A stretch of DNA of 64,000 nucleotides. Origin: Deltaproteobacteria bacterium. GTDB lineage: Bacteria; UBA10199; JADGCS01. The notes below the pieces were generated by a model. It was not told the DNA's origin, ran no database searches, and saw nothing but the letters and a program-made list of their open reading frames with translations. The translations under genes and the position numbers were made by a program. Shown piece after piece: positions 1 to 64,000 of this stretch. Location of the stretch: positions 3,122-67,121 of the forward strand of contig JADGCS010000005.1 in assembly GCA_015228875.1 (NCBI GenBank), given 5' to 3'. How positions within the stretch are numbered: the first letter of the stretch is position 1; every line of letters starts with the position of its first letter.

Positions 1-14
1 TCAGTGATGTTTTT

Positions 15-1229
15 TTGGGATACAGAAACACGCCGCACATGATCATGGCTGTAAAAAAAGAGGTCCCGGACGGGTCTTTTTATGTCCTGCGTGTGACCAT
101 TGACATCAAAGAGCTGGACAGCACACTTTCTGCCCTCGATCTCAGGGAAAAAAGTGATGCTTTCCTGATCAACCATGACGGGCTGATTCAAACACCTTCA
201 AAGTTCCATGGCGAGCTGCTCAAAAAGACAACCCTGCCCATTCCCGAATATGCGGCTCATTCGCAGATCACGGAGGCTGTTGATGCCAACGGCAGCCACG
301 TCTTGATCGGCTACGCTTTTATAGAAAAATCTCCTTATATTCTCCTTTTGGTCAAACAGAGTCAGGCGATCATGCAGGGCTGGTATTCGATCCGAAAACA
401 GATCAACTGGGTTTTTTGTATCAGCGTTGTTGTGACCCTCATGATTGTCTTGAGTGTTTCAACCTTTATGATCAACAAGATTTACGACGCAGACCAGACA
501 AGGTTAAAAGCCATGGATCGTCTGGAGAGTTCCGGAAAATTAATTTCTGTCGGACGTCTCGCTGTTGGTGTTGCCCATGAGATCAATAATCCCCTTGCTG
601 TCATCGGTGAAAACGCGGGGCTTATCGAGGACATTATCAATTACAAGGATAAGTACAGAGATGATCAGCAACTCAAGGAACTCATTGCGGCCGTACTGGA
701 ATCTGTCACCCGCTGCGGTGAGATTACAAAGCAGCTCCTGGAATTCGCCCGGCGTTTTGAACCAACCATACAACCCTTGGATGTCAACAAGGTCATCACA
801 TCGGCGCTTTCCCTGTTAAGAAAGGAGGCCTCTTATCGTAATATCACCGTGAGTGTAGACGTGCCCGGGGATTTTCCTCTTGTTCATTCCGATCATGGGA
901 GTTTGCAGCAGATTTTAATCAATCTTTTTAACAATGCGTTTCAGGCCATGCAGGACGGCGGACGACTTGAAATGATCGTGGCAAAAATAAACGACACACA
1001 TGTGAGTTTCGCGATCAAAGACAATGGCTGCGGCATTTCCAGGGAAGACCAGAAAAAAATATTTGAACCGTTCTTTACAACAAAGGGCGTGAAGGGGGGA
1101 ACGGGTCTCGGGCTTTCGATAACCTACAGGCTTGTTCAAAAACTTGGAGGTGAGATTTCCGTTTACAGCATGGTTGGCGAGGGAACAACTTTCACGGTCA
1201 CCTTGCCCATCATGCAAAAGGATGCTTAA
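15..1229 (+). CDS. Sensor histidine kinase, NtrB-like (5'-truncated by window edge)
   Basis: TM helix, H-box VAHEINNPL, N-box NLFNNAFQA, DNGCG and TGLGL G-boxes; frame is open back to the window start. Confidence 0.92.
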   Translation: MGYRNTPHMIMAVKKEVPDGSFYVLRVTIDIKELDSTLSALDLREKSDAFLINHDGLIQTPSKFHGELLKKTTLPIPEYAAHSQITEAVDANGSHVLIGYAFIEKSPYILLLVKQSQAIMQGWYSIRKQINWVFCISVVVTLMIVLSVSTFMINKIYDADQTRLKAMDRLESSGKLISVGRLAVGVAHEINNPLAVIGENAGLIEDIINYKDKYRDDQQLKELIAAVLESVTRCGEITKQLLEFARRFEPTIQPLDVNKVITSALSLLRKEASYRNITVSVDVPGDFPLVHSDHGSLQQILINLFNNAFQAMQDGGRLEMIVAKINDTHVSFAIKDNGCGISREDQKKIFEPFFTTKGVKGGTGLGLSITYRLVQKLGGEISVYSMVGEGTTFTVTLPIMQKDA

Positions 1230-1230
1230 A

Positions 1231-1590
1231 ATGAAATTATTACTTGTTGATGACGAAGAAAAATTTGTTTCACGACTGGCAGAAAGGCTTGCATTCAGGG
1301 GGTATGATGCCGACTGGGCGACTACCTGCGATGATGCTTTGGCAAAAGCAAAGTCGGGACAACATGATATTGCCGTACTGGATATCAAGATGCCCGCCGT
1401 GAGTGGGTTTGATCTCAAAAAGAAACTGGCTGAAATTGTTCCGGGGATGAAATTTATTTTCGTTACGGGCCATGGTTCCGAACAGGATTATGACAGCGGC
1501 TGCAAAGAGGCCGTCTGTTGTATTATCAAGCCCTTTCAAATTGAGATGCTCATTGAAAAAATTAGGGAGGCATCTGCTGTATCGAAGTGA
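1231..1590 (+). CDS. Single-domain response regulator receiver
   Basis: ATG at 1231 directly after the kinase stop; LLVDDE, VLDIKMP, VTGHG and KP motifs. Confidence 0.92.
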   Translation: MKLLLVDDEEKFVSRLAERLAFRGYDADWATTCDDALAKAKSGQHDIAVLDIKMPAVSGFDLKKKLAEIVPGMKFIFVTGHGSEQDYDSGCKEAVCCIIKPFQIEMLIEKIREASAVSK

Positions 1591-2300
1591 AAAAAGGAAA
1601 AACGATGGGTAAAGTTGTGAAAAATGCAGGCGCAGAAGGATTGCGGTTTTTCGGCAAGACCAACCGATTGATATCACATGAATTGAAAAATGTGTTTGCG
1701 ATCATCACGGAAACATTGGGTCTCATGGAGGATTTGCTGGAACTGTCTCAGGGAGGCGAAACCTTAAATCTGGACAGGCTCCATTCCATCAAACAAAGCA
1801 TCATTGACGAGGTGGGACGTGCCAATTCTGTCGTGAGGTGTTTAAATACCGTGGCCCATTGCGTCGACGAACTTGTTGGTCCTGTTGATGTGGCAGAGAT
1901 CATCTCTCTTGCCGTTGAGATTACCAAATTTAATCCCGTTTTAAGGAATACCGCAATCCGTTTTGTAAAAACAGAACCGCAGGTCATTTATTCAAGCCGT
2001 TTTTTTCTTGTTAATCTTTTTTATCACATCCTTGACTTCGCGATCTCTGCGATGGGACCGGAGGGGGTGATTCACATTGTCTCAGACGTCGAAGACAAAA
2101 AAATCAGGGTTTCTTTTTCGGGTGTTGACGGCACTCAACTCAAATCGTTTTCTACCACAAATGCAAGCCGCCTGATTAAAATCGTGGGTGCAAAAACGGC
2201 CGTTAATATCCCGGACGGAAAACTTGAGGTTCTTCTTCCCATCAATCCCCCAAAGGGTGGTTTGCTCTTCCCTGTTTTTCCTGTTTTTAAGCCTTTTTGA
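1587..2300 (+). CDS. HisKA-containing protein with degenerate ATPase domain
   Basis: ISHELKN H-box present; no recognisable N or G boxes; overlaps the RR stop. Confidence 0.7.
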   Translation: MKKGKTMGKVVKNAGAEGLRFFGKTNRLISHELKNVFAIITETLGLMEDLLELSQGGETLNLDRLHSIKQSIIDEVGRANSVVRCLNTVAHCVDELVGPVDVAEIISLAVEITKFNPVLRNTAIRFVKTEPQVIYSSRFFLVNLFYHILDFAISAMGPEGVIHIVSDVEDKKIRVSFSGVDGTQLKSFSTTNASRLIKIVGAKTAVNIPDGKLEVLLPINPPKGGLLFPVFPVFKPF

Positions 2301-2563
2301 AGGGAGGCTTAATACCCATCTCAAGGATATTTTTTGCTTCCTTACCTGCAAAAGTATAAAACATCGTTGATTCAAGTTTTTTTAAGGCGGTTTCTACGCG
2401 GTGATGGACATCAACAGGCAGGGTCGCATCCAGAAAGGCCTCTTTGAGGCCTTGCATGAAACGGTACCACATACCCATCGCCATCATAGTCCCAAAAATG
2501 AGACTCAGGCGGGACTGCTGTGGTACGGTTTTTTATTTTTCCACCGGCCAATAATAAATCATT

Positions 2564-4183
2564 TTATTTAAACACCAGCGGGCTGAAGATCACCCAGAAA
2601 GAGATTATCGTAAGTGCGAGTATCACCGAAAGGGCTATGTCCATCTTATAGGCCCCCCGCCTGTGCGACATGGAGGCATGAACGTCCGGTGAGACATTGA
2701 AAACGGCGAGCGATGCCTTGCTCGGGGGACTCGTCATCAGGCTCACGATTGCATGCACAAGAATGGCAATAACAAAGAGAATCGCTGCAAAGTGCAGAAA
2801 GTTTATGTTCGCCATCTTAACGACCGGTTCAAAGGTTATCGTTCCTGCCTTAACCAGTAGTTCTCCTACGAACCTCGAGGCGCCAAGGATAAATCCGACA
2901 AGCAGCGCGGTCAATGCGCCGTGACCGTTCGCGCGTTTCCATAATATCCCCAGCAGGAATACCGCAGCGATTGGCGGCGATATGTATGCCTGCACGGATT
3001 GCAGATAGATGAAGAGCTGATTACTGATGATACCAATGAACGGGAGCCATAGAATGCCGATCACGACAAGTATAGCCGTGACCACCCTGCCCGCGTTTAC
3101 AAGCTGTTTCTCGGTAGAGTTTGGCTTCCACTGTTTATAGAAATCAACGACCGCGAGAGTTGAGCTGCTGTTAAAGACGCTCGAAAGCGAGCTCATGATG
3201 GCCGCAAGGAGCGCCGAGACTACGAGCCCCTTTACACCGATCGGCAAAAGAGTGTTCACCATCTTCGCATACATCTGGTCCGGAGCCACATCCGGGAAAA
3301 GGATGCGTCCCGCGAGTCCCGGCAGCACTAAAATAAAGACCGGCAGTATCTTGAGATATCCGGCGAATATCGTCGCCTTCTGGGCATCATCGACGCTCTT
3401 CGCCGCAAGAGTTCTCTGTACTATTACCTGATCCGTGCACCAGTACCAGATGCCGAGTATCGGAGCCCCAAAGAGTATTCCCGTCCACGGAAAGTCGGGA
3501 TGATTGAACGAATGCCAGACAGAGAAGAACGAGGATGGCAGTCCTGAGGTCAGGGCCGAGAGACCTCCGGCCTGATCGACTCCGATGATCGTAAGGATTA
3601 TGGCCCCGGCGATTAAAATGAAGGCCTGCACAAAGTCGGTATAGATGACCGCGCGAAGCCCGCCGACTATCGTGTAAAGGCCGGTTGCGACAACAAGAAC
3701 GATAGCGCCTATCCATATGTTCCAGCCCAGAACGGTCTTGAGCACAAGAGCGCCGGCATAGACAGAGACGCTTATTTTTGTGAAGATATAGGCAAGGAGT
3801 GAAATGCTCGAGAGATAGGTTCGGCATCCACGATTATAACGCCGCTCTAAGAACTCCGGCATCGTAAATACTCCGGTTCGGAGATAGAAAGGAACGAATA
3901 GCCAGCCGAGCAGCAGAAGAATGAAGCAGGCCAGCCATTCGAACTGTCCGACGGCCAGGCCACTCGCTGCGCCGCTCCCGGCAAGTCCTATGAAATGCTC
4001 GGCCGAGATATTGGTCGCAAAAAGAGAGGCCCCAATCATCACCCAGCCCATCTCGTGGCCGGCAAGAAAGTATCCGTGAGTATCCTTTTGATTCTTGCGG
4101 CTCGACCACCAGCCGACGACCCCGACCACTGCGAAATAAACCACGATAACTGTGATGTCTAAAAAGTGCATAGGCCCCTCCAA
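2564..4183 (-). CDS. Sodium:solute symporter (SSS/SGLT family)
   Basis: GASLFATNISAEHFIGLAGSG, TMPEFLERRY, WYWCTDQVIVQR motifs; many TM helices. Confidence 0.95.
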   Translation of the reverse strand: MEGPMHFLDITVIVVYFAVVGVVGWWSSRKNQKDTHGYFLAGHEMGWVMIGASLFATNISAEHFIGLAGSGAASGLAVGQFEWLACFILLLLGWLFVPFYLRTGVFTMPEFLERRYNRGCRTYLSSISLLAYIFTKISVSVYAGALVLKTVLGWNIWIGAIVLVVATGLYTIVGGLRAVIYTDFVQAFILIAGAIILTIIGVDQAGGLSALTSGLPSSFFSVWHSFNHPDFPWTGILFGAPILGIWYWCTDQVIVQRTLAAKSVDDAQKATIFAGYLKILPVFILVLPGLAGRILFPDVAPDQMYAKMVNTLLPIGVKGLVVSALLAAIMSSLSSVFNSSSTLAVVDFYKQWKPNSTEKQLVNAGRVVTAILVVIGILWLPFIGIISNQLFIYLQSVQAYISPPIAAVFLLGILWKRANGHGALTALLVGFILGASRFVGELLVKAGTITFEPVVKMANINFLHFAAILFVIAILVHAIVSLMTSPPSKASLAVFNVSPDVHASMSHRRGAYKMDIALSVILALTIISFWVIFSPLVFK

Positions 4184-4439
4184 AAAATAGATTGGAAGGC
4201 ACCTATGTCATAAAGCTTAAATCTTGCAAGAAAAAGAATGACTGACAGACCGAACCGATGTTCAGAATAAACGGGAAAAAAAAGGACAGACACCAAAATA
4301 TTAGGCTGTGTAGCAAACGGCGGGCTTTATGTGTATGACATGATCCTTCTCGTCTGGGCCGCGCACAACGGCGTGCAGGGGACTGCCACGATGAGGGTCG
4401 AGTCGCACAAACTTTTTTTTGACCTCTTGCGTTTTGATA

Positions 4440-5051
4440 TTAAAGCGCGTACCTCAGCCCCGAGGCAACGGCAAATTCTGTGGCACCCTCTTTAAAAACA
4501 ACGGGACCCGTGAGGGCCGATAAGGCGAGATCCAATTTTAAACCATCAATGATACAGTCCAAACCAATTTCAACTCCTACCCTGTTATTCATTGAGACGC
4601 CGGTCTTAACAACGGGAGTTGTGTGGTTTCCCTCTTTGCGCAGGTTTGTTATTTGCCCTCTCAAATGGTCCACACCATAAAGGGAGGCAAGATACAGACT
4701 TAAGGATCCCTTGCCAAAGTCTGAATACACTGGCGTTCCGATTTCCAGACGCACCCCCGCTCTCGCAGCCATCCGGTTACTGGAGAGTGCCTCTGCGGGT
4801 TGTGGACTTCCATCAACATAACTGTCGCGCGTCACATGATCCCTTGAGTAGACAACCTCTGCCATGACCCCAAACAGAAATGGGCCCGCATGCAAAGAAA
4901 CGTCGGAGTTCACGGCCACGCCATTGCCCCCGTTACGCTGGTTGGGTGTGAGGGGCGAAAGATTAAGCTTGTGCTCATAACCAACACCGAACCTTAATGA
5001 TAAATCATCAGAGAGTGAAGACATAAAGTCCCTCCATGTTTCAGTTCCCAT
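4440..5051 (-). CDS. Hypothetical protein with beta-barrel-like amphipathic strands
   Basis: 203-aa ORF with alternating hydrophobic pattern, ends SGLRYAL; no signal peptide seen. Confidence 0.55.
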   Translation of the reverse strand: MGTETWRDFMSSLSDDLSLRFGVGYEHKLNLSPLTPNQRNGGNGVAVNSDVSLHAGPFLFGVMAEVVYSRDHVTRDSYVDGSPQPAEALSSNRMAARAGVRLEIGTPVYSDFGKGSLSLYLASLYGVDHLRGQITNLRKEGNHTTPVVKTGVSMNNRVGVEIGLDCIIDGLKLDLALSALTGPVVFKEGATEFAVASGLRYAL

Positions 5052-5459
5052 CGTCGGTTGCTCTGTAAAGAAGTTGTGTAATAAATCACTCCCAAATTCT
5101 GCATCTGCATAACATTGCAGGATGATTTATAATTTCCGGGGGGATTTTTATAACAACATGCCTTTTACCCCTTGTTTTTTTTAGAGCGAGCAATCTTTAC
5201 CGCCCCCGAATACCGATTTTTGGGGGGCAATGCGGGAATTCCGCACGTCCGGATGTGTAACATCATAACAAGCTTGTCATGAGCAGACCGCGCGCATAGA
5301 ATTTGAAAGGGTTTGGTGGTCTGTGACCGTCTTGCGTTCTGTTGTCTGATCTCTTTGCGCTCTAAAAATATTTGCAAAGGAACACCACATTAATGTAGCT
5401 GCCTGATTAACAATTCAGGAAGTTCAAATCTCTCCCACAGAGGGACCAAGATCGCCATT

Positions 5460-6356
5460 ATGGAAAAAAAACTTGTCAATCCAGATCAACTTAAACAAAA
5501 AAACCTTCTTCACATTCAGGATGTCTACAAATATTACGGAGACAAACTTGTCTTGAATGATATCGACTTTTCTGTGGCTCATCGTGAATTATGCACGGTG
5601 GTCGGCCCCAGTGGTTGCGGCAAGTCAACTCTTTTGCGGCTTGTGCTGGGACAGGAACATCCGACAACGGGGCAAATTTTTATCGATAACAAACCCATTG
5701 GTGTCACGGACAAAACGCGCGGGATCGTCTATCAAAAATACTCACTCTACCCGCACCTGACAGTCCTCGAAAACGTAGCGTTGGGGCTTTGTCTCAACTG
5801 CGGTTTTATTGAAGAAGTGAGGACTCGCCACAAGATAAAAAAAGAGGCCCGCTATTTTTTAGATAGGGTGGGGCTTGCATCGCACGAGGCGAAATACCCG
5901 CACGAGCTCTCGGGCGGGATGCAGCAACGTGTCGCGATTGCACAGGCCATGATCACGCGGCCAAAAATATTAATGATGGACGAACCCTTTGGCGCCCTTG
6001 ATCCGGGGACACGCGAGAGCATGCAGCTTTTTTTGTTGGAGGTGTGGGAAGAATTTAAAATGACGGTTTTCTTTGTGACCCATGACCTCGAAGAGGCCCT
6101 GTTTTTGGGGACGAGGGTTGTGGTTCTCTCCCAGTATTACTCGGAGGGAGAGGGCAAGGACAGAAAAAAAGGGCAGGGTGCAAAGATCGTTGCTGACTAC
6201 AACCTTGATAAAGAGGCAAAGTCATCGGCAATTAAAAAGAACAAAGACTTTGTAAATCTTATTTACCAAATACGCAGGGAGGGTTTTGATCCCGAACACC
6301 TGCAGTACATTTCGGAGTTTAACCTCAAACACCCGGATTCGTTTCAGACAATTTGA
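5460..6356 (+). CDS. ABC transporter ATP-binding protein (NitT/TauT family)
   Basis: Walker A GPSGCGKST, signature LSGGMQQR, Walker B LMDEPF, VTHD. Confidence 0.92.
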   Translation: MEKKLVNPDQLKQKNLLHIQDVYKYYGDKLVLNDIDFSVAHRELCTVVGPSGCGKSTLLRLVLGQEHPTTGQIFIDNKPIGVTDKTRGIVYQKYSLYPHLTVLENVALGLCLNCGFIEEVRTRHKIKKEARYFLDRVGLASHEAKYPHELSGGMQQRVAIAQAMITRPKILMMDEPFGALDPGTRESMQLFLLEVWEEFKMTVFFVTHDLEEALFLGTRVVVLSQYYSEGEGKDRKKGQGAKIVADYNLDKEAKSSAIKKNKDFVNLIYQIRREGFDPEHLQYISEFNLKHPDSFQTI

Positions 6357-6524
6357 GACATTTGGTGTCATCCATAAAATGATAATAACACCCCGCGTCA
6401 ACACTTCTTGCCCAGACAATCCATGAACCACCTTGACATTATTAATATTTGATGAATCAATTATAAATAAAAAAACAATAACCATAAGAGCAACGCACAA
6501 ACTTAAACACGGGGGGAGGGTACA

Positions 6525-7406
6525 ATGTTTCAAAGCATGGGACGATTGATCGGCATGTCAACAGGAGGTGTCGGGGTTGTTGGCGCAGGAGTGGAGAGCG
6601 GTCAATGCGCAAGGGGTCAGGCGGCGGTTTTAGACACCCGTGCTCAAGGGCAACGGGCTGCGTCTGCTTCAACGCCTCCTCAATTAGAGTTGAGAGACGC
6701 AGGTGATCGCTTCGGTTTTGCACCAGCCGCACCTGTCGTGGAGCCTGTGTCCCCGGGTGTTCAAATGTCCATCACTGCAAGACCTCCCAAAGAACTACCG
6801 TACCAGCTCAAACGCCGGATGATGGCGATGGGCGAAGGGGCTGCCAGTTTTGGCGCCCTTGTTACTCACAAAAGAACAGAGCTGTTGTATCCAGACGAAT
6901 TTAAAACTCTTGGTCTTCTTGATGATAGAGTGAGAATCACCGGCGAAATACCACTTATCACACTCCTTGATGCAACAGGGACAGAAGTTGTTGCTCAACG
7001 AGATGTCATTCTTGCACGCCTTAACAGGATCAGGGGGGTTGCAAACTCACACCTTGGCGGCCCACTGCGTTTCAGGGATGCCCTGACCCTCAAGGTTGCG
7101 ATTATTGTTGTGCAGCCTGATGTAAATCAATCTGCCAAAAACGCCGACACAGCCTTTGCCGCACTTATCGGTAATAACGTGATCACACTGGAGCAAGAAT
7201 ACGGTGTTGTTGCCGGTTCTTGGCCCACGACGATTCGTGAAAAATTTGGCTTGCCGCGTGCGGAGAACGACAGACAATTTATGAGGCCTGTCAATACTGG
7301 GGATGGCAAAGGAGGTCTCTCAGCTGTCAGGAGAAGCGATCCCACAACAAGGCCCGTCACACTCCCGTGGGCACAGGGGCGGGCAAAGCCTTCCTGGATG
7401 GCGTGA
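6525..7406 (+). CDS. Hypothetical protein
   Basis: 293-aa ORF filling the gap between neighbours; GGAGG upstream; no motif recognised. Confidence 0.6.
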   Translation: MFQSMGRLIGMSTGGVGVVGAGVESGQCARGQAAVLDTRAQGQRAASASTPPQLELRDAGDRFGFAPAAPVVEPVSPGVQMSITARPPKELPYQLKRRMMAMGEGAASFGALVTHKRTELLYPDEFKTLGLLDDRVRITGEIPLITLLDATGTEVVAQRDVILARLNRIRGVANSHLGGPLRFRDALTLKVAIIVVQPDVNQSAKNADTAFAALIGNNVITLEQEYGVVAGSWPTTIREKFGLPRAENDRQFMRPVNTGDGKGGLSAVRRSDPTTRPVTLPWAQGRAKPSWMA

Positions 7407-7439
7407 TGGGGCGGTTTATGAAAAAGGGCCTTTGCTTGC

Positions 7440-8987
7440 CTATGGGCACCCAGTAAATGTTGCGTGGGCGTTGCAGTAATCAACTGGAAACTCGCTTGTC
7501 TGGTCCCTCGGAAAATCAACATCGTTTGGCCTGGTGGCTGTGATGTCCTCACTGCTTAAGGCAAAAGTGTCAAAGTCAAGACCTGACACATCGATCTGCA
7601 GGCCTTCGCAGGTTTCTGTGCTTTCAAGATCAACCCACTGTGCGGTGGGAAATACCCCATCATTGGTATTTTGCGCGCAGACGTTGTCTGCAACGACACC
7701 CTCTGTGTAGGAATTACTGTAGCCGCTCCAGTACTGCCTGTTAGAGAGTGCGCGTTCGAGGTACTTAAGCCAGGTTGTCCCACCAAACCAGTTTATGGAC
7801 TCGCCGTCTATGGTGTAGTGTTCTGCAGAATAATCGCCAAGGATATAGTGGACAGCCAGCCGGTTACGGGTTTCGCCACTTGATGAAACAATATCCTGAT
7901 AGACTGATGCTCGTGTAAAGCTGATAGACAGGGCATCTGTGGTATCATTGTCATAGCGGGTCTGCATGAGTGTGACCTCTGTTGATTTTGAGTCGTCACT
8001 TGCCGCGTGGTTAAAGGTGACGCCTGCCACACTCTCGATATCTACTGTCCATGTTTGACCTGTGTTGGCAATGTTAACTGTTTCATCAGGTGTTGTGACC
8101 TTGGCGCGGTAAGCCCCCTCTCCTGTATTGAGATATTTTGCCGCTTCAGCAATGTATGAGCTACTTGATGTGTCCGTATCGGCCAGGGTGGAAAGACAGT
8201 CGACAGACCGTCTGCCTGTCTCCGGGTCGACAAGCAGGGCATTGCAGGGGATCCTGTCAAGACGCATGGCGATGGTGGGGGTGATGTCGGTGATACCTGC
8301 CGTGACGTCACGGCTCCAGATCCTCACACACACCGGGGCGTAGGCCGTTGTCTCCGAGGGACAACCACTGGCACATTCATCAGGATAGCTCGCGCAGTCT
8401 GCAGGGCAGGAACTGCCCGTGCACCCCTCTGCAGTGCCATCCTGATCAAGGTCAAAGTCTGAGAAACTGATATACACAGTGTTGGTCGTCGTGCCCGAGG
8501 GAGAGAGCGCGGGGAGCTCGTTTCCGCCTGCATCAAAACAGGAACCCGCAGCGTTATTAAACTCGCAGTAACTGATAGTGGTGCTTGCCGGTATGGCAAG
8601 CCCGCTGTAGGCCGCGAGGACACCGATAGAATCGGTCGAGCTGCCGTCACTGTCCGCATCTTCTGTATCAACAGCTGCCACAAATTGTATGGCTGCATCT
8701 GTGAGAAGGTCTCCAGTGCTGATGGATGAAGTGAGTGTTGCTGAACTGACGGCCATCGAAAACCCTTTGGCGAACTGCAACTGCTGTGAAGACAGAGATG
8801 CAGCGGCTGCTGTTTCGAAAGGTATCTCCAGTGAAGCGGGGAAAACGATATGGCCTGGTACCTGCAGGTCTGCAACCTGGGGCGGTGGCGCCGATTCATC
8901 GTTGGAGGATGAGCTTGAACATGAAGCGCACACGAGGAGGCAGATCAGTAAGACAAGAGAGGTAGCAAAACGGGGTACACGCAGCAT
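7440..8987 (-). CDS. Secreted/lipoprotein hypothetical, Cys- and Ser/Thr/Asp-rich
   Basis: Hydrophobic N-terminus ending ASC followed by a poly-Ser linker; multiple Cys. Confidence 0.75.
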   Translation of the reverse strand: MLRVPRFATSLVLLICLLVCASCSSSSSNDESAPPPQVADLQVPGHIVFPASLEIPFETAAAASLSSQQLQFAKGFSMAVSSATLTSSISTGDLLTDAAIQFVAAVDTEDADSDGSSTDSIGVLAAYSGLAIPASTTISYCEFNNAAGSCFDAGGNELPALSPSGTTTNTVYISFSDFDLDQDGTAEGCTGSSCPADCASYPDECASGCPSETTAYAPVCVRIWSRDVTAGITDITPTIAMRLDRIPCNALLVDPETGRRSVDCLSTLADTDTSSSSYIAEAAKYLNTGEGAYRAKVTTPDETVNIANTGQTWTVDIESVAGVTFNHAASDDSKSTEVTLMQTRYDNDTTDALSISFTRASVYQDIVSSSGETRNRLAVHYILGDYSAEHYTIDGESINWFGGTTWLKYLERALSNRQYWSGYSNSYTEGVVADNVCAQNTNDGVFPTAQWVDLESTETCEGLQIDVSGLDFDTFALSSEDITATRPNDVDFPRDQTSEFPVDYCNAHATFTGCP

Positions 8988-9030
8988 TTGTTGGAGTATA
9001 CGTTAAGGCCGATGCGCGGTCAATTTCTGG

Positions 9031-12000
9031 CTAATTCTCCGAGAAGAGTTTGTAGACACGTACGGGATCTATGCTGAACTGCGGACGCCATCCGGTGATG
9101 GTTCTGCCGTCATCAGGCATTGTTTGAAGCCTGTAGAGGCACGAGAGGTGGATCATACCATCGAGAAGGCTGAGATCTGGTCCTATGGCCCCGTAAAGAC
9201 CATGCGTAAAATCAGTCCCCACTTCTCCATAAGCGCCGATGGCGACACGGTGAAGGATGTCAAAGTAGGCCCTCAGAGAACCTCCTAAAAACCAGCGGCC
9301 GCCGTTAAGGGTGTGTCCTGCGGTTAAAGCCGCCGCGGCGGTAAAGTCAAATGGGTCGCGCGGGCCGGTTGCGTGGATCTGCGCACCCACCGAAAGCGTT
9401 GCATGTAAGCCCCCGAGTGGGTCGCCCCTGATCCCCGTATTGAGGACCGGATCCCATTGGATGGCACTGTATTCCTCGTCGACTTTTTTTCTGAGCGTGT
9501 CGAGTTCATCGGGTTTTCTTGATGGGAATGAGTCGTAGATTTCTTTTTTTCTTTTTTCGAACTCCTCTTCTGAAAGAGGGGGGATGGGGTTTGTTACCGA
9601 CGAGACCCTGCCTGTATTGGCATCAACAGTGATCGTCATATTCTGCGGTGCGTCTGTTGTATGAACACGGCCGTGGTACTGGTCGCGAAACGTCGCTGTT
9701 TTAGCAGAGGCGAGGAGCATGAATTGTGAAGCGCGGCTATCTTCGGGCAACTGTCGTGCCAATGCCCTGACCTCACGCCACGTTTCGTCGACAAACATCG
9801 TGTTTTGGCCTGCGAGTTTTGTATCGGTGTGCCCCAGGGCTATCGACCCGACATAGGTTGTCACGTAGTGTTGGTAAATATCAACAAGGGCATCAGTTTT
9901 CAGGAGCAGTTTTTTAATCAGTCGCGGCAATTTTTTGAGTTTGTTCTTTTCCCTGTGTGCGGCATGGGGGGTGTCTTGATCAATCTTTTCTATCAGTTGA
10001 TCAAGTGCAGTGTTGATGGCTATCGTGGTTTCTCTTCTTTTTGTCTCGCTCCTTACCCTTTGATTATTGAGTCGTCTTTGCTCGTGATCGATCCCCGTGA
10101 TCCTGTTTCTTCCGGGGGAGGGATCTTCTTCTCTCAAGAGTTTTTTTCCGACCTGTTTAAAGAATTGCTCCACGTCATTTTCGAGGGGTGCCTCTTGGGG
10201 TTCACCTGCAGCAACCTTTTCGGCACTGCCAGCGGGTGTTGTGGTTATGTTACCCGGCAAGAGAGCCGTTTTGGGTATTTTGTGATCGGTCTGTGTCCCT
10301 GTCTCGGTATTTGTATCTGTTGATTTTTCTCCTTTGAGCCGCCTGATCCCCTCTTCAAAAAGTTCACCCGTGTCGCTCAAGTTTTCTGTGTAACGGTCTT
10401 TAAAACTTTGGGCCTCTTCTGTGAGCCCCAGGTCAAGAAGGCAAAAATAGATGACCCAGAAATATTCCTTCAGTAACGACTCTGCCCTGTAGACAGCGCC
10501 AATGTTGGCATCGCGGGCGATCAAGACATCGTTGACAGGGCCCATGTCAGCGGCGAGGCCCGTGTGGTCTTTGGCGAGGAGTGCCAAGGTCTCAAGGATG
10601 GTACTCTGTGTGTGGGCAATGAGTTTGAGTCGCGAGTCTGCGATGTGATCCCATGTCTTGTGAAAGGTGACGGAATCGAGTGAAAATTCGTCAACGGCCT
10701 TGACAACAGCGGGGTCTGTCTCGGTTTCAAGCGGCTCTATGTCGATCCTTAGGGTCTTGACCTCGATCTTAAGATCGCCGTTCTCATCAACACCAAGCAT
10801 CATATGTGCGGCACCCAGAGGTGTATCGATCATCGAAGGGACAGTGAACTGCATCAGCGGTGATGCCCGCAGGGGTTCCTTGTGAACATCTACAAGACCG
10901 ACTTTGCGGGCCATCTCCCCACCTTGATCAACATCATTGATGTTTTTGTAATCAAAACGGTGTTTATGGGCATTTATCACGGCGATGACCCTGTCATCTG
11001 AGAGAACGGTTTCTCCAAAGAGATGGGGCTGTCTGACATGACCGGCCTTTTCAATATCATCCATGCCGTAATGCGAGGCGATGATAAACTTGGCTTGAGG
11101 ATTTTCCAGGAGACGCGCGTCCATAAAGGCGCGCACGAGGTGCGTGGTGACGTATGAGAGATGCCCGTGAATGGCACCGTTGGTTGATGTGTCCTCAAAA
11201 AAGTCCACGTCAAGGCTGAGGTGATAGACAGGGGTTTCCCCCGCCTTTGTGTCGTAAATACCAAGCTGGCTCGCGGACAGGTGCAGTCTGCTCTCGAGCG
11301 CTGACACAGCATCACCTTTTGCGGTGTTATGGATACTTGAATGCCAGCGAGGGAGGCCATTAACCGGCGGGACTTGTTGCCAGAATGTTTGCTCAACGCT
11401 GGTTGCGTCTGCCCATGATTTAAGGTCTGGCCCGTCCGTGCGGTAATTTTCCCAGTTTGAGTGCGTGAGTCGGATGGGCACGCTTTTTTCAGGATGGCTC
11501 GGGTCCCTGTGGCCCAAACTCTCTTCCATCTCGTCGATCACATAATCTTTTGTCAGTACCTCGCTCGCACTGCCGCTCTGTTGCTGGATCACGGCCTCCT
11601 CGTATGTGCCGGGGCCACCAAAGGTGCTTCTGTACAACAGTTTCAGCGGGCTTAAGGCACCACCAAAGGCATTGCCTGTGGCAAACGTCCCGTTGGGCAA
11701 GAGTTCATGATTGCCGTTTAAATCTTCAATCGTTCTTAATCGAGGGTGAATCTGTGCGCCGCTCTCAAGTACTTTCCATGCAGATCCCAGTTCACCCTTT
11801 GTACTTGTATCAGGTTTGTCTCCGTAAATAATCTGCCCTGCGATGTATTCGTCGCGGCATTGAGAGGGGACTGCTTCGATAAATTGTTTCCCCAATTTTT
11901 GGTAGACGGCCCCTATACCGAGTTCATTTGCTGTCAAGCGATTTGCCGAATCGACCTGTCTGTTGATGGTCTCTGATTGAATCACCGTTGTGCCCACACG

Positions 12001-12054
12001 ATCGGCATCCTGCAGGTCACCAACAAGAAAAATATGGGTTTTACATTCGGTCAT
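9031..12054 (-). CDS. Large calcineurin-like metallophosphoesterase-domain protein with C-terminal beta-rich domain
   Basis: Motifs in order GDLQD, GDKPD, GNHE, SHYG, AHKH; helical linker; C-terminal amphipathic strands. Confidence 0.65.
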   Translation of the reverse strand: MTECKTHIFLVGDLQDADRVGTTVIQSETINRQVDSANRLTANELGIGAVYQKLGKQFIEAVPSQCRDEYIAGQIIYGDKPDTSTKGELGSAWKVLESGAQIHPRLRTIEDLNGNHELLPNGTFATGNAFGGALSPLKLLYRSTFGGPGTYEEAVIQQQSGSASEVLTKDYVIDEMEESLGHRDPSHPEKSVPIRLTHSNWENYRTDGPDLKSWADATSVEQTFWQQVPPVNGLPRWHSSIHNTAKGDAVSALESRLHLSASQLGIYDTKAGETPVYHLSLDVDFFEDTSTNGAIHGHLSYVTTHLVRAFMDARLLENPQAKFIIASHYGMDDIEKAGHVRQPHLFGETVLSDDRVIAVINAHKHRFDYKNINDVDQGGEMARKVGLVDVHKEPLRASPLMQFTVPSMIDTPLGAAHMMLGVDENGDLKIEVKTLRIDIEPLETETDPAVVKAVDEFSLDSVTFHKTWDHIADSRLKLIAHTQSTILETLALLAKDHTGLAADMGPVNDVLIARDANIGAVYRAESLLKEYFWVIYFCLLDLGLTEEAQSFKDRYTENLSDTGELFEEGIRRLKGEKSTDTNTETGTQTDHKIPKTALLPGNITTTPAGSAEKVAAGEPQEAPLENDVEQFFKQVGKKLLREEDPSPGRNRITGIDHEQRRLNNQRVRSETKRRETTIAINTALDQLIEKIDQDTPHAAHREKNKLKKLPRLIKKLLLKTDALVDIYQHYVTTYVGSIALGHTDTKLAGQNTMFVDETWREVRALARQLPEDSRASQFMLLASAKTATFRDQYHGRVHTTDAPQNMTITVDANTGRVSSVTNPIPPLSEEEFEKRKKEIYDSFPSRKPDELDTLRKKVDEEYSAIQWDPVLNTGIRGDPLGGLHATLSVGAQIHATGPRDPFDFTAAAALTAGHTLNGGRWFLGGSLRAYFDILHRVAIGAYGEVGTDFTHGLYGAIGPDLSLLDGMIHLSCLYRLQTMPDDGRTITGWRPQFSIDPVRVYKLFSEN

Positions 12055-12257
12055 AGACAGCCTTTGTGACGTGGTTTTGGCCGCTGGTTACACGAACATG
12101 TTATTGGATGTTATCGTCTGATAAAGGGTTAAGTTGTTTCTAATTAACGCGATGCATATTTGCTAATAATAACAAGAGTTTTGTGTATTCGAGAGGGGGG
12201 CAAAAAATCGGCAGGGCGGGACGACCATTGGTTCTTTTTAACAAAACAGTCGCTATG

Positions 12258-14210
12258 TCAACAGGGCTTGCATTGAAAAATAAGGGTTACCGTCAATCCT
12301 CCATCTGGATTATTCACGGCCTCAATCTCTCCTCCCATACCATCTATGATCATTTTTGCCATCGCGAGCCCAATACCGGTCCCTTTGGTTTTACGGGTCA
12401 TCTCATTTTCGATACGGTAAAACTTGTTGAAGATTTTTTTTAATTCCGCCTGGGGGATCCCTGGTCCCTGATCTGTGATGGACCAGATGACCTGATTTGC
12501 TTTTGTCTCCAGTTTCATCGAGATGATTTTTTTTGTGCTGTCTTTTGAAAATTTGATACTGTTATCGACAAGGATGATGAGGACCTGTTTGAGGGCCTCG
12601 GGGTCGTAGGTGATGGCGGGAATGTTTTTGCCCGCGCCTGTCTCCCATTCAAACCCGTTTTTGAGAACGAGGTCCTTGAGTTCCTGACTGAGGGTCTCAA
12701 AGTCTTTTGCAGGCTCGGTGGTGTTAAGATTAAAACGGTAATTGTGTTTTTCGAGGCGTGCGAGTTGCAGGACATTGTCTATCAGCCTGCTTAGGCGGTC
12801 TCCCTCTTTGGTCATCACTTGGTAGTATTCCTGTTTTTTTGCCTCGTCTTTGACCCAGCCCTCGCTGAGCATCTCGCTGAACATGCGGATGGAGGTGAGC
12901 GGGGTCTTGAGTTCGTGGGTCACTGCAGAGACAAAGTCCTGACGTTTTTGGGATAAGATGACCACAGATGCGGCAGATCTGTAGATCATATAAAGTCCCA
13001 GAGTTAAAATGAGGGTGAGCAGGGCGGTCATGAGGTGCAAGAGTTTGCGGCCAGATGAGTCGGGCAGGCGGTGATAATAAATCGACCAGGTGAATTGGTT
13101 AAGGGGATACCCCAACTGCCTTTCAAAGAGAATTTGCGCGTGAGTGATTGTGGACAAGGACTGCAAACCCGCAAGAACCCTGTCGTTCCACCGGATATTG
13201 GAAAAAGAAAACGCAGGCAGTATGGAATTATTAAACGAAGATTCCATCAGCCACGTGTAAAGGCGGTCTATCTCAATCACAAAACCCTGTATGTACATTT
13301 TTTGGTCGAGCCATATCTTGCGATAAAAGATGATGTCCTTCCAGTCGACAAGACGGGCGCGAAACGGATCGGTGAGAACAGATGCCTGTGTTTCAACAGG
13401 TGTTTTCTGGGCGCTGTCCTGATCTTCTTTTTTCTTGATGGTGTCAACATCCGCAAAGATTTTTTGTTGTTTAAATGTTTCAAATTGGGCTGTGTTGGTC
13501 ACAACGGCCTGTGTAGCCTTGTCATCTATTGATTGCTCGGTGTCAGGCACAGAGGCACCCAGATCAGGGCTGCTTATTTTTGATGGCCTGCTTTTTAATT
13601 TTGCGGTGTGTTTTTTTTCTTCTGATGGTTTTTGTTCTTTAAGAGGGTTGGGGTAAATGGTGGAGCGTGACAGAAGTGCGAGGGGTTGTGCAGGGGGCAG
13701 GTCGATGGTGTTGTTTTTGTTTGCGGTGGTTTCTGCTGTATTTGTTTTTGGCAGGTTTGTTTTAATATCACCCTGCAGGGTTTGTGTGACAAGGCTTAGC
13801 CGGTCCTGAAGATTTTTTCTTAAAGCGAGGTCATCAAGTTTGTCCTGATCTTTTTTGGGCGGCAGATAGGGTGTGTGAAAAGAGCCGTCGGGGTTGATCT
13901 GAAAATAACCAATCAGGCCCCGGGGATCATCGTGTGGCGGTGTGGACAGGGGAGAAATGTTAAGCGCATAACCCTTTTGTTGAGTCTCGGGGATGTAATA
14001 ATAGCGGTATTCGCTAAAGGAGCGGGCGTCTTCTTTTGAGAGGAATTCGCTGATGCCTGCCTGCATCTGATTGAATACGTTTTCCGAAATCCCTTCCCAG
14101 AGGTGTTTTTCTTCACGGCTGATCTGGTTGTAGGCATAAACAACAAGCGATCCAAAGGCCAGTGCGAGCAGGATAAAAAATGTGATGAACTGGATTTTTA
14201 TTTTTGCCAT
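12258..14210 (-). CDS. Membrane sensor histidine kinase
   Basis: Two TM helices, VTHELKTPLTSIR, LVDNSIKF, DQGPGI, GTGIGL. Confidence 0.95.
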   Translation of the reverse strand: MAKIKIQFITFFILLALAFGSLVVYAYNQISREEKHLWEGISENVFNQMQAGISEFLSKEDARSFSEYRYYYIPETQQKGYALNISPLSTPPHDDPRGLIGYFQINPDGSFHTPYLPPKKDQDKLDDLALRKNLQDRLSLVTQTLQGDIKTNLPKTNTAETTANKNNTIDLPPAQPLALLSRSTIYPNPLKEQKPSEEKKHTAKLKSRPSKISSPDLGASVPDTEQSIDDKATQAVVTNTAQFETFKQQKIFADVDTIKKKEDQDSAQKTPVETQASVLTDPFRARLVDWKDIIFYRKIWLDQKMYIQGFVIEIDRLYTWLMESSFNNSILPAFSFSNIRWNDRVLAGLQSLSTITHAQILFERQLGYPLNQFTWSIYYHRLPDSSGRKLLHLMTALLTLILTLGLYMIYRSAASVVILSQKRQDFVSAVTHELKTPLTSIRMFSEMLSEGWVKDEAKKQEYYQVMTKEGDRLSRLIDNVLQLARLEKHNYRFNLNTTEPAKDFETLSQELKDLVLKNGFEWETGAGKNIPAITYDPEALKQVLIILVDNSIKFSKDSTKKIISMKLETKANQVIWSITDQGPGIPQAELKKIFNKFYRIENEMTRKTKGTGIGLAMAKMIIDGMGGEIEAVNNPDGGLTVTLIFQCKPC

Positions 14211-14229
14211 TGTTTATTTTTAAATTTCG

Positions 14230-14922
14230 TCAGTCTTTGGGTGCCATTTTATACCCCTCCCCTCGGATGGTGACGATGATTTTTGGATTCTGGGGGTCGT
14301 CTTCTATTTTTTTTCTGAGTTTGGCCATGTGAATATCAACGGTGCGTGTGTCTATCCCATCAGCGGTGTAGCCCCAGACCTCTTTTAACAGCTCCTGTCT
14401 TGTGACGGGTCGCTGGTTGAATTTGATCAGGTAATTGAGGATGGTGACCTCACGGCGGGTCAGTTCAATTTTGTTGCCGTGCATTTTAAGGATCAGGTTT
14501 TGGGGGTCAATCACAAGATTGTTAAAGCAGATTGTCTCGGTTTCGTGGATGATTTTGGGGCTTCTTCTTAAAACGGCCTCGACACGGGCAAGCAACTCAC
14601 GTACCGAAAAAGGCTTGGGGATATAATCATCGGCGCCGTATTTTAATCCTGTGATGATGTCTTCCTCATCACCCTTTGCGGTCAGCATGATGATGGGCTG
14701 CGAGCGGTCTTTATTTCGGACCTCGTTGCAAATTGTGAGTCCATCGACATCGGGGAGCATGATATCCAGTATGAGAAGATGATAATCCCCCGACAGCGCC
14801 TTTTTAAGACCGGTCTTTCCATCGAGGGCTGTGTCAACATCGTAACCGTTGAATACAAAGACATCACACAGGCCCTTGATAATGGATTCTTCGTCTTCAA
14901 CAATGAGTATTCTGGGTTTCAT
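14230..14922 (-). CDS. OmpR/PhoB-family response regulator
   Basis: ILIVEDE, LDIMLP, GADDYIPKPF, TRTVDIH, TIRGEGY. Confidence 0.95.
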   Translation of the reverse strand: MKPRILIVEDEESIIKGLCDVFVFNGYDVDTALDGKTGLKKALSGDYHLLILDIMLPDVDGLTICNEVRNKDRSQPIIMLTAKGDEEDIITGLKYGADDYIPKPFSVRELLARVEAVLRRSPKIIHETETICFNNLVIDPQNLILKMHGNKIELTRREVTILNYLIKFNQRPVTRQELLKEVWGYTADGIDTRTVDIHMAKLRKKIEDDPQNPKIIVTIRGEGYKMAPKD

Positions 14923-14969
14923 GAGATGATCCCTTTCATTCAGTATAACCTTCGTATGTTATCCCAGAT

Positions 14970-15008
14970 TGTAAAAGAAATGTAAAATCCTCATATCCAT
15001 CTTTTACA
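14970..15008. promoter_or_regulatory. Putative OmpR-family operator: TGTAAAA direct repeat (11-bp period) plus an inverted copy
   Basis: TGTAAAA at 14970 and 14981, TTTTACA at 15002, in the divergent RR/VWA intergenic region. Confidence 0.5.
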
Positions 15009-15150
15009 CAACCTTGACTCATATTTTTTTGTGGCAGGCGTTATGATGATTATGGCTTGGTCGTTTAACAATCATCGTCCGCGAGTTGAGTGTGGTTCCG
15101 TCTCTTGCTGACGGGACAGCGAACTGCGGGATATGAGTCAAAGGAGAACT

Positions 15151-16608
15151 ATGAAATTTCAATACCTGTTTATTACAAAGAAACTTGTTCAAACAGCAGT
15201 CTTTGTATTTGCCGCCGTGATGGTCTGTTTGGGGGTGTACGCACGGGAAGTGAATGATCCAAAAAAAATCTGGCCCGACCCTGATCTGTCTTACATTTGG
15301 CGGAGCGGCGGGCCCGTTAAGGCACGATTTGCGCTGTCTCAAGACAAGGTTCTTGTCCATTCGGACGGGCTTGTCTACATGCAGGTCGATCTCGAAGCGG
15401 ACGATCAAGAAAGACCGCTCTTAAAAAAAAGGACCCCCACGGACTTTGTGATTGTCCTGGATCGCTCGGGCAGCATGTCGGGTCGCAACAAGATGACCTT
15501 TGCTCAAAAGGCCATCGAATCACTTTTGTGGCAGATTGGTGAAGAAGACAGGTTTGCGCTTGTTGCCTTTGATGATATGGTCGAGACACCGATTGCCTTA
15601 AGGACGATGACCAGCAAGAACCGCGAAGAACTGCTGTCAAGCATACAGTCCATTTCCCCGCGGGGCTCCACAAATCTTGGTGCCGGTTTGATCGAAGGGA
15701 TGAACATTCTCAAAAATGCAGGAAGGGTATCAGGTCATGCGCAAAGACTGATTCTCATTTCGGACGGCATGGCCAATGAGGGGATTACGGATGTGGCAGA
15801 GCTTGGGCGCATGGCGGGCGGCGCGGTTCAACATGAGTTTATCATCTCCACGATTGGTGTGGGGCTTGATTTTAACGAGACACTCCTTTCAAGCGTTGCT
15901 GATCATGGGACCGGGAGCTACTATTTTCTGGAGGATGTGGCCCAGCTCGACAAGATTCTCTCAGAAGAGTTTTACGGGGCAAGCCGCGTGCTTGCACGTA
16001 ACATTGTGCTCAAACTTGATCTGGCCTCGGGTTTTAGTGTGGAGGAGGCATCTGGTTACCCGATCAGTCAGAGGGGTGGGGCAGTCTTGGTTCAGGCGGG
16101 CAGTCTTTACGAACAGCAGAAAAAGACCTTCTTTGTCACCCTTAAGGTCCCGACCAGCGCTGTTTATACGGAGGCACTGGGTGATGTTGACTTAAGTTAC
16201 GAGGCCAACGGTACCTCTTACACGGTGGCACTTACGAGACCGGGACTCACCATCGCGTGCCTGCCCCTTGAGAAAAAGGAAGAGGTCAAGAGGTCTGTGG
16301 ATCAGGAGATCTTTACCAACGCGTGGACAAAAAACAACTATGGACTCCTTTTAAAAGCAAGCGGCGGTCAGGTGGCAAGCGGCAACCTTGTCGGGGCAAA
16401 ATCCTCCGTGCAGGAGTACAAAAACAAACTGCAGGAGGCCTACGAAGTGGCACCCTCCCCCGCGATTGCCAATCAAATCTCTGAACTCGGTACCCTGGAA
16501 AAAGAAATGGATCATTCCTTTACAGGGGCAGACAGTGAGGAAAAACAAAAGCGCCTCAGCAAAAAATTGCATTTTGAGGGCGGCAAGGAACAGAGGGTGG
16601 TTAAATAG
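15151..16608 (+). CDS. VWA-domain protein (YfbK/Ca-activated chloride channel homolog-like), signal-anchored
   Basis: MIDAS DRSGSMS, GSTNL, ISDGMAN; AAGGAG RBS before ATG 15151. Confidence 0.9.
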   Translation: MKFQYLFITKKLVQTAVFVFAAVMVCLGVYAREVNDPKKIWPDPDLSYIWRSGGPVKARFALSQDKVLVHSDGLVYMQVDLEADDQERPLLKKRTPTDFVIVLDRSGSMSGRNKMTFAQKAIESLLWQIGEEDRFALVAFDDMVETPIALRTMTSKNREELLSSIQSISPRGSTNLGAGLIEGMNILKNAGRVSGHAQRLILISDGMANEGITDVAELGRMAGGAVQHEFIISTIGVGLDFNETLLSSVADHGTGSYYFLEDVAQLDKILSEEFYGASRVLARNIVLKLDLASGFSVEEASGYPISQRGGAVLVQAGSLYEQQKKTFFVTLKVPTSAVYTEALGDVDLSYEANGTSYTVALTRPGLTIACLPLEKKEEVKRSVDQEIFTNAWTKNNYGLLLKASGGQVASGNLVGAKSSVQEYKNKLQEAYEVAPSPAIANQISELGTLEKEMDHSFTGADSEEKQKRLSKKLHFEGGKEQRVVK

Positions 16609-16653
16609 CAGGCATCGTAGTCGCGAGCGGTGCGTTGCGGTGGACATGACGGG

Positions 16654-16745
16654 GTCATGTCTAACGCTGTGCGCCCACGTGGCGATCCCCCTGGCACCAT
16701 TTGGATCAAAGGGATTGCCGCGTCGCTTACGCTCCTCGCAATGAC
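16654..16745. repeat. REP-like palindrome of the GTCATTGCGAG...GCAATC type
   Basis: GTCAT/ATGAC ends; 13-bp stem ACGTGGCGATCCC/GGGATTGCCGCGT with wobbles; lies between convergent genes. Confidence 0.65.
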
Positions 16746-16797
16746 GCAGCTTGCTCTCATTATCGGCAATTATTTATGTCGCTCAGTGTAGAAAGGG

Positions 16798-17763
16798 TCA
16801 AGAGATTTGTTGAGCCACCCAGTCCATCACATTCTTTTCCAGTCTCCTTTGATACAATGTATTAACCTCCCCGATCCCCATCGGGGAGGTTGTGTTGATT
16901 TCGGTGCAGTGACCTCCGATGATGTCTATGCCCACAAAATACAATTGCATCTCATGGAGTTTATCTTTGATGGTGTGAACAATCTCACGGTCTCGTTTTG
17001 TGATCGTTGTAGCGGTGATCCGTGCCCCGCTGTGCAGATTGCCACGAAAGTCTTTTTTGGATGGGACGCGCACAAAGGCCCCCAGTATCTCTCCGTTGAG
17101 GAGCAGGATGCGTTTGTCTCCTTTTATGGCCTCGGGGAGATACTGTTGTGCCATGATAAAACGGTTCTGCTGATGGGTGAGTGTCTCTATGATTGCATTG
17201 AGTGATGTGTCGTCTGCGCGTACCTTGATCACGCCGCGGCCTCCCGCCTGATTAAGGACTTTGAGGATCGCGGTTTTTTCATTTCTTACAAATTGGCAGA
17301 TGAGCTGCGTTGCTTTGCTGACAAGGGTACGCGGTGTGATCCCCTTAAAGTGGAGCGGAAGAATTTTTTCGTTGGCGAGTTTGATCCCTGCGGGGTTATT
17401 AACCATGAGGACTTTGTTGTTTAAAAGTTCGAGTATGGTCAGGTGATCGATAAAATTTACATCAACGGGGGGGTCCTTGCGTAAAAAAAGGGCGTGCATT
17501 CTGGTGAGGTTGATTTCCCTCCTATCGGAGACTGTGTAAGAAAAACCGCGTTTGCACTGCTTGACGATGACCTGTCGTGCCAACGCGTGCGGGGTTGTGC
17601 CCTTGACAAAGAGGTCCTGGAGTTCAAAGTGATCACACCCCCACCCACGTCTCGTTGCCTCGTGCATGAGAAAGAGGGTGGTCTCGTTTTGCAGATCAAA
17701 GTTTTCCAGAGGGTCGGCGACAAAACCGATCGTGAGTGTGGTTTTGTGTTTGATTTTTGACAT
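16798..17763 (-). CDS. gshB: Glutathione synthetase
   Basis: RKDPP, GRGV, QQYLPE..GDKR, DFRGNLHSG, EINTTSP motifs. Confidence 0.93.
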   Translation of the reverse strand: MSKIKHKTTLTIGFVADPLENFDLQNETTLFLMHEATRRGWGCDHFELQDLFVKGTTPHALARQVIVKQCKRGFSYTVSDRREINLTRMHALFLRKDPPVDVNFIDHLTILELLNNKVLMVNNPAGIKLANEKILPLHFKGITPRTLVSKATQLICQFVRNEKTAILKVLNQAGGRGVIKVRADDTSLNAIIETLTHQQNRFIMAQQYLPEAIKGDKRILLLNGEILGAFVRVPSKKDFRGNLHSGARITATTITKRDREIVHTIKDKLHEMQLYFVGIDIIGGHCTEINTTSPMGIGEVNTLYQRRLEKNVMDWVAQQIS

Positions 17764-17811
17764 GAGGGGGCTCTGCCAGAATCAGGAAGCGAGTGCAATT
17801 GGCATTTTTTG

Positions 17812-18471
17812 CTATTTTCGTTTCTTTTTTACCTGCCCCAGATCAAAGACCTTCTTTTCATACCTGCCGTTTTTTGCCTTTGCGATGATGGTGAGGGATT
17901 TTGGTTTTTTTGTGGGGGGAAAATACATGACCCCGCCCAGTGTCATGCCAGGGGGGAGTCTTTTGATATCGGTTATTGTATTATTTTCGAACTGGATAAG
18001 TTTGTTTTGCTTTGCCTGATTTTCAAAACCCTTGGTGAGAAGGGCGGCACCGCCCGCAGACAGGGCGCCCATTGCTAGCCCAAAGGCGAGATCGCTGTTG
18101 GACCTTGATGTGGCGAGTGCAGCAATGCCCAAACCTACCCCGAGTGCTGTTGGTAACAGAGCGAGCCCCGGTTTTTGCTGTTCGATGGAGCGGACCTGAT
18201 CAACGGTTAAAGGCCCCTGCGAGTATTTAATTTCATCATCGAGATAGATTTCCCTTGGAGTGAATTCGATGTAGTTGTCGGTGGGATTGGTAAAGCCGAT
18301 TTCAACCGCCGTGTAATGCCGTGTCTTTTTATAGGCAAAAATCCTTGCCTCAATGCTGTTGTGAATAGTCTGGACATTGTCTGCCAATGTTTTTATTGTT
18401 TCGGCGTAGGCAGCTCTGTGAAACGTAAGACACAGAGAGACCGTGATGATCATGAGTGTTTTTGTTTTCAT
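17812..18471 (-). CDS. Exported hypothetical protein with glycine-zipper-like segment
   Basis: Signal peptide ending AYA; GVGLGIAALA..GLAMGALSAGG segment. Confidence 0.7.
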   Translation of the reverse strand: MKTKTLMIITVSLCLTFHRAAYAETIKTLADNVQTIHNSIEARIFAYKKTRHYTAVEIGFTNPTDNYIEFTPREIYLDDEIKYSQGPLTVDQVRSIEQQKPGLALLPTALGVGLGIAALATSRSNSDLAFGLAMGALSAGGAALLTKGFENQAKQNKLIQFENNTITDIKRLPPGMTLGGVMYFPPTKKPKSLTIIAKAKNGRYEKKVFDLGQVKKKRK

Positions 18472-18524
18472 AGGGGCTCCTCGAGTTTAAGTGACCAGGC
18501 ACGTCTATAAACGATCACCCTGCG

Positions 18525-19658
18525 TTGCAGGGTTTATATATGTTAGAGGGATCAAAAAAAACAGACAAAAAAAGACTGGCCCTGATCTTTGGTGATTCGG
18601 TTAACAAAGAACTCGCGGGTTATATTCTGCATCTTGCACTCGATCTTGGTGATGAGTTTGAGTTTGCGGCGGTATTTTGGAGCACCAGGGGTGAGAGGAA
18701 TGATGATGTTGCAAAGTGGTTTGCGGCGGCGGGCATTACGGTGTTGCGGGTTGTAGAAAAAAAACACCTGCTGCTCAAGGTTGTTAAAGGGGTGGCTGCA
18801 GCCCTTGATCTGCAGGGGGCGCAGGCGGTCATTACCTTTTGTCCGCAGGATGATTTTTTGGGATATGTTATCAAAAAAATAAGGCCCAGGATACAATGGA
18901 TCGCCTTTGTCAGGGGTATGGACGCTGTCTTTAGGCTCAAGGGGATCAAAAGGTATTTTTATAAAAGGATCATTCAAAGATTGCCGTGGGTTGTGTTTGA
19001 GTCAGAACACGACAAACAGCTCATGCAGGGTGGTGTGGGGCATCAACGGATGAGGATGATACATTCGGGGGGTATCAAAAAAATCGGGAGAGGTGATTTA
19101 AAAAAAATGCGTGGGCCGGAAAAAATCATCTTTATTGGAGACATCGAGCCCTGTCACGGGTGTGCCGATCTCATCAAGGCGTATACCTTCATCAAACCAA
19201 CCCATCCGCATGTGACAGTCGCAATTTACGGCACAGGGGCGCAGAGGTTCGAACTGGTGCAAAGGGTGGCGTCTCTCGGCCTCTCGGAAAAAATCAGGTT
19301 TCTTGAAACCCCGCTTGATCTTCAATCAGTCTTCTCCGATCACGCGATTTATGTTCAGCCTTACAGTTTTCAGGGGCTCTCTTTTGGATTACAGGCTGCT
19401 GTGAGTCTTAAAATTCCCGTTGTCGCTTATGATCAAGAGGCCATCAGGGAATTCTTGACTGATGAAGAATCGGCACTCCTTGTTAAGGCCGGTGATGCCT
19501 ACAAGCTTGGCCATGCACTTGCCAGGATTCTCAATGAAGGGGCCTTGGGGGCAAGGCTCGCAAAAACAGCGAGGCTGCAACTCAGCTCGAGACTCTCGTA
19601 CAGCAGGGCCTTGGCAGAATACAGTGTTTTCTTTAAAGTTGTGAGTTCGTATGTTTAA
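18525..19658 (+). CDS. Glycosyltransferase family 4-like
   Basis: C-terminal GT-B pattern [21 protein letters not shown]; acceptor-side motifs degenerate. Confidence 0.8.
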
Positions 19659-21735
19659 ACTCAAGTCCGAATACACACCGTGTGGGGATCAACAAAAGGC
19701 CATCGCTGATCTGGTCAGTGGGATTGAAGCGGGCGCACGGTTTCAGACGCTTCTGGGGGTGACCGGTTCTGGCAAGACCTTTACCATGGCCCATGTGATC
19801 GCCAAGGTTAAAAAACCGACACTGATCCTTGCCCCCAACAAGACGCTTGCAGCGCAGCTTTATGCCGAGTTCCGGTCCTTTTTTCCCGAGAGCGCGGTTG
19901 AGTACTTTGTAAGCTATTACGATTATTATCAGCCCGAGGCCTATATCCCGCGCACCGATGTGTACATCGAAAAAGACTCCGCCATCAACGAGGAGATCGA
20001 CAAGCTCAGGCACGCGGCAACACACGCGCTCCTCACACGACAGGATGTGATTATTGTGGCGAGTGTTTCCTGCATTTACGGTCTTGGTTCGCCGGAGGCT
20101 TACAACGGGATGCTTATTGATGTGCAGAGGGGGATGAATTGCGACCGGAAGGAGATCATCAACAGGCTTGTGGAGATCCAGTACGAGCGCAACGATTGCG
20201 ACTTCCATCGCGGTACGTTCAGGGCGCGCGGTGATACACTCGACATCTTTCCGGTCTACGAAGAGTCTGAGGCCGTTCGCATCTCTTTCTTTGACGACGT
20301 GATCGACCAGATCAGTGTCATCGATCCCCTCAAGGGCAACGTGATCAAAAAAACCGATCGTGTGGCCGTGTATCCTGGTTCGCATTTTGTGACACCCGAG
20401 GGGACCAGACAACAAGCGGTCGAGGAGATTAAAAAAGATCTTAAAGATCGCATCCAGTATTTTCACGAGCACAACATGCCCCTCGAAAAACAACGCATCG
20501 AGCAGCGCACGCTTTACGATCTTGAGATGATCGAGGAGATCGGTTTTTGCAAGGGGATCGAAAATTACTCGCGCTATTTTGACGGCCGCAAAGAGGGCGA
20601 ACCGCCGCCAACACTCCTCAAATACATGTCCGGGAGTTTTACAGTTGACAGAGCGCGGGAGCATTCCTCGCAAAATGGAGGGATTCAACCGCGTCAAAGT
20701 CAAGTTGGTAACTTGTTTCCAAGGGATTTTCTGCTTTTTATTGACGAGTCTCATATCTCTGTCCCGCAGATTGGCGGGATGTACAAGGGGGACAGGTCTC
20801 GCAAGCAGACACTGGTTGATTACGGATTTCGGCTTAAGAGTGCGCTTGATAACAGGCCCCTCACCTTCGAAGAGTTCGAGGCATCCCTTGATTATACCAT
20901 TTTTGTCTCGGCAACACCCGGAGATTACGAATTTAAAAAATCGGCAGGTGTGGTGGTCGAACAGGTGATCCGGCCTACAGGGCTTGTAGATCCTGTGGTG
21001 GAGGTGCGACCGGTGGCGCATCAGGTCGATGACTTAATTAACGAGGTCAAAAAGACGGTTGCAGGGGGGGAGAGGGTACTTGTGACAACACTCACCAAAA
21101 GGATGGCAGAGAATCTTTCAAAATACTTTGCTGAGCTTGATATTCGCTGCCGTTACCTTCACTCGGACATCAAGACCCTTGAGAGGTTTGAAATTTTAAG
21201 GGACCTGCGCAAAGGTGTCTTTGACGTGCTGGTGGGGATCAATCTTTTGCGTGAAGGGCTTGATCTGCCCGAGGTGTCTCTGGTGGCGATTCTCGATGCC
21301 GACAAAGAGGGTTTTTTGCGCTCCGAGCGTTCGCTTGTTCAAACCTTTGGCAGGGCGGCAAGAAATATCAACGGCAGGGTGATCGCGTATTCCGACACGA
21401 TGACCGGTTCGTTAAAGCGCGCCATTGCAGAGACCGAGAGGAGGAGAAAGATCCAGATGGCCTACAACAAGGAACATGGTTTGACACCCAAGTCAATCAT
21501 CAAGGCCATCAGGGAGGGGATTCATCAGACGGTGGAGGCCGATTATGTTGATGTTGATACCGTGCTTGACCTGCCAAAGGCAATCAACGTGCGTGATATT
21601 CCAAAAATGATTGTCAAGCTGCGCAAGGAGATGCTCAAGTGTTCACAGTACATGGATTTTGAAAAGGCGGCACTCATCCGTGACGAGATCAAAAAACTCC
21701 GCGAGGTCGAGCTTTGTCTGGGGGGAGATGTGTGA
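19651..21735 (+). CDS. uvrB: Excinuclease ABC subunit B, carrying a 30-aa in-frame repeat insertion
   Basis: [37 protein letters not shown]-terminal UVR coil. Confidence 0.98.
20626..20715 (+). repeat. 90-bp palindromic element, copy A (in frame in uvrB)
   Basis: Matches copies at 25811, 25900, 59907, 61694, 62260; encodes [30 protein letters not shown]. Confidence 0.92.
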
Positions 21736-21759
21736 ATGCCACGGTTTTTTTAAAAAAAT

Positions 21760-21796
21760 TTGACTGACCAGACCAGACCAGACTATAATTGTAGTC
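21760..21796 (+). promoter_or_regulatory. Sigma70 promoter and overlapping operator of the TA operon
   Basis: TTGACT(21760)-18 nt-TATAAT(21784); near-palindrome GACTATAATTGTAGTC over the -10; (GACCA)x3 in the spacer. Confidence 0.75.
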
Positions 21797-22036
21797 ATGA
21801 AGATGATCAACATTTACAACGCCAAGTCGCAGTTTTCGGCGATCATCGAGCAGGTCGCCACGCGGGGGACCGAGTTTATCATTGGCAAGGCGGGCAGGGC
21901 TGTTGCCAAGATTGTCCCCTACAAAGCAGCGAGAAAAAAAAGGCGTCTTGACTACCTTAAAGGTAAAATTAAAACAGCACCCGATTTTGATCAGTGGCCC
22001 GATGACATCGCACTTTCTCTGGGGATCACATCATGA
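21797..22036 (+). CDS. Phd/YefM-family antitoxin
   Basis: INIYNAKSQFS..IIGKAGRAVAKIVP pattern; ATGA overlap with the PIN gene. Confidence 0.88.
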   Translation: MKMINIYNAKSQFSAIIEQVATRGTEFIIGKAGRAVAKIVPYKAARKKRRLDYLKGKIKTAPDFDQWPDDIALSLGITS

Positions 22037-22410
22037 GATACCTGCTCGACACCCATGTTCTCTTATGGGCCTGTGCCGATTCCAAAAAACTTAAAGCCCC
22101 GGTCAAACAAATTATCGAGTCCTCAGATCATATTATTTTTGTGAGTCTTGCTTCCTTGTGGGAACTGCGTATCAAAGAATCCATAGGCAAGGTGACTTTA
22201 CCCAGGGGGTTTTACAATGGACTCACCAAGGCGGGTTTTGAAATTCTTAACATGACGCTGGATCACATTCATATGGTGGGCAAACTCCCCCTCCACCATC
22301 GCGACCCCTTCGACCGCATGCTGATCGCGCAGTGCCTGTGTGAGCAGATGACACTCATATCCAACGACGAGAATATTAAAAAATACAAATTGAGTCTTGT
22401 GACGGCATGA
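22033..22410 (+). CDS. vapC: PIN-domain (VapC) toxin
   Basis: YLLDTHVLLW, SLWELRIK, HRDPFDRMLIAQ, SND. Confidence 0.92.
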   Translation: MRYLLDTHVLLWACADSKKLKAPVKQIIESSDHIIFVSLASLWELRIKESIGKVTLPRGFYNGLTKAGFEILNMTLDHIHMVGKLPLHHRDPFDRMLIAQCLCEQMTLISNDENIKKYKLSLVTA

Positions 22411-22475
22411 ATCGGCAATTTAAGGTCAGGATATTTTACCCCTTGAGAGTCGCTCGGACTATTCTTTAAAAGCAC

Positions 22476-22555
22476 ATCCATAAATTCCCCAATCCCGCTG
22501 TGATGCACAAAGTCGGCGATACCGTCCCATGGCGTGGATTCACGGTTGCGAATGG
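22476..22555 (-). pseudogene. Isolated duplicate of the cobB 3' end
   Basis: 63/80 nt identical to 26437-26516; translates IRNRESTPWDGIADFVHHSGIGEFMD versus IINRDPTPLDHMADFVHHGGIGEFMD. Confidence 0.85.
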
Positions 22556-22782
22556 GAGTCTCATTTTTTACACAACCTCACATTGATGTGTTCGGTATAT
22601 TGGACATATCTGGATTGTGCCTCGCAGATATTTTTTTAACTGTATGTTCTTAGAGCGTAATTTAATGGGTCTGTTTTGGCATGTGGTTTGCTATTATAAG
22701 TTAGGGGTATGCCTGATGTTTTGGTTGACTTTAAAAGAAATGGCTGATTTTATTTTATACGACACACCAGAAGGATGACCCC

Positions 22783-24462
22783 ATGGCCATCAATGTTCCC
22801 CAAATAGGTCTTGATGATTACAAACGATATCCCGAAGGGTTAACAGAAAACGACCTCTTTCGCTTTGATACAACCCAGGATAACGAACTAGAGCCGCAAG
22901 ATTTTACTGATGGCAATCAATGGAAAGAATTCGCCTGCAAATATGCAAGGTCGCACAAGAGTCTCAGAGAGGTTTACAGGGGGCAGACGAGCCGCAATCT
23001 CGAGATAGAACTGAGTTGGCAGTTGTTTTGCCTGTGGCAAAGTGACGGTCTCACCGCGGATGAAAAGAAAATACTCGCCGATATCTTGCGTCGTGATTTT
23101 AAGGTGCATGTTGATGAGACAACCGATCGTGAAAGTGTGGTCAGGCAGTTTCTTTCTATCAGTACATTCACGGGAACAAGTGGCGGGGTCGAATACGAAA
23201 AGGAAGATGAACTCGATGAAGAATCTGAGGTGGTGACGCATACCAAGGGATGGAGCGTCAACGCTGGGGCCTATGCAGGCGCAGCCTACCCCTTAAGGCT
23301 CCTTGACGATAGACTGCTTTTAAACCTTAAGCCCGAAGGCAATGCCTATTACGTGAATGGTGAACGGACGATCGAAAACGAAGACGAGGGGCTTGAGATG
23401 CAGCCATTCCAGTATGCGAGCCTCAAGGCAGCAGGGAGCATCACGCTCAGTGATCTCGCGGATGAACAGTGGTATGTGATTGCCGGTGGACTTTACAGGT
23501 ACAGGACAGTCGAACTCAAAGGGTTTACCAAGAGTGATTATGCAGCGAACCTTGATGCAGGGATTGACTACCTCTTTGGGATACCGCTCGATCTGAGTGT
23601 GTCAGGCGGGATTGAAGCTGCTTCGTTCACACCACCTTTGCTGGATTATCACAATCATCAGAGCACACTTCATTATAACGCTGATAGCTCGCTCAGTTAT
23701 AATCTGGCCAGTCAATGGGCATTGGCGGGGAGTTATACATACAAATTCAGGGACGATGCAGAAAAAACAGAAAAAAAGAAAAGCGAAGAACATCAGGGCA
23801 GTCTTTATTTTGACCACAGAAGATCCCTTGATGACTCTGTTTCCGCTGGCGTGAGCTTGAGTCATGTGGATCAAGAAAAATCACAAGGCGATAATAAGTC
23901 ACAAAACAAAGATTTTGCAGCCAGTGCTTGGGCCGAGTACTTTACATTTTTGGGGTCTGACGAACATGGGACAGACCAGGTCCTCACGACCCGTTTGAGT
24001 CTCTCCGCAAACAAAAGAAAGGGTGATTTTGAAGGGTGGTTTCCGGGTGTTTCTGCATCGTTCAGTGGTTCGGCGTATCTTGTTAAGGATGTTTTAGAGG
24101 CCAAACTATCTCTGGATGGTGAGTTTGATTACATTAATAAAGAGACCCCAGAGCAGAGGTTTGATTTTGAAACCAGTTATGCCATTGAGTCTGGTCTTGT
24201 TTTTTACATTGTTAAGGATTTTATCGATTTAAGGTTGGGTGGTTCTTTTGCACACGAGTTTGAACTTGGTGGGTTGAATTACAGTGATATGTCGGGGGCC
24301 GGTGAGGCAGAATTAACATTTTCGTTCGATGTGCTCAACGGTCTCGAATTACTCGTTAAGGGATACGGCGGGAAATCACAGAAACGTAATCTGGAAACCG
24401 AGAAAGTGACCCTGGACAATTTTAATTTTGGTGCCGAGGTTGATTTGGGTATTAATTTTTAA
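22783..24462 (+). CDS. Hypothetical outer-membrane beta-barrel-like protein
   Basis: Many amphipathic strands, C-terminal Phe (VDLGINF); acidic N-terminus without an obvious signal peptide. Confidence 0.6.
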   Translation: MAINVPQIGLDDYKRYPEGLTENDLFRFDTTQDNELEPQDFTDGNQWKEFACKYARSHKSLREVYRGQTSRNLEIELSWQLFCLWQSDGLTADEKKILADILRRDFKVHVDETTDRESVVRQFLSISTFTGTSGGVEYEKEDELDEESEVVTHTKGWSVNAGAYAGAAYPLRLLDDRLLLNLKPEGNAYYVNGERTIENEDEGLEMQPFQYASLKAAGSITLSDLADEQWYVIAGGLYRYRTVELKGFTKSDYAANLDAGIDYLFGIPLDLSVSGGIEAASFTPPLLDYHNHQSTLHYNADSSLSYNLASQWALAGSYTYKFRDDAEKTEKKKSEEHQGSLYFDHRRSLDDSVSAGVSLSHVDQEKSQGDNKSQNKDFAASAWAEYFTFLGSDEHGTDQVLTTRLSLSANKRKGDFEGWFPGVSASFSGSAYLVKDVLEAKLSLDGEFDYINKETPEQRFDFETSYAIESGLVFYIVKDFIDLRLGGSFAHEFELGGLNYSDMSGAGEAELTFSFDVLNGLELLVKGYGGKSQKRNLETEKVTLDNFNFGAEVDLGINF

Positions 24463-24493
24463 AACAGCAGCAACACTTTAACACTACTTACTT

Positions 24494-26029
24494 ATGAGGC
24501 GCTATTCAATGACAGAGACTGCCAGAACAACTGATCACACATCCTTTTTACGCAGGCTGAGTCAAAGCAGCTATTTTAACCTGATTGTCTCTGTCACCCG
24601 AAAATGTGCCCTGCGCTGCATTTACTGCTATGCGACAGACAACAGCATAAACAAGGGACCGCACATCATATCAGATGATCTTCTTGAAATAATCATCAGG
24701 GATGCCTTCGCTGTCAGGCACCCCAAAATCACGTTTGAGTGGACAGGCGGAGAGGCCCTTCTTGCAGGAAAAGTTTTTTTTGAAAAGGTCATTCACTGGC
24801 AGAATATTTACAAAGATTCCAAAAAAGATTTTGAAAACATTATTCAGACCAGCGGTGCTGTCTACGACGAAGGGCTGTACGATTTTCTGATCGACAATCA
24901 TTTTACGCTCTCCATGACCATCGATGGCCCCCCAGAGGTACACAATAAAAACAGGCCCCTGCCCTGTGGTCGCGGGTCATTTGATACGGTATTCAAGTCG
25001 TTCAAGTACATTAAGAAGAGGCAGGGACACTGCGGCGTTCTTTGCACACTCACACATTCTTCTATAGGCAGAATGAAAGAGATATTCGATTTCTACGCGA
25101 GAGAGGGGATCACAAGCTGGCATACCAATCAGTATTCGTTCGATAACAGCAAACCTGTTGGCGAAAAGAGAGAAGGGATTACTCCTGATGAGTATGCCCT
25201 TTATTTTAAGAGCCAGTTTGACTACTGGCTCAAGACCGATAGCCACACGGTTTACCCGAATCAGGTTGATTATCTATTTAAAGCCTTCTGCGGAAGACTT
25301 GAGTCTACCAAATGCACGCACGGTGGAAGGTGCCTCACAAATTTTCTAAATATCGATCCTGAAGGAAATGCCTATCTATGTCCCAAGTTCATCGGCTTTT
25401 CTGATCACAGAATCGGAAATATCAAAGACCAGAGGATCATAGAGTTGATTCACCCCCACAATCCGCGCATCGCGCGGTATATTAAAGAGAGGCTTGTTGC
25501 CATCAACAGGTGCGAGGCGGAATCATGCCCCTACCTGGCAGTGTGCAGCTCCGGCTGTCCGTATGGGTCACTGCTCTCCGGTCAAGACGGGACGATCTCT
25601 GGTCGCGACATCATGTGCAGCGGCATGAGAGATCTCTATCAGCACATAGACCACAGGTTGGCTGCATATGATCTTAAAACAATCACAAAGACAGAACAGG
25701 TTCAAAAGACGCACAGACTGACCAAAAACAAAAAACGCCGAGGCCTGCAAAAGAAAAAGAAAGACGGGCCAATCGTCCGCAGGTGCGCGTCATTAAAACA
25801 TCGTAATTTAGTGTCTAGGAATTTCAAAACCGACAGAGCGCGGGTGGATTCCTCGCAAAATGAAGGAATTCAACCGCGTCAAAGTCAAGTTAGTAACTTG
25901 TATCCAGGAATTTCAAAGTTGACAGAGCGCGGGCGCAACCCTCGCATGACGTGGAAACTCAACCGCGTCAAAGTCAAGTTAGTAACTTGTATAAGTTTAA
26001 ACAATCAACCAGAAAAGGAGGCAAAATGA
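24494..26029 (+). CDS. Radical SAM/SPASM protein (anaerobic sulfatase maturase-like), putative peptide maturase
   Basis: CALRCIYC, FEWTGGEAL, SPASM Cys pattern C..C..C...C..C..C...C...C; tail extended by two repeat copies. Confidence 0.88.
   Translation: MRRYSMTETARTTDHTSFLRRLSQSSYFNLIVSVTRKCALRCIYCYATDNSINKGPHIISDDLLEIIIRDAFAVRHPKITFEWTGGEALLAGKVFFEKVIHWQNIYKDSKKDFENIIQTSGAVYDEGLYDFLIDNHFTLSMTIDGPPEVHNKNRPLPCGRGSFDTVFKSFKYIKKRQGHCGVLCTLTHSSIGRMKEIFDFYAREGITSWHTNQYSFDNSKPVGEKREGITPDEYALYFKSQFDYWLKTDSHTVYPNQVDYLFKAFCGRLESTKCTHGGRCLTNFLNIDPEGNAYLCPKFIGFSDHRIGNIKDQRIIELIHPHNPRIARYIKERLVAINRCEAESCPYLAVCSSGCPYGSLLSGQDGTISGRDIMCSGMRDLYQHIDHRLAAYDLKTITKTEQVQKTHRLTKNKKRRGLQKKKKDGPIVRRCASLKHRNLVSRNFKTDRARVDSSQNEGIQPRQSQVSNLYPGISKLTERGRNPRMTWKLNRVKVKLVTCISLNNQPEKEAK
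25811..25900 (+). repeat. 90-bp palindromic element, copy B1
   Basis: Encodes [30 protein letters not shown] in the rSAM frame. Confidence 0.92.
25900..25989 (+). repeat. 90-bp palindromic element, copy B2 (tandem, 1-nt overlap with B1)
   Basis: Same ends and CGCGG/CCGCG stem; read in the alternative open frame ([18 protein letters not shown]). Confidence 0.88.
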
Positions 26030-26358
26030 AAGTCACAAACAGTCCCAAGGTAACCAATACCGCCGCGGAAACAGGGTATGCGCCAACGCCGGTCCAAGAG
26101 GCTCCCATTCCTCAGGTGATTAAGGAGATGAAGGATTGGCAGAAGCAGCAGGACCTCAGCAGCCTGCTCGAAGGCAAGATGTATGCGGTTGCGGAAGGAC
26201 ATACGGACATTCACACGAACTCGACCAGGTGCGGGGGAGAATGTCATATCGATATCCACAAGGACAATCACACGGACAAGACATCAGATAAAGGCGCGCA
26301 CACAAACGTAGGACCCAAACCGCCAAAACCACCAAAAGAGCCGACCCCCAAGGGTTAA
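26026..26358 (+). CDS. 110-aa His-x-Asp/Asn repeat peptide, putative RiPP precursor
   Basis: AAGGAGG RBS, ATGA overlap with the rSAM stop; HTD, HTN, HID, HKD, HTD, HTN. Confidence 0.8.
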   Translation: MKVTNSPKVTNTAAETGYAPTPVQEAPIPQVIKEMKDWQKQQDLSSLLEGKMYAVAEGHTDIHTNSTRCGGECHIDIHKDNHTDKTSDKGAHTNVGPKPPKPPKEPTPKG

Positions 26359-26409
26359 ATTCCCTCTGTTTCAGGGAAATTGGCGTGCGAAACTGTTTTG
26401 GCGCCTTTA

Positions 26410-27171
26410 TTATACAACCAGACCCTGTGTGAGCCTATCCATAAACTCCCCAATCCCTCCGTGATGCACAAAATCAGCCATATGATCCAATGGTGTGGGG
26501 TCGCGGTTGATGATGGCCAGAAAGGCGCCGCTTTCTTTGGCGATGGCGGGAATTGAGGCCGCAGGTTGAACCTGCAGGGAAGAACCTAGGACAATAAAGA
26601 CCTTGGCCTGTGTAGCCCACTCATGTGCCTGCTGCATCTCGTTAACCGGCATGGGTTGACCAAACGAGATGGTCGCGGGTTTAAGATAACCGCCGCAGTC
26701 CTTGCACACGGGGGGATCAAAGCCTTTTTGCGGGTCGATGGATTCGAAGACGGGTGCGGCCTCTGTGAGTCGCCAACACTTAAGGCAGACGACCTTTCTG
26801 TCGGTCCCGTGCAGCTCTACGGTTTTTTTATTTGACACACCGGCGATCTCGTGAAGGCCATCGACATTTTGCGTGATGAGCCCAAGCAGTTTGCCGCGTC
26901 TCTCAAACTCTGCAATGGTCGTGTGTCCTGTGTTTGGCTTGACACTCTTGTAGAGCTCAAAGGTTTCTTTTTTCATGGTCCAATATCTTACACGGGCTGT
27001 GTGGCTTGAGAGAAAATCGTCGTAATACACGGGCTGGTAACGGGTCCAAATCCCGCCAGGGCTTCTAAAATCAGGGACACCGGACTCGGTACTGATCCCG
27101 GCACCGGTAAAAAAAACGACGTCAACTGTGGTTTTGATTTGATGAATGATTTGTGAATGCGAAAGCGGCAT
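26410..27171 (-). CDS. cobB: NAD-dependent protein deacylase (sirtuin)
   Basis: FTGAGISTESGVPDFR, TQNVDGLH, ELHG, two CxxC, LGSSLQVQPAA. Confidence 0.95.
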   Translation of the reverse strand: MPLSHSQIIHQIKTTVDVVFFTGAGISTESGVPDFRSPGGIWTRYQPVYYDDFLSSHTARVRYWTMKKETFELYKSVKPNTGHTTIAEFERRGKLLGLITQNVDGLHEIAGVSNKKTVELHGTDRKVVCLKCWRLTEAAPVFESIDPQKGFDPPVCKDCGGYLKPATISFGQPMPVNEMQQAHEWATQAKVFIVLGSSLQVQPAASIPAIAKESGAFLAIINRDPTPLDHMADFVHHGGIGEFMDRLTQGLVV

Positions 27172-28616
27172 TAAAAAGCAAGTGTGGCCTGAAGCATCCC
27201 CACATGGTAGATGCGGTCATCAGGGCCGACAATACCATCAAGCGTCATTTTGTATTCGGCCTGTAGTTTTGCGTTTTTGTCTACAAAGTAATAACCAAAA
27301 CAGACCCCGCCCTCCCATTCGTTTGCGGGATCACCGTCGACATCACCGCCCCCAAGCTGACCCGGCAGATCGTTATCGCCGGAGCGAGCCGTCATCAGGT
27401 TCAGGTATGAGTTTGTCATGTCGTCAATGACTCCGGCACCTCGGAGAGCCACCTCCAGTTTTTTCTTTATCAGAAAGTAGCTGGCTTTGGCTTCAAGGCC
27501 CATATCGAGCTGTGCTCTTGTGAACATGTCGGGGTCAATTTGTCTTATAATACCGCCGGCAATAAGGCTGAAACCTGCGTATTTAAATTTTACATCGGCG
27601 GCGCCACCAATAATACGCGCCTGTGTCCCTGTTTCGAGGTGTCCAAAATCGGCGCCAAATCCGGCTGTCATGGCCGGTTTTTCGGTATTGGCAAAATCGC
27701 CTTCGGTTCCCGAGTCGTATTTTCCAAAGAGATTAAAGTCAAAGCGTGCTGCATAGCAGAGTTCGTTATTTAAATTGGCCGTAATTTTCATGTCTTCGCT
27801 GTTTGTTACTGTGATGGCATAACTGAACCACTTGATTCCCCCATTTACAGCAAGCCCGATGGCATTGGCAAAATCGTAGTTATAGGTAGGCATGGAGTAA
27901 GAGATAAACATTGTGCTGGTTGGGCTGGCTCCAAGTCCAGAGATGCTAACAGATTGTCTTGTGACAAAGATGCCAAATTCAGGGATAAATTTGTAGCCGA
28001 TTTCAAAATTATTAAGGGCAAGACTTGAATTGGGGTTGATGGCTATGGTGTAAACCAATTTTTCGTTAAATAGGTTGCCACCAAAAACAAGCCTGATTGA
28101 TCGCAGGGCAAATGTGTGCCCGTCTTCAAAGTCTTCTGCGATGTTGAAGGAGTAGCCAGCCTGAATACGGCCGTTTATTGATAACGCGTATTTTTTGTCG
28201 GAGCTTCTTACAAAAAATCCTCCATCGTAGCCGGCCGTTTTATCGGCATCGAGTCCTTTTTTCATGGATTCGATCTCGGCCCTGAGGCTGCCGATTTGCG
28301 AGATGACATACGACTGGTTGAATTCTTCGGGCTTAAATGCGGTTGTTGTTTTGGTTTGAATGGCGGTTGGGCTGGGGCTTGTGACCGCGGTATTGGCAGC
28401 GACGACAAGATCGGGTTTTGCAGTAGATAGAGATATATCGTCCGCATTGCTTGACGCATTGTTTTTTAGTGAGTTGTAATAGGATTCGGGGAGTGTGTAT
28501 GTGTTTTGTGCATGGCTTGCTGAAGACACAGAGTTTATTGTTTGAGCGGAAACTTGTGGGGAGTTTAGCAACACGCACAAGCACATGACCTGCAAAAAAA
28601 AGATAGTTTTTCTCAT
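27171..28616 (-). CDS. OprO/OprP-like porin
   Basis: Signal peptide, coiled segment, AGYDGGFFVRS...INGRIQ pattern, C-terminal Phe. Confidence 0.78.
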   Translation of the reverse strand: MRKTIFFLQVMCLCVLLNSPQVSAQTINSVSSASHAQNTYTLPESYYNSLKNNASSNADDISLSTAKPDLVVAANTAVTSPSPTAIQTKTTTAFKPEEFNQSYVISQIGSLRAEIESMKKGLDADKTAGYDGGFFVRSSDKKYALSINGRIQAGYSFNIAEDFEDGHTFALRSIRLVFGGNLFNEKLVYTIAINPNSSLALNNFEIGYKFIPEFGIFVTRQSVSISGLGASPTSTMFISYSMPTYNYDFANAIGLAVNGGIKWFSYAITVTNSEDMKITANLNNELCYAARFDFNLFGKYDSGTEGDFANTEKPAMTAGFGADFGHLETGTQARIIGGAADVKFKYAGFSLIAGGIIRQIDPDMFTRAQLDMGLEAKASYFLIKKKLEVALRGAGVIDDMTNSYLNLMTARSGDNDLPGQLGGGDVDGDPANEWEGGVCFGYYFVDKNAKLQAEYKMTLDGIVGPDDRIYHVGMLQATLAF

Positions 28617-28779
28617 AAGGAGTATTCCAATAATGGATTAGAGAGTGGTGACTGAATACAACTAACCGACTGAATTTATAAAAAAAAATGGACAAATATG
28701 CAACAAATATCCTGTGAAGTGTGAAGCAGGGTTTTGCAGAGCACGTAATTTGCAGGCATGGATAATTTATTGTGATTGC

Positions 28780-30567
28780 TCAGCCATGTTTGTTGTAGAG
28801 GGCAGCATTTTTGTTAAAATAGTTGCTGCTGTCAAAACCGTATATTGATTTGTAGCGTAGCCAGTGCGCAACGTCGTGGACGTCCATGAGTTGCTTGAGT
28901 GATTTAATATATTTATTAAGCTCCATGACAACAGATGGCTTGTCATGCAGACATTGGTACAATGCAAAGATTAAATAATCATTGCTCATAATCTTGTGTT
29001 TGTATGGTGTCACAAGTGAGTTTAAAAGTTCTTCTCTTTCCAGTGCCTTTGTTTCGCGAGCCTTCCACTCCAGACCTCTGGTCTCAGAAAAGGCATATCC
29101 GTAGATGTTATCTTCGCGTGAGTATTTGTGATCAATTATAATTCCGTACGCGTCAGGATCGTTGAACATGGGCGTGTTATGATGCAATTCAAGAGAACTG
29201 AAACCCCAACAGTTGACAATGTCTGAATATGTTCTGATAAAACTGCATAACTCGTTGAACTCTTCATCCGTCTCGTGTGGAAAACCAACGATGATATTTA
29301 CGCATATCCAGATGCCCGCATCGTGTGCATTAATGATGCCTCTCAGGGCCTCATCTATTGAAAGTTGTTTGTTGATAAGTTTGAGTATCCTTTCAATCGG
29401 TGATTCGAGGCCGAACCAGAGCTTAATGCATCCTGACTCTCTGAGCAGACTACAGACGTCTTTTGAAAGGTTTCTAAAACACGCCGAATCTGAATATTGT
29501 ATATTCAGTCTCCGTTTAATGATTTCACTGCAGAACTCCTCAACATATTTTTGTGAAAAGTTGATTTGTGAGTTCAGAAACAAAAAATTCTTGATCCCCT
29601 TTTCATTGACATATCTTTCAAGTATATCGACCACAACTTTTGCGGGCTTTGCAATCAAGGGATTATTGGCTTCCTTACAGAAGGCGCATTTATGACTGCA
29701 ACCGTACATGAATTTATACGGGTAGATGGCTATTTCAGCTTCCTGCCAGTGATTTTTGCAGGGAGTCTGGGGCAATATTTTTGCAAATGACGTGGTGTAG
29801 TGACTGCCGTTCACAATATCGTATGAGGGCGTGATGTTCAGAAGTTTACTTCTCAAAACAGTTTCTGTGTCTGTTGTGGTATTTGAAAGCTCTTCTCCGT
29901 CGACCAGCGTCCACTCTTTGCCATGAATAAATAATTCTCCGGTATGTTTAACATGCTCAGTTAATTTATCTGTATCGAAGTCGGTATTGACCAATATTGG
30001 AAGGGCAATGGCTCCATCACCGAAGAAAAGATAATCATAAGGGTGATCCTGTGACTGATCCAGCGCTTTTTTGATGTTGTGTGCGCCAATGATGTTGAGT
30101 ATCTGACCACCCAGTATGATTTTTTGATCGGACTTGTTTTTCAATCTTCTACACAGAAGTGTGATAAATCCAAAAGAGGATTCGAAGACATCATGGAAGA
30201 CCGTGACCCGATTGAGAGAGATCGCAATGGCAGAATAACTGAAGGAGCCTATGAATTCGACTGCCTTATTGAGTACTGTATCCAGATCTGAGGGCAGTGT
30301 CTCTTTTCTTGTTTTGATGATGTGTCTCCATTTTTGGAGGTATTGCAGTGTTGATGTTGCGAGAAGTGTTTTTTTGTCATGCAAGATATTGAACTTAAGA
30401 TTGAGATCAACATAGGTGGTTGGGATATGTGCGTGTTTTAAGCCGCCTGTGACGAGTGATGATCCGAGAGCGGGCTCGACATAGGGGAGTTCCCTAAATA
30501 GGGTAAGGTTCGGTGCCACCAGAAACAGCAGATTTTGGTCTCTTGAATTCTCCATAAAACCAAACAT
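28780..30567 (-). CDS. B12-binding-domain radical SAM protein (class B methyltransferase-like)
   Basis: N-terminal cobalamin-binding-like region; YGCSHKCAFC; SGCIKLWFGLES; NIIVGFPHET. Confidence 0.85.
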   Translation of the reverse strand: MFGFMENSRDQNLLFLVAPNLTLFRELPYVEPALGSSLVTGGLKHAHIPTTYVDLNLKFNILHDKKTLLATSTLQYLQKWRHIIKTRKETLPSDLDTVLNKAVEFIGSFSYSAIAISLNRVTVFHDVFESSFGFITLLCRRLKNKSDQKIILGGQILNIIGAHNIKKALDQSQDHPYDYLFFGDGAIALPILVNTDFDTDKLTEHVKHTGELFIHGKEWTLVDGEELSNTTTDTETVLRSKLLNITPSYDIVNGSHYTTSFAKILPQTPCKNHWQEAEIAIYPYKFMYGCSHKCAFCKEANNPLIAKPAKVVVDILERYVNEKGIKNFLFLNSQINFSQKYVEEFCSEIIKRRLNIQYSDSACFRNLSKDVCSLLRESGCIKLWFGLESPIERILKLINKQLSIDEALRGIINAHDAGIWICVNIIVGFPHETDEEFNELCSFIRTYSDIVNCWGFSSLELHHNTPMFNDPDAYGIIIDHKYSREDNIYGYAFSETRGLEWKARETKALEREELLNSLVTPYKHKIMSNDYLIFALYQCLHDKPSVVMELNKYIKSLKQLMDVHDVAHWLRYKSIYGFDSSNYFNKNAALYNKHG

Positions 30568-30645
30568 GGACTCTTGGGAAATAGTCGTACATAATAAAGC
30601 TTGTCAATCCGAATTGGGAACAATAAATTGTGCAGGAGGCTGTAC

Positions 30646-31623
30646 ATGAAAACATTCAGAGAAATCCTGGCCGATATTGACTGGGCCATGCCCGACAGTC
30701 AGTATTGTTCAAACACATTAATTTGTTTGCCGAGGTATAAGAGATTTCACGAATTGATCATGCACAACAAAAGGGAATCATCCACAACTTATGTTGATCG
30801 TAACTTTTGTCGCAGAGATAAAATTAAACGGAAACTAACTCGCGTAAAAGCGATGTTGAAAAAAATGTCGCTGCATTTCAAAATTACTCCTGATACGTGT
30901 GTTTTGGACCTTGGTTCTGGTCTTGGAATGGAATCTCTTATACTTCACTTCTTAACCGGTGTGACTGTGTGTGCTGTTGACAGAGAAACGCAAATCGAAT
31001 TTAAAAAAAGAAGTTGTCATATTAACGATTGGTATGATGATTTGGTCTTTGTACTTAAGGAGGCTGGTATCTGTGATTGTTGTCTTGATAAGGATTCCCT
31101 GAACAGCCGCGTACGCAGTATTGCCGCAGATGCCTCTCAATTGCCAGTTATGGATAATAGTTTCGATCTCGTATTCAGTATTTATTCCCTGGAGCACTTT
31201 ACAAAACTGGAACAGACCGTTGGGGAAATTCGTCGGGTATTACGGCCGGGGGGGGTGTTTTACTTTAAAACATCAAATTACAATTCTCTGGTTGGCCCGC
31301 ATACTCCGGGAATCATCGATATTCCATGGGCACATTTGGTGATTTCAAAGAAAGAGATATGCAAGATCAAGAAGGAGATTGATCCGACGATTACAGATGA
31401 TGATCTCGAAATGTTCATGGAGATCAACGAAAACACACTTGATCAATGGAAAGCTGTTTTTCCGAAAGACCTTTGGCACTTTGTCAAATGGGATATGATC
31501 AGGGATCCTGATCTTTCAGAAAAAGACATACCTGATTGGGTACTGAAGCACAAACCTGATGAGGTCTCGATTGATGATATCCTGGTAGAAGACATTGAAG
31601 CTATTCTCATTAATAACAAGTAA
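30646..31623 (+). CDS. Class I SAM-dependent methyltransferase
   Basis: VLDLGSGLG, FDLVFSIYSLEHF, RVLRPGG; AGGAGG RBS before ATG 30646. Confidence 0.9.
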   Translation: MKTFREILADIDWAMPDSQYCSNTLICLPRYKRFHELIMHNKRESSTTYVDRNFCRRDKIKRKLTRVKAMLKKMSLHFKITPDTCVLDLGSGLGMESLILHFLTGVTVCAVDRETQIEFKKRSCHINDWYDDLVFVLKEAGICDCCLDKDSLNSRVRSIAADASQLPVMDNSFDLVFSIYSLEHFTKLEQTVGEIRRVLRPGGVFYFKTSNYNSLVGPHTPGIIDIPWAHLVISKKEICKIKKEIDPTITDDDLEMFMEINENTLDQWKAVFPKDLWHFVKWDMIRDPDLSEKDIPDWVLKHKPDEVSIDDILVEDIEAILINNK

Positions 31624-31647
31624 AAACCAAGTGAGAGGGCCCAAAGT

Positions 31648-32631
31648 ATGGGAATAATCTGTTCATTTAATCGTGGTTGTAATGGTTGTTTAGCCTTTGT
31701 TTCCAAGAAAAGTTCAATGGCGAAAGTTTTTAATAGGCCTCGTGCACTTATGGTTGAACCAACGAATTACTGTAATTTGAGCTGTCCGTTGTGTCCCACG
31801 GGAAGCGGGGAACTTGGTGTTCCACGGGGTTACATGGATACCCAGAAATACAAGGCCCTCGTTGATGAACTGGCACCGTATCTTGAAGAAATGAACTTGT
31901 GGGGTTTTGGTGAGCCCATGCTTCACAAGGACATTTATGAAATGATAAGTTATGCATCTGCAAAAGGCATAGATACCCGGATCAGCACCAATGGCCATTT
32001 CTTCAAGACAAAGAGGGACGCGGAGCATGTGGTAGAATCCGGACTTTACAAGATGAGAATATCCCTTGACGGTGTATCGCAGGAAACTCTTGTCAAATAC
32101 CGCAGAAACGCTTCGTTCGAATCCATTCTGGACGGAATCAGAAGGATAAATAAAATCAAAAAACTAAAAAAGACAAAAAAACCCATTCTGGTCTTTCAGT
32201 TCATTGTGATGAAGCACAACGAACATGAAATCGACAAGGCATCCAAAATGGCCACAGAATTGAAAATGCGACTTGTCTTGAAGCCGGTAAGTGTTGGCAG
32301 AACATTGGAAGAAGCCACTGCCTATCTTCCAGACAACAAGAATTACAGCAAGTATGATTACGGCAATGATAAAATTGTAAAAGGTGCAGGGGTACCCCAG
32401 CCCAGAATATGTCCCTTTCCATGGGATTGGGCACATGTTAACTGGGACGGAAGTGTTGTCCCTTGTTGTAAGGACCCACAACGACAACACCCGTTGGGAA
32501 ATGCATTTGAACAAGGTGGATTTTTAAAAATCTGGAACTCGAAAGAGTATGTGAGGTTTAGAAAAATTTATCTTACAGACAGAAGTCTTCATGCATTATG
32601 TAAAAAATGTGTTTTGCCAGCTAAGGTTTAA
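31648..32631 (+). CDS. Radical SAM protein with SPASM/twitch domain
   Basis: EPTNYCNLSCPLC, WGFGEPMLH, CPFPW..VNWDGSVVPCC, CKKC. Confidence 0.9.
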   Translation: MGIICSFNRGCNGCLAFVSKKSSMAKVFNRPRALMVEPTNYCNLSCPLCPTGSGELGVPRGYMDTQKYKALVDELAPYLEEMNLWGFGEPMLHKDIYEMISYASAKGIDTRISTNGHFFKTKRDAEHVVESGLYKMRISLDGVSQETLVKYRRNASFESILDGIRRINKIKKLKKTKKPILVFQFIVMKHNEHEIDKASKMATELKMRLVLKPVSVGRTLEEATAYLPDNKNYSKYDYGNDKIVKGAGVPQPRICPFPWDWAHVNWDGSVVPCCKDPQRQHPLGNAFEQGGFLKIWNSKEYVRFRKIYLTDRSLHALCKKCVLPAKV

Positions 32632-33628
32632 TGCTGCCTAGAAAGAGATCGCATTTTTTGCACCTCTTGTTTTTTGCCGGGTCTTTGAGATAATTTTTGC
32701 GAAAGGCCATGAATGCTTCGTTATTCCAGATATCATGGATGTTCTGTTCAAATACATTTCCGATAAGGTGGCGTCGGTGAGGATCTTTACAACAGGGCAC
32801 GATAGTCCCGTCCCAGTTAACATGCAGCCAAAACCATGGATAGGGGCAGACTCTTGGTTTTTTCTCACTGGTTTCACAGAGGCTCATGGGTTTGTAGCGG
32901 CTTTTCTCGGGGTCCGGAAAAATTTTTTGCTCTTTGTTTTCTGCGTTCTTGTTACCGATGGATACCGTTTTGATTCTCCACCCAATGTTCATTTTTTCAG
33001 CAAGTTTTGTAAGTTTTGGGATTTCGTGTTTGTTGTGTTCCATTGCAATAAACTGAAGTATAATCTGGGGGGTTAAGCGGTGAGTCGCTTTTTTTCTATC
33101 GATAATATTCGACAACCCCTCCATAATTAACTCAAAGGAGGCCCCTTTTCTATAGACCTGTAAGACTTTATCCGAAAGTCCGTCCAGTGACACTCTCAAC
33201 TGTGTCAGACCTGAATCGACGAGTGCGTTGCATTTGTCTTTACCCCCAAAGCACTGGCCGTTGGTGCTGATTTTTGTCTTGATGTCCACAGAACTTGCAA
33301 ATGAGACCATCTTGAATATTTCAGGGTGCAGGAGGGGTTCGCCAAACCCCCATATGAGTAGTGTGTCCAATGAGGATGCCATTGTGGATATGAGTCTCTC
33401 GAATTTGCCGTATTCCATATAGCCTCGAGGGACATCAATCTCACCATTGCCTGTTGGGCAGAGCGGACACGCAAGGTTGCAATAATTGGTGGGCTCAATC
33501 ATCATGTACATGGGCATATGTGAAAGACGCACGAGCCCCATTGTGGCATTGAGTTTACTGAGCAGCGTATTCCATTTTCTTTTTGTTCTTATTCTCATCA
33601 TGCGACTTGTATAACCCACGACGGACAA
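32621..33628 (-). CDS. Radical SAM protein with SPASM/twitch domain (paralog of 31648-32631)
   Basis: EPTNYCNLACPLC, WGFGEPLLH, CPYPW..VNWDGTIVPCC, CKKC. Confidence 0.9.
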   Translation of the reverse strand: MSVVGYTSRMMRIRTKRKWNTLLSKLNATMGLVRLSHMPMYMMIEPTNYCNLACPLCPTGNGEIDVPRGYMEYGKFERLISTMASSLDTLLIWGFGEPLLHPEIFKMVSFASSVDIKTKISTNGQCFGGKDKCNALVDSGLTQLRVSLDGLSDKVLQVYRKGASFELIMEGLSNIIDRKKATHRLTPQIILQFIAMEHNKHEIPKLTKLAEKMNIGWRIKTVSIGNKNAENKEQKIFPDPEKSRYKPMSLCETSEKKPRVCPYPWFWLHVNWDGTIVPCCKDPHRRHLIGNVFEQNIHDIWNNEAFMAFRKNYLKDPAKNKRCKKCDLFLGSIKP

Positions 33629-33642
33629 AAGTAAACTTGTGA

Positions 33643-34761
33643 TTACGCCCCTGAGTCTTTAGCTGCTCTTTGGGCCTTTAAATTAAGTTCGTTCCAAAAT
33701 GCCTCAAGATGCTTTTTGTCGACGTATTTCATCACCTCGACATTCTCATCGAGGGCAATCCAGCACTTGGAACATTCGGGATGCTTGATTGGAGGTATAA
33801 GTCCACATTTGAAGTCTATGGATTTTTTTGAGTCAATAATGGATGACAAACTTGAATCAAACACATTTCCAAAAAGATATTGATCATATTTTAGCATACA
33901 ACAGGGAAAGACATTGCCGTCATGATTGATGTCAATTCTAAAGAAAGGCAAAAAGCAGGGGGTTTTTACTTGTAACTCATTGTTTTCCAAAAAATAGGAT
34001 TGCTCGCACATATCTATACTCTGGGCGATTCGCTCTATGTTTGACTCGATATTTGATGCAGAGAGCGCTGACATGCATTCCGGGATGACAGTTTTATTCA
34101 TATCGAAGATGTTCTCAGGGCTGAGTGCGAACTCTTGGTCGTTTTCAACGAAGCCGGTTCGTTCATAGGGCATGAATCTGATCGTATCGATTCCTTCAAC
34201 CTGCGCGAAGGCTATATAATCGGGCATGTGTTTGTAGTTCATGGATGTGACCACAAAATTCAGACCCACAGCCCGTACCTGGCGCGGAGTGAGGTTTTTC
34301 AACAGGCGGATGGCTCTTACGGTTTTGTGCCATGCACTTTTGATGCCTACGATATAATCGTGTGTCGCTGGATCATGTGAATCTAGGGAAAGGGCAGCTT
34401 GTCTCAAGCGAACTTTTGTGAATTTCTTAATATAATTCTTATCAATGTTGAAACCATTGGTGGTGATGGAGCATTTGATGTCTTTGTCGTGGGCATATGC
34501 GAGTACTTCGGGCAGATTTTTATACAGAGTGACCTCTCCGCCAATGAGATTGAGTTTCTTGAATCCGACGGAGCTGATGTCGTCGATTATTTTGATGAGT
34601 TTGTCTGGCGGCATTTCTTCTCCCGAGCCCCTCCTCCAACAAGGGCATTTGCGACAACGTGAATTGCAGCGCCGCGTAATCATTATTTTTGCAGATGCCG
34701 CCTTGTAGGGGCTGCCAGCCATAATATATTCTATAAAATCGGTATTGATAACAGGTTTCAT
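33643..34761 (-). CDS. Radical SAM protein with SPASM/twitch domain
   Basis: TRRCNSRCRKC, LIGGEVT, CFLPF..GNVFPCC, CSKC. Confidence 0.88.
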   Translation of the reverse strand: MKPVINTDFIEYIMAGSPYKAASAKIMITRRCNSRCRKCPCWRRGSGEEMPPDKLIKIIDDISSVGFKKLNLIGGEVTLYKNLPEVLAYAHDKDIKCSITTNGFNIDKNYIKKFTKVRLRQAALSLDSHDPATHDYIVGIKSAWHKTVRAIRLLKNLTPRQVRAVGLNFVVTSMNYKHMPDYIAFAQVEGIDTIRFMPYERTGFVENDQEFALSPENIFDMNKTVIPECMSALSASNIESNIERIAQSIDMCEQSYFLENNELQVKTPCFLPFFRIDINHDGNVFPCCMLKYDQYLFGNVFDSSLSSIIDSKKSIDFKCGLIPPIKHPECSKCWIALDENVEVMKYVDKKHLEAFWNELNLKAQRAAKDSGA

Positions 34762-34767
34762 TTGTTT

Positions 34768-35871
34768 TTATGGTTGATCTTGTAATCCAACAAAGTTTCT
34801 GTAAGCCCGCATCTCTCTATCTGGGTCTGTGATTTCAAGAACACGTTTACGGTAACATGGTTTGTTGTCGAATTTATTGTCAATGTATGTGTTGAGCAAA
34901 CAGACCAGTTCTTCGCATGTATTATAAATGCACTCTTTTGTACCTAACATTTCGATGACCCTGCCAACATTTGATGCAATGACCTGAATATTACAGGACA
35001 TGGCTTCGAGAATGACGTGTGGTGAGGCTTCGCTTCTTGATGGCATGACGAGACAGCGGGAGGCGTTATAAAGTATTGCCAGCTCTGAGTGTGTTTGTTC
35101 GGGGAGCCACTTGATTTTATGCCGACCGAGTTTCCTCTGGGCAAAACTGAAACATTTATTAAAAAAATCTTTGTCTGCAGCAAATTTTGGAATAACAAGA
35201 CACACTCGGCATGACTTTTTTACTTTGAGAAGTGCTTCAAGGAATATATCGAGTCCCTTGACCGGTTTTGACCTGCCGACAAAAATAAAGTCATATTGTT
35301 TTTCTGCGACCATTGGTGTAAACAAATGATGGTCGAATCCAAAGGGCAGGTACATGAGTTTTTCCCCGGCTTCAGGATATTTTATAAAGTATGGGCTCAT
35401 GCTTTCAGATAAAAGACCTATGCGACTGCACCACTTGATCATCTTGTGATATCTCCATTTTACAGAATACCGCTCGAAATGCTGGTAAATGTCCGAGCCA
35501 ACACACACGATCGAGTGTCTCACCTTCAGCAGACGGTTAAATTTGTACGCCAGATACGAACAACGCCCCATGTAAAAACTGACAATGAATGCCGGAGTAA
35601 TCTTTTCGGGGAGAATATTCATGAACTGCTCTGTGTATTCTGTATGACGATCAAATGATGTCAGTATATCCTGTGTTTTATTCTTAAATTCCATTTTACC
35701 GTGGATTGTTCTGATGAAATCTTCTTTGACACAAATAACCGTTGGTGGTGTACCTCTGATTGTCAGGTAGGAAGCTACCCTTGATGCCGTGGACGATATC
35801 CCACCGATGTCCGGTGGGAACACATCACAGAAGATAACAGCTGATTCAGGTCTCATCAGAATAGACTTCAT
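34768..35871 (-). CDS. Glycosyltransferase family 4
   Basis: FPPDIGG, FVGRSKPVKG, PSRSEASPHVILEAM. Confidence 0.9.
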   Translation of the reverse strand: MKSILMRPESAVIFCDVFPPDIGGISSTASRVASYLTIRGTPPTVICVKEDFIRTIHGKMEFKNKTQDILTSFDRHTEYTEQFMNILPEKITPAFIVSFYMGRCSYLAYKFNRLLKVRHSIVCVGSDIYQHFERYSVKWRYHKMIKWCSRIGLLSESMSPYFIKYPEAGEKLMYLPFGFDHHLFTPMVAEKQYDFIFVGRSKPVKGLDIFLEALLKVKKSCRVCLVIPKFAADKDFFNKCFSFAQRKLGRHKIKWLPEQTHSELAILYNASRCLVMPSRSEASPHVILEAMSCNIQVIASNVGRVIEMLGTKECIYNTCEELVCLLNTYIDNKFDNKPCYRKRVLEITDPDREMRAYRNFVGLQDQP

Positions 35872-36895
35872 TGAATATTTCTTTCAATAACAGGGCCCTG
35901 TTGTCCCATGTTTCGTTGTTTTGCATATGCCTGATGACTGCATTTTTATTTAGGACATTCCGGGATAATTCACTCGCCACTTCGGTGGCTTTGGCTGCGG
36001 CTACTGAATTGTCATATTTGAAAATTACACCCCATTGTAAGTGTGATACGAGGTTTGCATTGGGTATTTTTTCTTCGTAAACGACGGGAAGCCCGCACCT
36101 GAGGTAGGTATATATTTTACTTGTTTCATTTTCATGCAGATGGGGGCTAGGGGCAAGGGCCAGACCCACATCAGCATCAAGCATGAGCCTCAGGCTGTCT
36201 TCATAGCTGACTGGCCCCAAATATGTGCAGGCATTTCTATCAAGCTCATGTGTGTTGGAGCAGTAGAACATTGTTTTGTTGGCTCCGGCAACAACCAGTT
36301 CCCATCCTTTCTGCCGTAAGAGATTTCCTGTGTTATTCAACATCTCAACCATTTTTACACTACTGAGAGAGCCTGTAAAGAGGGCCACAGGATGCTTTTT
36401 GTTTTTGTTGTCGAGTCGCGCTGTTGGTATAACGGCAGGGCATGCGTTGGGAACAGTAAAAACCTTTTGTCGGGTGCCATATCTCTGGATCCATCTTTTT
36501 TTGTTGAGTACATCATTGACAATGATCGCCCTGGCCTTTGCGGAGATTCTGGACTGGCACTCGAGAAGCTCATCCTTATGAGCGTAGTCTCTAAACGAAT
36601 CGTTTACCCCCACAACCCTTGCAAGTCGTACTATGATTCTTGGATGATCAGGGATATGGTTGATTGTTCTCTGGTAACATGCCTTCACAATGGCATATTC
36701 ACTCCACGTGGCATTATTTACGGGAATGACCCTGACTCCTTTTGCAATGACCAGACTGGTTACATTTTGCACTGTGACCATGTCAATTTCTATCCCGAGC
36801 CTGGCCAGTGCAGTTGATAGCGATACCCATCTGATGATATCCATTGCTGTCATTGTGGCAAGTGGATTTTTTGTATAAACGATGGCTATTTTCAT
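35846..36895 (-). CDS. Glycosyltransferase (GT-B fold)
   Basis: LFTGSL, YLGPVSY, SKIYTYLRCGLPVV pattern. Confidence 0.75.
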   Translation of the reverse strand: MKIAIVYTKNPLATMTAMDIIRWVSLSTALARLGIEIDMVTVQNVTSLVIAKGVRVIPVNNATWSEYAIVKACYQRTINHIPDHPRIIVRLARVVGVNDSFRDYAHKDELLECQSRISAKARAIIVNDVLNKKRWIQRYGTRQKVFTVPNACPAVIPTARLDNKNKKHPVALFTGSLSSVKMVEMLNNTGNLLRQKGWELVVAGANKTMFYCSNTHELDRNACTYLGPVSYEDSLRLMLDADVGLALAPSPHLHENETSKIYTYLRCGLPVVYEEKIPNANLVSHLQWGVIFKYDNSVAAAKATEVASELSRNVLNKNAVIRHMQNNETWDNRALLLKEIFNEVYSDET

Positions 36896-36970
36896 GTGTG
36901 CAGATCCGGCTTGACCCCACACAATTAGGTCTCTATAGGTGCGTGTGTCAAATCAAAACGCGGGGTACCA

Positions 36971-37630
36971 TTGAAGAAAAAATGTTTGCCCAATATGTCA
37001 GATTTTTCTCTGAACGACTGGTTTGTGTTCGAGGCACAGAGAATCAAACGGGCTAAAGTGGTGGCACTGTTATTTATTACTTGCGTCAGTGTTTTTTTTT
37101 TCTTGGTGATTTACATTTCCATGGTCCATAGAACAAAGATCCTGTTGTCTGTTGATGATTTCTCATTTGATATACCAGAGTTCCAGAAAAGGATTTTTTT
37201 TTCAGGTATCGTGCCTTTCGAAGTGCTTGATGACATGAGTTTCAAGGATATCAAACAAGTTAAGATTTACTTTAGTCCTGAAGTTGAAACCAAACTCACC
37301 CAGAGAAAAAAAACATACGTCGACATTCTATCCAGTACTCTCACTGAACAGGAATACAGCATCAGAGACGAGAATCTGAAGGAATACAGACCAAAACTGA
37401 TCACCATAAAAAGCATGAGGGCGGCTATTTTTTATGCTGAGATTGCTTCTGTCGATAAAAACGGTGTTGATTTACACGGACTTCTCCTCAATGAGGATAA
37501 GATGTACCCTGACGCGCCCATACACAAGGTCAAGCTGGTCATGGGGGAAGTTTCATTATTTACGTACTGGAAAAACAAACTATTCAGCACGGAGCCGCTA
37601 TACAAAAGGGCAGGCCAGTTGATGGATTGA
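36971..37630 (+). CDS. Single-TM hypothetical protein, possibly a reduced HlyD-like adaptor
   Basis: N-terminal TM; C-terminus VKLVMGEVSLFTYW resembles the HlyD-family tail (weak). Confidence 0.45.
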   Translation: MKKKCLPNMSDFSLNDWFVFEAQRIKRAKVVALLFITCVSVFFFLVIYISMVHRTKILLSVDDFSFDIPEFQKRIFFSGIVPFEVLDDMSFKDIKQVKIYFSPEVETKLTQRKKTYVDILSSTLTEQEYSIRDENLKEYRPKLITIKSMRAAIFYAEIASVDKNGVDLHGLLLNEDKMYPDAPIHKVKLVMGEVSLFTYWKNKLFSTEPLYKRAGQLMD

Positions 37631-37634
37631 TCAG

Positions 37635-38711
37635 ATGAACATTTTAATTTACTCACAGTATCTTTTTGGGCTTGGACACATGGTCAGGGCTGTTGTCTTG
37701 GCAACAGCTCTGGCAGAGAAACACGGTGTTTATTTAATCAACGCCGGATATTCAACACAGGCGTTGATTCCCCATCATGGATACAACGTCAAAGACCTCT
37801 ACACAGGCAAGTCGCCATCGGATCTTGGAAATTTGTACCATGAAAACTTACTTCATACGAGAATCATTCAGCTTTGCGATATAACGCATGATGTGGCACC
37901 CGATGTTATCCTCATTGAGGCTTATCCATTTGCACGACGCAAGTTCAAATCCGAAGTTATTCCTTTCCTAAAGTTTGTTAGAAAAAAATACCCTCATTGT
38001 CAGATCTGTTCGTCTGTTCGCGATGTGCTTCTCAAGTATGGTGGTGATGAAGCCCACAGGAATTTTGTGATTACTGAGCTTAATAAAAGATTTGACAGGC
38101 TGTTTATTCATAGTGATCCTAATTATATAAGGCTCGACCAGACTTTTGGTTCACTCAGTCCCATAAAGTGCAGGGTGGAGTATACCGGATTTGTGTGCAG
38201 AGGACCAGATGCTGACATTCAAAGAAAGAGTTGGCATGACGGCGGATCCATTGTGGTCAGCTACGGGGGTAGTATAGTCGGCAATGAAATAATAGAAGCT
38301 ACATTGCATTGTCATCAAAAGTTTTTTGGCCATAGGGAATTGCACATATTTACCAACCCAACACACACACACAATCATGGTTACATAAAAAATGTGCATT
38401 TTCATGGATTTGACTGGGACTATATAAATTTCTTGGGGAGTGCTGCCGTCTCCGTCAGTATGGGGGGATATAATTCGGTCATCGAGGCAATCAGATGCAA
38501 AACCCCTTCGGTCATTGTTCCCTATAACCAGAATAACGAGCAAGATATCAGACTTGAACTCCTTCGGGATTCTGGTTTGTTTGAAGTGATTGCCGGTGAC
38601 AAACTGAATCCTGCAACACTCAAGATTGCTATCGAGAAGGTGGTCAACAAACAGCCCTGCCAAGACAAAATCAACCTTGACGGGGCTGGTTATATTAAAC
38701 GTGAGTTGTAG
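37635..38711 (+). CDS. Glycosyltransferase (GT28-like C-terminus)
   Basis: YSQYLFGLGH, SSVRDVL, VSMGGYNSVIE, VPY..EQ. Confidence 0.85.
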   Translation: MNILIYSQYLFGLGHMVRAVVLATALAEKHGVYLINAGYSTQALIPHHGYNVKDLYTGKSPSDLGNLYHENLLHTRIIQLCDITHDVAPDVILIEAYPFARRKFKSEVIPFLKFVRKKYPHCQICSSVRDVLLKYGGDEAHRNFVITELNKRFDRLFIHSDPNYIRLDQTFGSLSPIKCRVEYTGFVCRGPDADIQRKSWHDGGSIVVSYGGSIVGNEIIEATLHCHQKFFGHRELHIFTNPTHTHNHGYIKNVHFHGFDWDYINFLGSAAVSVSMGGYNSVIEAIRCKTPSVIVPYNQNNEQDIRLELLRDSGLFEVIAGDKLNPATLKIAIEKVVNKQPCQDKINLDGAGYIKREL

Positions 38712-38814
38712 GCACTGAGCAGTGCTTTTCTACGCGTTTCGGCGTCAATTTTTTCACTGTGTCCGCCTGCGTAGGATTTTCCGCTTTATGCGGGTTAGGA
38801 CATCAACGTGCATT

Positions 38815-39987
38815 ATGACGAGCAAGGCTGAACCAATTTTATTTTATTCCGACGTATACGAGCCCACAAGCGGTGGCCTTGTCACCTCGTTGAGAAGAAT
38901 CATGAGAGGTTTAACCGCTGCAGGCCTCTTTGAAGTTCATCTCCTGACTTACAACCCTGATCCGGCAAAGGCTGAGGCTTCTGTGCCTAATCGAGACGGG
39001 ATATATGTTCATGGACATTGTCATGAACAAGGCGAGAGAGAACACGCCTACATGTATGTCATGTCAGCTGTAAAACGGCTTGCAGAGCTTCAGAATAAAT
39101 ACGGATACAGACTCCTGATTGCGTTTTACGCTCACATGCCGGCCATGATCGTGTCTACAGTAGCATCGTGTAGTCACATTCCCTTTATTGTCTGCGCAAG
39201 AGGTTCTGACATTAATGTCAAAATGTTGGACCCCCTTCACAGGACAATGATTCAGAAATATATCAGGGGTGCATATTCCATCATTGCTGTTTCGGAATCT
39301 CTTGCTCATAGCATAAGACGTTTTAATGTCTTGCCCGACAATGCAAGCATTGTGCGTGTAAACAACTCTGTGGATTCTGATGAATATAATATTGCTGTTG
39401 AGCGCAAGCAGGTATCAAACAACAGGTATGATTTTGCATTTATTGGGAACGCACGACCTCAAAAGAGATTTGATCTACTTGTCGAAGCCATGGCGCGTCT
39501 GAAGGCACAAGGCGTTACCCCTCGTGTGGCGGCAGTACTTCTACCTCATGTCCGATTTCCCCATTTGGCGGAGCAATGGAGGTCTATGGCTTTTGATAAG
39601 GGCATCGGCGATCAGATAGACTTTATCGGACCCATGGACAGGGCGGGCATTGTTGCATTATTTGGGGACGCGAAGAGTATTGTTGTTGCGTCTGATAAAG
39701 AGGGGTTTTCAAATGTAATACTTGAAGCCATGGCGTCGGGTTGTTATGTGGTTGCCCGAGAGACAGCAGTTGATCCCTTGATTGCCCCGCATGCTTATGT
39801 ATTCCAAGATCTTGACGCATTGGTAGAGGCCATGAAGACAATCATAAACATTAAAAGAACCTATTCGATAGAAAATGTTGAGTTCATAAGGGAAAATTTT
39901 TGTACCGAACGGGAGACCGAAGCGTATAAAGATATATTCTATCAAGCGATACGATCGAAAGGAGTTGGTTCTGGCCAAACGCAATAA
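38815..39987 (+). CDS. Glycosyltransferase family 4
   Basis: RGSDIN, FIGNARPQK, SDKEGFSNVILEAMASG. Confidence 0.9.
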   Translation: MTSKAEPILFYSDVYEPTSGGLVTSLRRIMRGLTAAGLFEVHLLTYNPDPAKAEASVPNRDGIYVHGHCHEQGEREHAYMYVMSAVKRLAELQNKYGYRLLIAFYAHMPAMIVSTVASCSHIPFIVCARGSDINVKMLDPLHRTMIQKYIRGAYSIIAVSESLAHSIRRFNVLPDNASIVRVNNSVDSDEYNIAVERKQVSNNRYDFAFIGNARPQKRFDLLVEAMARLKAQGVTPRVAAVLLPHVRFPHLAEQWRSMAFDKGIGDQIDFIGPMDRAGIVALFGDAKSIVVASDKEGFSNVILEAMASGCYVVARETAVDPLIAPHAYVFQDLDALVEAMKTIINIKRTYSIENVEFIRENFCTERETEAYKDIFYQAIRSKGVGSGQTQ

Positions 39988-40813
39988 AGAGATTGATGTT
40001 TTGATATCGGTCCATGTGGAAGAACACGCCAAGTTTTTTCGCGATCGTCACATTGGCCATACAAAGTTTTTCAGATTACTATTAGATACAAAAGCGAGGA
40101 TTCCGTTTACCCTGCTCATTGCCAGAGTCAAGGAGGATGAACGTTGTTTGGCGTGTGATAAGGAGATCTTGGAAGAAATATTGTCTACAACCAACATGGA
40201 GGTTGGACTGCATATTCATCCATCCCTTGCGGCATATCCTTATAAACGGCAAAAGAAGATTATTTTAAGGGAGTATAAGAGGTTTATCATGGAGACAGGC
40301 ATGACTCCCCGGACATTTTCGGGTGGCCATTGGTGTGTCAACAACGACACCCTCAAAATCATCAGAGAACTGGGGATTGCGGTTGATGCCTCGGTTGTGC
40401 CTGGTTGTGTAGTCACTGCCAATAATGGGGCAATTGTGAAGCACGGAGATTCAAAGCGAGAACCTTACTGGGTGTCGGAGAGCGATCTTTGGACCGCGTC
40501 TCCTAACGGGGTCTTGTTGGAAACCCCCGTCTCGATTGATGGTGAGGGCAGAATACTGGATCTGTGTTTGATGCCTTTATGGGATATAAGAAAACACCTG
40601 TGTGATCTGTCAAGATCAGACACGTGCAGGGCCTATTTGCACATGACATTTCACTCTTACGATGTATTTTCTGCGGGTAGCGAAAGAAATTTCATTTATG
40701 GAAAAATACTGCATGTTTGTGATCTTGTGTATTCTGAGTTTAAGAAAGTAAATTTTGTGACGTGTTTTGACTACTACAGTCACATGAAGGAGACTTATGA
40801 AGCTGGTCATTGA
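39965..40813 (+). CDS. Polysaccharide deacetylase-like (NodB-fold) protein
   Basis: SVHVEE, EVGLHIHP, FSGGHW, DASVVP, TFHSY. Confidence 0.7.
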   Translation: MVLAKRNKEIDVLISVHVEEHAKFFRDRHIGHTKFFRLLLDTKARIPFTLLIARVKEDERCLACDKEILEEILSTTNMEVGLHIHPSLAAYPYKRQKKIILREYKRFIMETGMTPRTFSGGHWCVNNDTLKIIRELGIAVDASVVPGCVVTANNGAIVKHGDSKREPYWVSESDLWTASPNGVLLETPVSIDGEGRILDLCLMPLWDIRKHLCDLSRSDTCRAYLHMTFHSYDVFSAGSERNFIYGKILHVCDLVYSEFKKVNFVTCFDYYSHMKETYEAGH

Positions 40814-41078
40814 GCTGAGCAGGCAGGAAGAACTGGTGTTGATGCGATACGTTACAAAAACGGTCGCAGGTGTAACCGAAAATGCCATAAAGAAATACTT
40901 TCGCTATATCAAGAACGACGATTTTATAAGGCTGTTGCGACGGGCACTGAAACTCAGCAGCGACTCTTATCTTCAACAGTTTATGCAATATTATGTTGAT
41001 CAGAGGGCACCTCATATTTTTAAGAAACTGCACAAGGACATCTTGAAGCAGACGGGAAAGAGACCAACCAAGCTATGA
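40797..41078 (+). CDS. 93-aa basic hypothetical protein
   Basis: Overlaps both neighbours (ATGA junction with the ABC gene); AAGGAG RBS. Confidence 0.65.
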   Translation: MKLVIELSRQEELVLMRYVTKTVAGVTENAIKKYFRYIKNDDFIRLLRRALKLSSDSYLQQFMQYYVDQRAPHIFKKLHKDILKQTGKRPTKL

Positions 41079-42784
41079 TAAGAGCTGTTCAGGGGACAAC
41101 ACGGTATTTTATCCAGATCATGCGATCCAAACAGATGGGGTTGGGGTATGCGGTTTTGGTAGGGTTGATTTCTGCCGGTATTGGTGTTCTCCTTCCCTGG
41201 TTTTCAAAGGTTTTTGTTGATGAGGTTCTCATTAACGAGAATAAGCAGTATCTCCTGCCTCTTCTTCTTTTCTGGCTTTTTTTTGAATGTGTAAGGTCAT
41301 TTGGTACCAGCATGCAGAAGGTCTACACGCAGAATGTGACGGGTGGACTGATCGTTGATTCAGGTGCCTTCATCTTGCGAAAGATACATAGATGTGCCAA
41401 ATTAATCTTTAAAGAATCTTCGCCGGGGAAATTCATCACCAATATCGATGATGTGGCAAACAGCGGGGCCACGCTGGTAGATATAATCAACGAAATGACT
41501 GAGATCGTTGTGTATCTCGCGGCCATCCCTTTTATTTTCCTTATTATTGACCTCACTCTTTCGCTTATCGTTGGGACAACAGTGGTCTCGTGTGTGCTTG
41601 TATCAACGCTACTGTCGCGAATTATTAAGAATCTCCACACAAGAAAGAGAAGAGCAGAATCTTTGTGTCTTGAATCAACGCTGGCTTCTATAGAAAAAAC
41701 ATTTTTTTTGAAAAGCTACAGGCTCGAAAAGAAGATGCTGGATGAGATACTTGTTCAGAGTTATCGAATCAGAGATCTTGGGTACTACAAGACACTTGCA
41801 GGGCAGACAAGCAGGGTTATCAATCGTCTCATATTTTCACTGGGCTGGTTTTTCTACAGGTTGATTTCTGCTTATCTTGTTTTTGATGGCGCAATGACGA
41901 TTGGAGATTACTTTGCCTATAATGTGGTGTTGTCACTCTTATTCAGTCCGATAGAATTGCTCACAGCCCTTGTGGGCCCCGCACAGGAAATGATAGTCAA
42001 TAGCAGAAGAACTCGTGAACTCTTAGAGTTTCCCGAACAATCTGATGGAGCGGAACATGTTCATGAAGCTGGTGATGTGGCTCTGGAGAATGTGATGTTT
42101 TCTTACGATAGGAAAAACATTCTCAACAATGTTTCTTTTGTTTTTAAGACAGGCATTTTGTATGGTTTGGTAGGGGTCAATGGTTCTGGAAAATCAACCC
42201 TATTGCAGCTGATAGCGCGGCATTACGACACAGATGGGGGGACAATCAGATTTGGTCGTTGGCCTGTCAGAGATTATAAAAGAGATGAGTATCATTCTCG
42301 AGTCAACTATCTGACAACAGAAGGTTTTGTTTTTCCTAGCGGGATAAGAAAAAACATTGTGCTTGATGGCGAGTTCAACGAGTCTCTGTATCATAAATTG
42401 ATCAAAGATCTTAAGATGGCAAACATCCTTCATCGGTTTTCAGACCAAGATGAATTATACTTTGGAGGGGTGAAGGTAGATCTGTCAAGCGGTGAAAGAC
42501 AAAAAATATCTCTTGCGAGAGCCTTGTACCGTGCGCAGGACATATACTTATATGATGAGGCGTTTTCATTCCTGGACGTGGCAACACGCACAAATATTAC
42601 GTCAATCATCAAGACATACCTCGGTCAAAAAATTCATATCATTGTTTCCCACGATGTAAGCATACTTGAGAAACTTGATTATCTACTGATTCTCGATGAG
42701 GGGCAGATAGTTGATCATGGCAGGACAAAAGATATTATTCAACACAGCAAGGCCTTCATAAAATATATTGAGGGTGTGGGCTGA
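41075..42784 (+). CDS. ABC exporter, fused TMD+NBD (no C39 peptidase domain)
   Basis: TM region; GVNGSGKST; LSSGERQK; YLYDEA. Confidence 0.92.
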   Translation: MIRAVQGTTRYFIQIMRSKQMGLGYAVLVGLISAGIGVLLPWFSKVFVDEVLINENKQYLLPLLLFWLFFECVRSFGTSMQKVYTQNVTGGLIVDSGAFILRKIHRCAKLIFKESSPGKFITNIDDVANSGATLVDIINEMTEIVVYLAAIPFIFLIIDLTLSLIVGTTVVSCVLVSTLLSRIIKNLHTRKRRAESLCLESTLASIEKTFFLKSYRLEKKMLDEILVQSYRIRDLGYYKTLAGQTSRVINRLIFSLGWFFYRLISAYLVFDGAMTIGDYFAYNVVLSLLFSPIELLTALVGPAQEMIVNSRRTRELLEFPEQSDGAEHVHEAGDVALENVMFSYDRKNILNNVSFVFKTGILYGLVGVNGSGKSTLLQLIARHYDTDGGTIRFGRWPVRDYKRDEYHSRVNYLTTEGFVFPSGIRKNIVLDGEFNESLYHKLIKDLKMANILHRFSDQDELYFGGVKVDLSSGERQKISLARALYRAQDIYLYDEAFSFLDVATRTNITSIIKTYLGQKIHIIVSHDVSILEKLDYLLILDEGQIVDHGRTKDIIQHSKAFIKYIEGVG

Positions 42785-42802
42785 GCATAAGGAAGCGTCT
42801 CC

Positions 42803-44473
42803 ATGTCATCAATCATTTATGGTTGTCTTTCGAGTCATGTTCTTGACCATGCCGATAGCATCAAGTCTCTTCGTGGCTATTTTACAGGGCGTGAACAATG
42901 TACATTCAAGGAGTATCGTGGCACTCATTATATTGCTGGATTGATTCAGCGAGATCGCAAAGAGAGGTATTGTTTCTCGCGGGAGGACAATATGATCTGT
43001 CTTGTGAGCGGCAGCGTTTACGGGTCTGATCATTTGAGCACAGGTTCGGATGCGGAGATTGTACTTGATGCGTATCGCAGGGCAGGTGTTTCACTGGCAG
43101 GCAGTATTGAGGGCCCTTTTGTTTCACTGATTTGTGACATTAACAAAAACCGGATGTGTATTATCAATGACGTATTTGGAGCGCAGCCATTTTATTATAC
43201 TCGTGTTAACGATGGGATAATATTTTGTTCTGAAGCAGAAGCTTTTATCGAATGTGGTCTCATTAAAGCAAAATTGAACTGTCAGGCATTGGCCGATCTT
43301 TTTGTAGCGGGGTTTGTCATTGGCGAGGACACTCTTTTTGATCAGATTTTTAAGCTGGATGGGGCATCGGTATTGTTGTATGATGGCGCGGGGGTTAACA
43401 AAAAATGCCTGACAAATTATTTTCCTGATGAGGCCACAGAAAAAAAACTTCATGAACGATATCATCATACGGACTTTCTCATTGCATCTTCCGTAAAACA
43501 AATACAAAGATATGTGTGCGGTGGCCGCGCAGTTTTTGCGTTGAGCGGAGGATTGGACTCCAGAATAATATTAAAGTATATCTTGGAGCAAAAATTTCTG
43601 CCGAAGATTGTTACTTATTCCAACCAATTGGAAGGCTTAAAGAATGATGTGGCATATGCAAGAATGCTGTCTCGTCACTTTCAATTCAGGTTAAACGTAA
43701 TACCGGAGAACCCGGGTTCCGTGACTTGCCTGCCATTCATGTTGCAGCGGGCAGAACTGAGAGGTTTTGCACGTATCAGCGGCCATTTGGGTGATATCAT
43801 AAAGGGCTCGCCCTACAGAATCTTGTGTCACAAAGAAGCAGATAAGGCTGATCAAGCTATGAAACGTATTTTTTCGCGGCGTTTTATAAAAAGGCTTGCC
43901 CGACATCCCTTTGAACGAGTGACTCAAGCTGTGAATAGTATTAATTCGTCAAGAGAGGAAAAGAGGATCAGCATTTTTTGCTTGCAGAATATATCCAGCT
44001 TTTTTAAGTTGCTATCACCAGGCCAGCATCGTTTTGGCAATTCTTTTTTTAAAAATCGTCACTACCCCTATCTTAACAAAAAACTGATTTCGTATCTGAT
44101 GAATATGCCTCTCAGAGCTTATATAAATCGCAGATTCATGCATGGTTTTGTCAACCATGCGATGCCTGATTTTGCTTCATTGCCAAGCACAACTGTTGAT
44201 CTTGAGTGTTCACCTCAGTACGGTCACCCTGAAAATTATGTCAGTTTTAGTGATCAACAGTTTTTCTCCTATCTTGAAACCTATCAACGTTTTTCCCCGC
44301 TCTGGGAGATGGATATTTTTAATGATCAATTTATAACGCAGAGAGAAAGGATGGGTGCCTGTCTCTTTAATGTCTGGCACGATCATTATTTTGGTTTTAA
44401 GAGTTCTGTAAGAAAGATGAAGAGAATTGAAAATAAATGGCTAAAGACCAGAGGTTTTTTGAAATCTATGTAA
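42803..44473 (+). CDS. Asparagine synthase-like protein lacking the N-terminal catalytic Cys
   Basis: DVFGAQPFYY, ALSGGLDSR; starts MSSIIYG rather than MCG. Confidence 0.85.
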   Translation: MSSIIYGCLSSHVLDHADSIKSLRGYFTGREQCTFKEYRGTHYIAGLIQRDRKERYCFSREDNMICLVSGSVYGSDHLSTGSDAEIVLDAYRRAGVSLAGSIEGPFVSLICDINKNRMCIINDVFGAQPFYYTRVNDGIIFCSEAEAFIECGLIKAKLNCQALADLFVAGFVIGEDTLFDQIFKLDGASVLLYDGAGVNKKCLTNYFPDEATEKKLHERYHHTDFLIASSVKQIQRYVCGGRAVFALSGGLDSRIILKYILEQKFLPKIVTYSNQLEGLKNDVAYARMLSRHFQFRLNVIPENPGSVTCLPFMLQRAELRGFARISGHLGDIIKGSPYRILCHKEADKADQAMKRIFSRRFIKRLARHPFERVTQAVNSINSSREEKRISIFCLQNISSFFKLLSPGQHRFGNSFFKNRHYPYLNKKLISYLMNMPLRAYINRRFMHGFVNHAMPDFASLPSTTVDLECSPQYGHPENYVSFSDQQFFSYLETYQRFSPLWEMDIFNDQFITQRERMGACLFNVWHDHYFGFKSSVRKMKRIENKWLKTRGFLKSM

Positions 44474-45386
44474 TCAATTCCGAATCATTACCGAGATGAT
44501 ATTTTTTGCAGAATTTGAAGTAAAACTTTTCCATGAATTCAAAATAAGGCGTCCTCAGAACATCTTGCAGTTCGTGATGTTTCAGATCGAAGAGTGCCAG
44601 TTGGCTAAGGTATAATTTTTCTATTTTGGGTTCTAGAGTGGTGTCTGAATAGCGCGGCTGATAACGACAGCAGAACTCCACTTGTCTATCGTGTGCAATA
44701 TAGAGTTCTTTACGGTGGACAAATTTGCAGGTATTGCATTTGTTGTTCAACGGATTGAACTCAAGCGGTTTGCTGAAACTGTTTTTGTAATTTCTTGATG
44801 TTTTGAAGATAATCTTGCAACCTAATGTTCTCGCAAGTGTTTTTGCGGTTTCAATTTCGTGTTCATTGGATTTAAAGACGATGAATTGCCATTCGGCCTT
44901 TCCCCCACCATCAATGAATGACGTCATGTGACTCATCACCGTATTGAGATCTGCGCCAACTCGGTATTTTGTGTAGTTTTCGGAACTTGTGCCATCGATT
45001 GAAAAACACACATGAACGCCCAACGTAGCGAGTTTATGCCACCACGCTGCATTGTGTGTTGTTCCATTTGTATCGATAGACAATTTTGCCGTGGTGTGCT
45101 CCCGAAACCACTGTATAATATTCAAAATGAGGGGGTGCAGTGTTGGTTCACCAAAAGTACCGCACAGGCTGACGTGTATCAGTTGACCTGCAATCTGTTT
45201 GATTCTTTTTGAGATGAGACACCAGTCCATGTCAACGGGCTTTTTCTTATCGAGATGCGGGAGATATTTCGTGCGTGAGCAAAACGGGCACTTTATGTTG
45301 CAGTTGTTGGTGAGATCAAGATGGAGCCTTTTGATATCCGCAGGTAGCATTAATGTGGCTTCTTTGTATAAATGAGGAGCCGACAA
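44466..45386 (-). CDS. Radical SAM protein
   Basis: LTNNCNIKCPFC, CGTFGEPTLHP, FSIDG. Confidence 0.88.
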   Translation of the reverse strand: MSAPHLYKEATLMLPADIKRLHLDLTNNCNIKCPFCSRTKYLPHLDKKKPVDMDWCLISKRIKQIAGQLIHVSLCGTFGEPTLHPLILNIIQWFREHTTAKLSIDTNGTTHNAAWWHKLATLGVHVCFSIDGTSSENYTKYRVGADLNTVMSHMTSFIDGGGKAEWQFIVFKSNEHEIETAKTLARTLGCKIIFKTSRNYKNSFSKPLEFNPLNNKCNTCKFVHRKELYIAHDRQVEFCCRYQPRYSDTTLEPKIEKLYLSQLALFDLKHHELQDVLRTPYFEFMEKFYFKFCKKYHLGNDSELIT

Positions 45387-45430
45387 TACTCAACTCAGGC
45401 TTGCAAAAAAAACTGCCTGTATTTTATCAT

Positions 45431-46216
45431 TCAATTACAAATCGCCGTTGTAGACTCGTCTTGAATAAAATCCTCGAGTGCGCTTAAATCATACGCCAAA
45501 CCGCTGTATCCGGCTGTCCCTGAAAAATTGTCGCTCGAATAGCTGGTGCTGAGTTCGTAAGAAAAACTAAAAGTCTGCTCGGATGCCGTGGCGCCTACGG
45601 AGACTGCGAGGGCAACACTATTAGACGAAGAGACTTCGGTTGTGTCGGTGAGGTCGTTGGTGTCAAAATTATTTGAACCGAGGATGTAATCGAGTGAGAT
45701 GGTGGTGGCGAGTTCTCCGGTGACTGTCGGGGTAATGGTGCAATTACCGTTTGAAGTCTGCATGAGGATAATATCTTGGCAGTTGTTGTACTGGATTGTA
45801 AACGAGCCGGTGAGGCTTCCTGATGTTTGGCTGGCATCCAGCACAAAAGTGGCTGAGCCAATGATGTTTTTTGTGCCGCCGGAATCGCAGTTGTTTGATT
45901 CAGCAAGGTCAACCGTGATGCTTATTTCGTTTTGATTAAAGTCATTGCTGAACTTTATGGTATCCATGAACGATGGATCATCATCGTCGCTGCCGGTGGC
46001 CTCTGCAAGATAATCTTCAATATCACCACGTATTGCATTTGCCTTGTTAAGCACATCGGTTGTGACCAGATTGGCGACAGGTCCGACATTGGTTGCCACT
46101 GTTGTTGTGGGGTCGGAGGCACTGGGATTGGTACCGTCATCCGGTGCAAGGGCGTTTGAGTCGCAGTTTAAAAGTCCCAGACACAGGCTGGCCAAAATTA
46201 GACATTTCATTTTCAT
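45431..46216 (-). CDS. Lipoprotein, hypothetical (Thr/Ser/Asp-rich)
   Basis: Short signal peptide with LLNC lipobox-like end. Confidence 0.7.
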   Translation of the reverse strand: MKMKCLILASLCLGLLNCDSNALAPDDGTNPSASDPTTTVATNVGPVANLVTTDVLNKANAIRGDIEDYLAEATGSDDDDPSFMDTIKFSNDFNQNEISITVDLAESNNCDSGGTKNIIGSATFVLDASQTSGSLTGSFTIQYNNCQDIILMQTSNGNCTITPTVTGELATTISLDYILGSNNFDTNDLTDTTEVSSSNSVALAVSVGATASEQTFSFSYELSTSYSSDNFSGTAGYSGLAYDLSALEDFIQDESTTAICN

Positions 46217-46292
46217 ATCGGGACAATAACCAACTCAAAAGGGTGGCGTCAATATGATAGATGAATAACAAAAAAAAAATATCCCGGGCCGT

Positions 46293-47801
46293 TTATGCCG
46301 CCAACCCATACAACGCCCCGTATCTCTCATTGAGGTATGTGAGCAGGGACCCAACCTGCGGGGGTTGTCCTGTCACCCTTTGGAGCAGTTCGTGCATGGA
46401 GTATTTTGCGCCGTGTCTGTAGATGTTTTCTGTAAGAAAATGGCGGAGCGGTGTAAAGTCCCCTTGGGCCATGGACTGCGGTATTGCGGGATTTTTTTTA
46501 AGGGCGGCATCAAAGAATTGTGTGCTGAGGATGTTGCCTAAAACATAGCTGTGAAACAGCATCAGCCCCGAGTCAAACCAGTGCGGGTCCTGCAGGACCC
46601 CCTCGGCATCTGTTGTGATATCGATACCGAGGTCCGCTTTCATGCGTTCGCGCCAGAGTTGCGGGAGGTCGTCTGTGGTGATGGAACCCTCCAGCAGACC
46701 CAGTTCGAAATCAAAACGCATGATCGCGTGCAGATTGTATGTGACCTCATCGGCCACAGCCCTCAAGGGTGACGGGACGACCCTGTTCATGGCCCTGACA
46801 ACGGCCTCTTTTGTGACGTGATCAAATTTTCCCGGAAACTGCGCTTGAAGACGCGGGAAAAAAAAGTCCCAGAAGGCAGGGTGTCTCGCCACAATGTTTT
46901 CCCAGAGCCTTGACTGACTCTCGTGGACGGCATCTGATGTGCCTCGTGCAAGGATGGTACCATTAAGGACCGGATCCAAGCCCTGCTCATACATCGCGTG
47001 TCCGGCCTCGTGTACGGCACTTGTAAAGGCCTCGCAAAAATCCTGCGGGACAATCCGCGTGGTGATCCTGACATCATGACTGCCAAAGTTGCTCATAAAG
47101 GGGTGCGCCGCAAGGTCAATGCGGCCGCGGCTGATATCGTACCCAAGCCGGGAAACCACTTCTGTTGCAAAGGCGAGTTCCGCGGATGGTTTAAATACCT
47201 GCCTGAAAAAGTCGTCGCTCGGCACGGGGCTTGCTTGTATTTTTTTTAGCAGAATCAACAGGCCGGTTCTTAAGGGACCAAAGAGGGCGCGAAGCTCGTT
47301 GACGGTCACACCATGATCGGTGAGGGCGAGCAGGGCGTCACCCGGGTGGGCCATTTCGGGAAAACAGGCGGCGTATTTTCGTGCCAGTGCGATGTTGCGA
47401 TCCAGTGCCGGTTTGGCGAGCGCGTAATTATTTTGTTCCCTCGCCTTGGCCCAGATGGCATGCCCCTCTGCAAAGGCCTGTGTTATTTGTCCGCAAAGTT
47501 CCGGTGGGACGCGCAGGGCCCGTTTTTGCTCCCTCACAGCATGGCGGACAAGCGCGTGTTCGAAAGAATCAGCGGGGAGTTCTGCAAGTTCTGGTTTAAG
47601 GCGTTCTATGATCCCGCTTGTCGTGGGGTCTCTCCACAGGCGGTTTTCGAGCTGCGCGATCTGGGCCAGCATTTGTGATCGGGCGGCATTTCCTGCTGGC
47701 GGCATCATGGTCATCTGGTCCCAGCACGCGAGGTTGGAAATCTGAGTCAGGGCACAGATTTCGCCTGTTCTTTGCTTGAGGGCATTTAAAGCAAGATTCA
47801 T
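46293..47801 (-). CDS. Carboxypeptidase Taq (M32 family)
   Basis: HPF, HEAGH (HEXXH), HESQSR, GVLQDPHW. Confidence 0.93.
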   Translation of the reverse strand: MNLALNALKQRTGEICALTQISNLACWDQMTMMPPAGNAARSQMLAQIAQLENRLWRDPTTSGIIERLKPELAELPADSFEHALVRHAVREQKRALRVPPELCGQITQAFAEGHAIWAKAREQNNYALAKPALDRNIALARKYAACFPEMAHPGDALLALTDHGVTVNELRALFGPLRTGLLILLKKIQASPVPSDDFFRQVFKPSAELAFATEVVSRLGYDISRGRIDLAAHPFMSNFGSHDVRITTRIVPQDFCEAFTSAVHEAGHAMYEQGLDPVLNGTILARGTSDAVHESQSRLWENIVARHPAFWDFFFPRLQAQFPGKFDHVTKEAVVRAMNRVVPSPLRAVADEVTYNLHAIMRFDFELGLLEGSITTDDLPQLWRERMKADLGIDITTDAEGVLQDPHWFDSGLMLFHSYVLGNILSTQFFDAALKKNPAIPQSMAQGDFTPLRHFLTENIYRHGAKYSMHELLQRVTGQPPQVGSLLTYLNERYGALYGLAA

Positions 47802-47944
47802 AAACCAAACAGTGAATGGCACCAGTTTTATTGTCAAGCGCACAGCCTGTTGAGGGGGCGACATTTTTATGAGAAAAAAATGACGGACATGGTATGTTGG
47901 TTGCGGATGGCTTTGATTGGCGTTTATTAAGGCAGTTTGTTTTT

Positions 47945-48649
47945 TTAAAGCCGCCCCAAAAACGAAAACAAATTAAACCGTGTAAAACTGAATCGTCTGG
48001 TTTGGTCGACGGGGACTTTGGTCACTGTTTTAAGAATCTGTTTTGCCAGTTCTTCTTTTTTTTGCCGTTGGAATTTTATTTTTTTCCCATCGCTTGAAAT
48101 GAGGGTGACTTCGTTAAGGTCGCTGCCAAAACCAACGTTTTTTTTGCTGATCTCGTTGAGTACAATCCAATCGAGATTTTTTTCTTTTAATTTCTGCCTT
48201 GCGTACGTGACACCCTGATGTGTCTCTGCCGCAAAGCCCACGAGTGTTTGACTGTTTTTTTTGATCTGGCCCAATTTTTTCAAGATGTCGGGGTTTTTAA
48301 TCAGGGTGAGGTTGAAACGGTCCCGCGTTTTTTTGATTTTTCTGCTTGAAAACTTACTGACCCTGTAATCCGCTACAGCAGCGACTTTAAAGCAGATGTC
48401 TGCGTGCGGGAAATGGCAGAGGACCTCTTTGAGCATGTCACGAGCAGTCTTTACGGGGACAAAAAGACAGCCGCCTGGTTTTTTAAGTTGAGTGGGGCCC
48501 GAAATCAGGATAACACGGTATCCGGCCCTGATACAGGCGCGGGCGAGGGCGTAGCCCATTTTTCCAGACGAATGATTGGTGATGTGCCTCATGGGGTCGA
48601 TGGGTTCGATGGTGGGGCCCGCTGTAATAAGAATGGTTTGTGTTTTCAT
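47945..48649 (-). CDS. coaB: Phosphopantothenate-cysteine ligase (stand-alone CoaB)
   Basis: ITAGPTIEPIDPMRHITNHSSGKMG, AAVADY, VGFAAET; start taken at MKTQ. Confidence 0.9.
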   Translation of the reverse strand: MKTQTILITAGPTIEPIDPMRHITNHSSGKMGYALARACIRAGYRVILISGPTQLKKPGGCLFVPVKTARDMLKEVLCHFPHADICFKVAAVADYRVSKFSSRKIKKTRDRFNLTLIKNPDILKKLGQIKKNSQTLVGFAAETHQGVTYARQKLKEKNLDWIVLNEISKKNVGFGSDLNEVTLISSDGKKIKFQRQKKEELAKQILKTVTKVPVDQTRRFSFTRFNLFSFLGRL

Positions 48650-48680
48650 GTAAAATGCTTTTTTTGTGACATTGCAGAAG

Positions 48681-58285: not shown

Positions 58286-58999
58286 ATGGCGATGGCGATG
58301 GATTTTGCGTTAAAAAAAGGCTTGCTAAAATTTGATTTTTCGAAAAGTTTCACAGCCTTGGTAAAAGACAACACAATAAACAAAATACTCGATTACGGTG
58401 CCTTGAATGATGAGGCCCTTGTTGCAAAATATCAAAAGGGCGACGAGCGGGCATTTCAGGTTTTATTGCAAAGGCACAAGGGGCCGGTCTTTAACTTTAT
58501 CGTCAGATTTTTGGGTAATGCTGAGATTGCCGAAGACGCCTTCCAAGAGGTTTTTTTAAGGGTCATTCAATCCATCAACGACTACAGACCTTCGGCAAAA
58601 TTTACAACATGGCTCTACCGCGTAGCCCGCAATTATTGTATCGATTTTGGCCGCATGCAAAAGTACAGAAGACACCTTTCGCTCGATCATGCAGCCAACG
58701 CTGATTCGGGTTCACTGTACGAGAGGGTTGTTTCCGGAGACGAAAATGCAGAAGCCATCATGAGTGCGACAGAACTTGAAAAGATTCTTTTAAATGTTCT
58801 GGCCGAACTCAATGTCGAACAGAGAGAGGTTTTTCTTTTAAGAGAGACCGAAGGGCTGTCGTTCGACGAGATCGCAAAAATAACAAAGGTATCGGCAAAC
58901 ACGGTCAAGTCCAGAATGCGCTACGCCGTGCAGTCCTTACAAAAAAGATTTTTTGAGCTTAACATAAACGCTCAATCTATCAGCAAACATAACACATAA
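58286..58999 (+). CDS. ECF sigma-70 factor (start uncertain)
   Basis: AEDAFQEVFL, FTTWLYRVARNYCID, EGLSFDEIA..TVKSRM. Confidence 0.93.
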   Translation: MAMAMDFALKKGLLKFDFSKSFTALVKDNTINKILDYGALNDEALVAKYQKGDERAFQVLLQRHKGPVFNFIVRFLGNAEIAEDAFQEVFLRVIQSINDYRPSAKFTTWLYRVARNYCIDFGRMQKYRRHLSLDHAANADSGSLYERVVSGDENAEAIMSATELEKILLNVLAELNVEQREVFLLRETEGLSFDEIAKITKVSANTVKSRMRYAVQSLQKRFFELNINAQSISKHNT

Positions 59000-59017
59000 C
59001 ATACATATTGGTTAATT

Positions 59018-59866
59018 ATGAACACAGAAAAAATTAAGGAAGATATCATCGATCTTTATTACGGAGAATCCAATCTGTCTCTCAAAGAGATCGCTGTAAG
59101 ACACGGGGTTTCTTTAGAGGACTGCCAGCAAGAACTTAAGGCGGTTCTTTTGGTGTCGCAGGTTTGCCGCAGTCTGCCGCAGCATGTGCCTTCGCAGATC
59201 AGCATCAACAAGATCACAGCCCATGCGAGAGAAAAGGTCATGGCGTTGCAAAGAAAATCCTTTTGGCCCATGTTCAGGCCGGCCTATGCAGTTGCCTTGG
59301 TCTTTGTGATGGGGATTGCCATTTCTCAAATCTGGATGACGACCCACTCTCCTGATAACGGCGGCGTTGATATCGCTTTTAAGCATCAAACAGACAGCGA
59401 CAGTGCCACGCAGGTCAAAGAGCGTCTGTTTATGACACCGCTGGATAACAGCAGTTTTTCACAACCATACAGTTTAAACAAGAGCGGCGCGAAATATTTT
59501 TTTCCAAACATCTCTGCAGCGAGTGTTGGCAATGAGCAGGGGGATTATGCCCTCGCTGAGGCGCTTGATCAAAAAATGATATCAAACAACCTTACGCTGC
59601 AGGACATAGAAACCCTGTATTTCAGGGCCCGCAAATTTGAGCAGCAGGGTTATTTTCAAGAGGCCCTGCACGATTACGTCTTTCTTGCCAGAAATTACCC
59701 CTCCTTCAAGTACCAAAAGGCCCTTCCTCTGGCCATCGCGAGGTGTTACGAGGAGTTGGGCAACAAACAAACGGCGTTGAGTATTCTTTTGGACTACGAA
59801 AGACTCTACGGAAGCACCGAAGATATCAAATTCTGGAAAGACCAGTTAAAATCCGAGACGTTTTAG
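59018..59866 (+). CDS. Putative anti-sigma factor with one TM and a C-terminal TPR
   Basis: Follows the ECF gene; single TM; LYFRARKFEQQGYFQEAL TPR-like repeat. Confidence 0.7.
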   Translation: MNTEKIKEDIIDLYYGESNLSLKEIAVRHGVSLEDCQQELKAVLLVSQVCRSLPQHVPSQISINKITAHAREKVMALQRKSFWPMFRPAYAVALVFVMGIAISQIWMTTHSPDNGGVDIAFKHQTDSDSATQVKERLFMTPLDNSSFSQPYSLNKSGAKYFFPNISAASVGNEQGDYALAEALDQKMISNNLTLQDIETLYFRARKFEQQGYFQEALHDYVFLARNYPSFKYQKALPLAIARCYEELGNKQTALSILLDYERLYGSTEDIKFWKDQLKSETF

Positions 59867-59906
59867 GCTCCGCAATGGCCATGTCTGCGATGCGTGAGAG
59901 GATCTT

Positions 59907-59996
59907 CAAGTTACTAACTTGACTTTGACGCGGTTGAATTCCTCCATTTTGCGAGGAATGCACCCGCGCTCTGTCAACTTTGAAATTCCCAAACAT
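59907..59996 (-). repeat. 90-bp palindromic element, copy C (intergenic)
   Basis: Reverse complement matches the consensus nearly perfectly. Confidence 0.92.
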
Positions 59997-60122
59997 TTAA
60001 GTATCAACCACAGAGTCTCATAAGAGCGCTGCTGGCGGTCGGTAACCAGATTTATTTCTGACAGAGGCCATTCATGCAGGCACAGGGACAGCACGGCTGG
60101 GCCATTTTGGAAAGGGATCGTG

Positions 60123-60419
60123 CTAATCGTTGGCGTCTTTTGTTGTTTGTTCTGCCGCGTTATTTTCGAGGTCGTCCTCAAAATCAAAATTATCGATGTT
60201 GTCTTCTGTGATCTCGGGCATTGATGAGATTTCTTCGTCGCTGAGTTCGTCGCCAACGCCGATTTCGTCGTCGGTGATCATGACAAGCTCAAAGTTGTTT
60301 TCTTCGTTTGGAAGGTCTTTAAGGTATGCGTTGATGTCGGACTCTGAAATAATGCCTTTTTTAAGGTAGTTTTCCCTGATTCGTTTGTCGAGGTATCTGG
60401 TGTCAATGTTTTTGGCCAT
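60123..60419 (-). CDS. Small protein with acidic C-terminal tail
   Basis: 98 aa; basic helical N-terminus DKRIRENYLKKG..YLKDLP, then D/E-rich tail. Confidence 0.75.
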   Translation of the reverse strand: MAKNIDTRYLDKRIRENYLKKGIISESDINAYLKDLPNEENNFELVMITDDEIGVGDELSDEEISSMPEITEDNIDNFDFEDDLENNAAEQTTKDAND

Positions 60420-60421
60420 AA

Positions 60422-60509
60422 CAAGTTACAAACTTAACCTTGGTGCGGCTGGATTTATGTGAAGAATACACCCGCGCTTGGTCAACTTTGAAAGTCAAAT
60501 TCTTGGAAC
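60422..60509 (-). repeat. 90-bp palindromic element, degenerate copy D
   Basis: CAAGTTACAAACTT...GCGG...CACCCGCGCT..GTCAACTTTGAAA; shortened inner hairpin; ends 2 nt before the ATG at 60419. Confidence 0.75.
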
Positions 60510-60624
60510 CCGAGAAGGTTTTTTCTGTGCCCAAGGGCCTCTCCCTTAAAGGCCGCCCGCTGCTTTGTGCGAGACACGCCACCGGCCCCCTACCGGCAGG
60601 GTACTTACTGGCAGAGAGACACTG

Positions 60625-61593
60625 CTATACGTGAGAGGCCTTTTCGATCTCCATGATGATCTTGCCCTCTCTGAAAATACGGACATCCCCGGTGGACTCG
60701 GAGATAACAATAGCAATGGCTTTTGTCAACGCGGTGATCCCGGACGCCGCCAGATGGCGCGAACCAAGCCCCCTTGGGATGTCTGAATCTTCCATAGAGG
60801 CGCCCAGATACCGGCCTGCTGTGATGATTTCGCCATTACCGGCAATAATGAACGCGCCATCAACCGATGAGAGTTCCCGCAAAGTCTCTTTGAGTGCGGG
60901 GTTGAGGATGTTACGTTCTTCGGGCTCGTACCCTTTAAAGGGATTGATGATCATTTGCTTGGACAATTGCATGGCTTTTTCTTCGTCGCCAAGCACAAAG
61001 ATGGTTCCGATGGGTTTGCCCTCTTTGCCTTTGTTGCCAAACTCGATGGCGAGATTAAGTGTGTGTTCGAAGACGGCTGGAATAATGGATTTGGGCATGT
61101 CTGCCAGACTGTGCCCGGTTAAAAGCTCCTGTTCGGTGCTGATTTGAAAATACATGAGGGTATCCAGTGAATTGGATTCTGATTTACCGACCAGCGAGAC
61201 GATTTTATCGTCGGGATGCACCATTTTTGCGGACAAAGCAAAGACAACAGCAATTTTAATCAGGGCCATACGGCCGAGTTTGAGCCTGGGGATGACAACA
61301 ATGTCTTTAAATGGGTGTTTGCCGTTGTAGGTGTATTCGGGACTTTTGGTGATGAGGATAATCTGCACCCCCTCTGGCAGTTTGTCCGGGATGACGTTTT
61401 CGTCTATGGCATCAACGTAAATAAACAAAGCCTTTGCCTTGTTTTTTTTTGCGATGTCAAAGGCCGTCTTGATAATGGCCCTGTTTTGCGCGGTGATTTC
61501 TTGTTTTCGCCTGATGGCAGGATCCACTGTTTTGGCCTTGGATGCAGTGGCCTTCAGCGGTGTCTTTTGGAGATCTTCCTGTTTTTTTAACAT
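60625..61593 (-). CDS. Diadenylate cyclase (DisA_N/DAC domain) with N-terminal extension, DacZ-like
   Basis: GKPIGTIFV, ELSSVDGAF, GLGSRH, ISESTG. Confidence 0.85.
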   Translation of the reverse strand: MLKKQEDLQKTPLKATASKAKTVDPAIRRKQEITAQNRAIIKTAFDIAKKNKAKALFIYVDAIDENVIPDKLPEGVQIILITKSPEYTYNGKHPFKDIVVIPRLKLGRMALIKIAVVFALSAKMVHPDDKIVSLVGKSESNSLDTLMYFQISTEQELLTGHSLADMPKSIIPAVFEHTLNLAIEFGNKGKEGKPIGTIFVLGDEEKAMQLSKQMIINPFKGYEPEERNILNPALKETLRELSSVDGAFIIAGNGEIITAGRYLGASMEDSDIPRGLGSRHLAASGITALTKAIAIVISESTGDVRIFREGKIIMEIEKASHV

Positions 61594-61693
61594 GACGTGT
61601 TCCTCTACCGGTCAATGCTTTGTCTTGTCATTTGTATTACAAGTCTAAATTAAAAAGACCGGCCTCTTAAAGTTTTTGACGAAAACACAAAAA

Positions 61694-61783
61694 CAAGTTA
61701 CTAACTTGACTTCGACGCGGTTGGATTCCTCCATTTTGCGAGGAATGAACCCGCGCTCTGTCGACTTTGAAATTCCTAGACTT
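61694..61783 (-). repeat. 90-bp palindromic element, copy E (intergenic, upstream of dsbD)
   Basis: Reverse complement matches the consensus. Confidence 0.92.
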
Positions 61784-61818
61784 AATATTATATTGTTATA
61801 CCCAAACCTTTTTCGATC

Positions 61819-63537
61819 ATGAAAATCAAAAACACTTTTTTCATCTATTTGATTTTATTTTTCACGTCAACAGCTCATGGGTACTTAAGTAAAACAGATG
61901 AGTCACTTCCTTTTACTCTTTTTTTTGATGATGAAACACCTCTGCTGGTGACGGATTTTAGGGGAGAGATAGAATTTCTATTCAATATTCCCGAAAAACA
62001 TCATCTGTATCGCGAAAAGATAGAGATCAAGTTTGACTCGGACAAAATCAGTCACACACTTGTAAAACCCGCTGGTATTTTAAAATACGACGAATTTATG
62101 GGGATGGAAACAGAGGTTTATGAGCATCAACTTGCTGTGCTCGCAAAAGTACAGTTTGCGCGTGACTTTGATTTTAAACAGGCCCTGACTGGGGCCATTT
62201 ATTATCAGGGCTGTTCAAACAAAATCTGTTTCAGATCGGTGGAGACGCGGTTTAAATTTGTGTCTAGGAATTTCAAAACCGACAGAGCGCGGGAGGATTC
62301 CTCGCAAAACAAAGGAATTCAACCGCGTCCCCCAAGGGGATTTCCTTCGGGGCATCAAAGTCAAGTTAGTAACTTGCTTTTAAACCCGGATCACAAAGCA
62401 TTGGCGGGACAGATGATCACGGCAGACCAACATGTCAGCAATACCAGGCCCGGCGTCTGGGAGATTCTTAAAAAAAACGATCTTGGGCTTGTGTTGAAAC
62501 AGGGTCTTTTTCTGGCCATTCTGTTCACGTTTATCGCGGGCGTGTTGACCGGATTTACCCCCTGTGTTCTGCCCATCATACCGCTGACGCTCGCATTTAT
62601 TGGTGTGACCCCTCAGGCAAAGGGCGCCCGCAAGTTTAACAGCCTGCTGGTTTTTGTGCTGGGGATGGTCCTCACAAATTCTTTCCTGGGTATTCTGTCG
62701 GCCCTCATCGGCAAGACCCATGGTTTCTATTATCAGAGGGATTTGTTCCTCGTCCTTCTTATTCTGTTCCTTGTTCTTATGGGGCTCTGGCTTGTCGGTG
62801 TTGTCAACTTGAGCCTGTCTTCAAAAATTCAGACAGGTATTTCGAGGTTTCAACCAAAGAGCGGGGTGGTCCGTAATCTTTTTGCTGGTCTTACCATTGG
62901 CGTCCTTGCAGCACCCTGCGTGGGCCCTGTTTTAGGGCCATTGCTTGTTTATATTTCCACAAGACAGGATTTGTTTCTGGGTACTGTTCTCATGTTGAGT
63001 TATTCGCTGGGCTTAAGTGTGGTCTTTTTTATACTTGGTTTTTTCTCACGGGGCTGGGTGGCGAGGTTTGGCGAAAAATCAAATATTATCAAAAAACTTC
63101 TTTCGATCCTTTTATTTGTCACCGCTTTTTATTACCTTTACGTTCTTGTCAATCCCTGGGTTGGCAGCAAAACCTCTGATGATTCTTTTTTTAAGAACGA
63201 TTTAAAAGTGGCAGTGAGCCTGGCAAAAAAAGAAAACAAAAAAGTCCTCGTGGATTTTTATGCTGACTGGTGTCTCCCCTGCAAAGAATGGGACCAGCTT
63301 GTCTGGTCTAAAGAAAATGTGAGGGGTCTGGTCGTAGAGAGTTTTGTTCCGGTCAAGATCAACTGCACAAAAGAAACAGGGCCATGCGCCGATGCTGTCA
63401 AAACCTATCAGGTGATTGGCTGGCCTACAATATTATTTATTGATGAAAAAGGTGATGAAATAAAGGACCGGCGTATTGTTGGTGATGTGATGGAGGCAGA
63501 GGAATTCATGGATTATATCAGGATGCTGAACCAGTGA
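61819..63537 (+). CDS. dsbD: Thiol:disulfide interchange protein DsbD, carrying a 39-aa in-frame repeat insertion
   Basis: N-domain QGC...C, FTPCVLP, APCVGP, thioredoxin WCLPC. Confidence 0.92.
   Translation: MKIKNTFFIYLILFFTSTAHGYLSKTDESLPFTLFFDDETPLLVTDFRGEIEFLFNIPEKHHLYREKIEIKFDSDKISHTLVKPAGILKYDEFMGMETEVYEHQLAVLAKVQFARDFDFKQALTGAIYYQGCSNKICFRSVETRFKFVSRNFKTDRAREDSSQNKGIQPRPPRGFPSGHQSQVSNLLLNPDHKALAGQMITADQHVSNTRPGVWEILKKNDLGLVLKQGLFLAILFTFIAGVLTGFTPCVLPIIPLTLAFIGVTPQAKGARKFNSLLVFVLGMVLTNSFLGILSALIGKTHGFYYQRDLFLVLLILFLVLMGLWLVGVVNLSLSSKIQTGISRFQPKSGVVRNLFAGLTIGVLAAPCVGPVLGPLLVYISTRQDLFLGTVLMLSYSLGLSVVFFILGFFSRGWVARFGEKSNIIKKLLSILLFVTAFYYLYVLVNPWVGSKTSDDSFFKNDLKVAVSLAKKENKKVLVDFYADWCLPCKEWDQLVWSKENVRGLVVESFVPVKINCTKETGPCADAVKTYQVIGWPTILFIDEKGDEIKDRRIVGDVMEAEEFMDYIRMLNQ
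62260..62376 (+). repeat. Palindromic element copy F (117 bp, with nested 27-bp hairpin), in frame in dsbD
   Basis: Encodes VSRNFKTDRAREDSSQNKGIQPRPPRGFPSGHQSQVSNL. Confidence 0.92.
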
Positions 63538-63569
63538 TCTTCTGTTTTCGGGTGCACGGGAACTTCTCA

Positions 63570-64000
63570 ATGACAAAAAACAGGGTTAGATCTTTTGTTT
63601 CACGACAGCTTGCTTCTTATCGAAAACTTATCGATGATGAGATGCACATGCCGGACTTTAAGGGCCGACATCTGTTTACAGCACGCCTGCGCATTATTTT
63701 GTTTTTGGGCACGTGGATGGTGTTTTTTGTTTTTTTTCCTGCGATATGGAAATTAGCGCCGCTGGTCCCACTTGTTTTCAATTGCTGTTTTCTCATCACA
63801 TCTTTCTGCTATCTTATTGTTGTGCGGCACAACAAAATATTTTTATCCGTTATTTTTTTGGAGGTGGCAGCCGATATCCTCAGCCAGACGGCCCTTATTT
63901 ATATCGTGGGTGTTGATGGCTGGCTTCCCTTTCTTATTTACGGCCTCTACATTACTGCGGTGGGTATCTTGTCCGGCTACAATCTGGCATTGATTGCATC
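63570..64000 (+). CDS. Polytopic membrane protein, possibly a PilS-like sensor N-terminus (3'-truncated)
   Basis: Open from ATG 63570 to the window end; several TM helices, ADILSQTALIYIVG. Confidence 0.6.
   Translation, partial: MTKNRVRSFVSRQLASYRKLIDDEMHMPDFKGRHLFTARLRIILFLGTWMVFFVFFPAIWKLAPLVPLVFNCCFLITSFCYLIVVRHNKIFLSVIFLEVAADILSQTALIYIVGVDGWLPFLIYGLYITAVGILSGYNLALIA

Follow-up and report, generated by a model that had tools for sequence, protein, structure and literature searches.

The window (the whole 64-kb stretch of DNA analyzed here) carries uvrB, a radical-SAM gene, a dsbD-like gene and a minus-strand operon with a DAC-domain gene, and a 90-nt repeat occurs seven times in and between its genes (Table 1). 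An nhmmer profile built from the copies recovers all seven (E 1e-18 to 7e-29, 63-96 bits) and no further ones in the 64 kb, at the positions that a sequence-only reading of this DNA had assigned to them. That reading had also placed four copies inside open reading frames, and all four indeed lie, with the frame kept, in NCBI-annotated coding sequences: those for UvrB, DsbD and a radical-SAM protein, which holds two. The remaining copies (c4, c5 and c6) are intergenic. The copies diverge from each other by 3-30% and form three subfamilies; in A (loop GCAAAATG) and B (loop GCATGACG) the loop varies and the stem is retained, and c7 represents a 117-nt subfamily. Near-identical copies occur both between genes (c4, c6) and within unrelated genes, which points to spread at the DNA level.

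Table 1. Repeat copies, host genes and neighboring features in the window (f0 and f1 are reading frames of the element).
Feature	Position	Strand	Size	Setting	Remarks
c1	20626-20715	+	90 nt	f0, in uvrB	nhmmer 90.5 bits
c2	25811-25900	+	90 nt	f0, near 3' end of radical-SAM gene	nhmmer 93.2 bits
c3	25900-25989	+		f1, in radical-SAM gene	nhmmer 85.9 bits; subfamily B-like, loop GCATGACG
c4	59907-59996	-	90 nt	intergenic	96 bits; nearest to consensus, 3 mismatches
c5	60422-60511	-		intergenic	nhmmer 63.3 bits; degenerate, ~70% identity, indels
c6	61694-61783	-	90 nt	intergenic	nhmmer 92.6 bits
c7	62260-62376	+	117 nt	f0, in dsbD	nhmmer 81 bits
Extra hairpin	62330-62356	+	27 nt	in c7, 117-nt subfamily	CCCCAAGGGGATTTCCTTCGGGGCATC; peptide PPRGFPSGH
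uvrB	19651-21735	+	694 aa (relatives 659-672 aa)	host of c1	Pfam UvrB_inter, UvrB, Helicase_C, ResIII, UVR
Radical-SAM gene	24494-26029	+	506 aa in NCBI (P0125, later start)	host of c2 and c3	Pfam Radical_SAM
dsbD-like gene	61819-63537	+	572 aa (relatives 512-565 aa)	host of c7	thiol:disulfide interchange protein; Pfam DsbD_N, DsbD_TM, Thioredoxin_7
Gene	59018-59866	+		next to c4	convergent with the following
Gene	60123-60419	-		next to c4	
ORF	59906-60256			over c4	unannotated
DAC-domain gene	60625-61593	-		next to c6	divergent from dsbD
TTGAAA-16-TATATT	61767-61794			at c6	promoter-like

Architecture and coding capacity of the repeat

From 5' to 3', the element has a tail, a long central hairpin and a terminal mini-hairpin; the nesting of stems noted earlier from the letters is present, as is the palindrome CAAGTTA-G-TAACTTG at the terminus. 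Its ends (RTGTCYAGGAATTTC at the 5' side, GTCAAGTTAGTAACTTG at the 3' side) are not mutual inverted repeats, and testing for terminal inverted repeats found none. It contains two tag-like tetranucleotides, TGTC (positions 2-5) and CGTC, the latter at the central hairpin's 3' foot. As RNA, six copies fold better than shuffles (z -2.4 to -4.2), and c4 does so as DNA (z -5.9); c5, which has a 7-nt deletion in the loop and an indel at its 5' side, does not (z -0.8). Covariation support for the hairpins is nil, the sole compensatory stem change in the family (TTGAC/GTCAA to TCGAC/GTCGA in c6) being matched by 252 of 500 shuffles. The extra hairpin of c7 is found once in the window and folds independently; its peptide segment recurs in the proteins P0121 and P0131.

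Frames f0, f1 and r0 are free of stops in the six good copies, and f2, r1 and r2 are not, in agreement with the two open plus-strand frames and at least one open minus-strand frame reported before. Three open frames alone are unremarkable, since dinucleotide shuffling of the consensus yields at least as many in 13% of cases. Because the unit is a multiple of three (90 or 117 nt) and both sense frames are stop-free, genic insertions are translated, and they are read through as an extra loop of 30 or 39 residues. This peptide is hydrophilic and rich in Ser, Arg and Gln, with DRAR and QPR.SQVSNL invariant over 12 hosts.

Insertions within and between genes

The host UvrB matches UvrB in the PDB at E 5e-249, and c1 forms an exact 30-residue insert directly after ..PPTLLKY that is missing in 119 of 119 homologues. 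Alignments with solved UvrB structures cover only residues 2-325 and 355-685, and the AlphaFold model keeps the fold, with well-modelled flanks and pLDDT below 50 at residues 329-357; the insert is thus predicted to be a tolerated disordered loop. In DsbD, c7 forms an exact 39-residue insert following ..RFKF in the linker between DsbD_N (49-145) and DsbD_TM (232-439). It is missing in the 30 nearest homologues (30/30), and its deletion restores colinearity with them. Comparison with orthologous empty sites, which the sequence-only reading had proposed as a way to define a target-site duplication, revealed none at either position: the orthologue uvrB DNA reads TAY|TTYCCC, and the flanks of the DsbD insert are colinear. 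In the closest relatives (UvrB ~73% identical) the sites are empty, and ~57 kb of flanking DNA holds no copy of the repeat.

The radical-SAM gene holds a tandem pair. The annotated protein, which lies on a 70,479-bp contig in NCBI, includes the translation of c2, and c3 stands directly behind the AACTTG of c2, the spacing of 89 nt amounting to a 1-nt overlap. Together the two copies most likely add 180 nt (to 25990), since removing 179 nt would fuse the reading frame to the next gene; a gain of 180 nt would leave intact the last 13 native codons as well as the TGA/ATG overlap with that gene, for which a separate ribosome-binding site (AAGGAGG) is present. The position of c3 may reflect target mimicry by the element's 3' end. 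Among the intergenic copies, c4 lies between the 3' ends of convergent genes, and the sole ORF that covers it is absent from the protein collection. The end of c5 is 2 nt upstream of the ATG of a 98-residue acidic ORF, and c6 lies where the DAC-domain gene and dsbD diverge, in their promoter region.

Distribution and spread of the family

An exhaustive HMMER search of 1.84 billion representative proteins with the f0 peptide profile returned ten matches (E 1e-11 to 2e-16), one of which is the radical-SAM protein of the window. The other nine are mutually unrelated and belong to a single NCBI MAG ("Deltaproteobacteria bacterium", HQM16_*), which is presumably the window's own genome. They comprise an FAD-binding subunit, an inositol-phosphatase-like protein, a PLD protein, a trypsin/PDZ protease, YfhO, a HEAT protein, a spermidine-synthase-like membrane protein and two hypotheticals. 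All ten contain an in-frame copy, 30 or 39 residues long. The insert of P0123 interrupts the CO_deh_flav_C domain, and solved CoxM-type homologues (aldehyde oxidase/CO dehydrogenase medium subunit) align only before and after it. With UvrB and DsbD included, in-frame copies occur in at least 12 ordinary genes of one genome. Rfam gave no match even at E 10, 72,556 plasmids and 50,697 phages contained neither the element nor an insertion sequence sharing its ends, and searches of genomes, metagenomes and the literature (as sequence strings) found no match either, so that no described family emerged among those covered. The family is real, undescribed, specific to one genome and RPE-like in its behavior. 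Its previous description as an undescribed, peptide-donating, MITE-like family in this lineage therefore stands in its first two terms. "MITE-like" is only loosely true of this small, non-autonomous and structured element, because it lacks terminal inverted repeats and two clean empty sites show no target-site duplication, and the "lineage" shrinks to a single genome, because the closest relatives have empty sites and no flanking copies.

Insertions follow an AAWTTW-like site, with a degenerate left-flank motif, and the AACTTG at the element's 3' end resembles it. The host residue just before the insert is Leu or Phe in 9 of 11 cases (p 3e-6) and the one before that is Asn or Lys in 7 of 11 (p 1e-5); both are native in homologues. 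All seven window copies are oriented along transcription, including the three intergenic ones bracketing the DAC operon. The strand split (four plus, three minus) under a GC skew that is uniformly positive over the stretch does not follow replication.

We consider it probable, at roughly 0.78, that the element belongs to the mobile DNA repeats of the REP/RPE type, being small, hairpin-forming and non-autonomous, and that it encodes no enzyme, has multiplied in one genome and is moved in trans without target-site duplication. Its mobility is suggested by comparison with orthologues that are only 50-73% identical. An enzyme encoded elsewhere in the genome would add the element exactly, without duplicating the target, directly 3' of an AT-rich AAWTTW-like site, and the terminal AACTTG would both close the terminal hairpin and mimic that site. 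Genic copies persist at places in the host protein that can accommodate a loop (surface loops, linkers, TM-adjacent loops, termini), selection having removed the insertions that broke a gene. The earlier statement that the window holds no mobiliser was borne out by a Pfam scan of ~57 window ORFs (a few, including a truncated one at the window end, fell outside it), which found no transposase or recombinase; ~17 of these ORFs had no Pfam match at all. As the best, though tentative, candidate we propose a single-strand, hairpin-recognizing HUH-type enzyme (IS200/IS605/RAYT- or IS91-like) that would cut 3' of such sites at donor and target. Against this candidate, the 5' end lacks a hairpin, the left-flank motif is not a fixed tetranucleotide, and orientation tracks transcription rather than replication.

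The co-orientation could also indicate that the active form is the sense transcript, which would serve as a structured regulatory, processing or stabilizing motif or as the intermediate of RNA-mediated spread (reverse-transcriptase or reverse-splicing type), which would explain why the copies all point along the local transcript. The RNA folding scores and a -35-like TTGAAA on the antisense strand of the left end agree with this, but we find it unlikely: the co-orientation rests on ~6 independent events (p about 0.02-0.03), and the frame filter, too, would produce a sense bias within genes, with two sense frames open versus one antisense. Covariation and an Rfam match are lacking, as are a poly-A or other retro-insertion signature and, in the window, a reverse transcriptase. 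A classical MITE, derived by deletion from an insertion sequence with a DDE transposase and spread by cut-and-paste via terminal inverted repeats, is quite improbable, as it would leave a duplication and need inverted ends, and no matching insertion-sequence end appeared among the plasmids or phages. The small size, structure, multiple copies, missing enzyme and AT-rich targets do fit a MITE, and open frames and gene fusions are also known from Correia 107-bp, ERIC and YPAL elements (PMC2229807).

Conservation in 12 hosts might suggest that protein-level selection has repeatedly recruited a functional module, such as a tag for interaction or targeting. We regard this as very improbable, given that intergenic copies are equally conserved (c4 above all), c3 is read in the other frame, the hosts are functionally unrelated proteins of cytoplasm and membrane with inserts even inside catalytic domains, the segment is predicted to be disordered, and it is known from one genome only. 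Coding capacity is better explained by good luck in the master sequence plus a selection filter than by a function of the peptide. That the repeat is an assembly or sequencing artefact (adapter, spike-in or chimeric joins), as its source in a MAG and absence from other genomes could hint, is hardly credible, because an adapter would be identical everywhere and indifferent to frame, whereas these copies diverge into subfamilies and sit as exact multiples of three behind a non-random target motif, at sites that keep long ORFs intact.

Relation to known palindromic repeats

According to PMC10969869 and PMC2229807, the elements RPE-1 to RPE-10 (Ogata et al. 2000, 2002) are short palindromes with a long stem-loop that occur intergenically and in frame in conserved housekeeping genes and measure 105-146 nt; Table 1 of PMC2229807 lists them with terminal inverted repeats of ~12 bp. 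Our element likewise folds into a long stem-loop, occurs in both settings and adds a peptide that spares the host fold; the lack of a known dedicated transposase and the narrow lineage of each family are shared as well. It differs in being shorter, in having a 3'-terminal mini-hairpin instead of terminal inverted repeats, and in its host, which NCBI classes outside Rickettsia. No peptide or sequence similarity was found either: as had been suspected from the letters, the peptide is unlike those of RPEs, its profile matching no protein outside one MAG in a set that should include RPE-bearing Rickettsia proteins.

GTAG- and CGTC-tagged REPs in ORFs (Di Nocera et al. 2013, PMC3733652) are palindromic, and some lie in frame in known proteins; their units are 20-40 bp with stems of 8-9 bp, loops of 4-5 nt and a CCA tail right after the tag, and CGTC-type repeats, including RPE-4 and RPE-6, have no associated transposase. 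Our element is palindromic and has similar tetranucleotides; by description it differs in that no such hairpin follows them, and in unit length and the size of its central stem-loop. Two further groups, the REPINs, moved by the tyrosine (HUH) transposases called RAYTs, and the palindrome-associated elements derived from IS200/IS605, are non-autonomous and hairpin-dominated, have neither terminal inverted repeats nor target-site duplications, and insert next to a short sequence that defines the site on one flank. All these traits recur here. On the other hand, our element has no GTAG tag, a hairpin at one end only and a degenerate flank in place of a fixed tetra- or pentanucleotide; its orientation does not run along replication, over half of its copies in the window lie in genes, and the window has no RAYT or Y1 gene. 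The Correia 107-bp form, ERIC/IRU and YPAL (Delihas 2007/2008) are ~100-170 bp MITEs with stable stem-loops, contiguous open frames and in-frame fusions to host ORFs, but they carry terminal inverted repeats and duplicate TA or other target sequences (PMC2229807). Our element resembles them in all but these last two features.

The coding palindromic repeats of Methanocaldococcus jannaschii and the WPEs of Wolbachia are in-frame palindromic repeats in other lineages, and represent the same phenomenon, likened here by description and not by sequence. WPEs are also mentioned in PMC3733652. The family is new and of the kind first described as Rickettsia palindromic elements: a 90-base hairpin repeat spread through one uncultured deltaproteobacterial genome, adding 30-residue loops to ordinary genes.

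The repeat, its copies and its fold

Three approaches (a consensus search, a repeat finder and a nucleotide profile made from the copies themselves) agreed on seven places for the 90-nt palindromic element and on nothing else in the 64 kb (Table), with profile scores of 63 to 96 bits (E 1e-18 to 7e-29). All seven copies located by the sequence-only reading were thereby recovered, including the four that it had placed inside open reading frames. Copies c2 and c3 are spaced by 89 nt and share one base, at which c2 ends and c3 begins. A single ORF covers c4, and it is missing from the protein collection, in which the neighbouring ORFs are present. In the six good copies no stop codon interrupts two sense frames (f0, f1) and one antisense frame (r0), as had been claimed for two plus frames and at least one minus frame; f2, r1 and r2 are not open. 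Since at least three frames are open in 13% of dinucleotide-preserving shuffles of the consensus, open frames alone are not unusual.

The nested stems and terminal palindrome noted earlier also emerge when a consensus-like copy is folded with DNA parameters (z -5.9, and -4.6 for the antisense strand). The 5' tail of ~18 nt (RTGTCYAGGAATTTCAAAG) is unstructured and leads into a long imperfect central hairpin (TTGAC-AGAG-CGCGG..ATTCCTC-GCAAAATG-GAGGAAT..CCGCG-TCAA), followed after three bases by a terminal mini-hairpin (CAAGTT-AGT-AACTTG) that is the end of the element; its outer bounds are RTGTCYAGGAATTTC at the start and GTCAAGTTAGTAACTTG at the finish. RNA folds beat shuffles in six copies (z -2.4 to -4.2), the exception being c5. 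With seven sequences covariation is uninformative: c6 shows the single compensatory change (TTGAC/GTCAA to TCGAC/GTCGA), a result equalled by every second shuffle. Three subfamilies are visible: A, with the loop GCAAAATG; B, with the loop GCATGACG and the peptide ..SHDGGTQPR.. on an unchanged stem; and C, which is A plus a 27-nt extra hairpin encoding PPRGF(P/S)SGH.

Table. Positions of the element copies and of other features in the window
Feature	Position	Strand	Context
c1	20626-20715	+	in uvrB
c2	25811-25900	+	in radical-SAM gene, near 3' end, frame f0
c3	25900-25989	+	in radical-SAM gene, near 3' end, frame f1
c4	59907-59996	-	intergenic; 3/90 mismatches to consensus
c5	60422-60511	-	intergenic; decayed, with indels
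c6	61694-61783	-	intergenic
c7	62260-62376	+	in dsbD; 117 nt owing to the extra 27-nt hairpin
Antisense of element 5' end	61767-61794	+	-35-like hexamer TTGAAA
Antisense of element 5' end	25800-25827	-	-35-like hexamer TTGAAA
110-aa ORF	26026-26358		no Pfam match
98-aa ORF	60123-60419	-	NCBI-annotated, strongly acidic
~710-bp unit, two tandem copies	53560-54980		87-98% identical
~36-nt repeat, three tandem copies	49636-49737		75-86% identical to reference copy
SurA-like chaperone gene	49649-50659		start codon spanned by the ~36-nt repeats
Low-GC island	28780-45386		GC about 0.42 vs 0.47-0.50
85-nt direct repeat, copy 1	22471-22555		unannotated DNA; 78% identical to copy 2
85-nt direct repeat, copy 2	26432-26516		in SIR2-family gene
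PIN-domain gene	22033-22410
SIR2-family gene	26410-27171
113-nt inverted arms	32401-32513 and 32745-32857		76% complementary
Radical-SAM/SPASM gene	31648-32631	+
Radical-SAM/SPASM gene	32621-33628	-

The ~710-bp units sit in a ~1.9-kb gap between a phosphoglucomutase-like gene and an MFS transporter gene, and have neither a convincing ORF nor an Rfam match. The plus strand of one unit folds at -272 kcal/mol vs -222 kcal/mol in shuffles (z -6.3; minus strand z -4.3), and the pair may represent two copies of a large structured RNA not described before. The 113-nt arms correspond to the 3' parts of two convergent paralogous radical-SAM/SPASM genes. The low-GC island, with five radical-SAM genes (three with SPASM), five glycosyltransferases, a methyltransferase, an ABC exporter and an asparagine-synthase-like gene, looks like an acquired glycan or peptide-modification cluster. 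Copy 1 of the 85-nt repeat, just past the PIN-domain gene, may be the remnant of a second SIR2-like gene.

Insertions into conserved proteins

The UvrB carrying c1 has 694 aa vs about 660-670 aa in relatives; the best of these come from MAGs that are deltaproteobacterial or unclassified. When the 120 best database matches are aligned, c1 is an exact 30-residue insertion after ..PPTLLKY that is missing from 119/119 other UvrBs, and four orthologues read ..TAY/TTYCCC.. where the window reads ..TAC/90 nt/TTTCCA.., with zero duplicated bases. Solved UvrB structures cover residues 2-325 and 355-685 and omit the insert. An AlphaFold model (49 sequences) keeps the UvrB fold and renders insert residues 329-357 as coil at a pLDDT of about 27-29, with a helix (322-327) on one side and the DEXH-box strand (361-365) on the other. 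In DsbD, c7 contributes 39 residues (VSRNFK...QSQVSNL) that are missing from the 30/30 nearest homologues and fall in the linker that joins DsbD_N to the transmembrane domain; without them the flanks are colinear with the 30 homologues (..RFKF/LLNPD.. against ..PFxFE/LKPD..). The comparison of orthologous empty sites that the sequence-only reading had proposed, run for these two genes, demonstrates that insertion adds exactly one unit without target-site duplication.

The read-through product of the radical-SAM gene is annotated by NCBI (P0125). We favour a net in-frame double insertion of 180 nt for c2 and c3, because the gene would then keep its native final 13 codons and a TGA overlapping the ATG of the next gene, whereas 179 nt would fuse the gene to a neighbour having its own strong ribosome-binding site. 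That neighbour, the 110-aa ORF, could encode a partner or substrate peptide of the upstream radical-SAM enzyme. Near c5, the ATG of the 98-aa ORF lies 2 nt past the end of the degenerate copy; there is no Shine-Dalgarno sequence between them, so the annotated start or the translation signal may be altered by the insertion.

Profile A3, made from six f0 peptides, was scored against all 1,835,955,588 representative proteins. This exhaustive search, confined to the f0 frame, returned ten matches at E 1e-11 to 2e-16 and no other relevant one: P0125 and nine proteins of a MAG named 'Deltaproteobacteria bacterium' (NCBI accessions MBF0104744-MBF0107143, locus tags HQM16_*). The window's proteins are NCBI entries from a contig of 70,479 bp. 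We infer, short of proof, that the window and this MAG are one genome. The nine hosts are mutually unrelated, comprising a CoxM-type FAD-binding subunit (insert within CO_deh_flav_C), an inositol-monophosphatase-family protein (insert within the domain), a PLD-family protein, a trypsin/PDZ protease, a YfhO membrane protein, a HEAT-repeat protein, a spermidine-synthase-like polytopic membrane protein and two hypotheticals, one with the insert inside its signal peptide. Every carrier has an insert of 30 or 39 residues. In-frame copies number at least 13, in 12 proteins, and the copies, up to 97% identical to the consensus, are fairly young. In the search set each 50%-identity cluster is represented by a single protein, and of the three window hosts just one was such a protein, so f0 carriers are probably a few-fold more numerous (an estimate, not a count). 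An eleventh match, P0132 (E 8e-5), was discarded as a copy: it is an unrelated Cys-rich repeat protein in which 11 profile positions matched five times. A word-index protein search with a concatenated f0+f1+r0 profile found one carrier, P0121, and missed 11 other f0 carriers; little weight can therefore be given to its lack of f1 and r0 matches.

Beyond the window and this MAG we found no copies. Five UvrB loci of relatives (L001-L005, about 57 kb) contain none, and a related-loci search from P0121 returned none in collections that exclude the source genome's remaining DNA. Genome contigs, likewise without that DNA, had no match to an exact 30-mer of the element; a 19-mer matched once, in a terminator-like palindrome of Mycoplasmopsis felis that covers the last 20 nt only and was set aside as a chance palindrome. 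Neither the 30-mer nor the back-translated f0 peptide matched metagenome contigs. Rfam gave no match, whether gathering thresholds or E 10 were applied; there was no match in plasmids and phages, and no fitting description in the literature searched. With the f0 peptide confined to one MAG, these results agree with the earlier proposal of an undescribed family; it is of a known kind and apparently genome-specific.

The element is a DNA repeat family inserted in unrelated genes and at intergenic sites. Within genes it is read in frame and yields a hydrophilic loop that is probably disordered. Host folds are predicted to stay intact, as modelled for UvrB. The sequence-only reading was essentially right that the element is real and sits in frame within conserved genes, now UvrB, DsbD, the radical-SAM gene and nine further proteins.

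Target preference and possible modes of movement

Among the 11 hosts with enough flank, residue -1 is Leu or Phe in nine (p 3e-6 vs the hosts' own composition) and residue -2 is Asn or Lys in seven (p 1e-5); P0121, with ..KF before its insert, adds one to each count. These flank residues are host-native, being the same or similar at aligned positions in UvrB, DsbD and CoxM-type (aldehyde oxidase/CO dehydrogenase medium-subunit) homologues. The left flanks in the window (AAATAC, AATTTA, AACTTG from the end of c2, ACTTAA, ATATTA and AAATTT) place insertion directly 3' of an AT-rich AAWTTW-like site, a preference with no fixed word, and right flanks show T-richness and no further motif. The AACTTG at the end of the element reproduces its own preferred target, which accounts for the head-to-tail arrangement of c2 and c3.

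Four copies lie on the plus strand and three on the minus strand under a GC skew that is positive almost throughout the window; in this small sample, then, orientation is not tied to replication. Every one of the seven copies is co-oriented with the local transcript, and the three minus-strand copies flank both genes of a minus-strand operon. For the genic copies a sense orientation is partly expected because of the frame filter, and with ~six independent events the tie to transcription (p about 0.02-0.03) is only suggestive. Copies are clustered, with 4/7 inside 2.5 kb and none between 26 and 59.9 kb. On the antisense strand of c6, the TTGAAA hexamer pairs with a TATATT 16 nt off, about 25 nt upstream of the dsbD start. 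By consensus match, this may form a hybrid outward promoter; the count of such matches is not above that in shuffles.

The element would be non-autonomous and moved in trans. Its frame-compatible length and stop-free frames would be properties of a master copy, disruptive insertions would be purged by selection, and the peptide would have no function of its own. Scanned window ORFs contain no Y1_Tnp or other transposase domain, in keeping with the earlier statement that the window holds no mobiliser; a parent insertion sequence with the element's ends was found neither in the window nor in plasmids or phages. We give about a one-in-three chance to a single-strand, hairpin-recognising HUH-type enzyme as the mobiliser. 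It is the best fit because the element has no inverted repeats, causes no duplication, is dominated by hairpins, follows a one-sided target motif and has a target-like 3' end. IS200/IS605 elements share the lack of inverted repeats and of target duplication. Against such an enzyme speak the missing 5' hairpin (here the subterminal hairpin is at the 3' end only, with one more in the centre), an orientation that is not replication-linked in our few copies, and a left flank that seems degenerate: where IS200/IS605 sites have a fixed tetra- or pentanucleotide, it shows a preference, with (N/K)(L/F) enriched in the protein flanks.

A mechanism new for bacterial repeats is improbable in our view. 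It would involve a hairpin element without terminal inverted repeats or target-site duplication, with a 3' end resembling its AAWTTW target and an insertion process linked to transcription, not replication, for example through the displaced strand of transcription bubbles or an RNA intermediate. If true, it would offer a tractable clue to the spread of RPE- and CGTC-type 'orphan' palindromic repeats.

Comparison with known repeat families

REP/REPIN units are palindromes of 20-40 nt with a GTAG (or CGTC) tag at one end. The element lacks GTAG and the scanned window ORFs contain no RAYT (Y1 HUH) gene, so it is not readily filed among them. Its TGTC and CGTC tetranucleotides are a lead only; they do not occupy the described REP position relative to an 8-9 bp stem and 4-5 nt loop. 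The sequence-only reading had called the element MITE-like, and this holds in that it is structured and would be non-autonomous, but not for the two defining features of a classical MITE. Terminal inverted repeats are absent: the 5' end (RTGTCYAGGAATTTCAAAG) and the reverse complement of the 3' end (CAAGTTACTAACTTGAC) share no complementarity, and the ends pair in the fold of c1 alone, weakly. Target-site duplication is absent as well, with exactly 90 nt between TAC and TTT in UvrB and exactly 39 aa in DsbD; a classical MITE is therefore improbable. Integron attC sites (R''/R' boxes RYYYAAC ... GTTRRRY, between promoterless cassettes), IS91 (target CTTG/GTTC) and a 6-bp AANTTN duplication are dismissed, because they are absent from the UvrB and DsbD empty sites and the 3' AACTTG belongs to the conserved terminal hairpin; for attC, moreover, the ends (GTTAGTA, AGTAAC) misfit the boxes, copies lie inside UvrB and DsbD, and the window has no integrase.

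Palindromic repeats that code for protein are a textbook oddity for which Rickettsia is the main source, and to our knowledge their mode of movement has never been established. The family alters no general principle. Its fairly young copies, the at least 13 that are in frame, its two exact empty sites, target preference and target-mimicking end make it a useful comparative case for mobilisation. It also bears on how far essential enzymes tolerate random loop insertion, one copy lying beside the UvrB DEXH box, and on annotation, since such inserts lengthen proteins and yield lineage-specific 'orphan' segments in MAG proteomes.

The closest likeness is to the Rickettsia palindromic elements (RPEs), which two papers describe as stem-loop repeats of 105-146 bp, in frame in many conserved genes and with at least one host enzyme shown to be still active (PMC2229807; PMC10969869). 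Some REPs inside ORFs behave like RPEs, according to a further report (PMC3733652). Like RPEs, the element folds as a long stem-loop, as DNA and as RNA, and lies in frame within conserved protein genes in a manner compatible with their folds. It is nonetheless not a member of these families: the f0 peptide is dissimilar and Rfam gave no match (a comparison made through profiles), the host is a deltaproteobacterial MAG and not the genus Rickettsia, and the terminal inverted repeats listed for RPEs are missing. RPE-like behaviour has here arisen independently in an unrelated, uncultured deltaproteobacterial lineage.

Follow-up and report, generated by a model that had tools for sequence, protein, structure and literature searches.

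The gene pair and its peptide

This locus raises the question of whether a radical SAM/SPASM gene and the small ORF overlapping its 3′ end encode a RiPP maturase and its precursor and, if so, which modification the enzyme would install. We addressed it within the window, i.e. the whole 64,000-nt stretch of DNA analysed here, whose relevant features are listed in Table 1. The peptide ATG (26026–26028) and the radical SAM TGA (26027–26029) share the sequence ATGA, preceded by a strong ribosome-binding site, bearing out the translational coupling proposed in a sequence-only reading of this DNA. The database call for the enzyme, P0001, is somewhat shorter (506 aa, start at 24509). An overlapping precursor start is typical of the window's clade: the two genes of locus L001 overlap by the same 4 nt, and those of L002 and L004 likewise overlap.

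Table 1. Features of the candidate gene pair and its surroundings, in window coordinates.
Feature	Position	Strand	Comment
31-aa fragment of Sir2 C-terminus	22461–22553	−	flanks the block; intact Sir2 gene at the other flank
559-aa orphan ORF ("barrel")	22783–24462	+	neighbour only; membership of the system not supported
Putative radical SAM/SPASM maturase gene	24494–26029	+	511-aa ORF; catalytic part approximately residues 1–403
CX3CX2C radical SAM cluster motif	24605–24628	+	C38/C42/C45; invariant in 18-sequence family alignment A1
SPASM region	25313–25618	+	eight invariant Cys: C274, C280, C296, C340, C345, C351, C355, C375
Repeat copy 1	25812–25906	+	~90-nt palindromic repeat, in frame in the radical SAM 3′ end; same frame as the uvrB copy
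Repeat copy 2	25901–25995	+	tandem with copy 1; second stop-free frame
Shine–Dalgarno AAGGAGG	26015–26021	+	4 nt 5′ of the peptide ATG; direct sequence reading
Candidate precursor peptide gene	26026–26358	+	110 aa, called as P0037
His-free leader	26026–26199	+	residues 1–58
Leader motif P29–G50 PQVIKEMKDWQKQQDLSSLLEG	26110–26175	+	alignment A2
Core with six H-x-[D/N] motifs	26200–26307	+	conserved family-wide
Motifs HTD, HTN, HID, HKD, HTD, HTN	26200–26208, 26212–26220, 26245–26253, 26257–26265, 26269–26277, 26299–26307		
CGGEC	26230–26244	+	residues 69–73
Pro/Lys-rich C-terminal tail GPKPPKPPKEPTPKG	26311–26355	+	residues 96–110

The same reading had described a 58-aa leader free of His, followed by six His residues that all fall in H-x-[D/N] triplets, and it was right to the residue: the only His residues of the peptide are 59, 63, 74, 78, 82, and 92. 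A composition test with 200,000 shuffles, scored by whether six H-x-[DN] motifs were reached, gave p = 5e-6 for the whole peptide and p = 1e-5 for residues 59–94, and 0 of 200,000 shuffles of residues 59–110 reached six. The leader carries a helix-like motif, P-x-V/L-I-x-x-L-x-D/E-L/W-Q ... L-x-x-L-x-x-G, in which clade-1 precursors always have Q39 and almost always G50 (alignment A2), and this segment is likely to be the recognition sequence. The CGGEC element and the Pro/Lys tail, to which attention had also been drawn, are present in the window peptide, but neither is a family feature, since CGGEC is specific to this peptide within the family and a comparable Pro-rich tail is otherwise confined to the peptides of L001 and L138.

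The window peptide and five of its relatives matched no Pfam or NCBIfam family (the relatives even at E ≤ 1), and a word-indexed search with the 110-aa peptide retrieved only itself. Relatives surfaced only via the neighbourhoods of radical SAM homologues; by tblastn, the L001 peptide is 36% identical to the window peptide over 89 aa (E = 2e-12).

The radical SAM/SPASM enzyme

The assignment of the larger gene to the SPASM radical SAM proteins was confirmed by its CX3CX2C motif, the eight conserved C-terminal Cys, and a Pfam Radical_SAM match of 47.5 bits. SPASM cysteines align with the auxiliary-cluster cysteines C255/C261/C276 of anSMEcpe, and the enzyme retains all residues that the family alignment shows to be invariant. 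The AF2 model (pLDDT 86.4) predicts a compact fold without an RRE, and its closest folds are anSMEcpe (TM 0.82–0.85) and, almost equally, the triceptide synthase ChlB (TM 0.81–0.82).

The enzyme falls below the cut-off of every NCBIfam model. The best matches were anSME (TIGR03942; 192 bits, cut-off 349) and DynA (NF041298, named DynB in PMC10288494; 183 bits, cut-off 450); other scores were DarW (120 versus 650), HxsB (115 versus 370, N-terminal half only), PapB (104 versus 340), and DarE (98 versus 650). All curated cyclophane-synthase models scored far below their cut-offs, namely YhhB (NF041707, 91 versus 445), GrrM/OscB (TIGR04261, 87 versus 310), AmcB (NF041718, 77 versus 425), and FxsB (TIGR04269, 63 versus 370). 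The anSME entries 4K36–4K39 are also the top PDB sequence match (E = 1e-35). At one position the enzyme departs from anSME: Pro297, within a near-conserved C-P-K-F context, aligns with Asp277 of anSMEcpe, which we take to be the proposed catalytic base.

The pair recurs in several phyla

Neighbourhood analysis, which the sequence-only reading had suggested as a check, was carried out on 65 loci with a radical SAM homologue at 33–55% identity (a first set of 60 and a second set of 5); 30 homologues are 38–55% identical to the window enzyme. A small ORF with 2–12 H-x-D/N motifs adjoins the radical SAM gene at 60 of the 65 loci. In the first set, 56 of 60 loci have such an ORF on the same strand with at least four motifs, and the remaining four lie on contigs that end 44–398 nt upstream of the radical SAM gene. 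Four of the five loci of the second set have a peptide with 2–5 motifs; L141 has a radical SAM homologue and no visible peptide. The gene order varies while the pairing is kept, with the peptide gene following the enzyme gene in the window's clade, preceding it in the Chlorobiales/Bacteroidales clade, and divergent from it in L137, and these are the only two genes common to all loci. Most clade-1 loci also encode a Cys-rich protein of ~270–290 aa with a weak DUF483 match.

The hosts include Chlorobiales, gut and rumen Bacteroidales (among them Prevotella, whose locus L009 has 11 motifs), Elusimicrobiales, Rhizomicrobium, and deltaproteobacterial MAGs. Even so, the family is rare: among 1.84 billion representatives it accounts for about eight clusters at 50% identity, six of which are full-length. 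We found no description of it in the literature, while a published triceptide similarity network may already contain the cluster as an uncharacterised node. Because the pairing recurs in several phyla and both enzyme and peptides lie outside every curated model, this looks like a real, undescribed family of modified peptides. These data support the gene pair as putative precursor and maturase of a radical SAM/SPASM RiPP family, so that the earlier proposal of a new RiPP pair stands.

Residue counts over the family cores define the repeat further. Asp or Asn occupies the +2 position of 95% of the 421 core His residues; the corresponding figures are 27% over all core positions and 6–33% for every other residue type. 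The commonest His–His spacing is 4. Motif position 2 is varied (T 39%, S 22%, also G, V, A, I, K, N, E, M, and C), and position 3 is mainly N (54%) or D (33%), which interchange freely; Ser is outside the seven commonest residues at position 3, and the remaining residues are each at 2% or less. Tyr occasionally takes the place of His at orthologous motifs, as in HMD/YMD (L004 versus L086), HVD/YVD (L091 versus L016), and HTD/YTD (L010 versus L111).

Proposed chemistry

From this motif pattern, and by analogy with characterized enzymes, we consider it probable that the two genes form a RiPP module in which a triceptide-like maturase links His(i) to the Cβ of Asp/Asn(i+2) along the core. Crosslinking is plausible in that the motif conforms to the aromatic-X-X pattern known from triceptides, and a His to Tyr replacement is what would be expected if position 1 needs only an aromatic acceptor. 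The 110-aa product would be the precursor; the RRE-less enzyme probably binds the leader motif and would act repeatedly on the triplets of the core. A 5′-deoxyadenosyl radical would take a hydrogen from Cβ of the position-3 Asp or Asn, and the resulting radical may be stabilized by the neighbouring side-chain carbonyl. A Cβ and its adjacent carbonyl are all that Asp and Asn have in common. The Cβ radical would then add to the imidazole of the position-1 His, converting each motif into a three-residue cyclophane with a change of −2 Da, up to six times here and about twelve times in relatives. Attachment may be at imidazole C2, the site used by HaaB, YhhB, and HtkB, or through N, the mode of the His–Tyr link in dynobactin.

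We infer the His–Asp/Asn crosslink and its regiochemistry from related enzymes that attack Asn/Asp Cβ and link His (PMC11499958, PMC10288494, PMC11851443). His-C2 to Cβ triceptides are formed on HAA, HNR, and HTK motifs by HaaB, YhhB, and HtkB, respectively (PMC11499958). The dynobactin maturase makes a Trp–Asn C–C link and a His–Tyr N–C link (PMC10288494), and NxxcB acts on Asn Cβ to give Asn-Cβ-to-Cys links (PMC11851443). Cys–Asp links by PapB (PMC9413430) and Aro-Xaa-Asn cyclophane motifs (cited in PMC9062424) are further precedents. Against crosslinking are the scores far below all curated cyclophane-synthase cut-offs and the single best match to anSME, an oxidase and not a crosslinker. 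The product may be proteolysed or exported; precursors of the Bacteroidales clade have a conserved hydrophobic, signal-like N-terminus.

The anSME resemblance could instead point to changes of single residues within H-x-D/N without a crosslink, such as Cα epimerization or Cβ oxidation or hydroxylation of Asp/Asn, with His as a recognition element or metal ligand. By HMM and by PDB comparison the best match is anSME, which oxidizes a Cβ and forms no crosslink, and epimerizing and oxidizing peptide radical SAM enzymes are known, e.g. EpeE (PMC13012085). We nevertheless judge this reading unlikely, as a fixed i/i+2 spacing, with two constrained positions around a free one, is a hallmark of crosslinks over three residues (PMC11499958), the occasional Tyr in place of His suits an aromatic acceptor better than a ligand, and Pro297 stands in the near-conserved C-P-K-F context where anSMEcpe has Asp277.

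Oxidation of the position-2 Ser or Thr in the manner of anSME would agree with the top-scoring model and with the Thr or Ser found at that position in 61% of motifs. Its probability is very low in our view: position 2 also holds G, V, A, I, K, N, E, M, and C, two of the six motifs in the window are HID and HKD, and the conserved partner is a repeat peptide and no sulfatase, with a score of 192 bits against the cut-off of 349.

The cysteines suggest yet another product, ranthipeptide-like thioethers from C69/C73 to Asp/Asn Cβ, formed in the manner of PapB or NxxcB. PapB is among the matches (104 bits), Cys–Asp links by PapB are described (PMC9413430), Asn-Cβ-to-Cys links are likewise known, and many clade-2 cores have one internal Cys and one near the C-terminus. 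However, the peptides of L002, L004/L005, L086, and L140 have no Cys at all, motifs exceed Cys by up to 12 to 2, Asp or Asn follows at +2 of core Cys in 7% of cases, and CGGEC is restricted to the window, all of which makes thioethers hardly credible as the family chemistry.

Neighbouring genes and repeat insertions

The triceptide-like module thus favoured consists of two genes, and we asked whether its neighbours belong to it. An export or display role had been suggested for the upstream 559-aa ORF as a barrel protein; this is not supported. A search of 5.8 billion proteins returned no homologue of the ORF, Pfam and NCBIfam gave no family match, and the single-sequence AF2 model of the ORF is unusable (pLDDT 34.5). 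Its end, ...VDLGINF, resembles an OMP β-signal, and no signal peptide was seen. We rejected it as a member of the system because it is absent from every homologous locus. Downstream, a 481-aa ORF (27171–28616, − strand) is 28% identical to a weak Porin_O_P gene upstream of the L002 radical SAM gene; as no other locus has it, shared host synteny is a more likely explanation than function. The window and L002 also have uvrB in common. A B12-radical SAM gene (28780–30567, − strand) and a methyltransferase gene (30601–31623) show no conserved association with the pair, and we left them out of the system.

The window enzyme is unusual in length. Its homologues have 386–443 aa, and the window ORF gains ~100 aa over them by running through two tandem repeat copies before the ATGA; about 60 of the last ~75 codons come from these two in-frame copies. 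The sequence-only reading had not caught these insertions at the 3′ end of the ORF. The same dispersed ~90-nt repeat also occurs in frame within uvrB and within a DsbD-like gene. As both of these genes look intact, such in-frame copies are seemingly tolerated. Rfam gave no match for the window, the repeat, or a duplication at 53.3–55.0 kb, and a promoter/terminator scan stayed at chance level.

The unusual tail, ~60 aa of it repeat-encoded, also counts against crosslinking by this copy, as does the lack of the clade-1 Cys-rich protein: an HMM search of all six frames of the 64-kb window did not find the DUF483-like accessory gene. The window copy could be a decaying or inactive module, apparently acquired as a block, then hit by repeat insertions and now producing nothing. 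The two repeat copies within the ORF, the missing accessory gene, the orphan 559-aa neighbour, and the position of the block between a Sir2 C-terminal fragment and an intact Sir2 gene would all fit such a history. We regard it as quite improbable, given that both ORFs are intact, all family-invariant enzyme residues are present, the strong ribosome-binding site and ATGA overlap are retained, and the same repeat is carried in frame by intact-looking genes.

Relation to known systems

The active, crosslinking module that we favour resembles the triceptide systems, especially those of the His-initiated HaaB, YhhB, and HtkB and the Aro-Xaa-Asn cyclophanes, in which a SPASM radical SAM gene adjoins a precursor with repeated aromatic-X-X triplets, constrained at positions 1 and 3 and free at position 2. 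Here the enzyme gene stands beside the peptide in 60 of 65 loci, the aromatic residue is His and occasionally Tyr, and the modelled fold is, like that of ChlB, compact and without an RRE. Unlike triceptide enzymes, the window enzyme fails all curated cyclophane-synthase models (63–91 bits against 310–445). Also unlike known triceptides, the family pairs His with Asp/Asn at position 3, a pairing that we did not find described, and has up to 12 motifs per peptide, mostly with period 4.

Among peptide maturases, the dynobactin model scores best and matches over the full length, and that enzyme attacks Asn in the Trp–Asn link and joins His in the His–Tyr link (PMC10288494). The window score of 183 bits is well below the cut-off of 450, however, and we imply no BamA-related function for the H-x-D/N family. 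The precursor of dynobactin is a short peptide with Trp; the window core (residues 59–110) has no Trp, and all family cores together have only three.

With anSME the enzyme shares the three-cluster architecture without an RRE and the top HMM, PDB sequence, and fold matches. It differs in its score below the cut-off of 349, in Pro297, and in its conserved partner, which across homologous loci is the H-x-D/N peptide and not a sulfatase with C/S-x-P/A-x-R. Ranthipeptide systems of the PapB type, with their Cys-rich cores of Cys-X-X-X-Asp/Glu pairs, differ in model score (104 against 340 bits) and in that several H-x-D/N peptides are free of Cys.

The Hxs system comprises the repeat peptide HxsA and the radical SAM enzymes HxsB and HxsC, and to our knowledge its chemistry is also uncharacterised. 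Both systems pair a His-X-small-polar repeat peptide with a SPASM-type radical SAM enzyme, and the composition of Hxs as a His-Xaa-Ser repeat peptide with radical SAM enzymes is described in PMC9062424. The present family has Asp/Asn instead of Ser at position 3 and a single radical SAM enzyme, equivalents of HxsC and HxsD are not conserved, and the HxsB score is 115 against 370.

Implications

If our reading is correct, radical SAM cyclophane synthases would gain His-X-Asp/Asn as a new substrate motif, possibly with a new C–C or C–N linkage, and the density of crosslinks in the peptides, up to a dozen rings, would be unusual. The enzymes would form a defined lineage between anSME, the dynobactin maturase, and the triceptide synthases, which would help to explain SPASM substrate specificity. 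Having just two core genes, the system lends itself to a co-expression test.

Metal binding readily suggests itself for a pre-organised product rich in His and Asp, although such a role is speculation. It is conceivable, if doubtful, that a new imidazole-to-Asp/Asn Cβ bond forms 4–12 rings of period 4, and that the resulting rigid ladder, built of imidazole and carboxylate or carboxamide groups, is secreted or held at the cell surface by anaerobes to chelate metal; equally tentatively, this role may extend to the gut and rumen Bacteroidales among them. The family, rare as it is, spans distant phyla, including Bacteroidales of the human and ruminant gut.

The gene pair in the window

The radical SAM (rSAM) gene ends in a TGA that overlaps the start ATG of a 110-aa peptide (ATGA), and AAGGAGG sits 4 nt 5′ of that ATG, bearing out the translational coupling and strong ribosome-binding site proposed in the sequence-only reading. 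The described layout of the peptide also held: residues 1–58 contain no His, all six His residues lie in H-x-[D/N] triplets (HTD59, HTN63, HID74, HKD78, HTD82, HTN92), CGGEC occupies residues 69–73 and a Pro/Lys tail residues 96–110. Six such motifs would hardly arise by chance (p ≤ 1e-5 in shuffles of the whole peptide or of the core alone).

Assignment of the enzyme to the radical SAM/SPASM group is supported by a Pfam Radical_SAM match, the cluster motif CX3CX2C (C38/C42/C45) and eight C-terminal Cys (C274–C375) with SPASM spacing (C-x10-G-x4-C ... C-x4-C-x5-C-x3-C ... C), both Cys sets being invariant in an 18-member family alignment; the Pfam SPASM match falls marginally under threshold. 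Since the radical SAM motif begins at residue 38, there is no N-terminal RRE domain. No NCBIfam model reaches its cut-off: anSME scores highest (192 bits versus 349), followed by dynobactin maturase (183 versus 450), and the DarW, HxsB, PapB, DarE, YhhB, GrrM/OscB, AmcB and FxsB models give 63–120 bits. The closest solved structures by sequence are anSMEcpe (E = 1e-35), CteB and ChlB, and an AF2 model computed from the family alignment (pLDDT 86.4) is nearly equally similar to anSMEcpe (TM 0.82–0.85) and the triceptide synthase ChlB (TM 0.81–0.82).

The database gene call for this rSAM (P0001) starts at 24509 and gives 506 aa. Homologues stop about 100 codons short of the end of the ORF, which extends through two tandem copies of a hairpin-forming repeat of about 90 nt, each in a different stop-free frame. 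This dispersed palindromic repeat occurs seven times or more within the 64 kb; four copies are in frame within protein-coding genes, and three of the six possible reading frames contain no stop. In uvrB it forms an exact 30-aa insertion relative to the 60%-identical UvrB of L002, a locus with an rSAM homologue, and in the DsbD-like protein it is placed within the linker that joins DsbD_N to DsbD_TM. Rfam has no match for the repeat, which resembles the Rickettsia palindromic elements.

Coordinates of features in the window and in loci bearing rSAM homologues
Feature	Sequence	Coordinates	Strand	Remarks
559-aa ORF	window	22783–24462		upstream of rSAM
rSAM ORF	window	24494–26029	+	511 aa
Precursor peptide ORF	window	26026–26358	+	110 aa
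Repeat copies, rSAM 3′ end	window	25812–25906; 25901–25995
Repeat copy, uvrB	window	20627–20721		in frame
Repeat copy, DsbD-like ORF (61819–63537)	window	62261–62376		in frame
Repeat copies, intergenic (three)	window	59907–59994; 61694–61781; 60421–60496
Phd/YefM antitoxin and PIN-domain (VapC-like) toxin pair	window	21797–22410		between uvrB and Sir2 fragment
Sir2 C-terminus fragment	window	22461–22553	−	31 aa
Intact Sir2 gene	window	26410–27171	−
Tandem duplication	window	53565–54880		two copies, ~710 nt
Clade 1 Cys-rich protein	L001	1–632		motifs, weak DUF483 match
Clade 1 Cys-rich protein	L002	6666–7529		motifs, weak DUF483 match
Clade 1 Cys-rich protein	L004	6557–7393		motifs, weak DUF483 match
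Clade 1 Cys-rich protein	L086	2116–2631		motifs, weak DUF483 match
Clade 1 Cys-rich protein	L137	4191–5003; 1330–2106		motifs, weak DUF483 match
Clade 1 Cys-rich protein	L140	4555–4908		motifs, weak DUF483 match
Omp85/POTRA gene	L140	133–2847
TamB gene	L140	1–136

Conservation of the pairing

Thirty relatives of the rSAM were found at 38–55% identity, all 386–443 aa long except the database proteins P0029 (a 308-aa fragment) and P0016 (462 aa). When 1.84 billion representatives were searched exhaustively with HMMER, a small family with a sharp edge emerged, with about eight clusters at or above 278 bits (two of them fragments), beyond which scores drop to about 200 bits and blend into an anSME-like continuum. 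Loci were taken from four look-ups by encoded protein and single scans of genome contigs and metagenome contigs. In 56 of the 60 loci of this first set (rSAM homologue at ≥33% identity), an adjoining same-strand small ORF carries 4–12 H-x-D/N motifs; in the remaining four the contig ends 44–398 nt upstream of the rSAM. Five further look-ups gave a peptide in four cases (2–5 motifs each); one of these is encoded in an overlapping frame that lacks a gene call, and another is oriented divergently. At L141, a locus with an rSAM homologue, no peptide is visible. The pairing is conserved, and all-against-all clustering of flanking ORFs left rSAM and peptide as the only genes common to all loci. The two very probably constitute a RiPP module. 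Inactivity of the window copy is possible but unlikely: both ORFs are intact and its rSAM keeps every family-invariant residue.

The loci fall into two clades. Clade 1, which includes the window (44–55% identity), consists of contigs from metagenomes and MAGs (one carries the label Proteobacteria), with the precursor gene downstream of rSAM and in most cases overlapping its stop; the 4-nt overlap of the window recurs in L001. The leader motif is P-x-(V/L)-I-x-x-L-x-(D/E)-(L/W)-Q...L-x-x-L-x-x-G, whose invariant Gln is Q39 of the window peptide. The majority of clade 1 loci also encode a 270–290-aa Cys-rich protein (GYPxCC, GYPEC, FHLPCSFxC) with only a weak DUF483 match, a candidate accessory or tailoring protein that is missing from clade 2 and for which an HMM built from the clade 1 proteins found no match in the window. 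Clade 2 (33–42% identity) occurs in Chlorobiales, Prevotella, Alistipes, Rikenellaceae, Tannerella, Elusimicrobiales, Rhizomicrobium and one deltaproteobacterial MAG. Here the precursor gene is upstream of rSAM and encodes a conserved hydrophobic N-terminus (KKIA-x-x-LGI-x-IPA-x-LL), then NEV(I/V)-x-x-L, then up to 12 motifs. In L006–L023 and L087–L120 (Bacteroidales, Chlorobiales, Elusimicrobiales) the N-terminus resembles a signal peptide or membrane anchor, unusual in the substrate of a cytoplasmic rSAM, and many clade 2 precursors have one Cys mid-core (C-x-x-H) and another close to the C-terminus.

Motif composition and proposed chemistry

Within the cores, D/N stands at +2 of 95% of the 421 His, compared with 27% over all core positions and 6–33% for any non-His residue type. 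Over 48 distinct peptides, the +2 residue is N in 54% and D in 33%, the +1 residue T in 39% and S in 22% (the remainder G, V or A), and the most frequent His–His spacing is 4. Oxidation of Ser/Thr at motif position 2, as by an anSME, is disfavoured: the position is variable, with HID and HKD in the window, and Asp277 of anSMEcpe, a proposed catalytic base, aligns with Pro297 of the window rSAM. At position 3, Asp and Asn, which have in common a Cβ beside a side-chain carbonyl, interchange, but no other small residue is tolerated there. Tyr sometimes stands in for His at orthologous motif positions, with Asp retained (HMD/YMD, HVD/YVD, HTD/YTD); these swaps are more in keeping with a role as aromatic acceptor than as metal ligand.

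H-x-[D/N] constrains its first and third residues and leaves the one between them free, in line with the aromatic(1)-X(2)-X(3) grammar by which triceptides are defined (PMC11499958). SPASM enzymes that attack a Cβ of this kind are known: NxxcB bonds Asn Cβ to Cys S (PMC11851443), PapB is reported to make Cys–Asp links (PMC9413430), and dynobactin maturase makes a Trp–Asn link (PMC10288494); His serves as acceptor through C2 in HaaB, YhhB and HtkB (PMC11499958) and through N in the His–Tyr link of dynobactin (PMC10288494). Thioether formation by the rSAM is disfavoured, several family peptides having no Cys at all, and modification of a single residue with no crosslink is possible. The triceptide grammar, the known attack at Asn/Asp Cβ, the known His acceptors and the Tyr swaps together favour a His-to-Asp/Asn Cβ crosslink. 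We favour, with moderate confidence, an rSAM that would join His(i) to Cβ of Asp/Asn(i+2), iteratively along the core, each crosslinked motif being expected to lose 2 Da.

Neighbouring genes

The proposal that the 559-aa ORF is a barrel protein that exports or displays the product is unsupported: the ORF has no family match, no homologue among 5.8 billion proteins and no counterpart in any related locus, and its single-sequence structure model was unusable. A 481-aa opposite-strand ORF resembles a weak Porin_O_P gene adjoining rSAM in L002; because uvrB is also common to both, this likeness points to host synteny more than to a functional link. The block formed by the 559-aa ORF, rSAM and peptide, about 3.9 kb long, has the Sir2 fragment immediately to its left and the intact Sir2 gene immediately to its right, the fragment matching the end of the intact gene at 64.5% identity; this suggests that the block came by recombination or insertion at a Sir2 gene. 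A toxin–antitoxin pair is also nearby. The copies of the tandem duplication are 87–98% identical in blocks; the region has no convincing ORF and no Rfam match, even with an E-value threshold. In L140 (clade 1), a single case, the rSAM/precursor pair lies directly 3′ of an Omp85/POTRA (TamA/BamA-like) gene and a TamB gene. The nearest characterised maturases, those of darobactin and dynobactin, make BamA inhibitors.

Relation to known families

Neither Pfam nor NCBIfam has a model covering the peptides, and the rSAM is under every curated cut-off. The literature does describe His-initiated triceptides (HAA, HNR, HTK), Aro-Xaa-Asn cyclophanes and the His-Xaa-Ser system. No H-x-D/N rSAM family was found in a full-text literature search, outside whose coverage the main triceptide-landscape paper falls, and a published network could already contain the cluster as a node without a name. 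We regard these genes as a probable rSAM–SPASM RiPP family whose motif grammar is triceptide-like, in which the motif is new and the enzyme lineage distinct.
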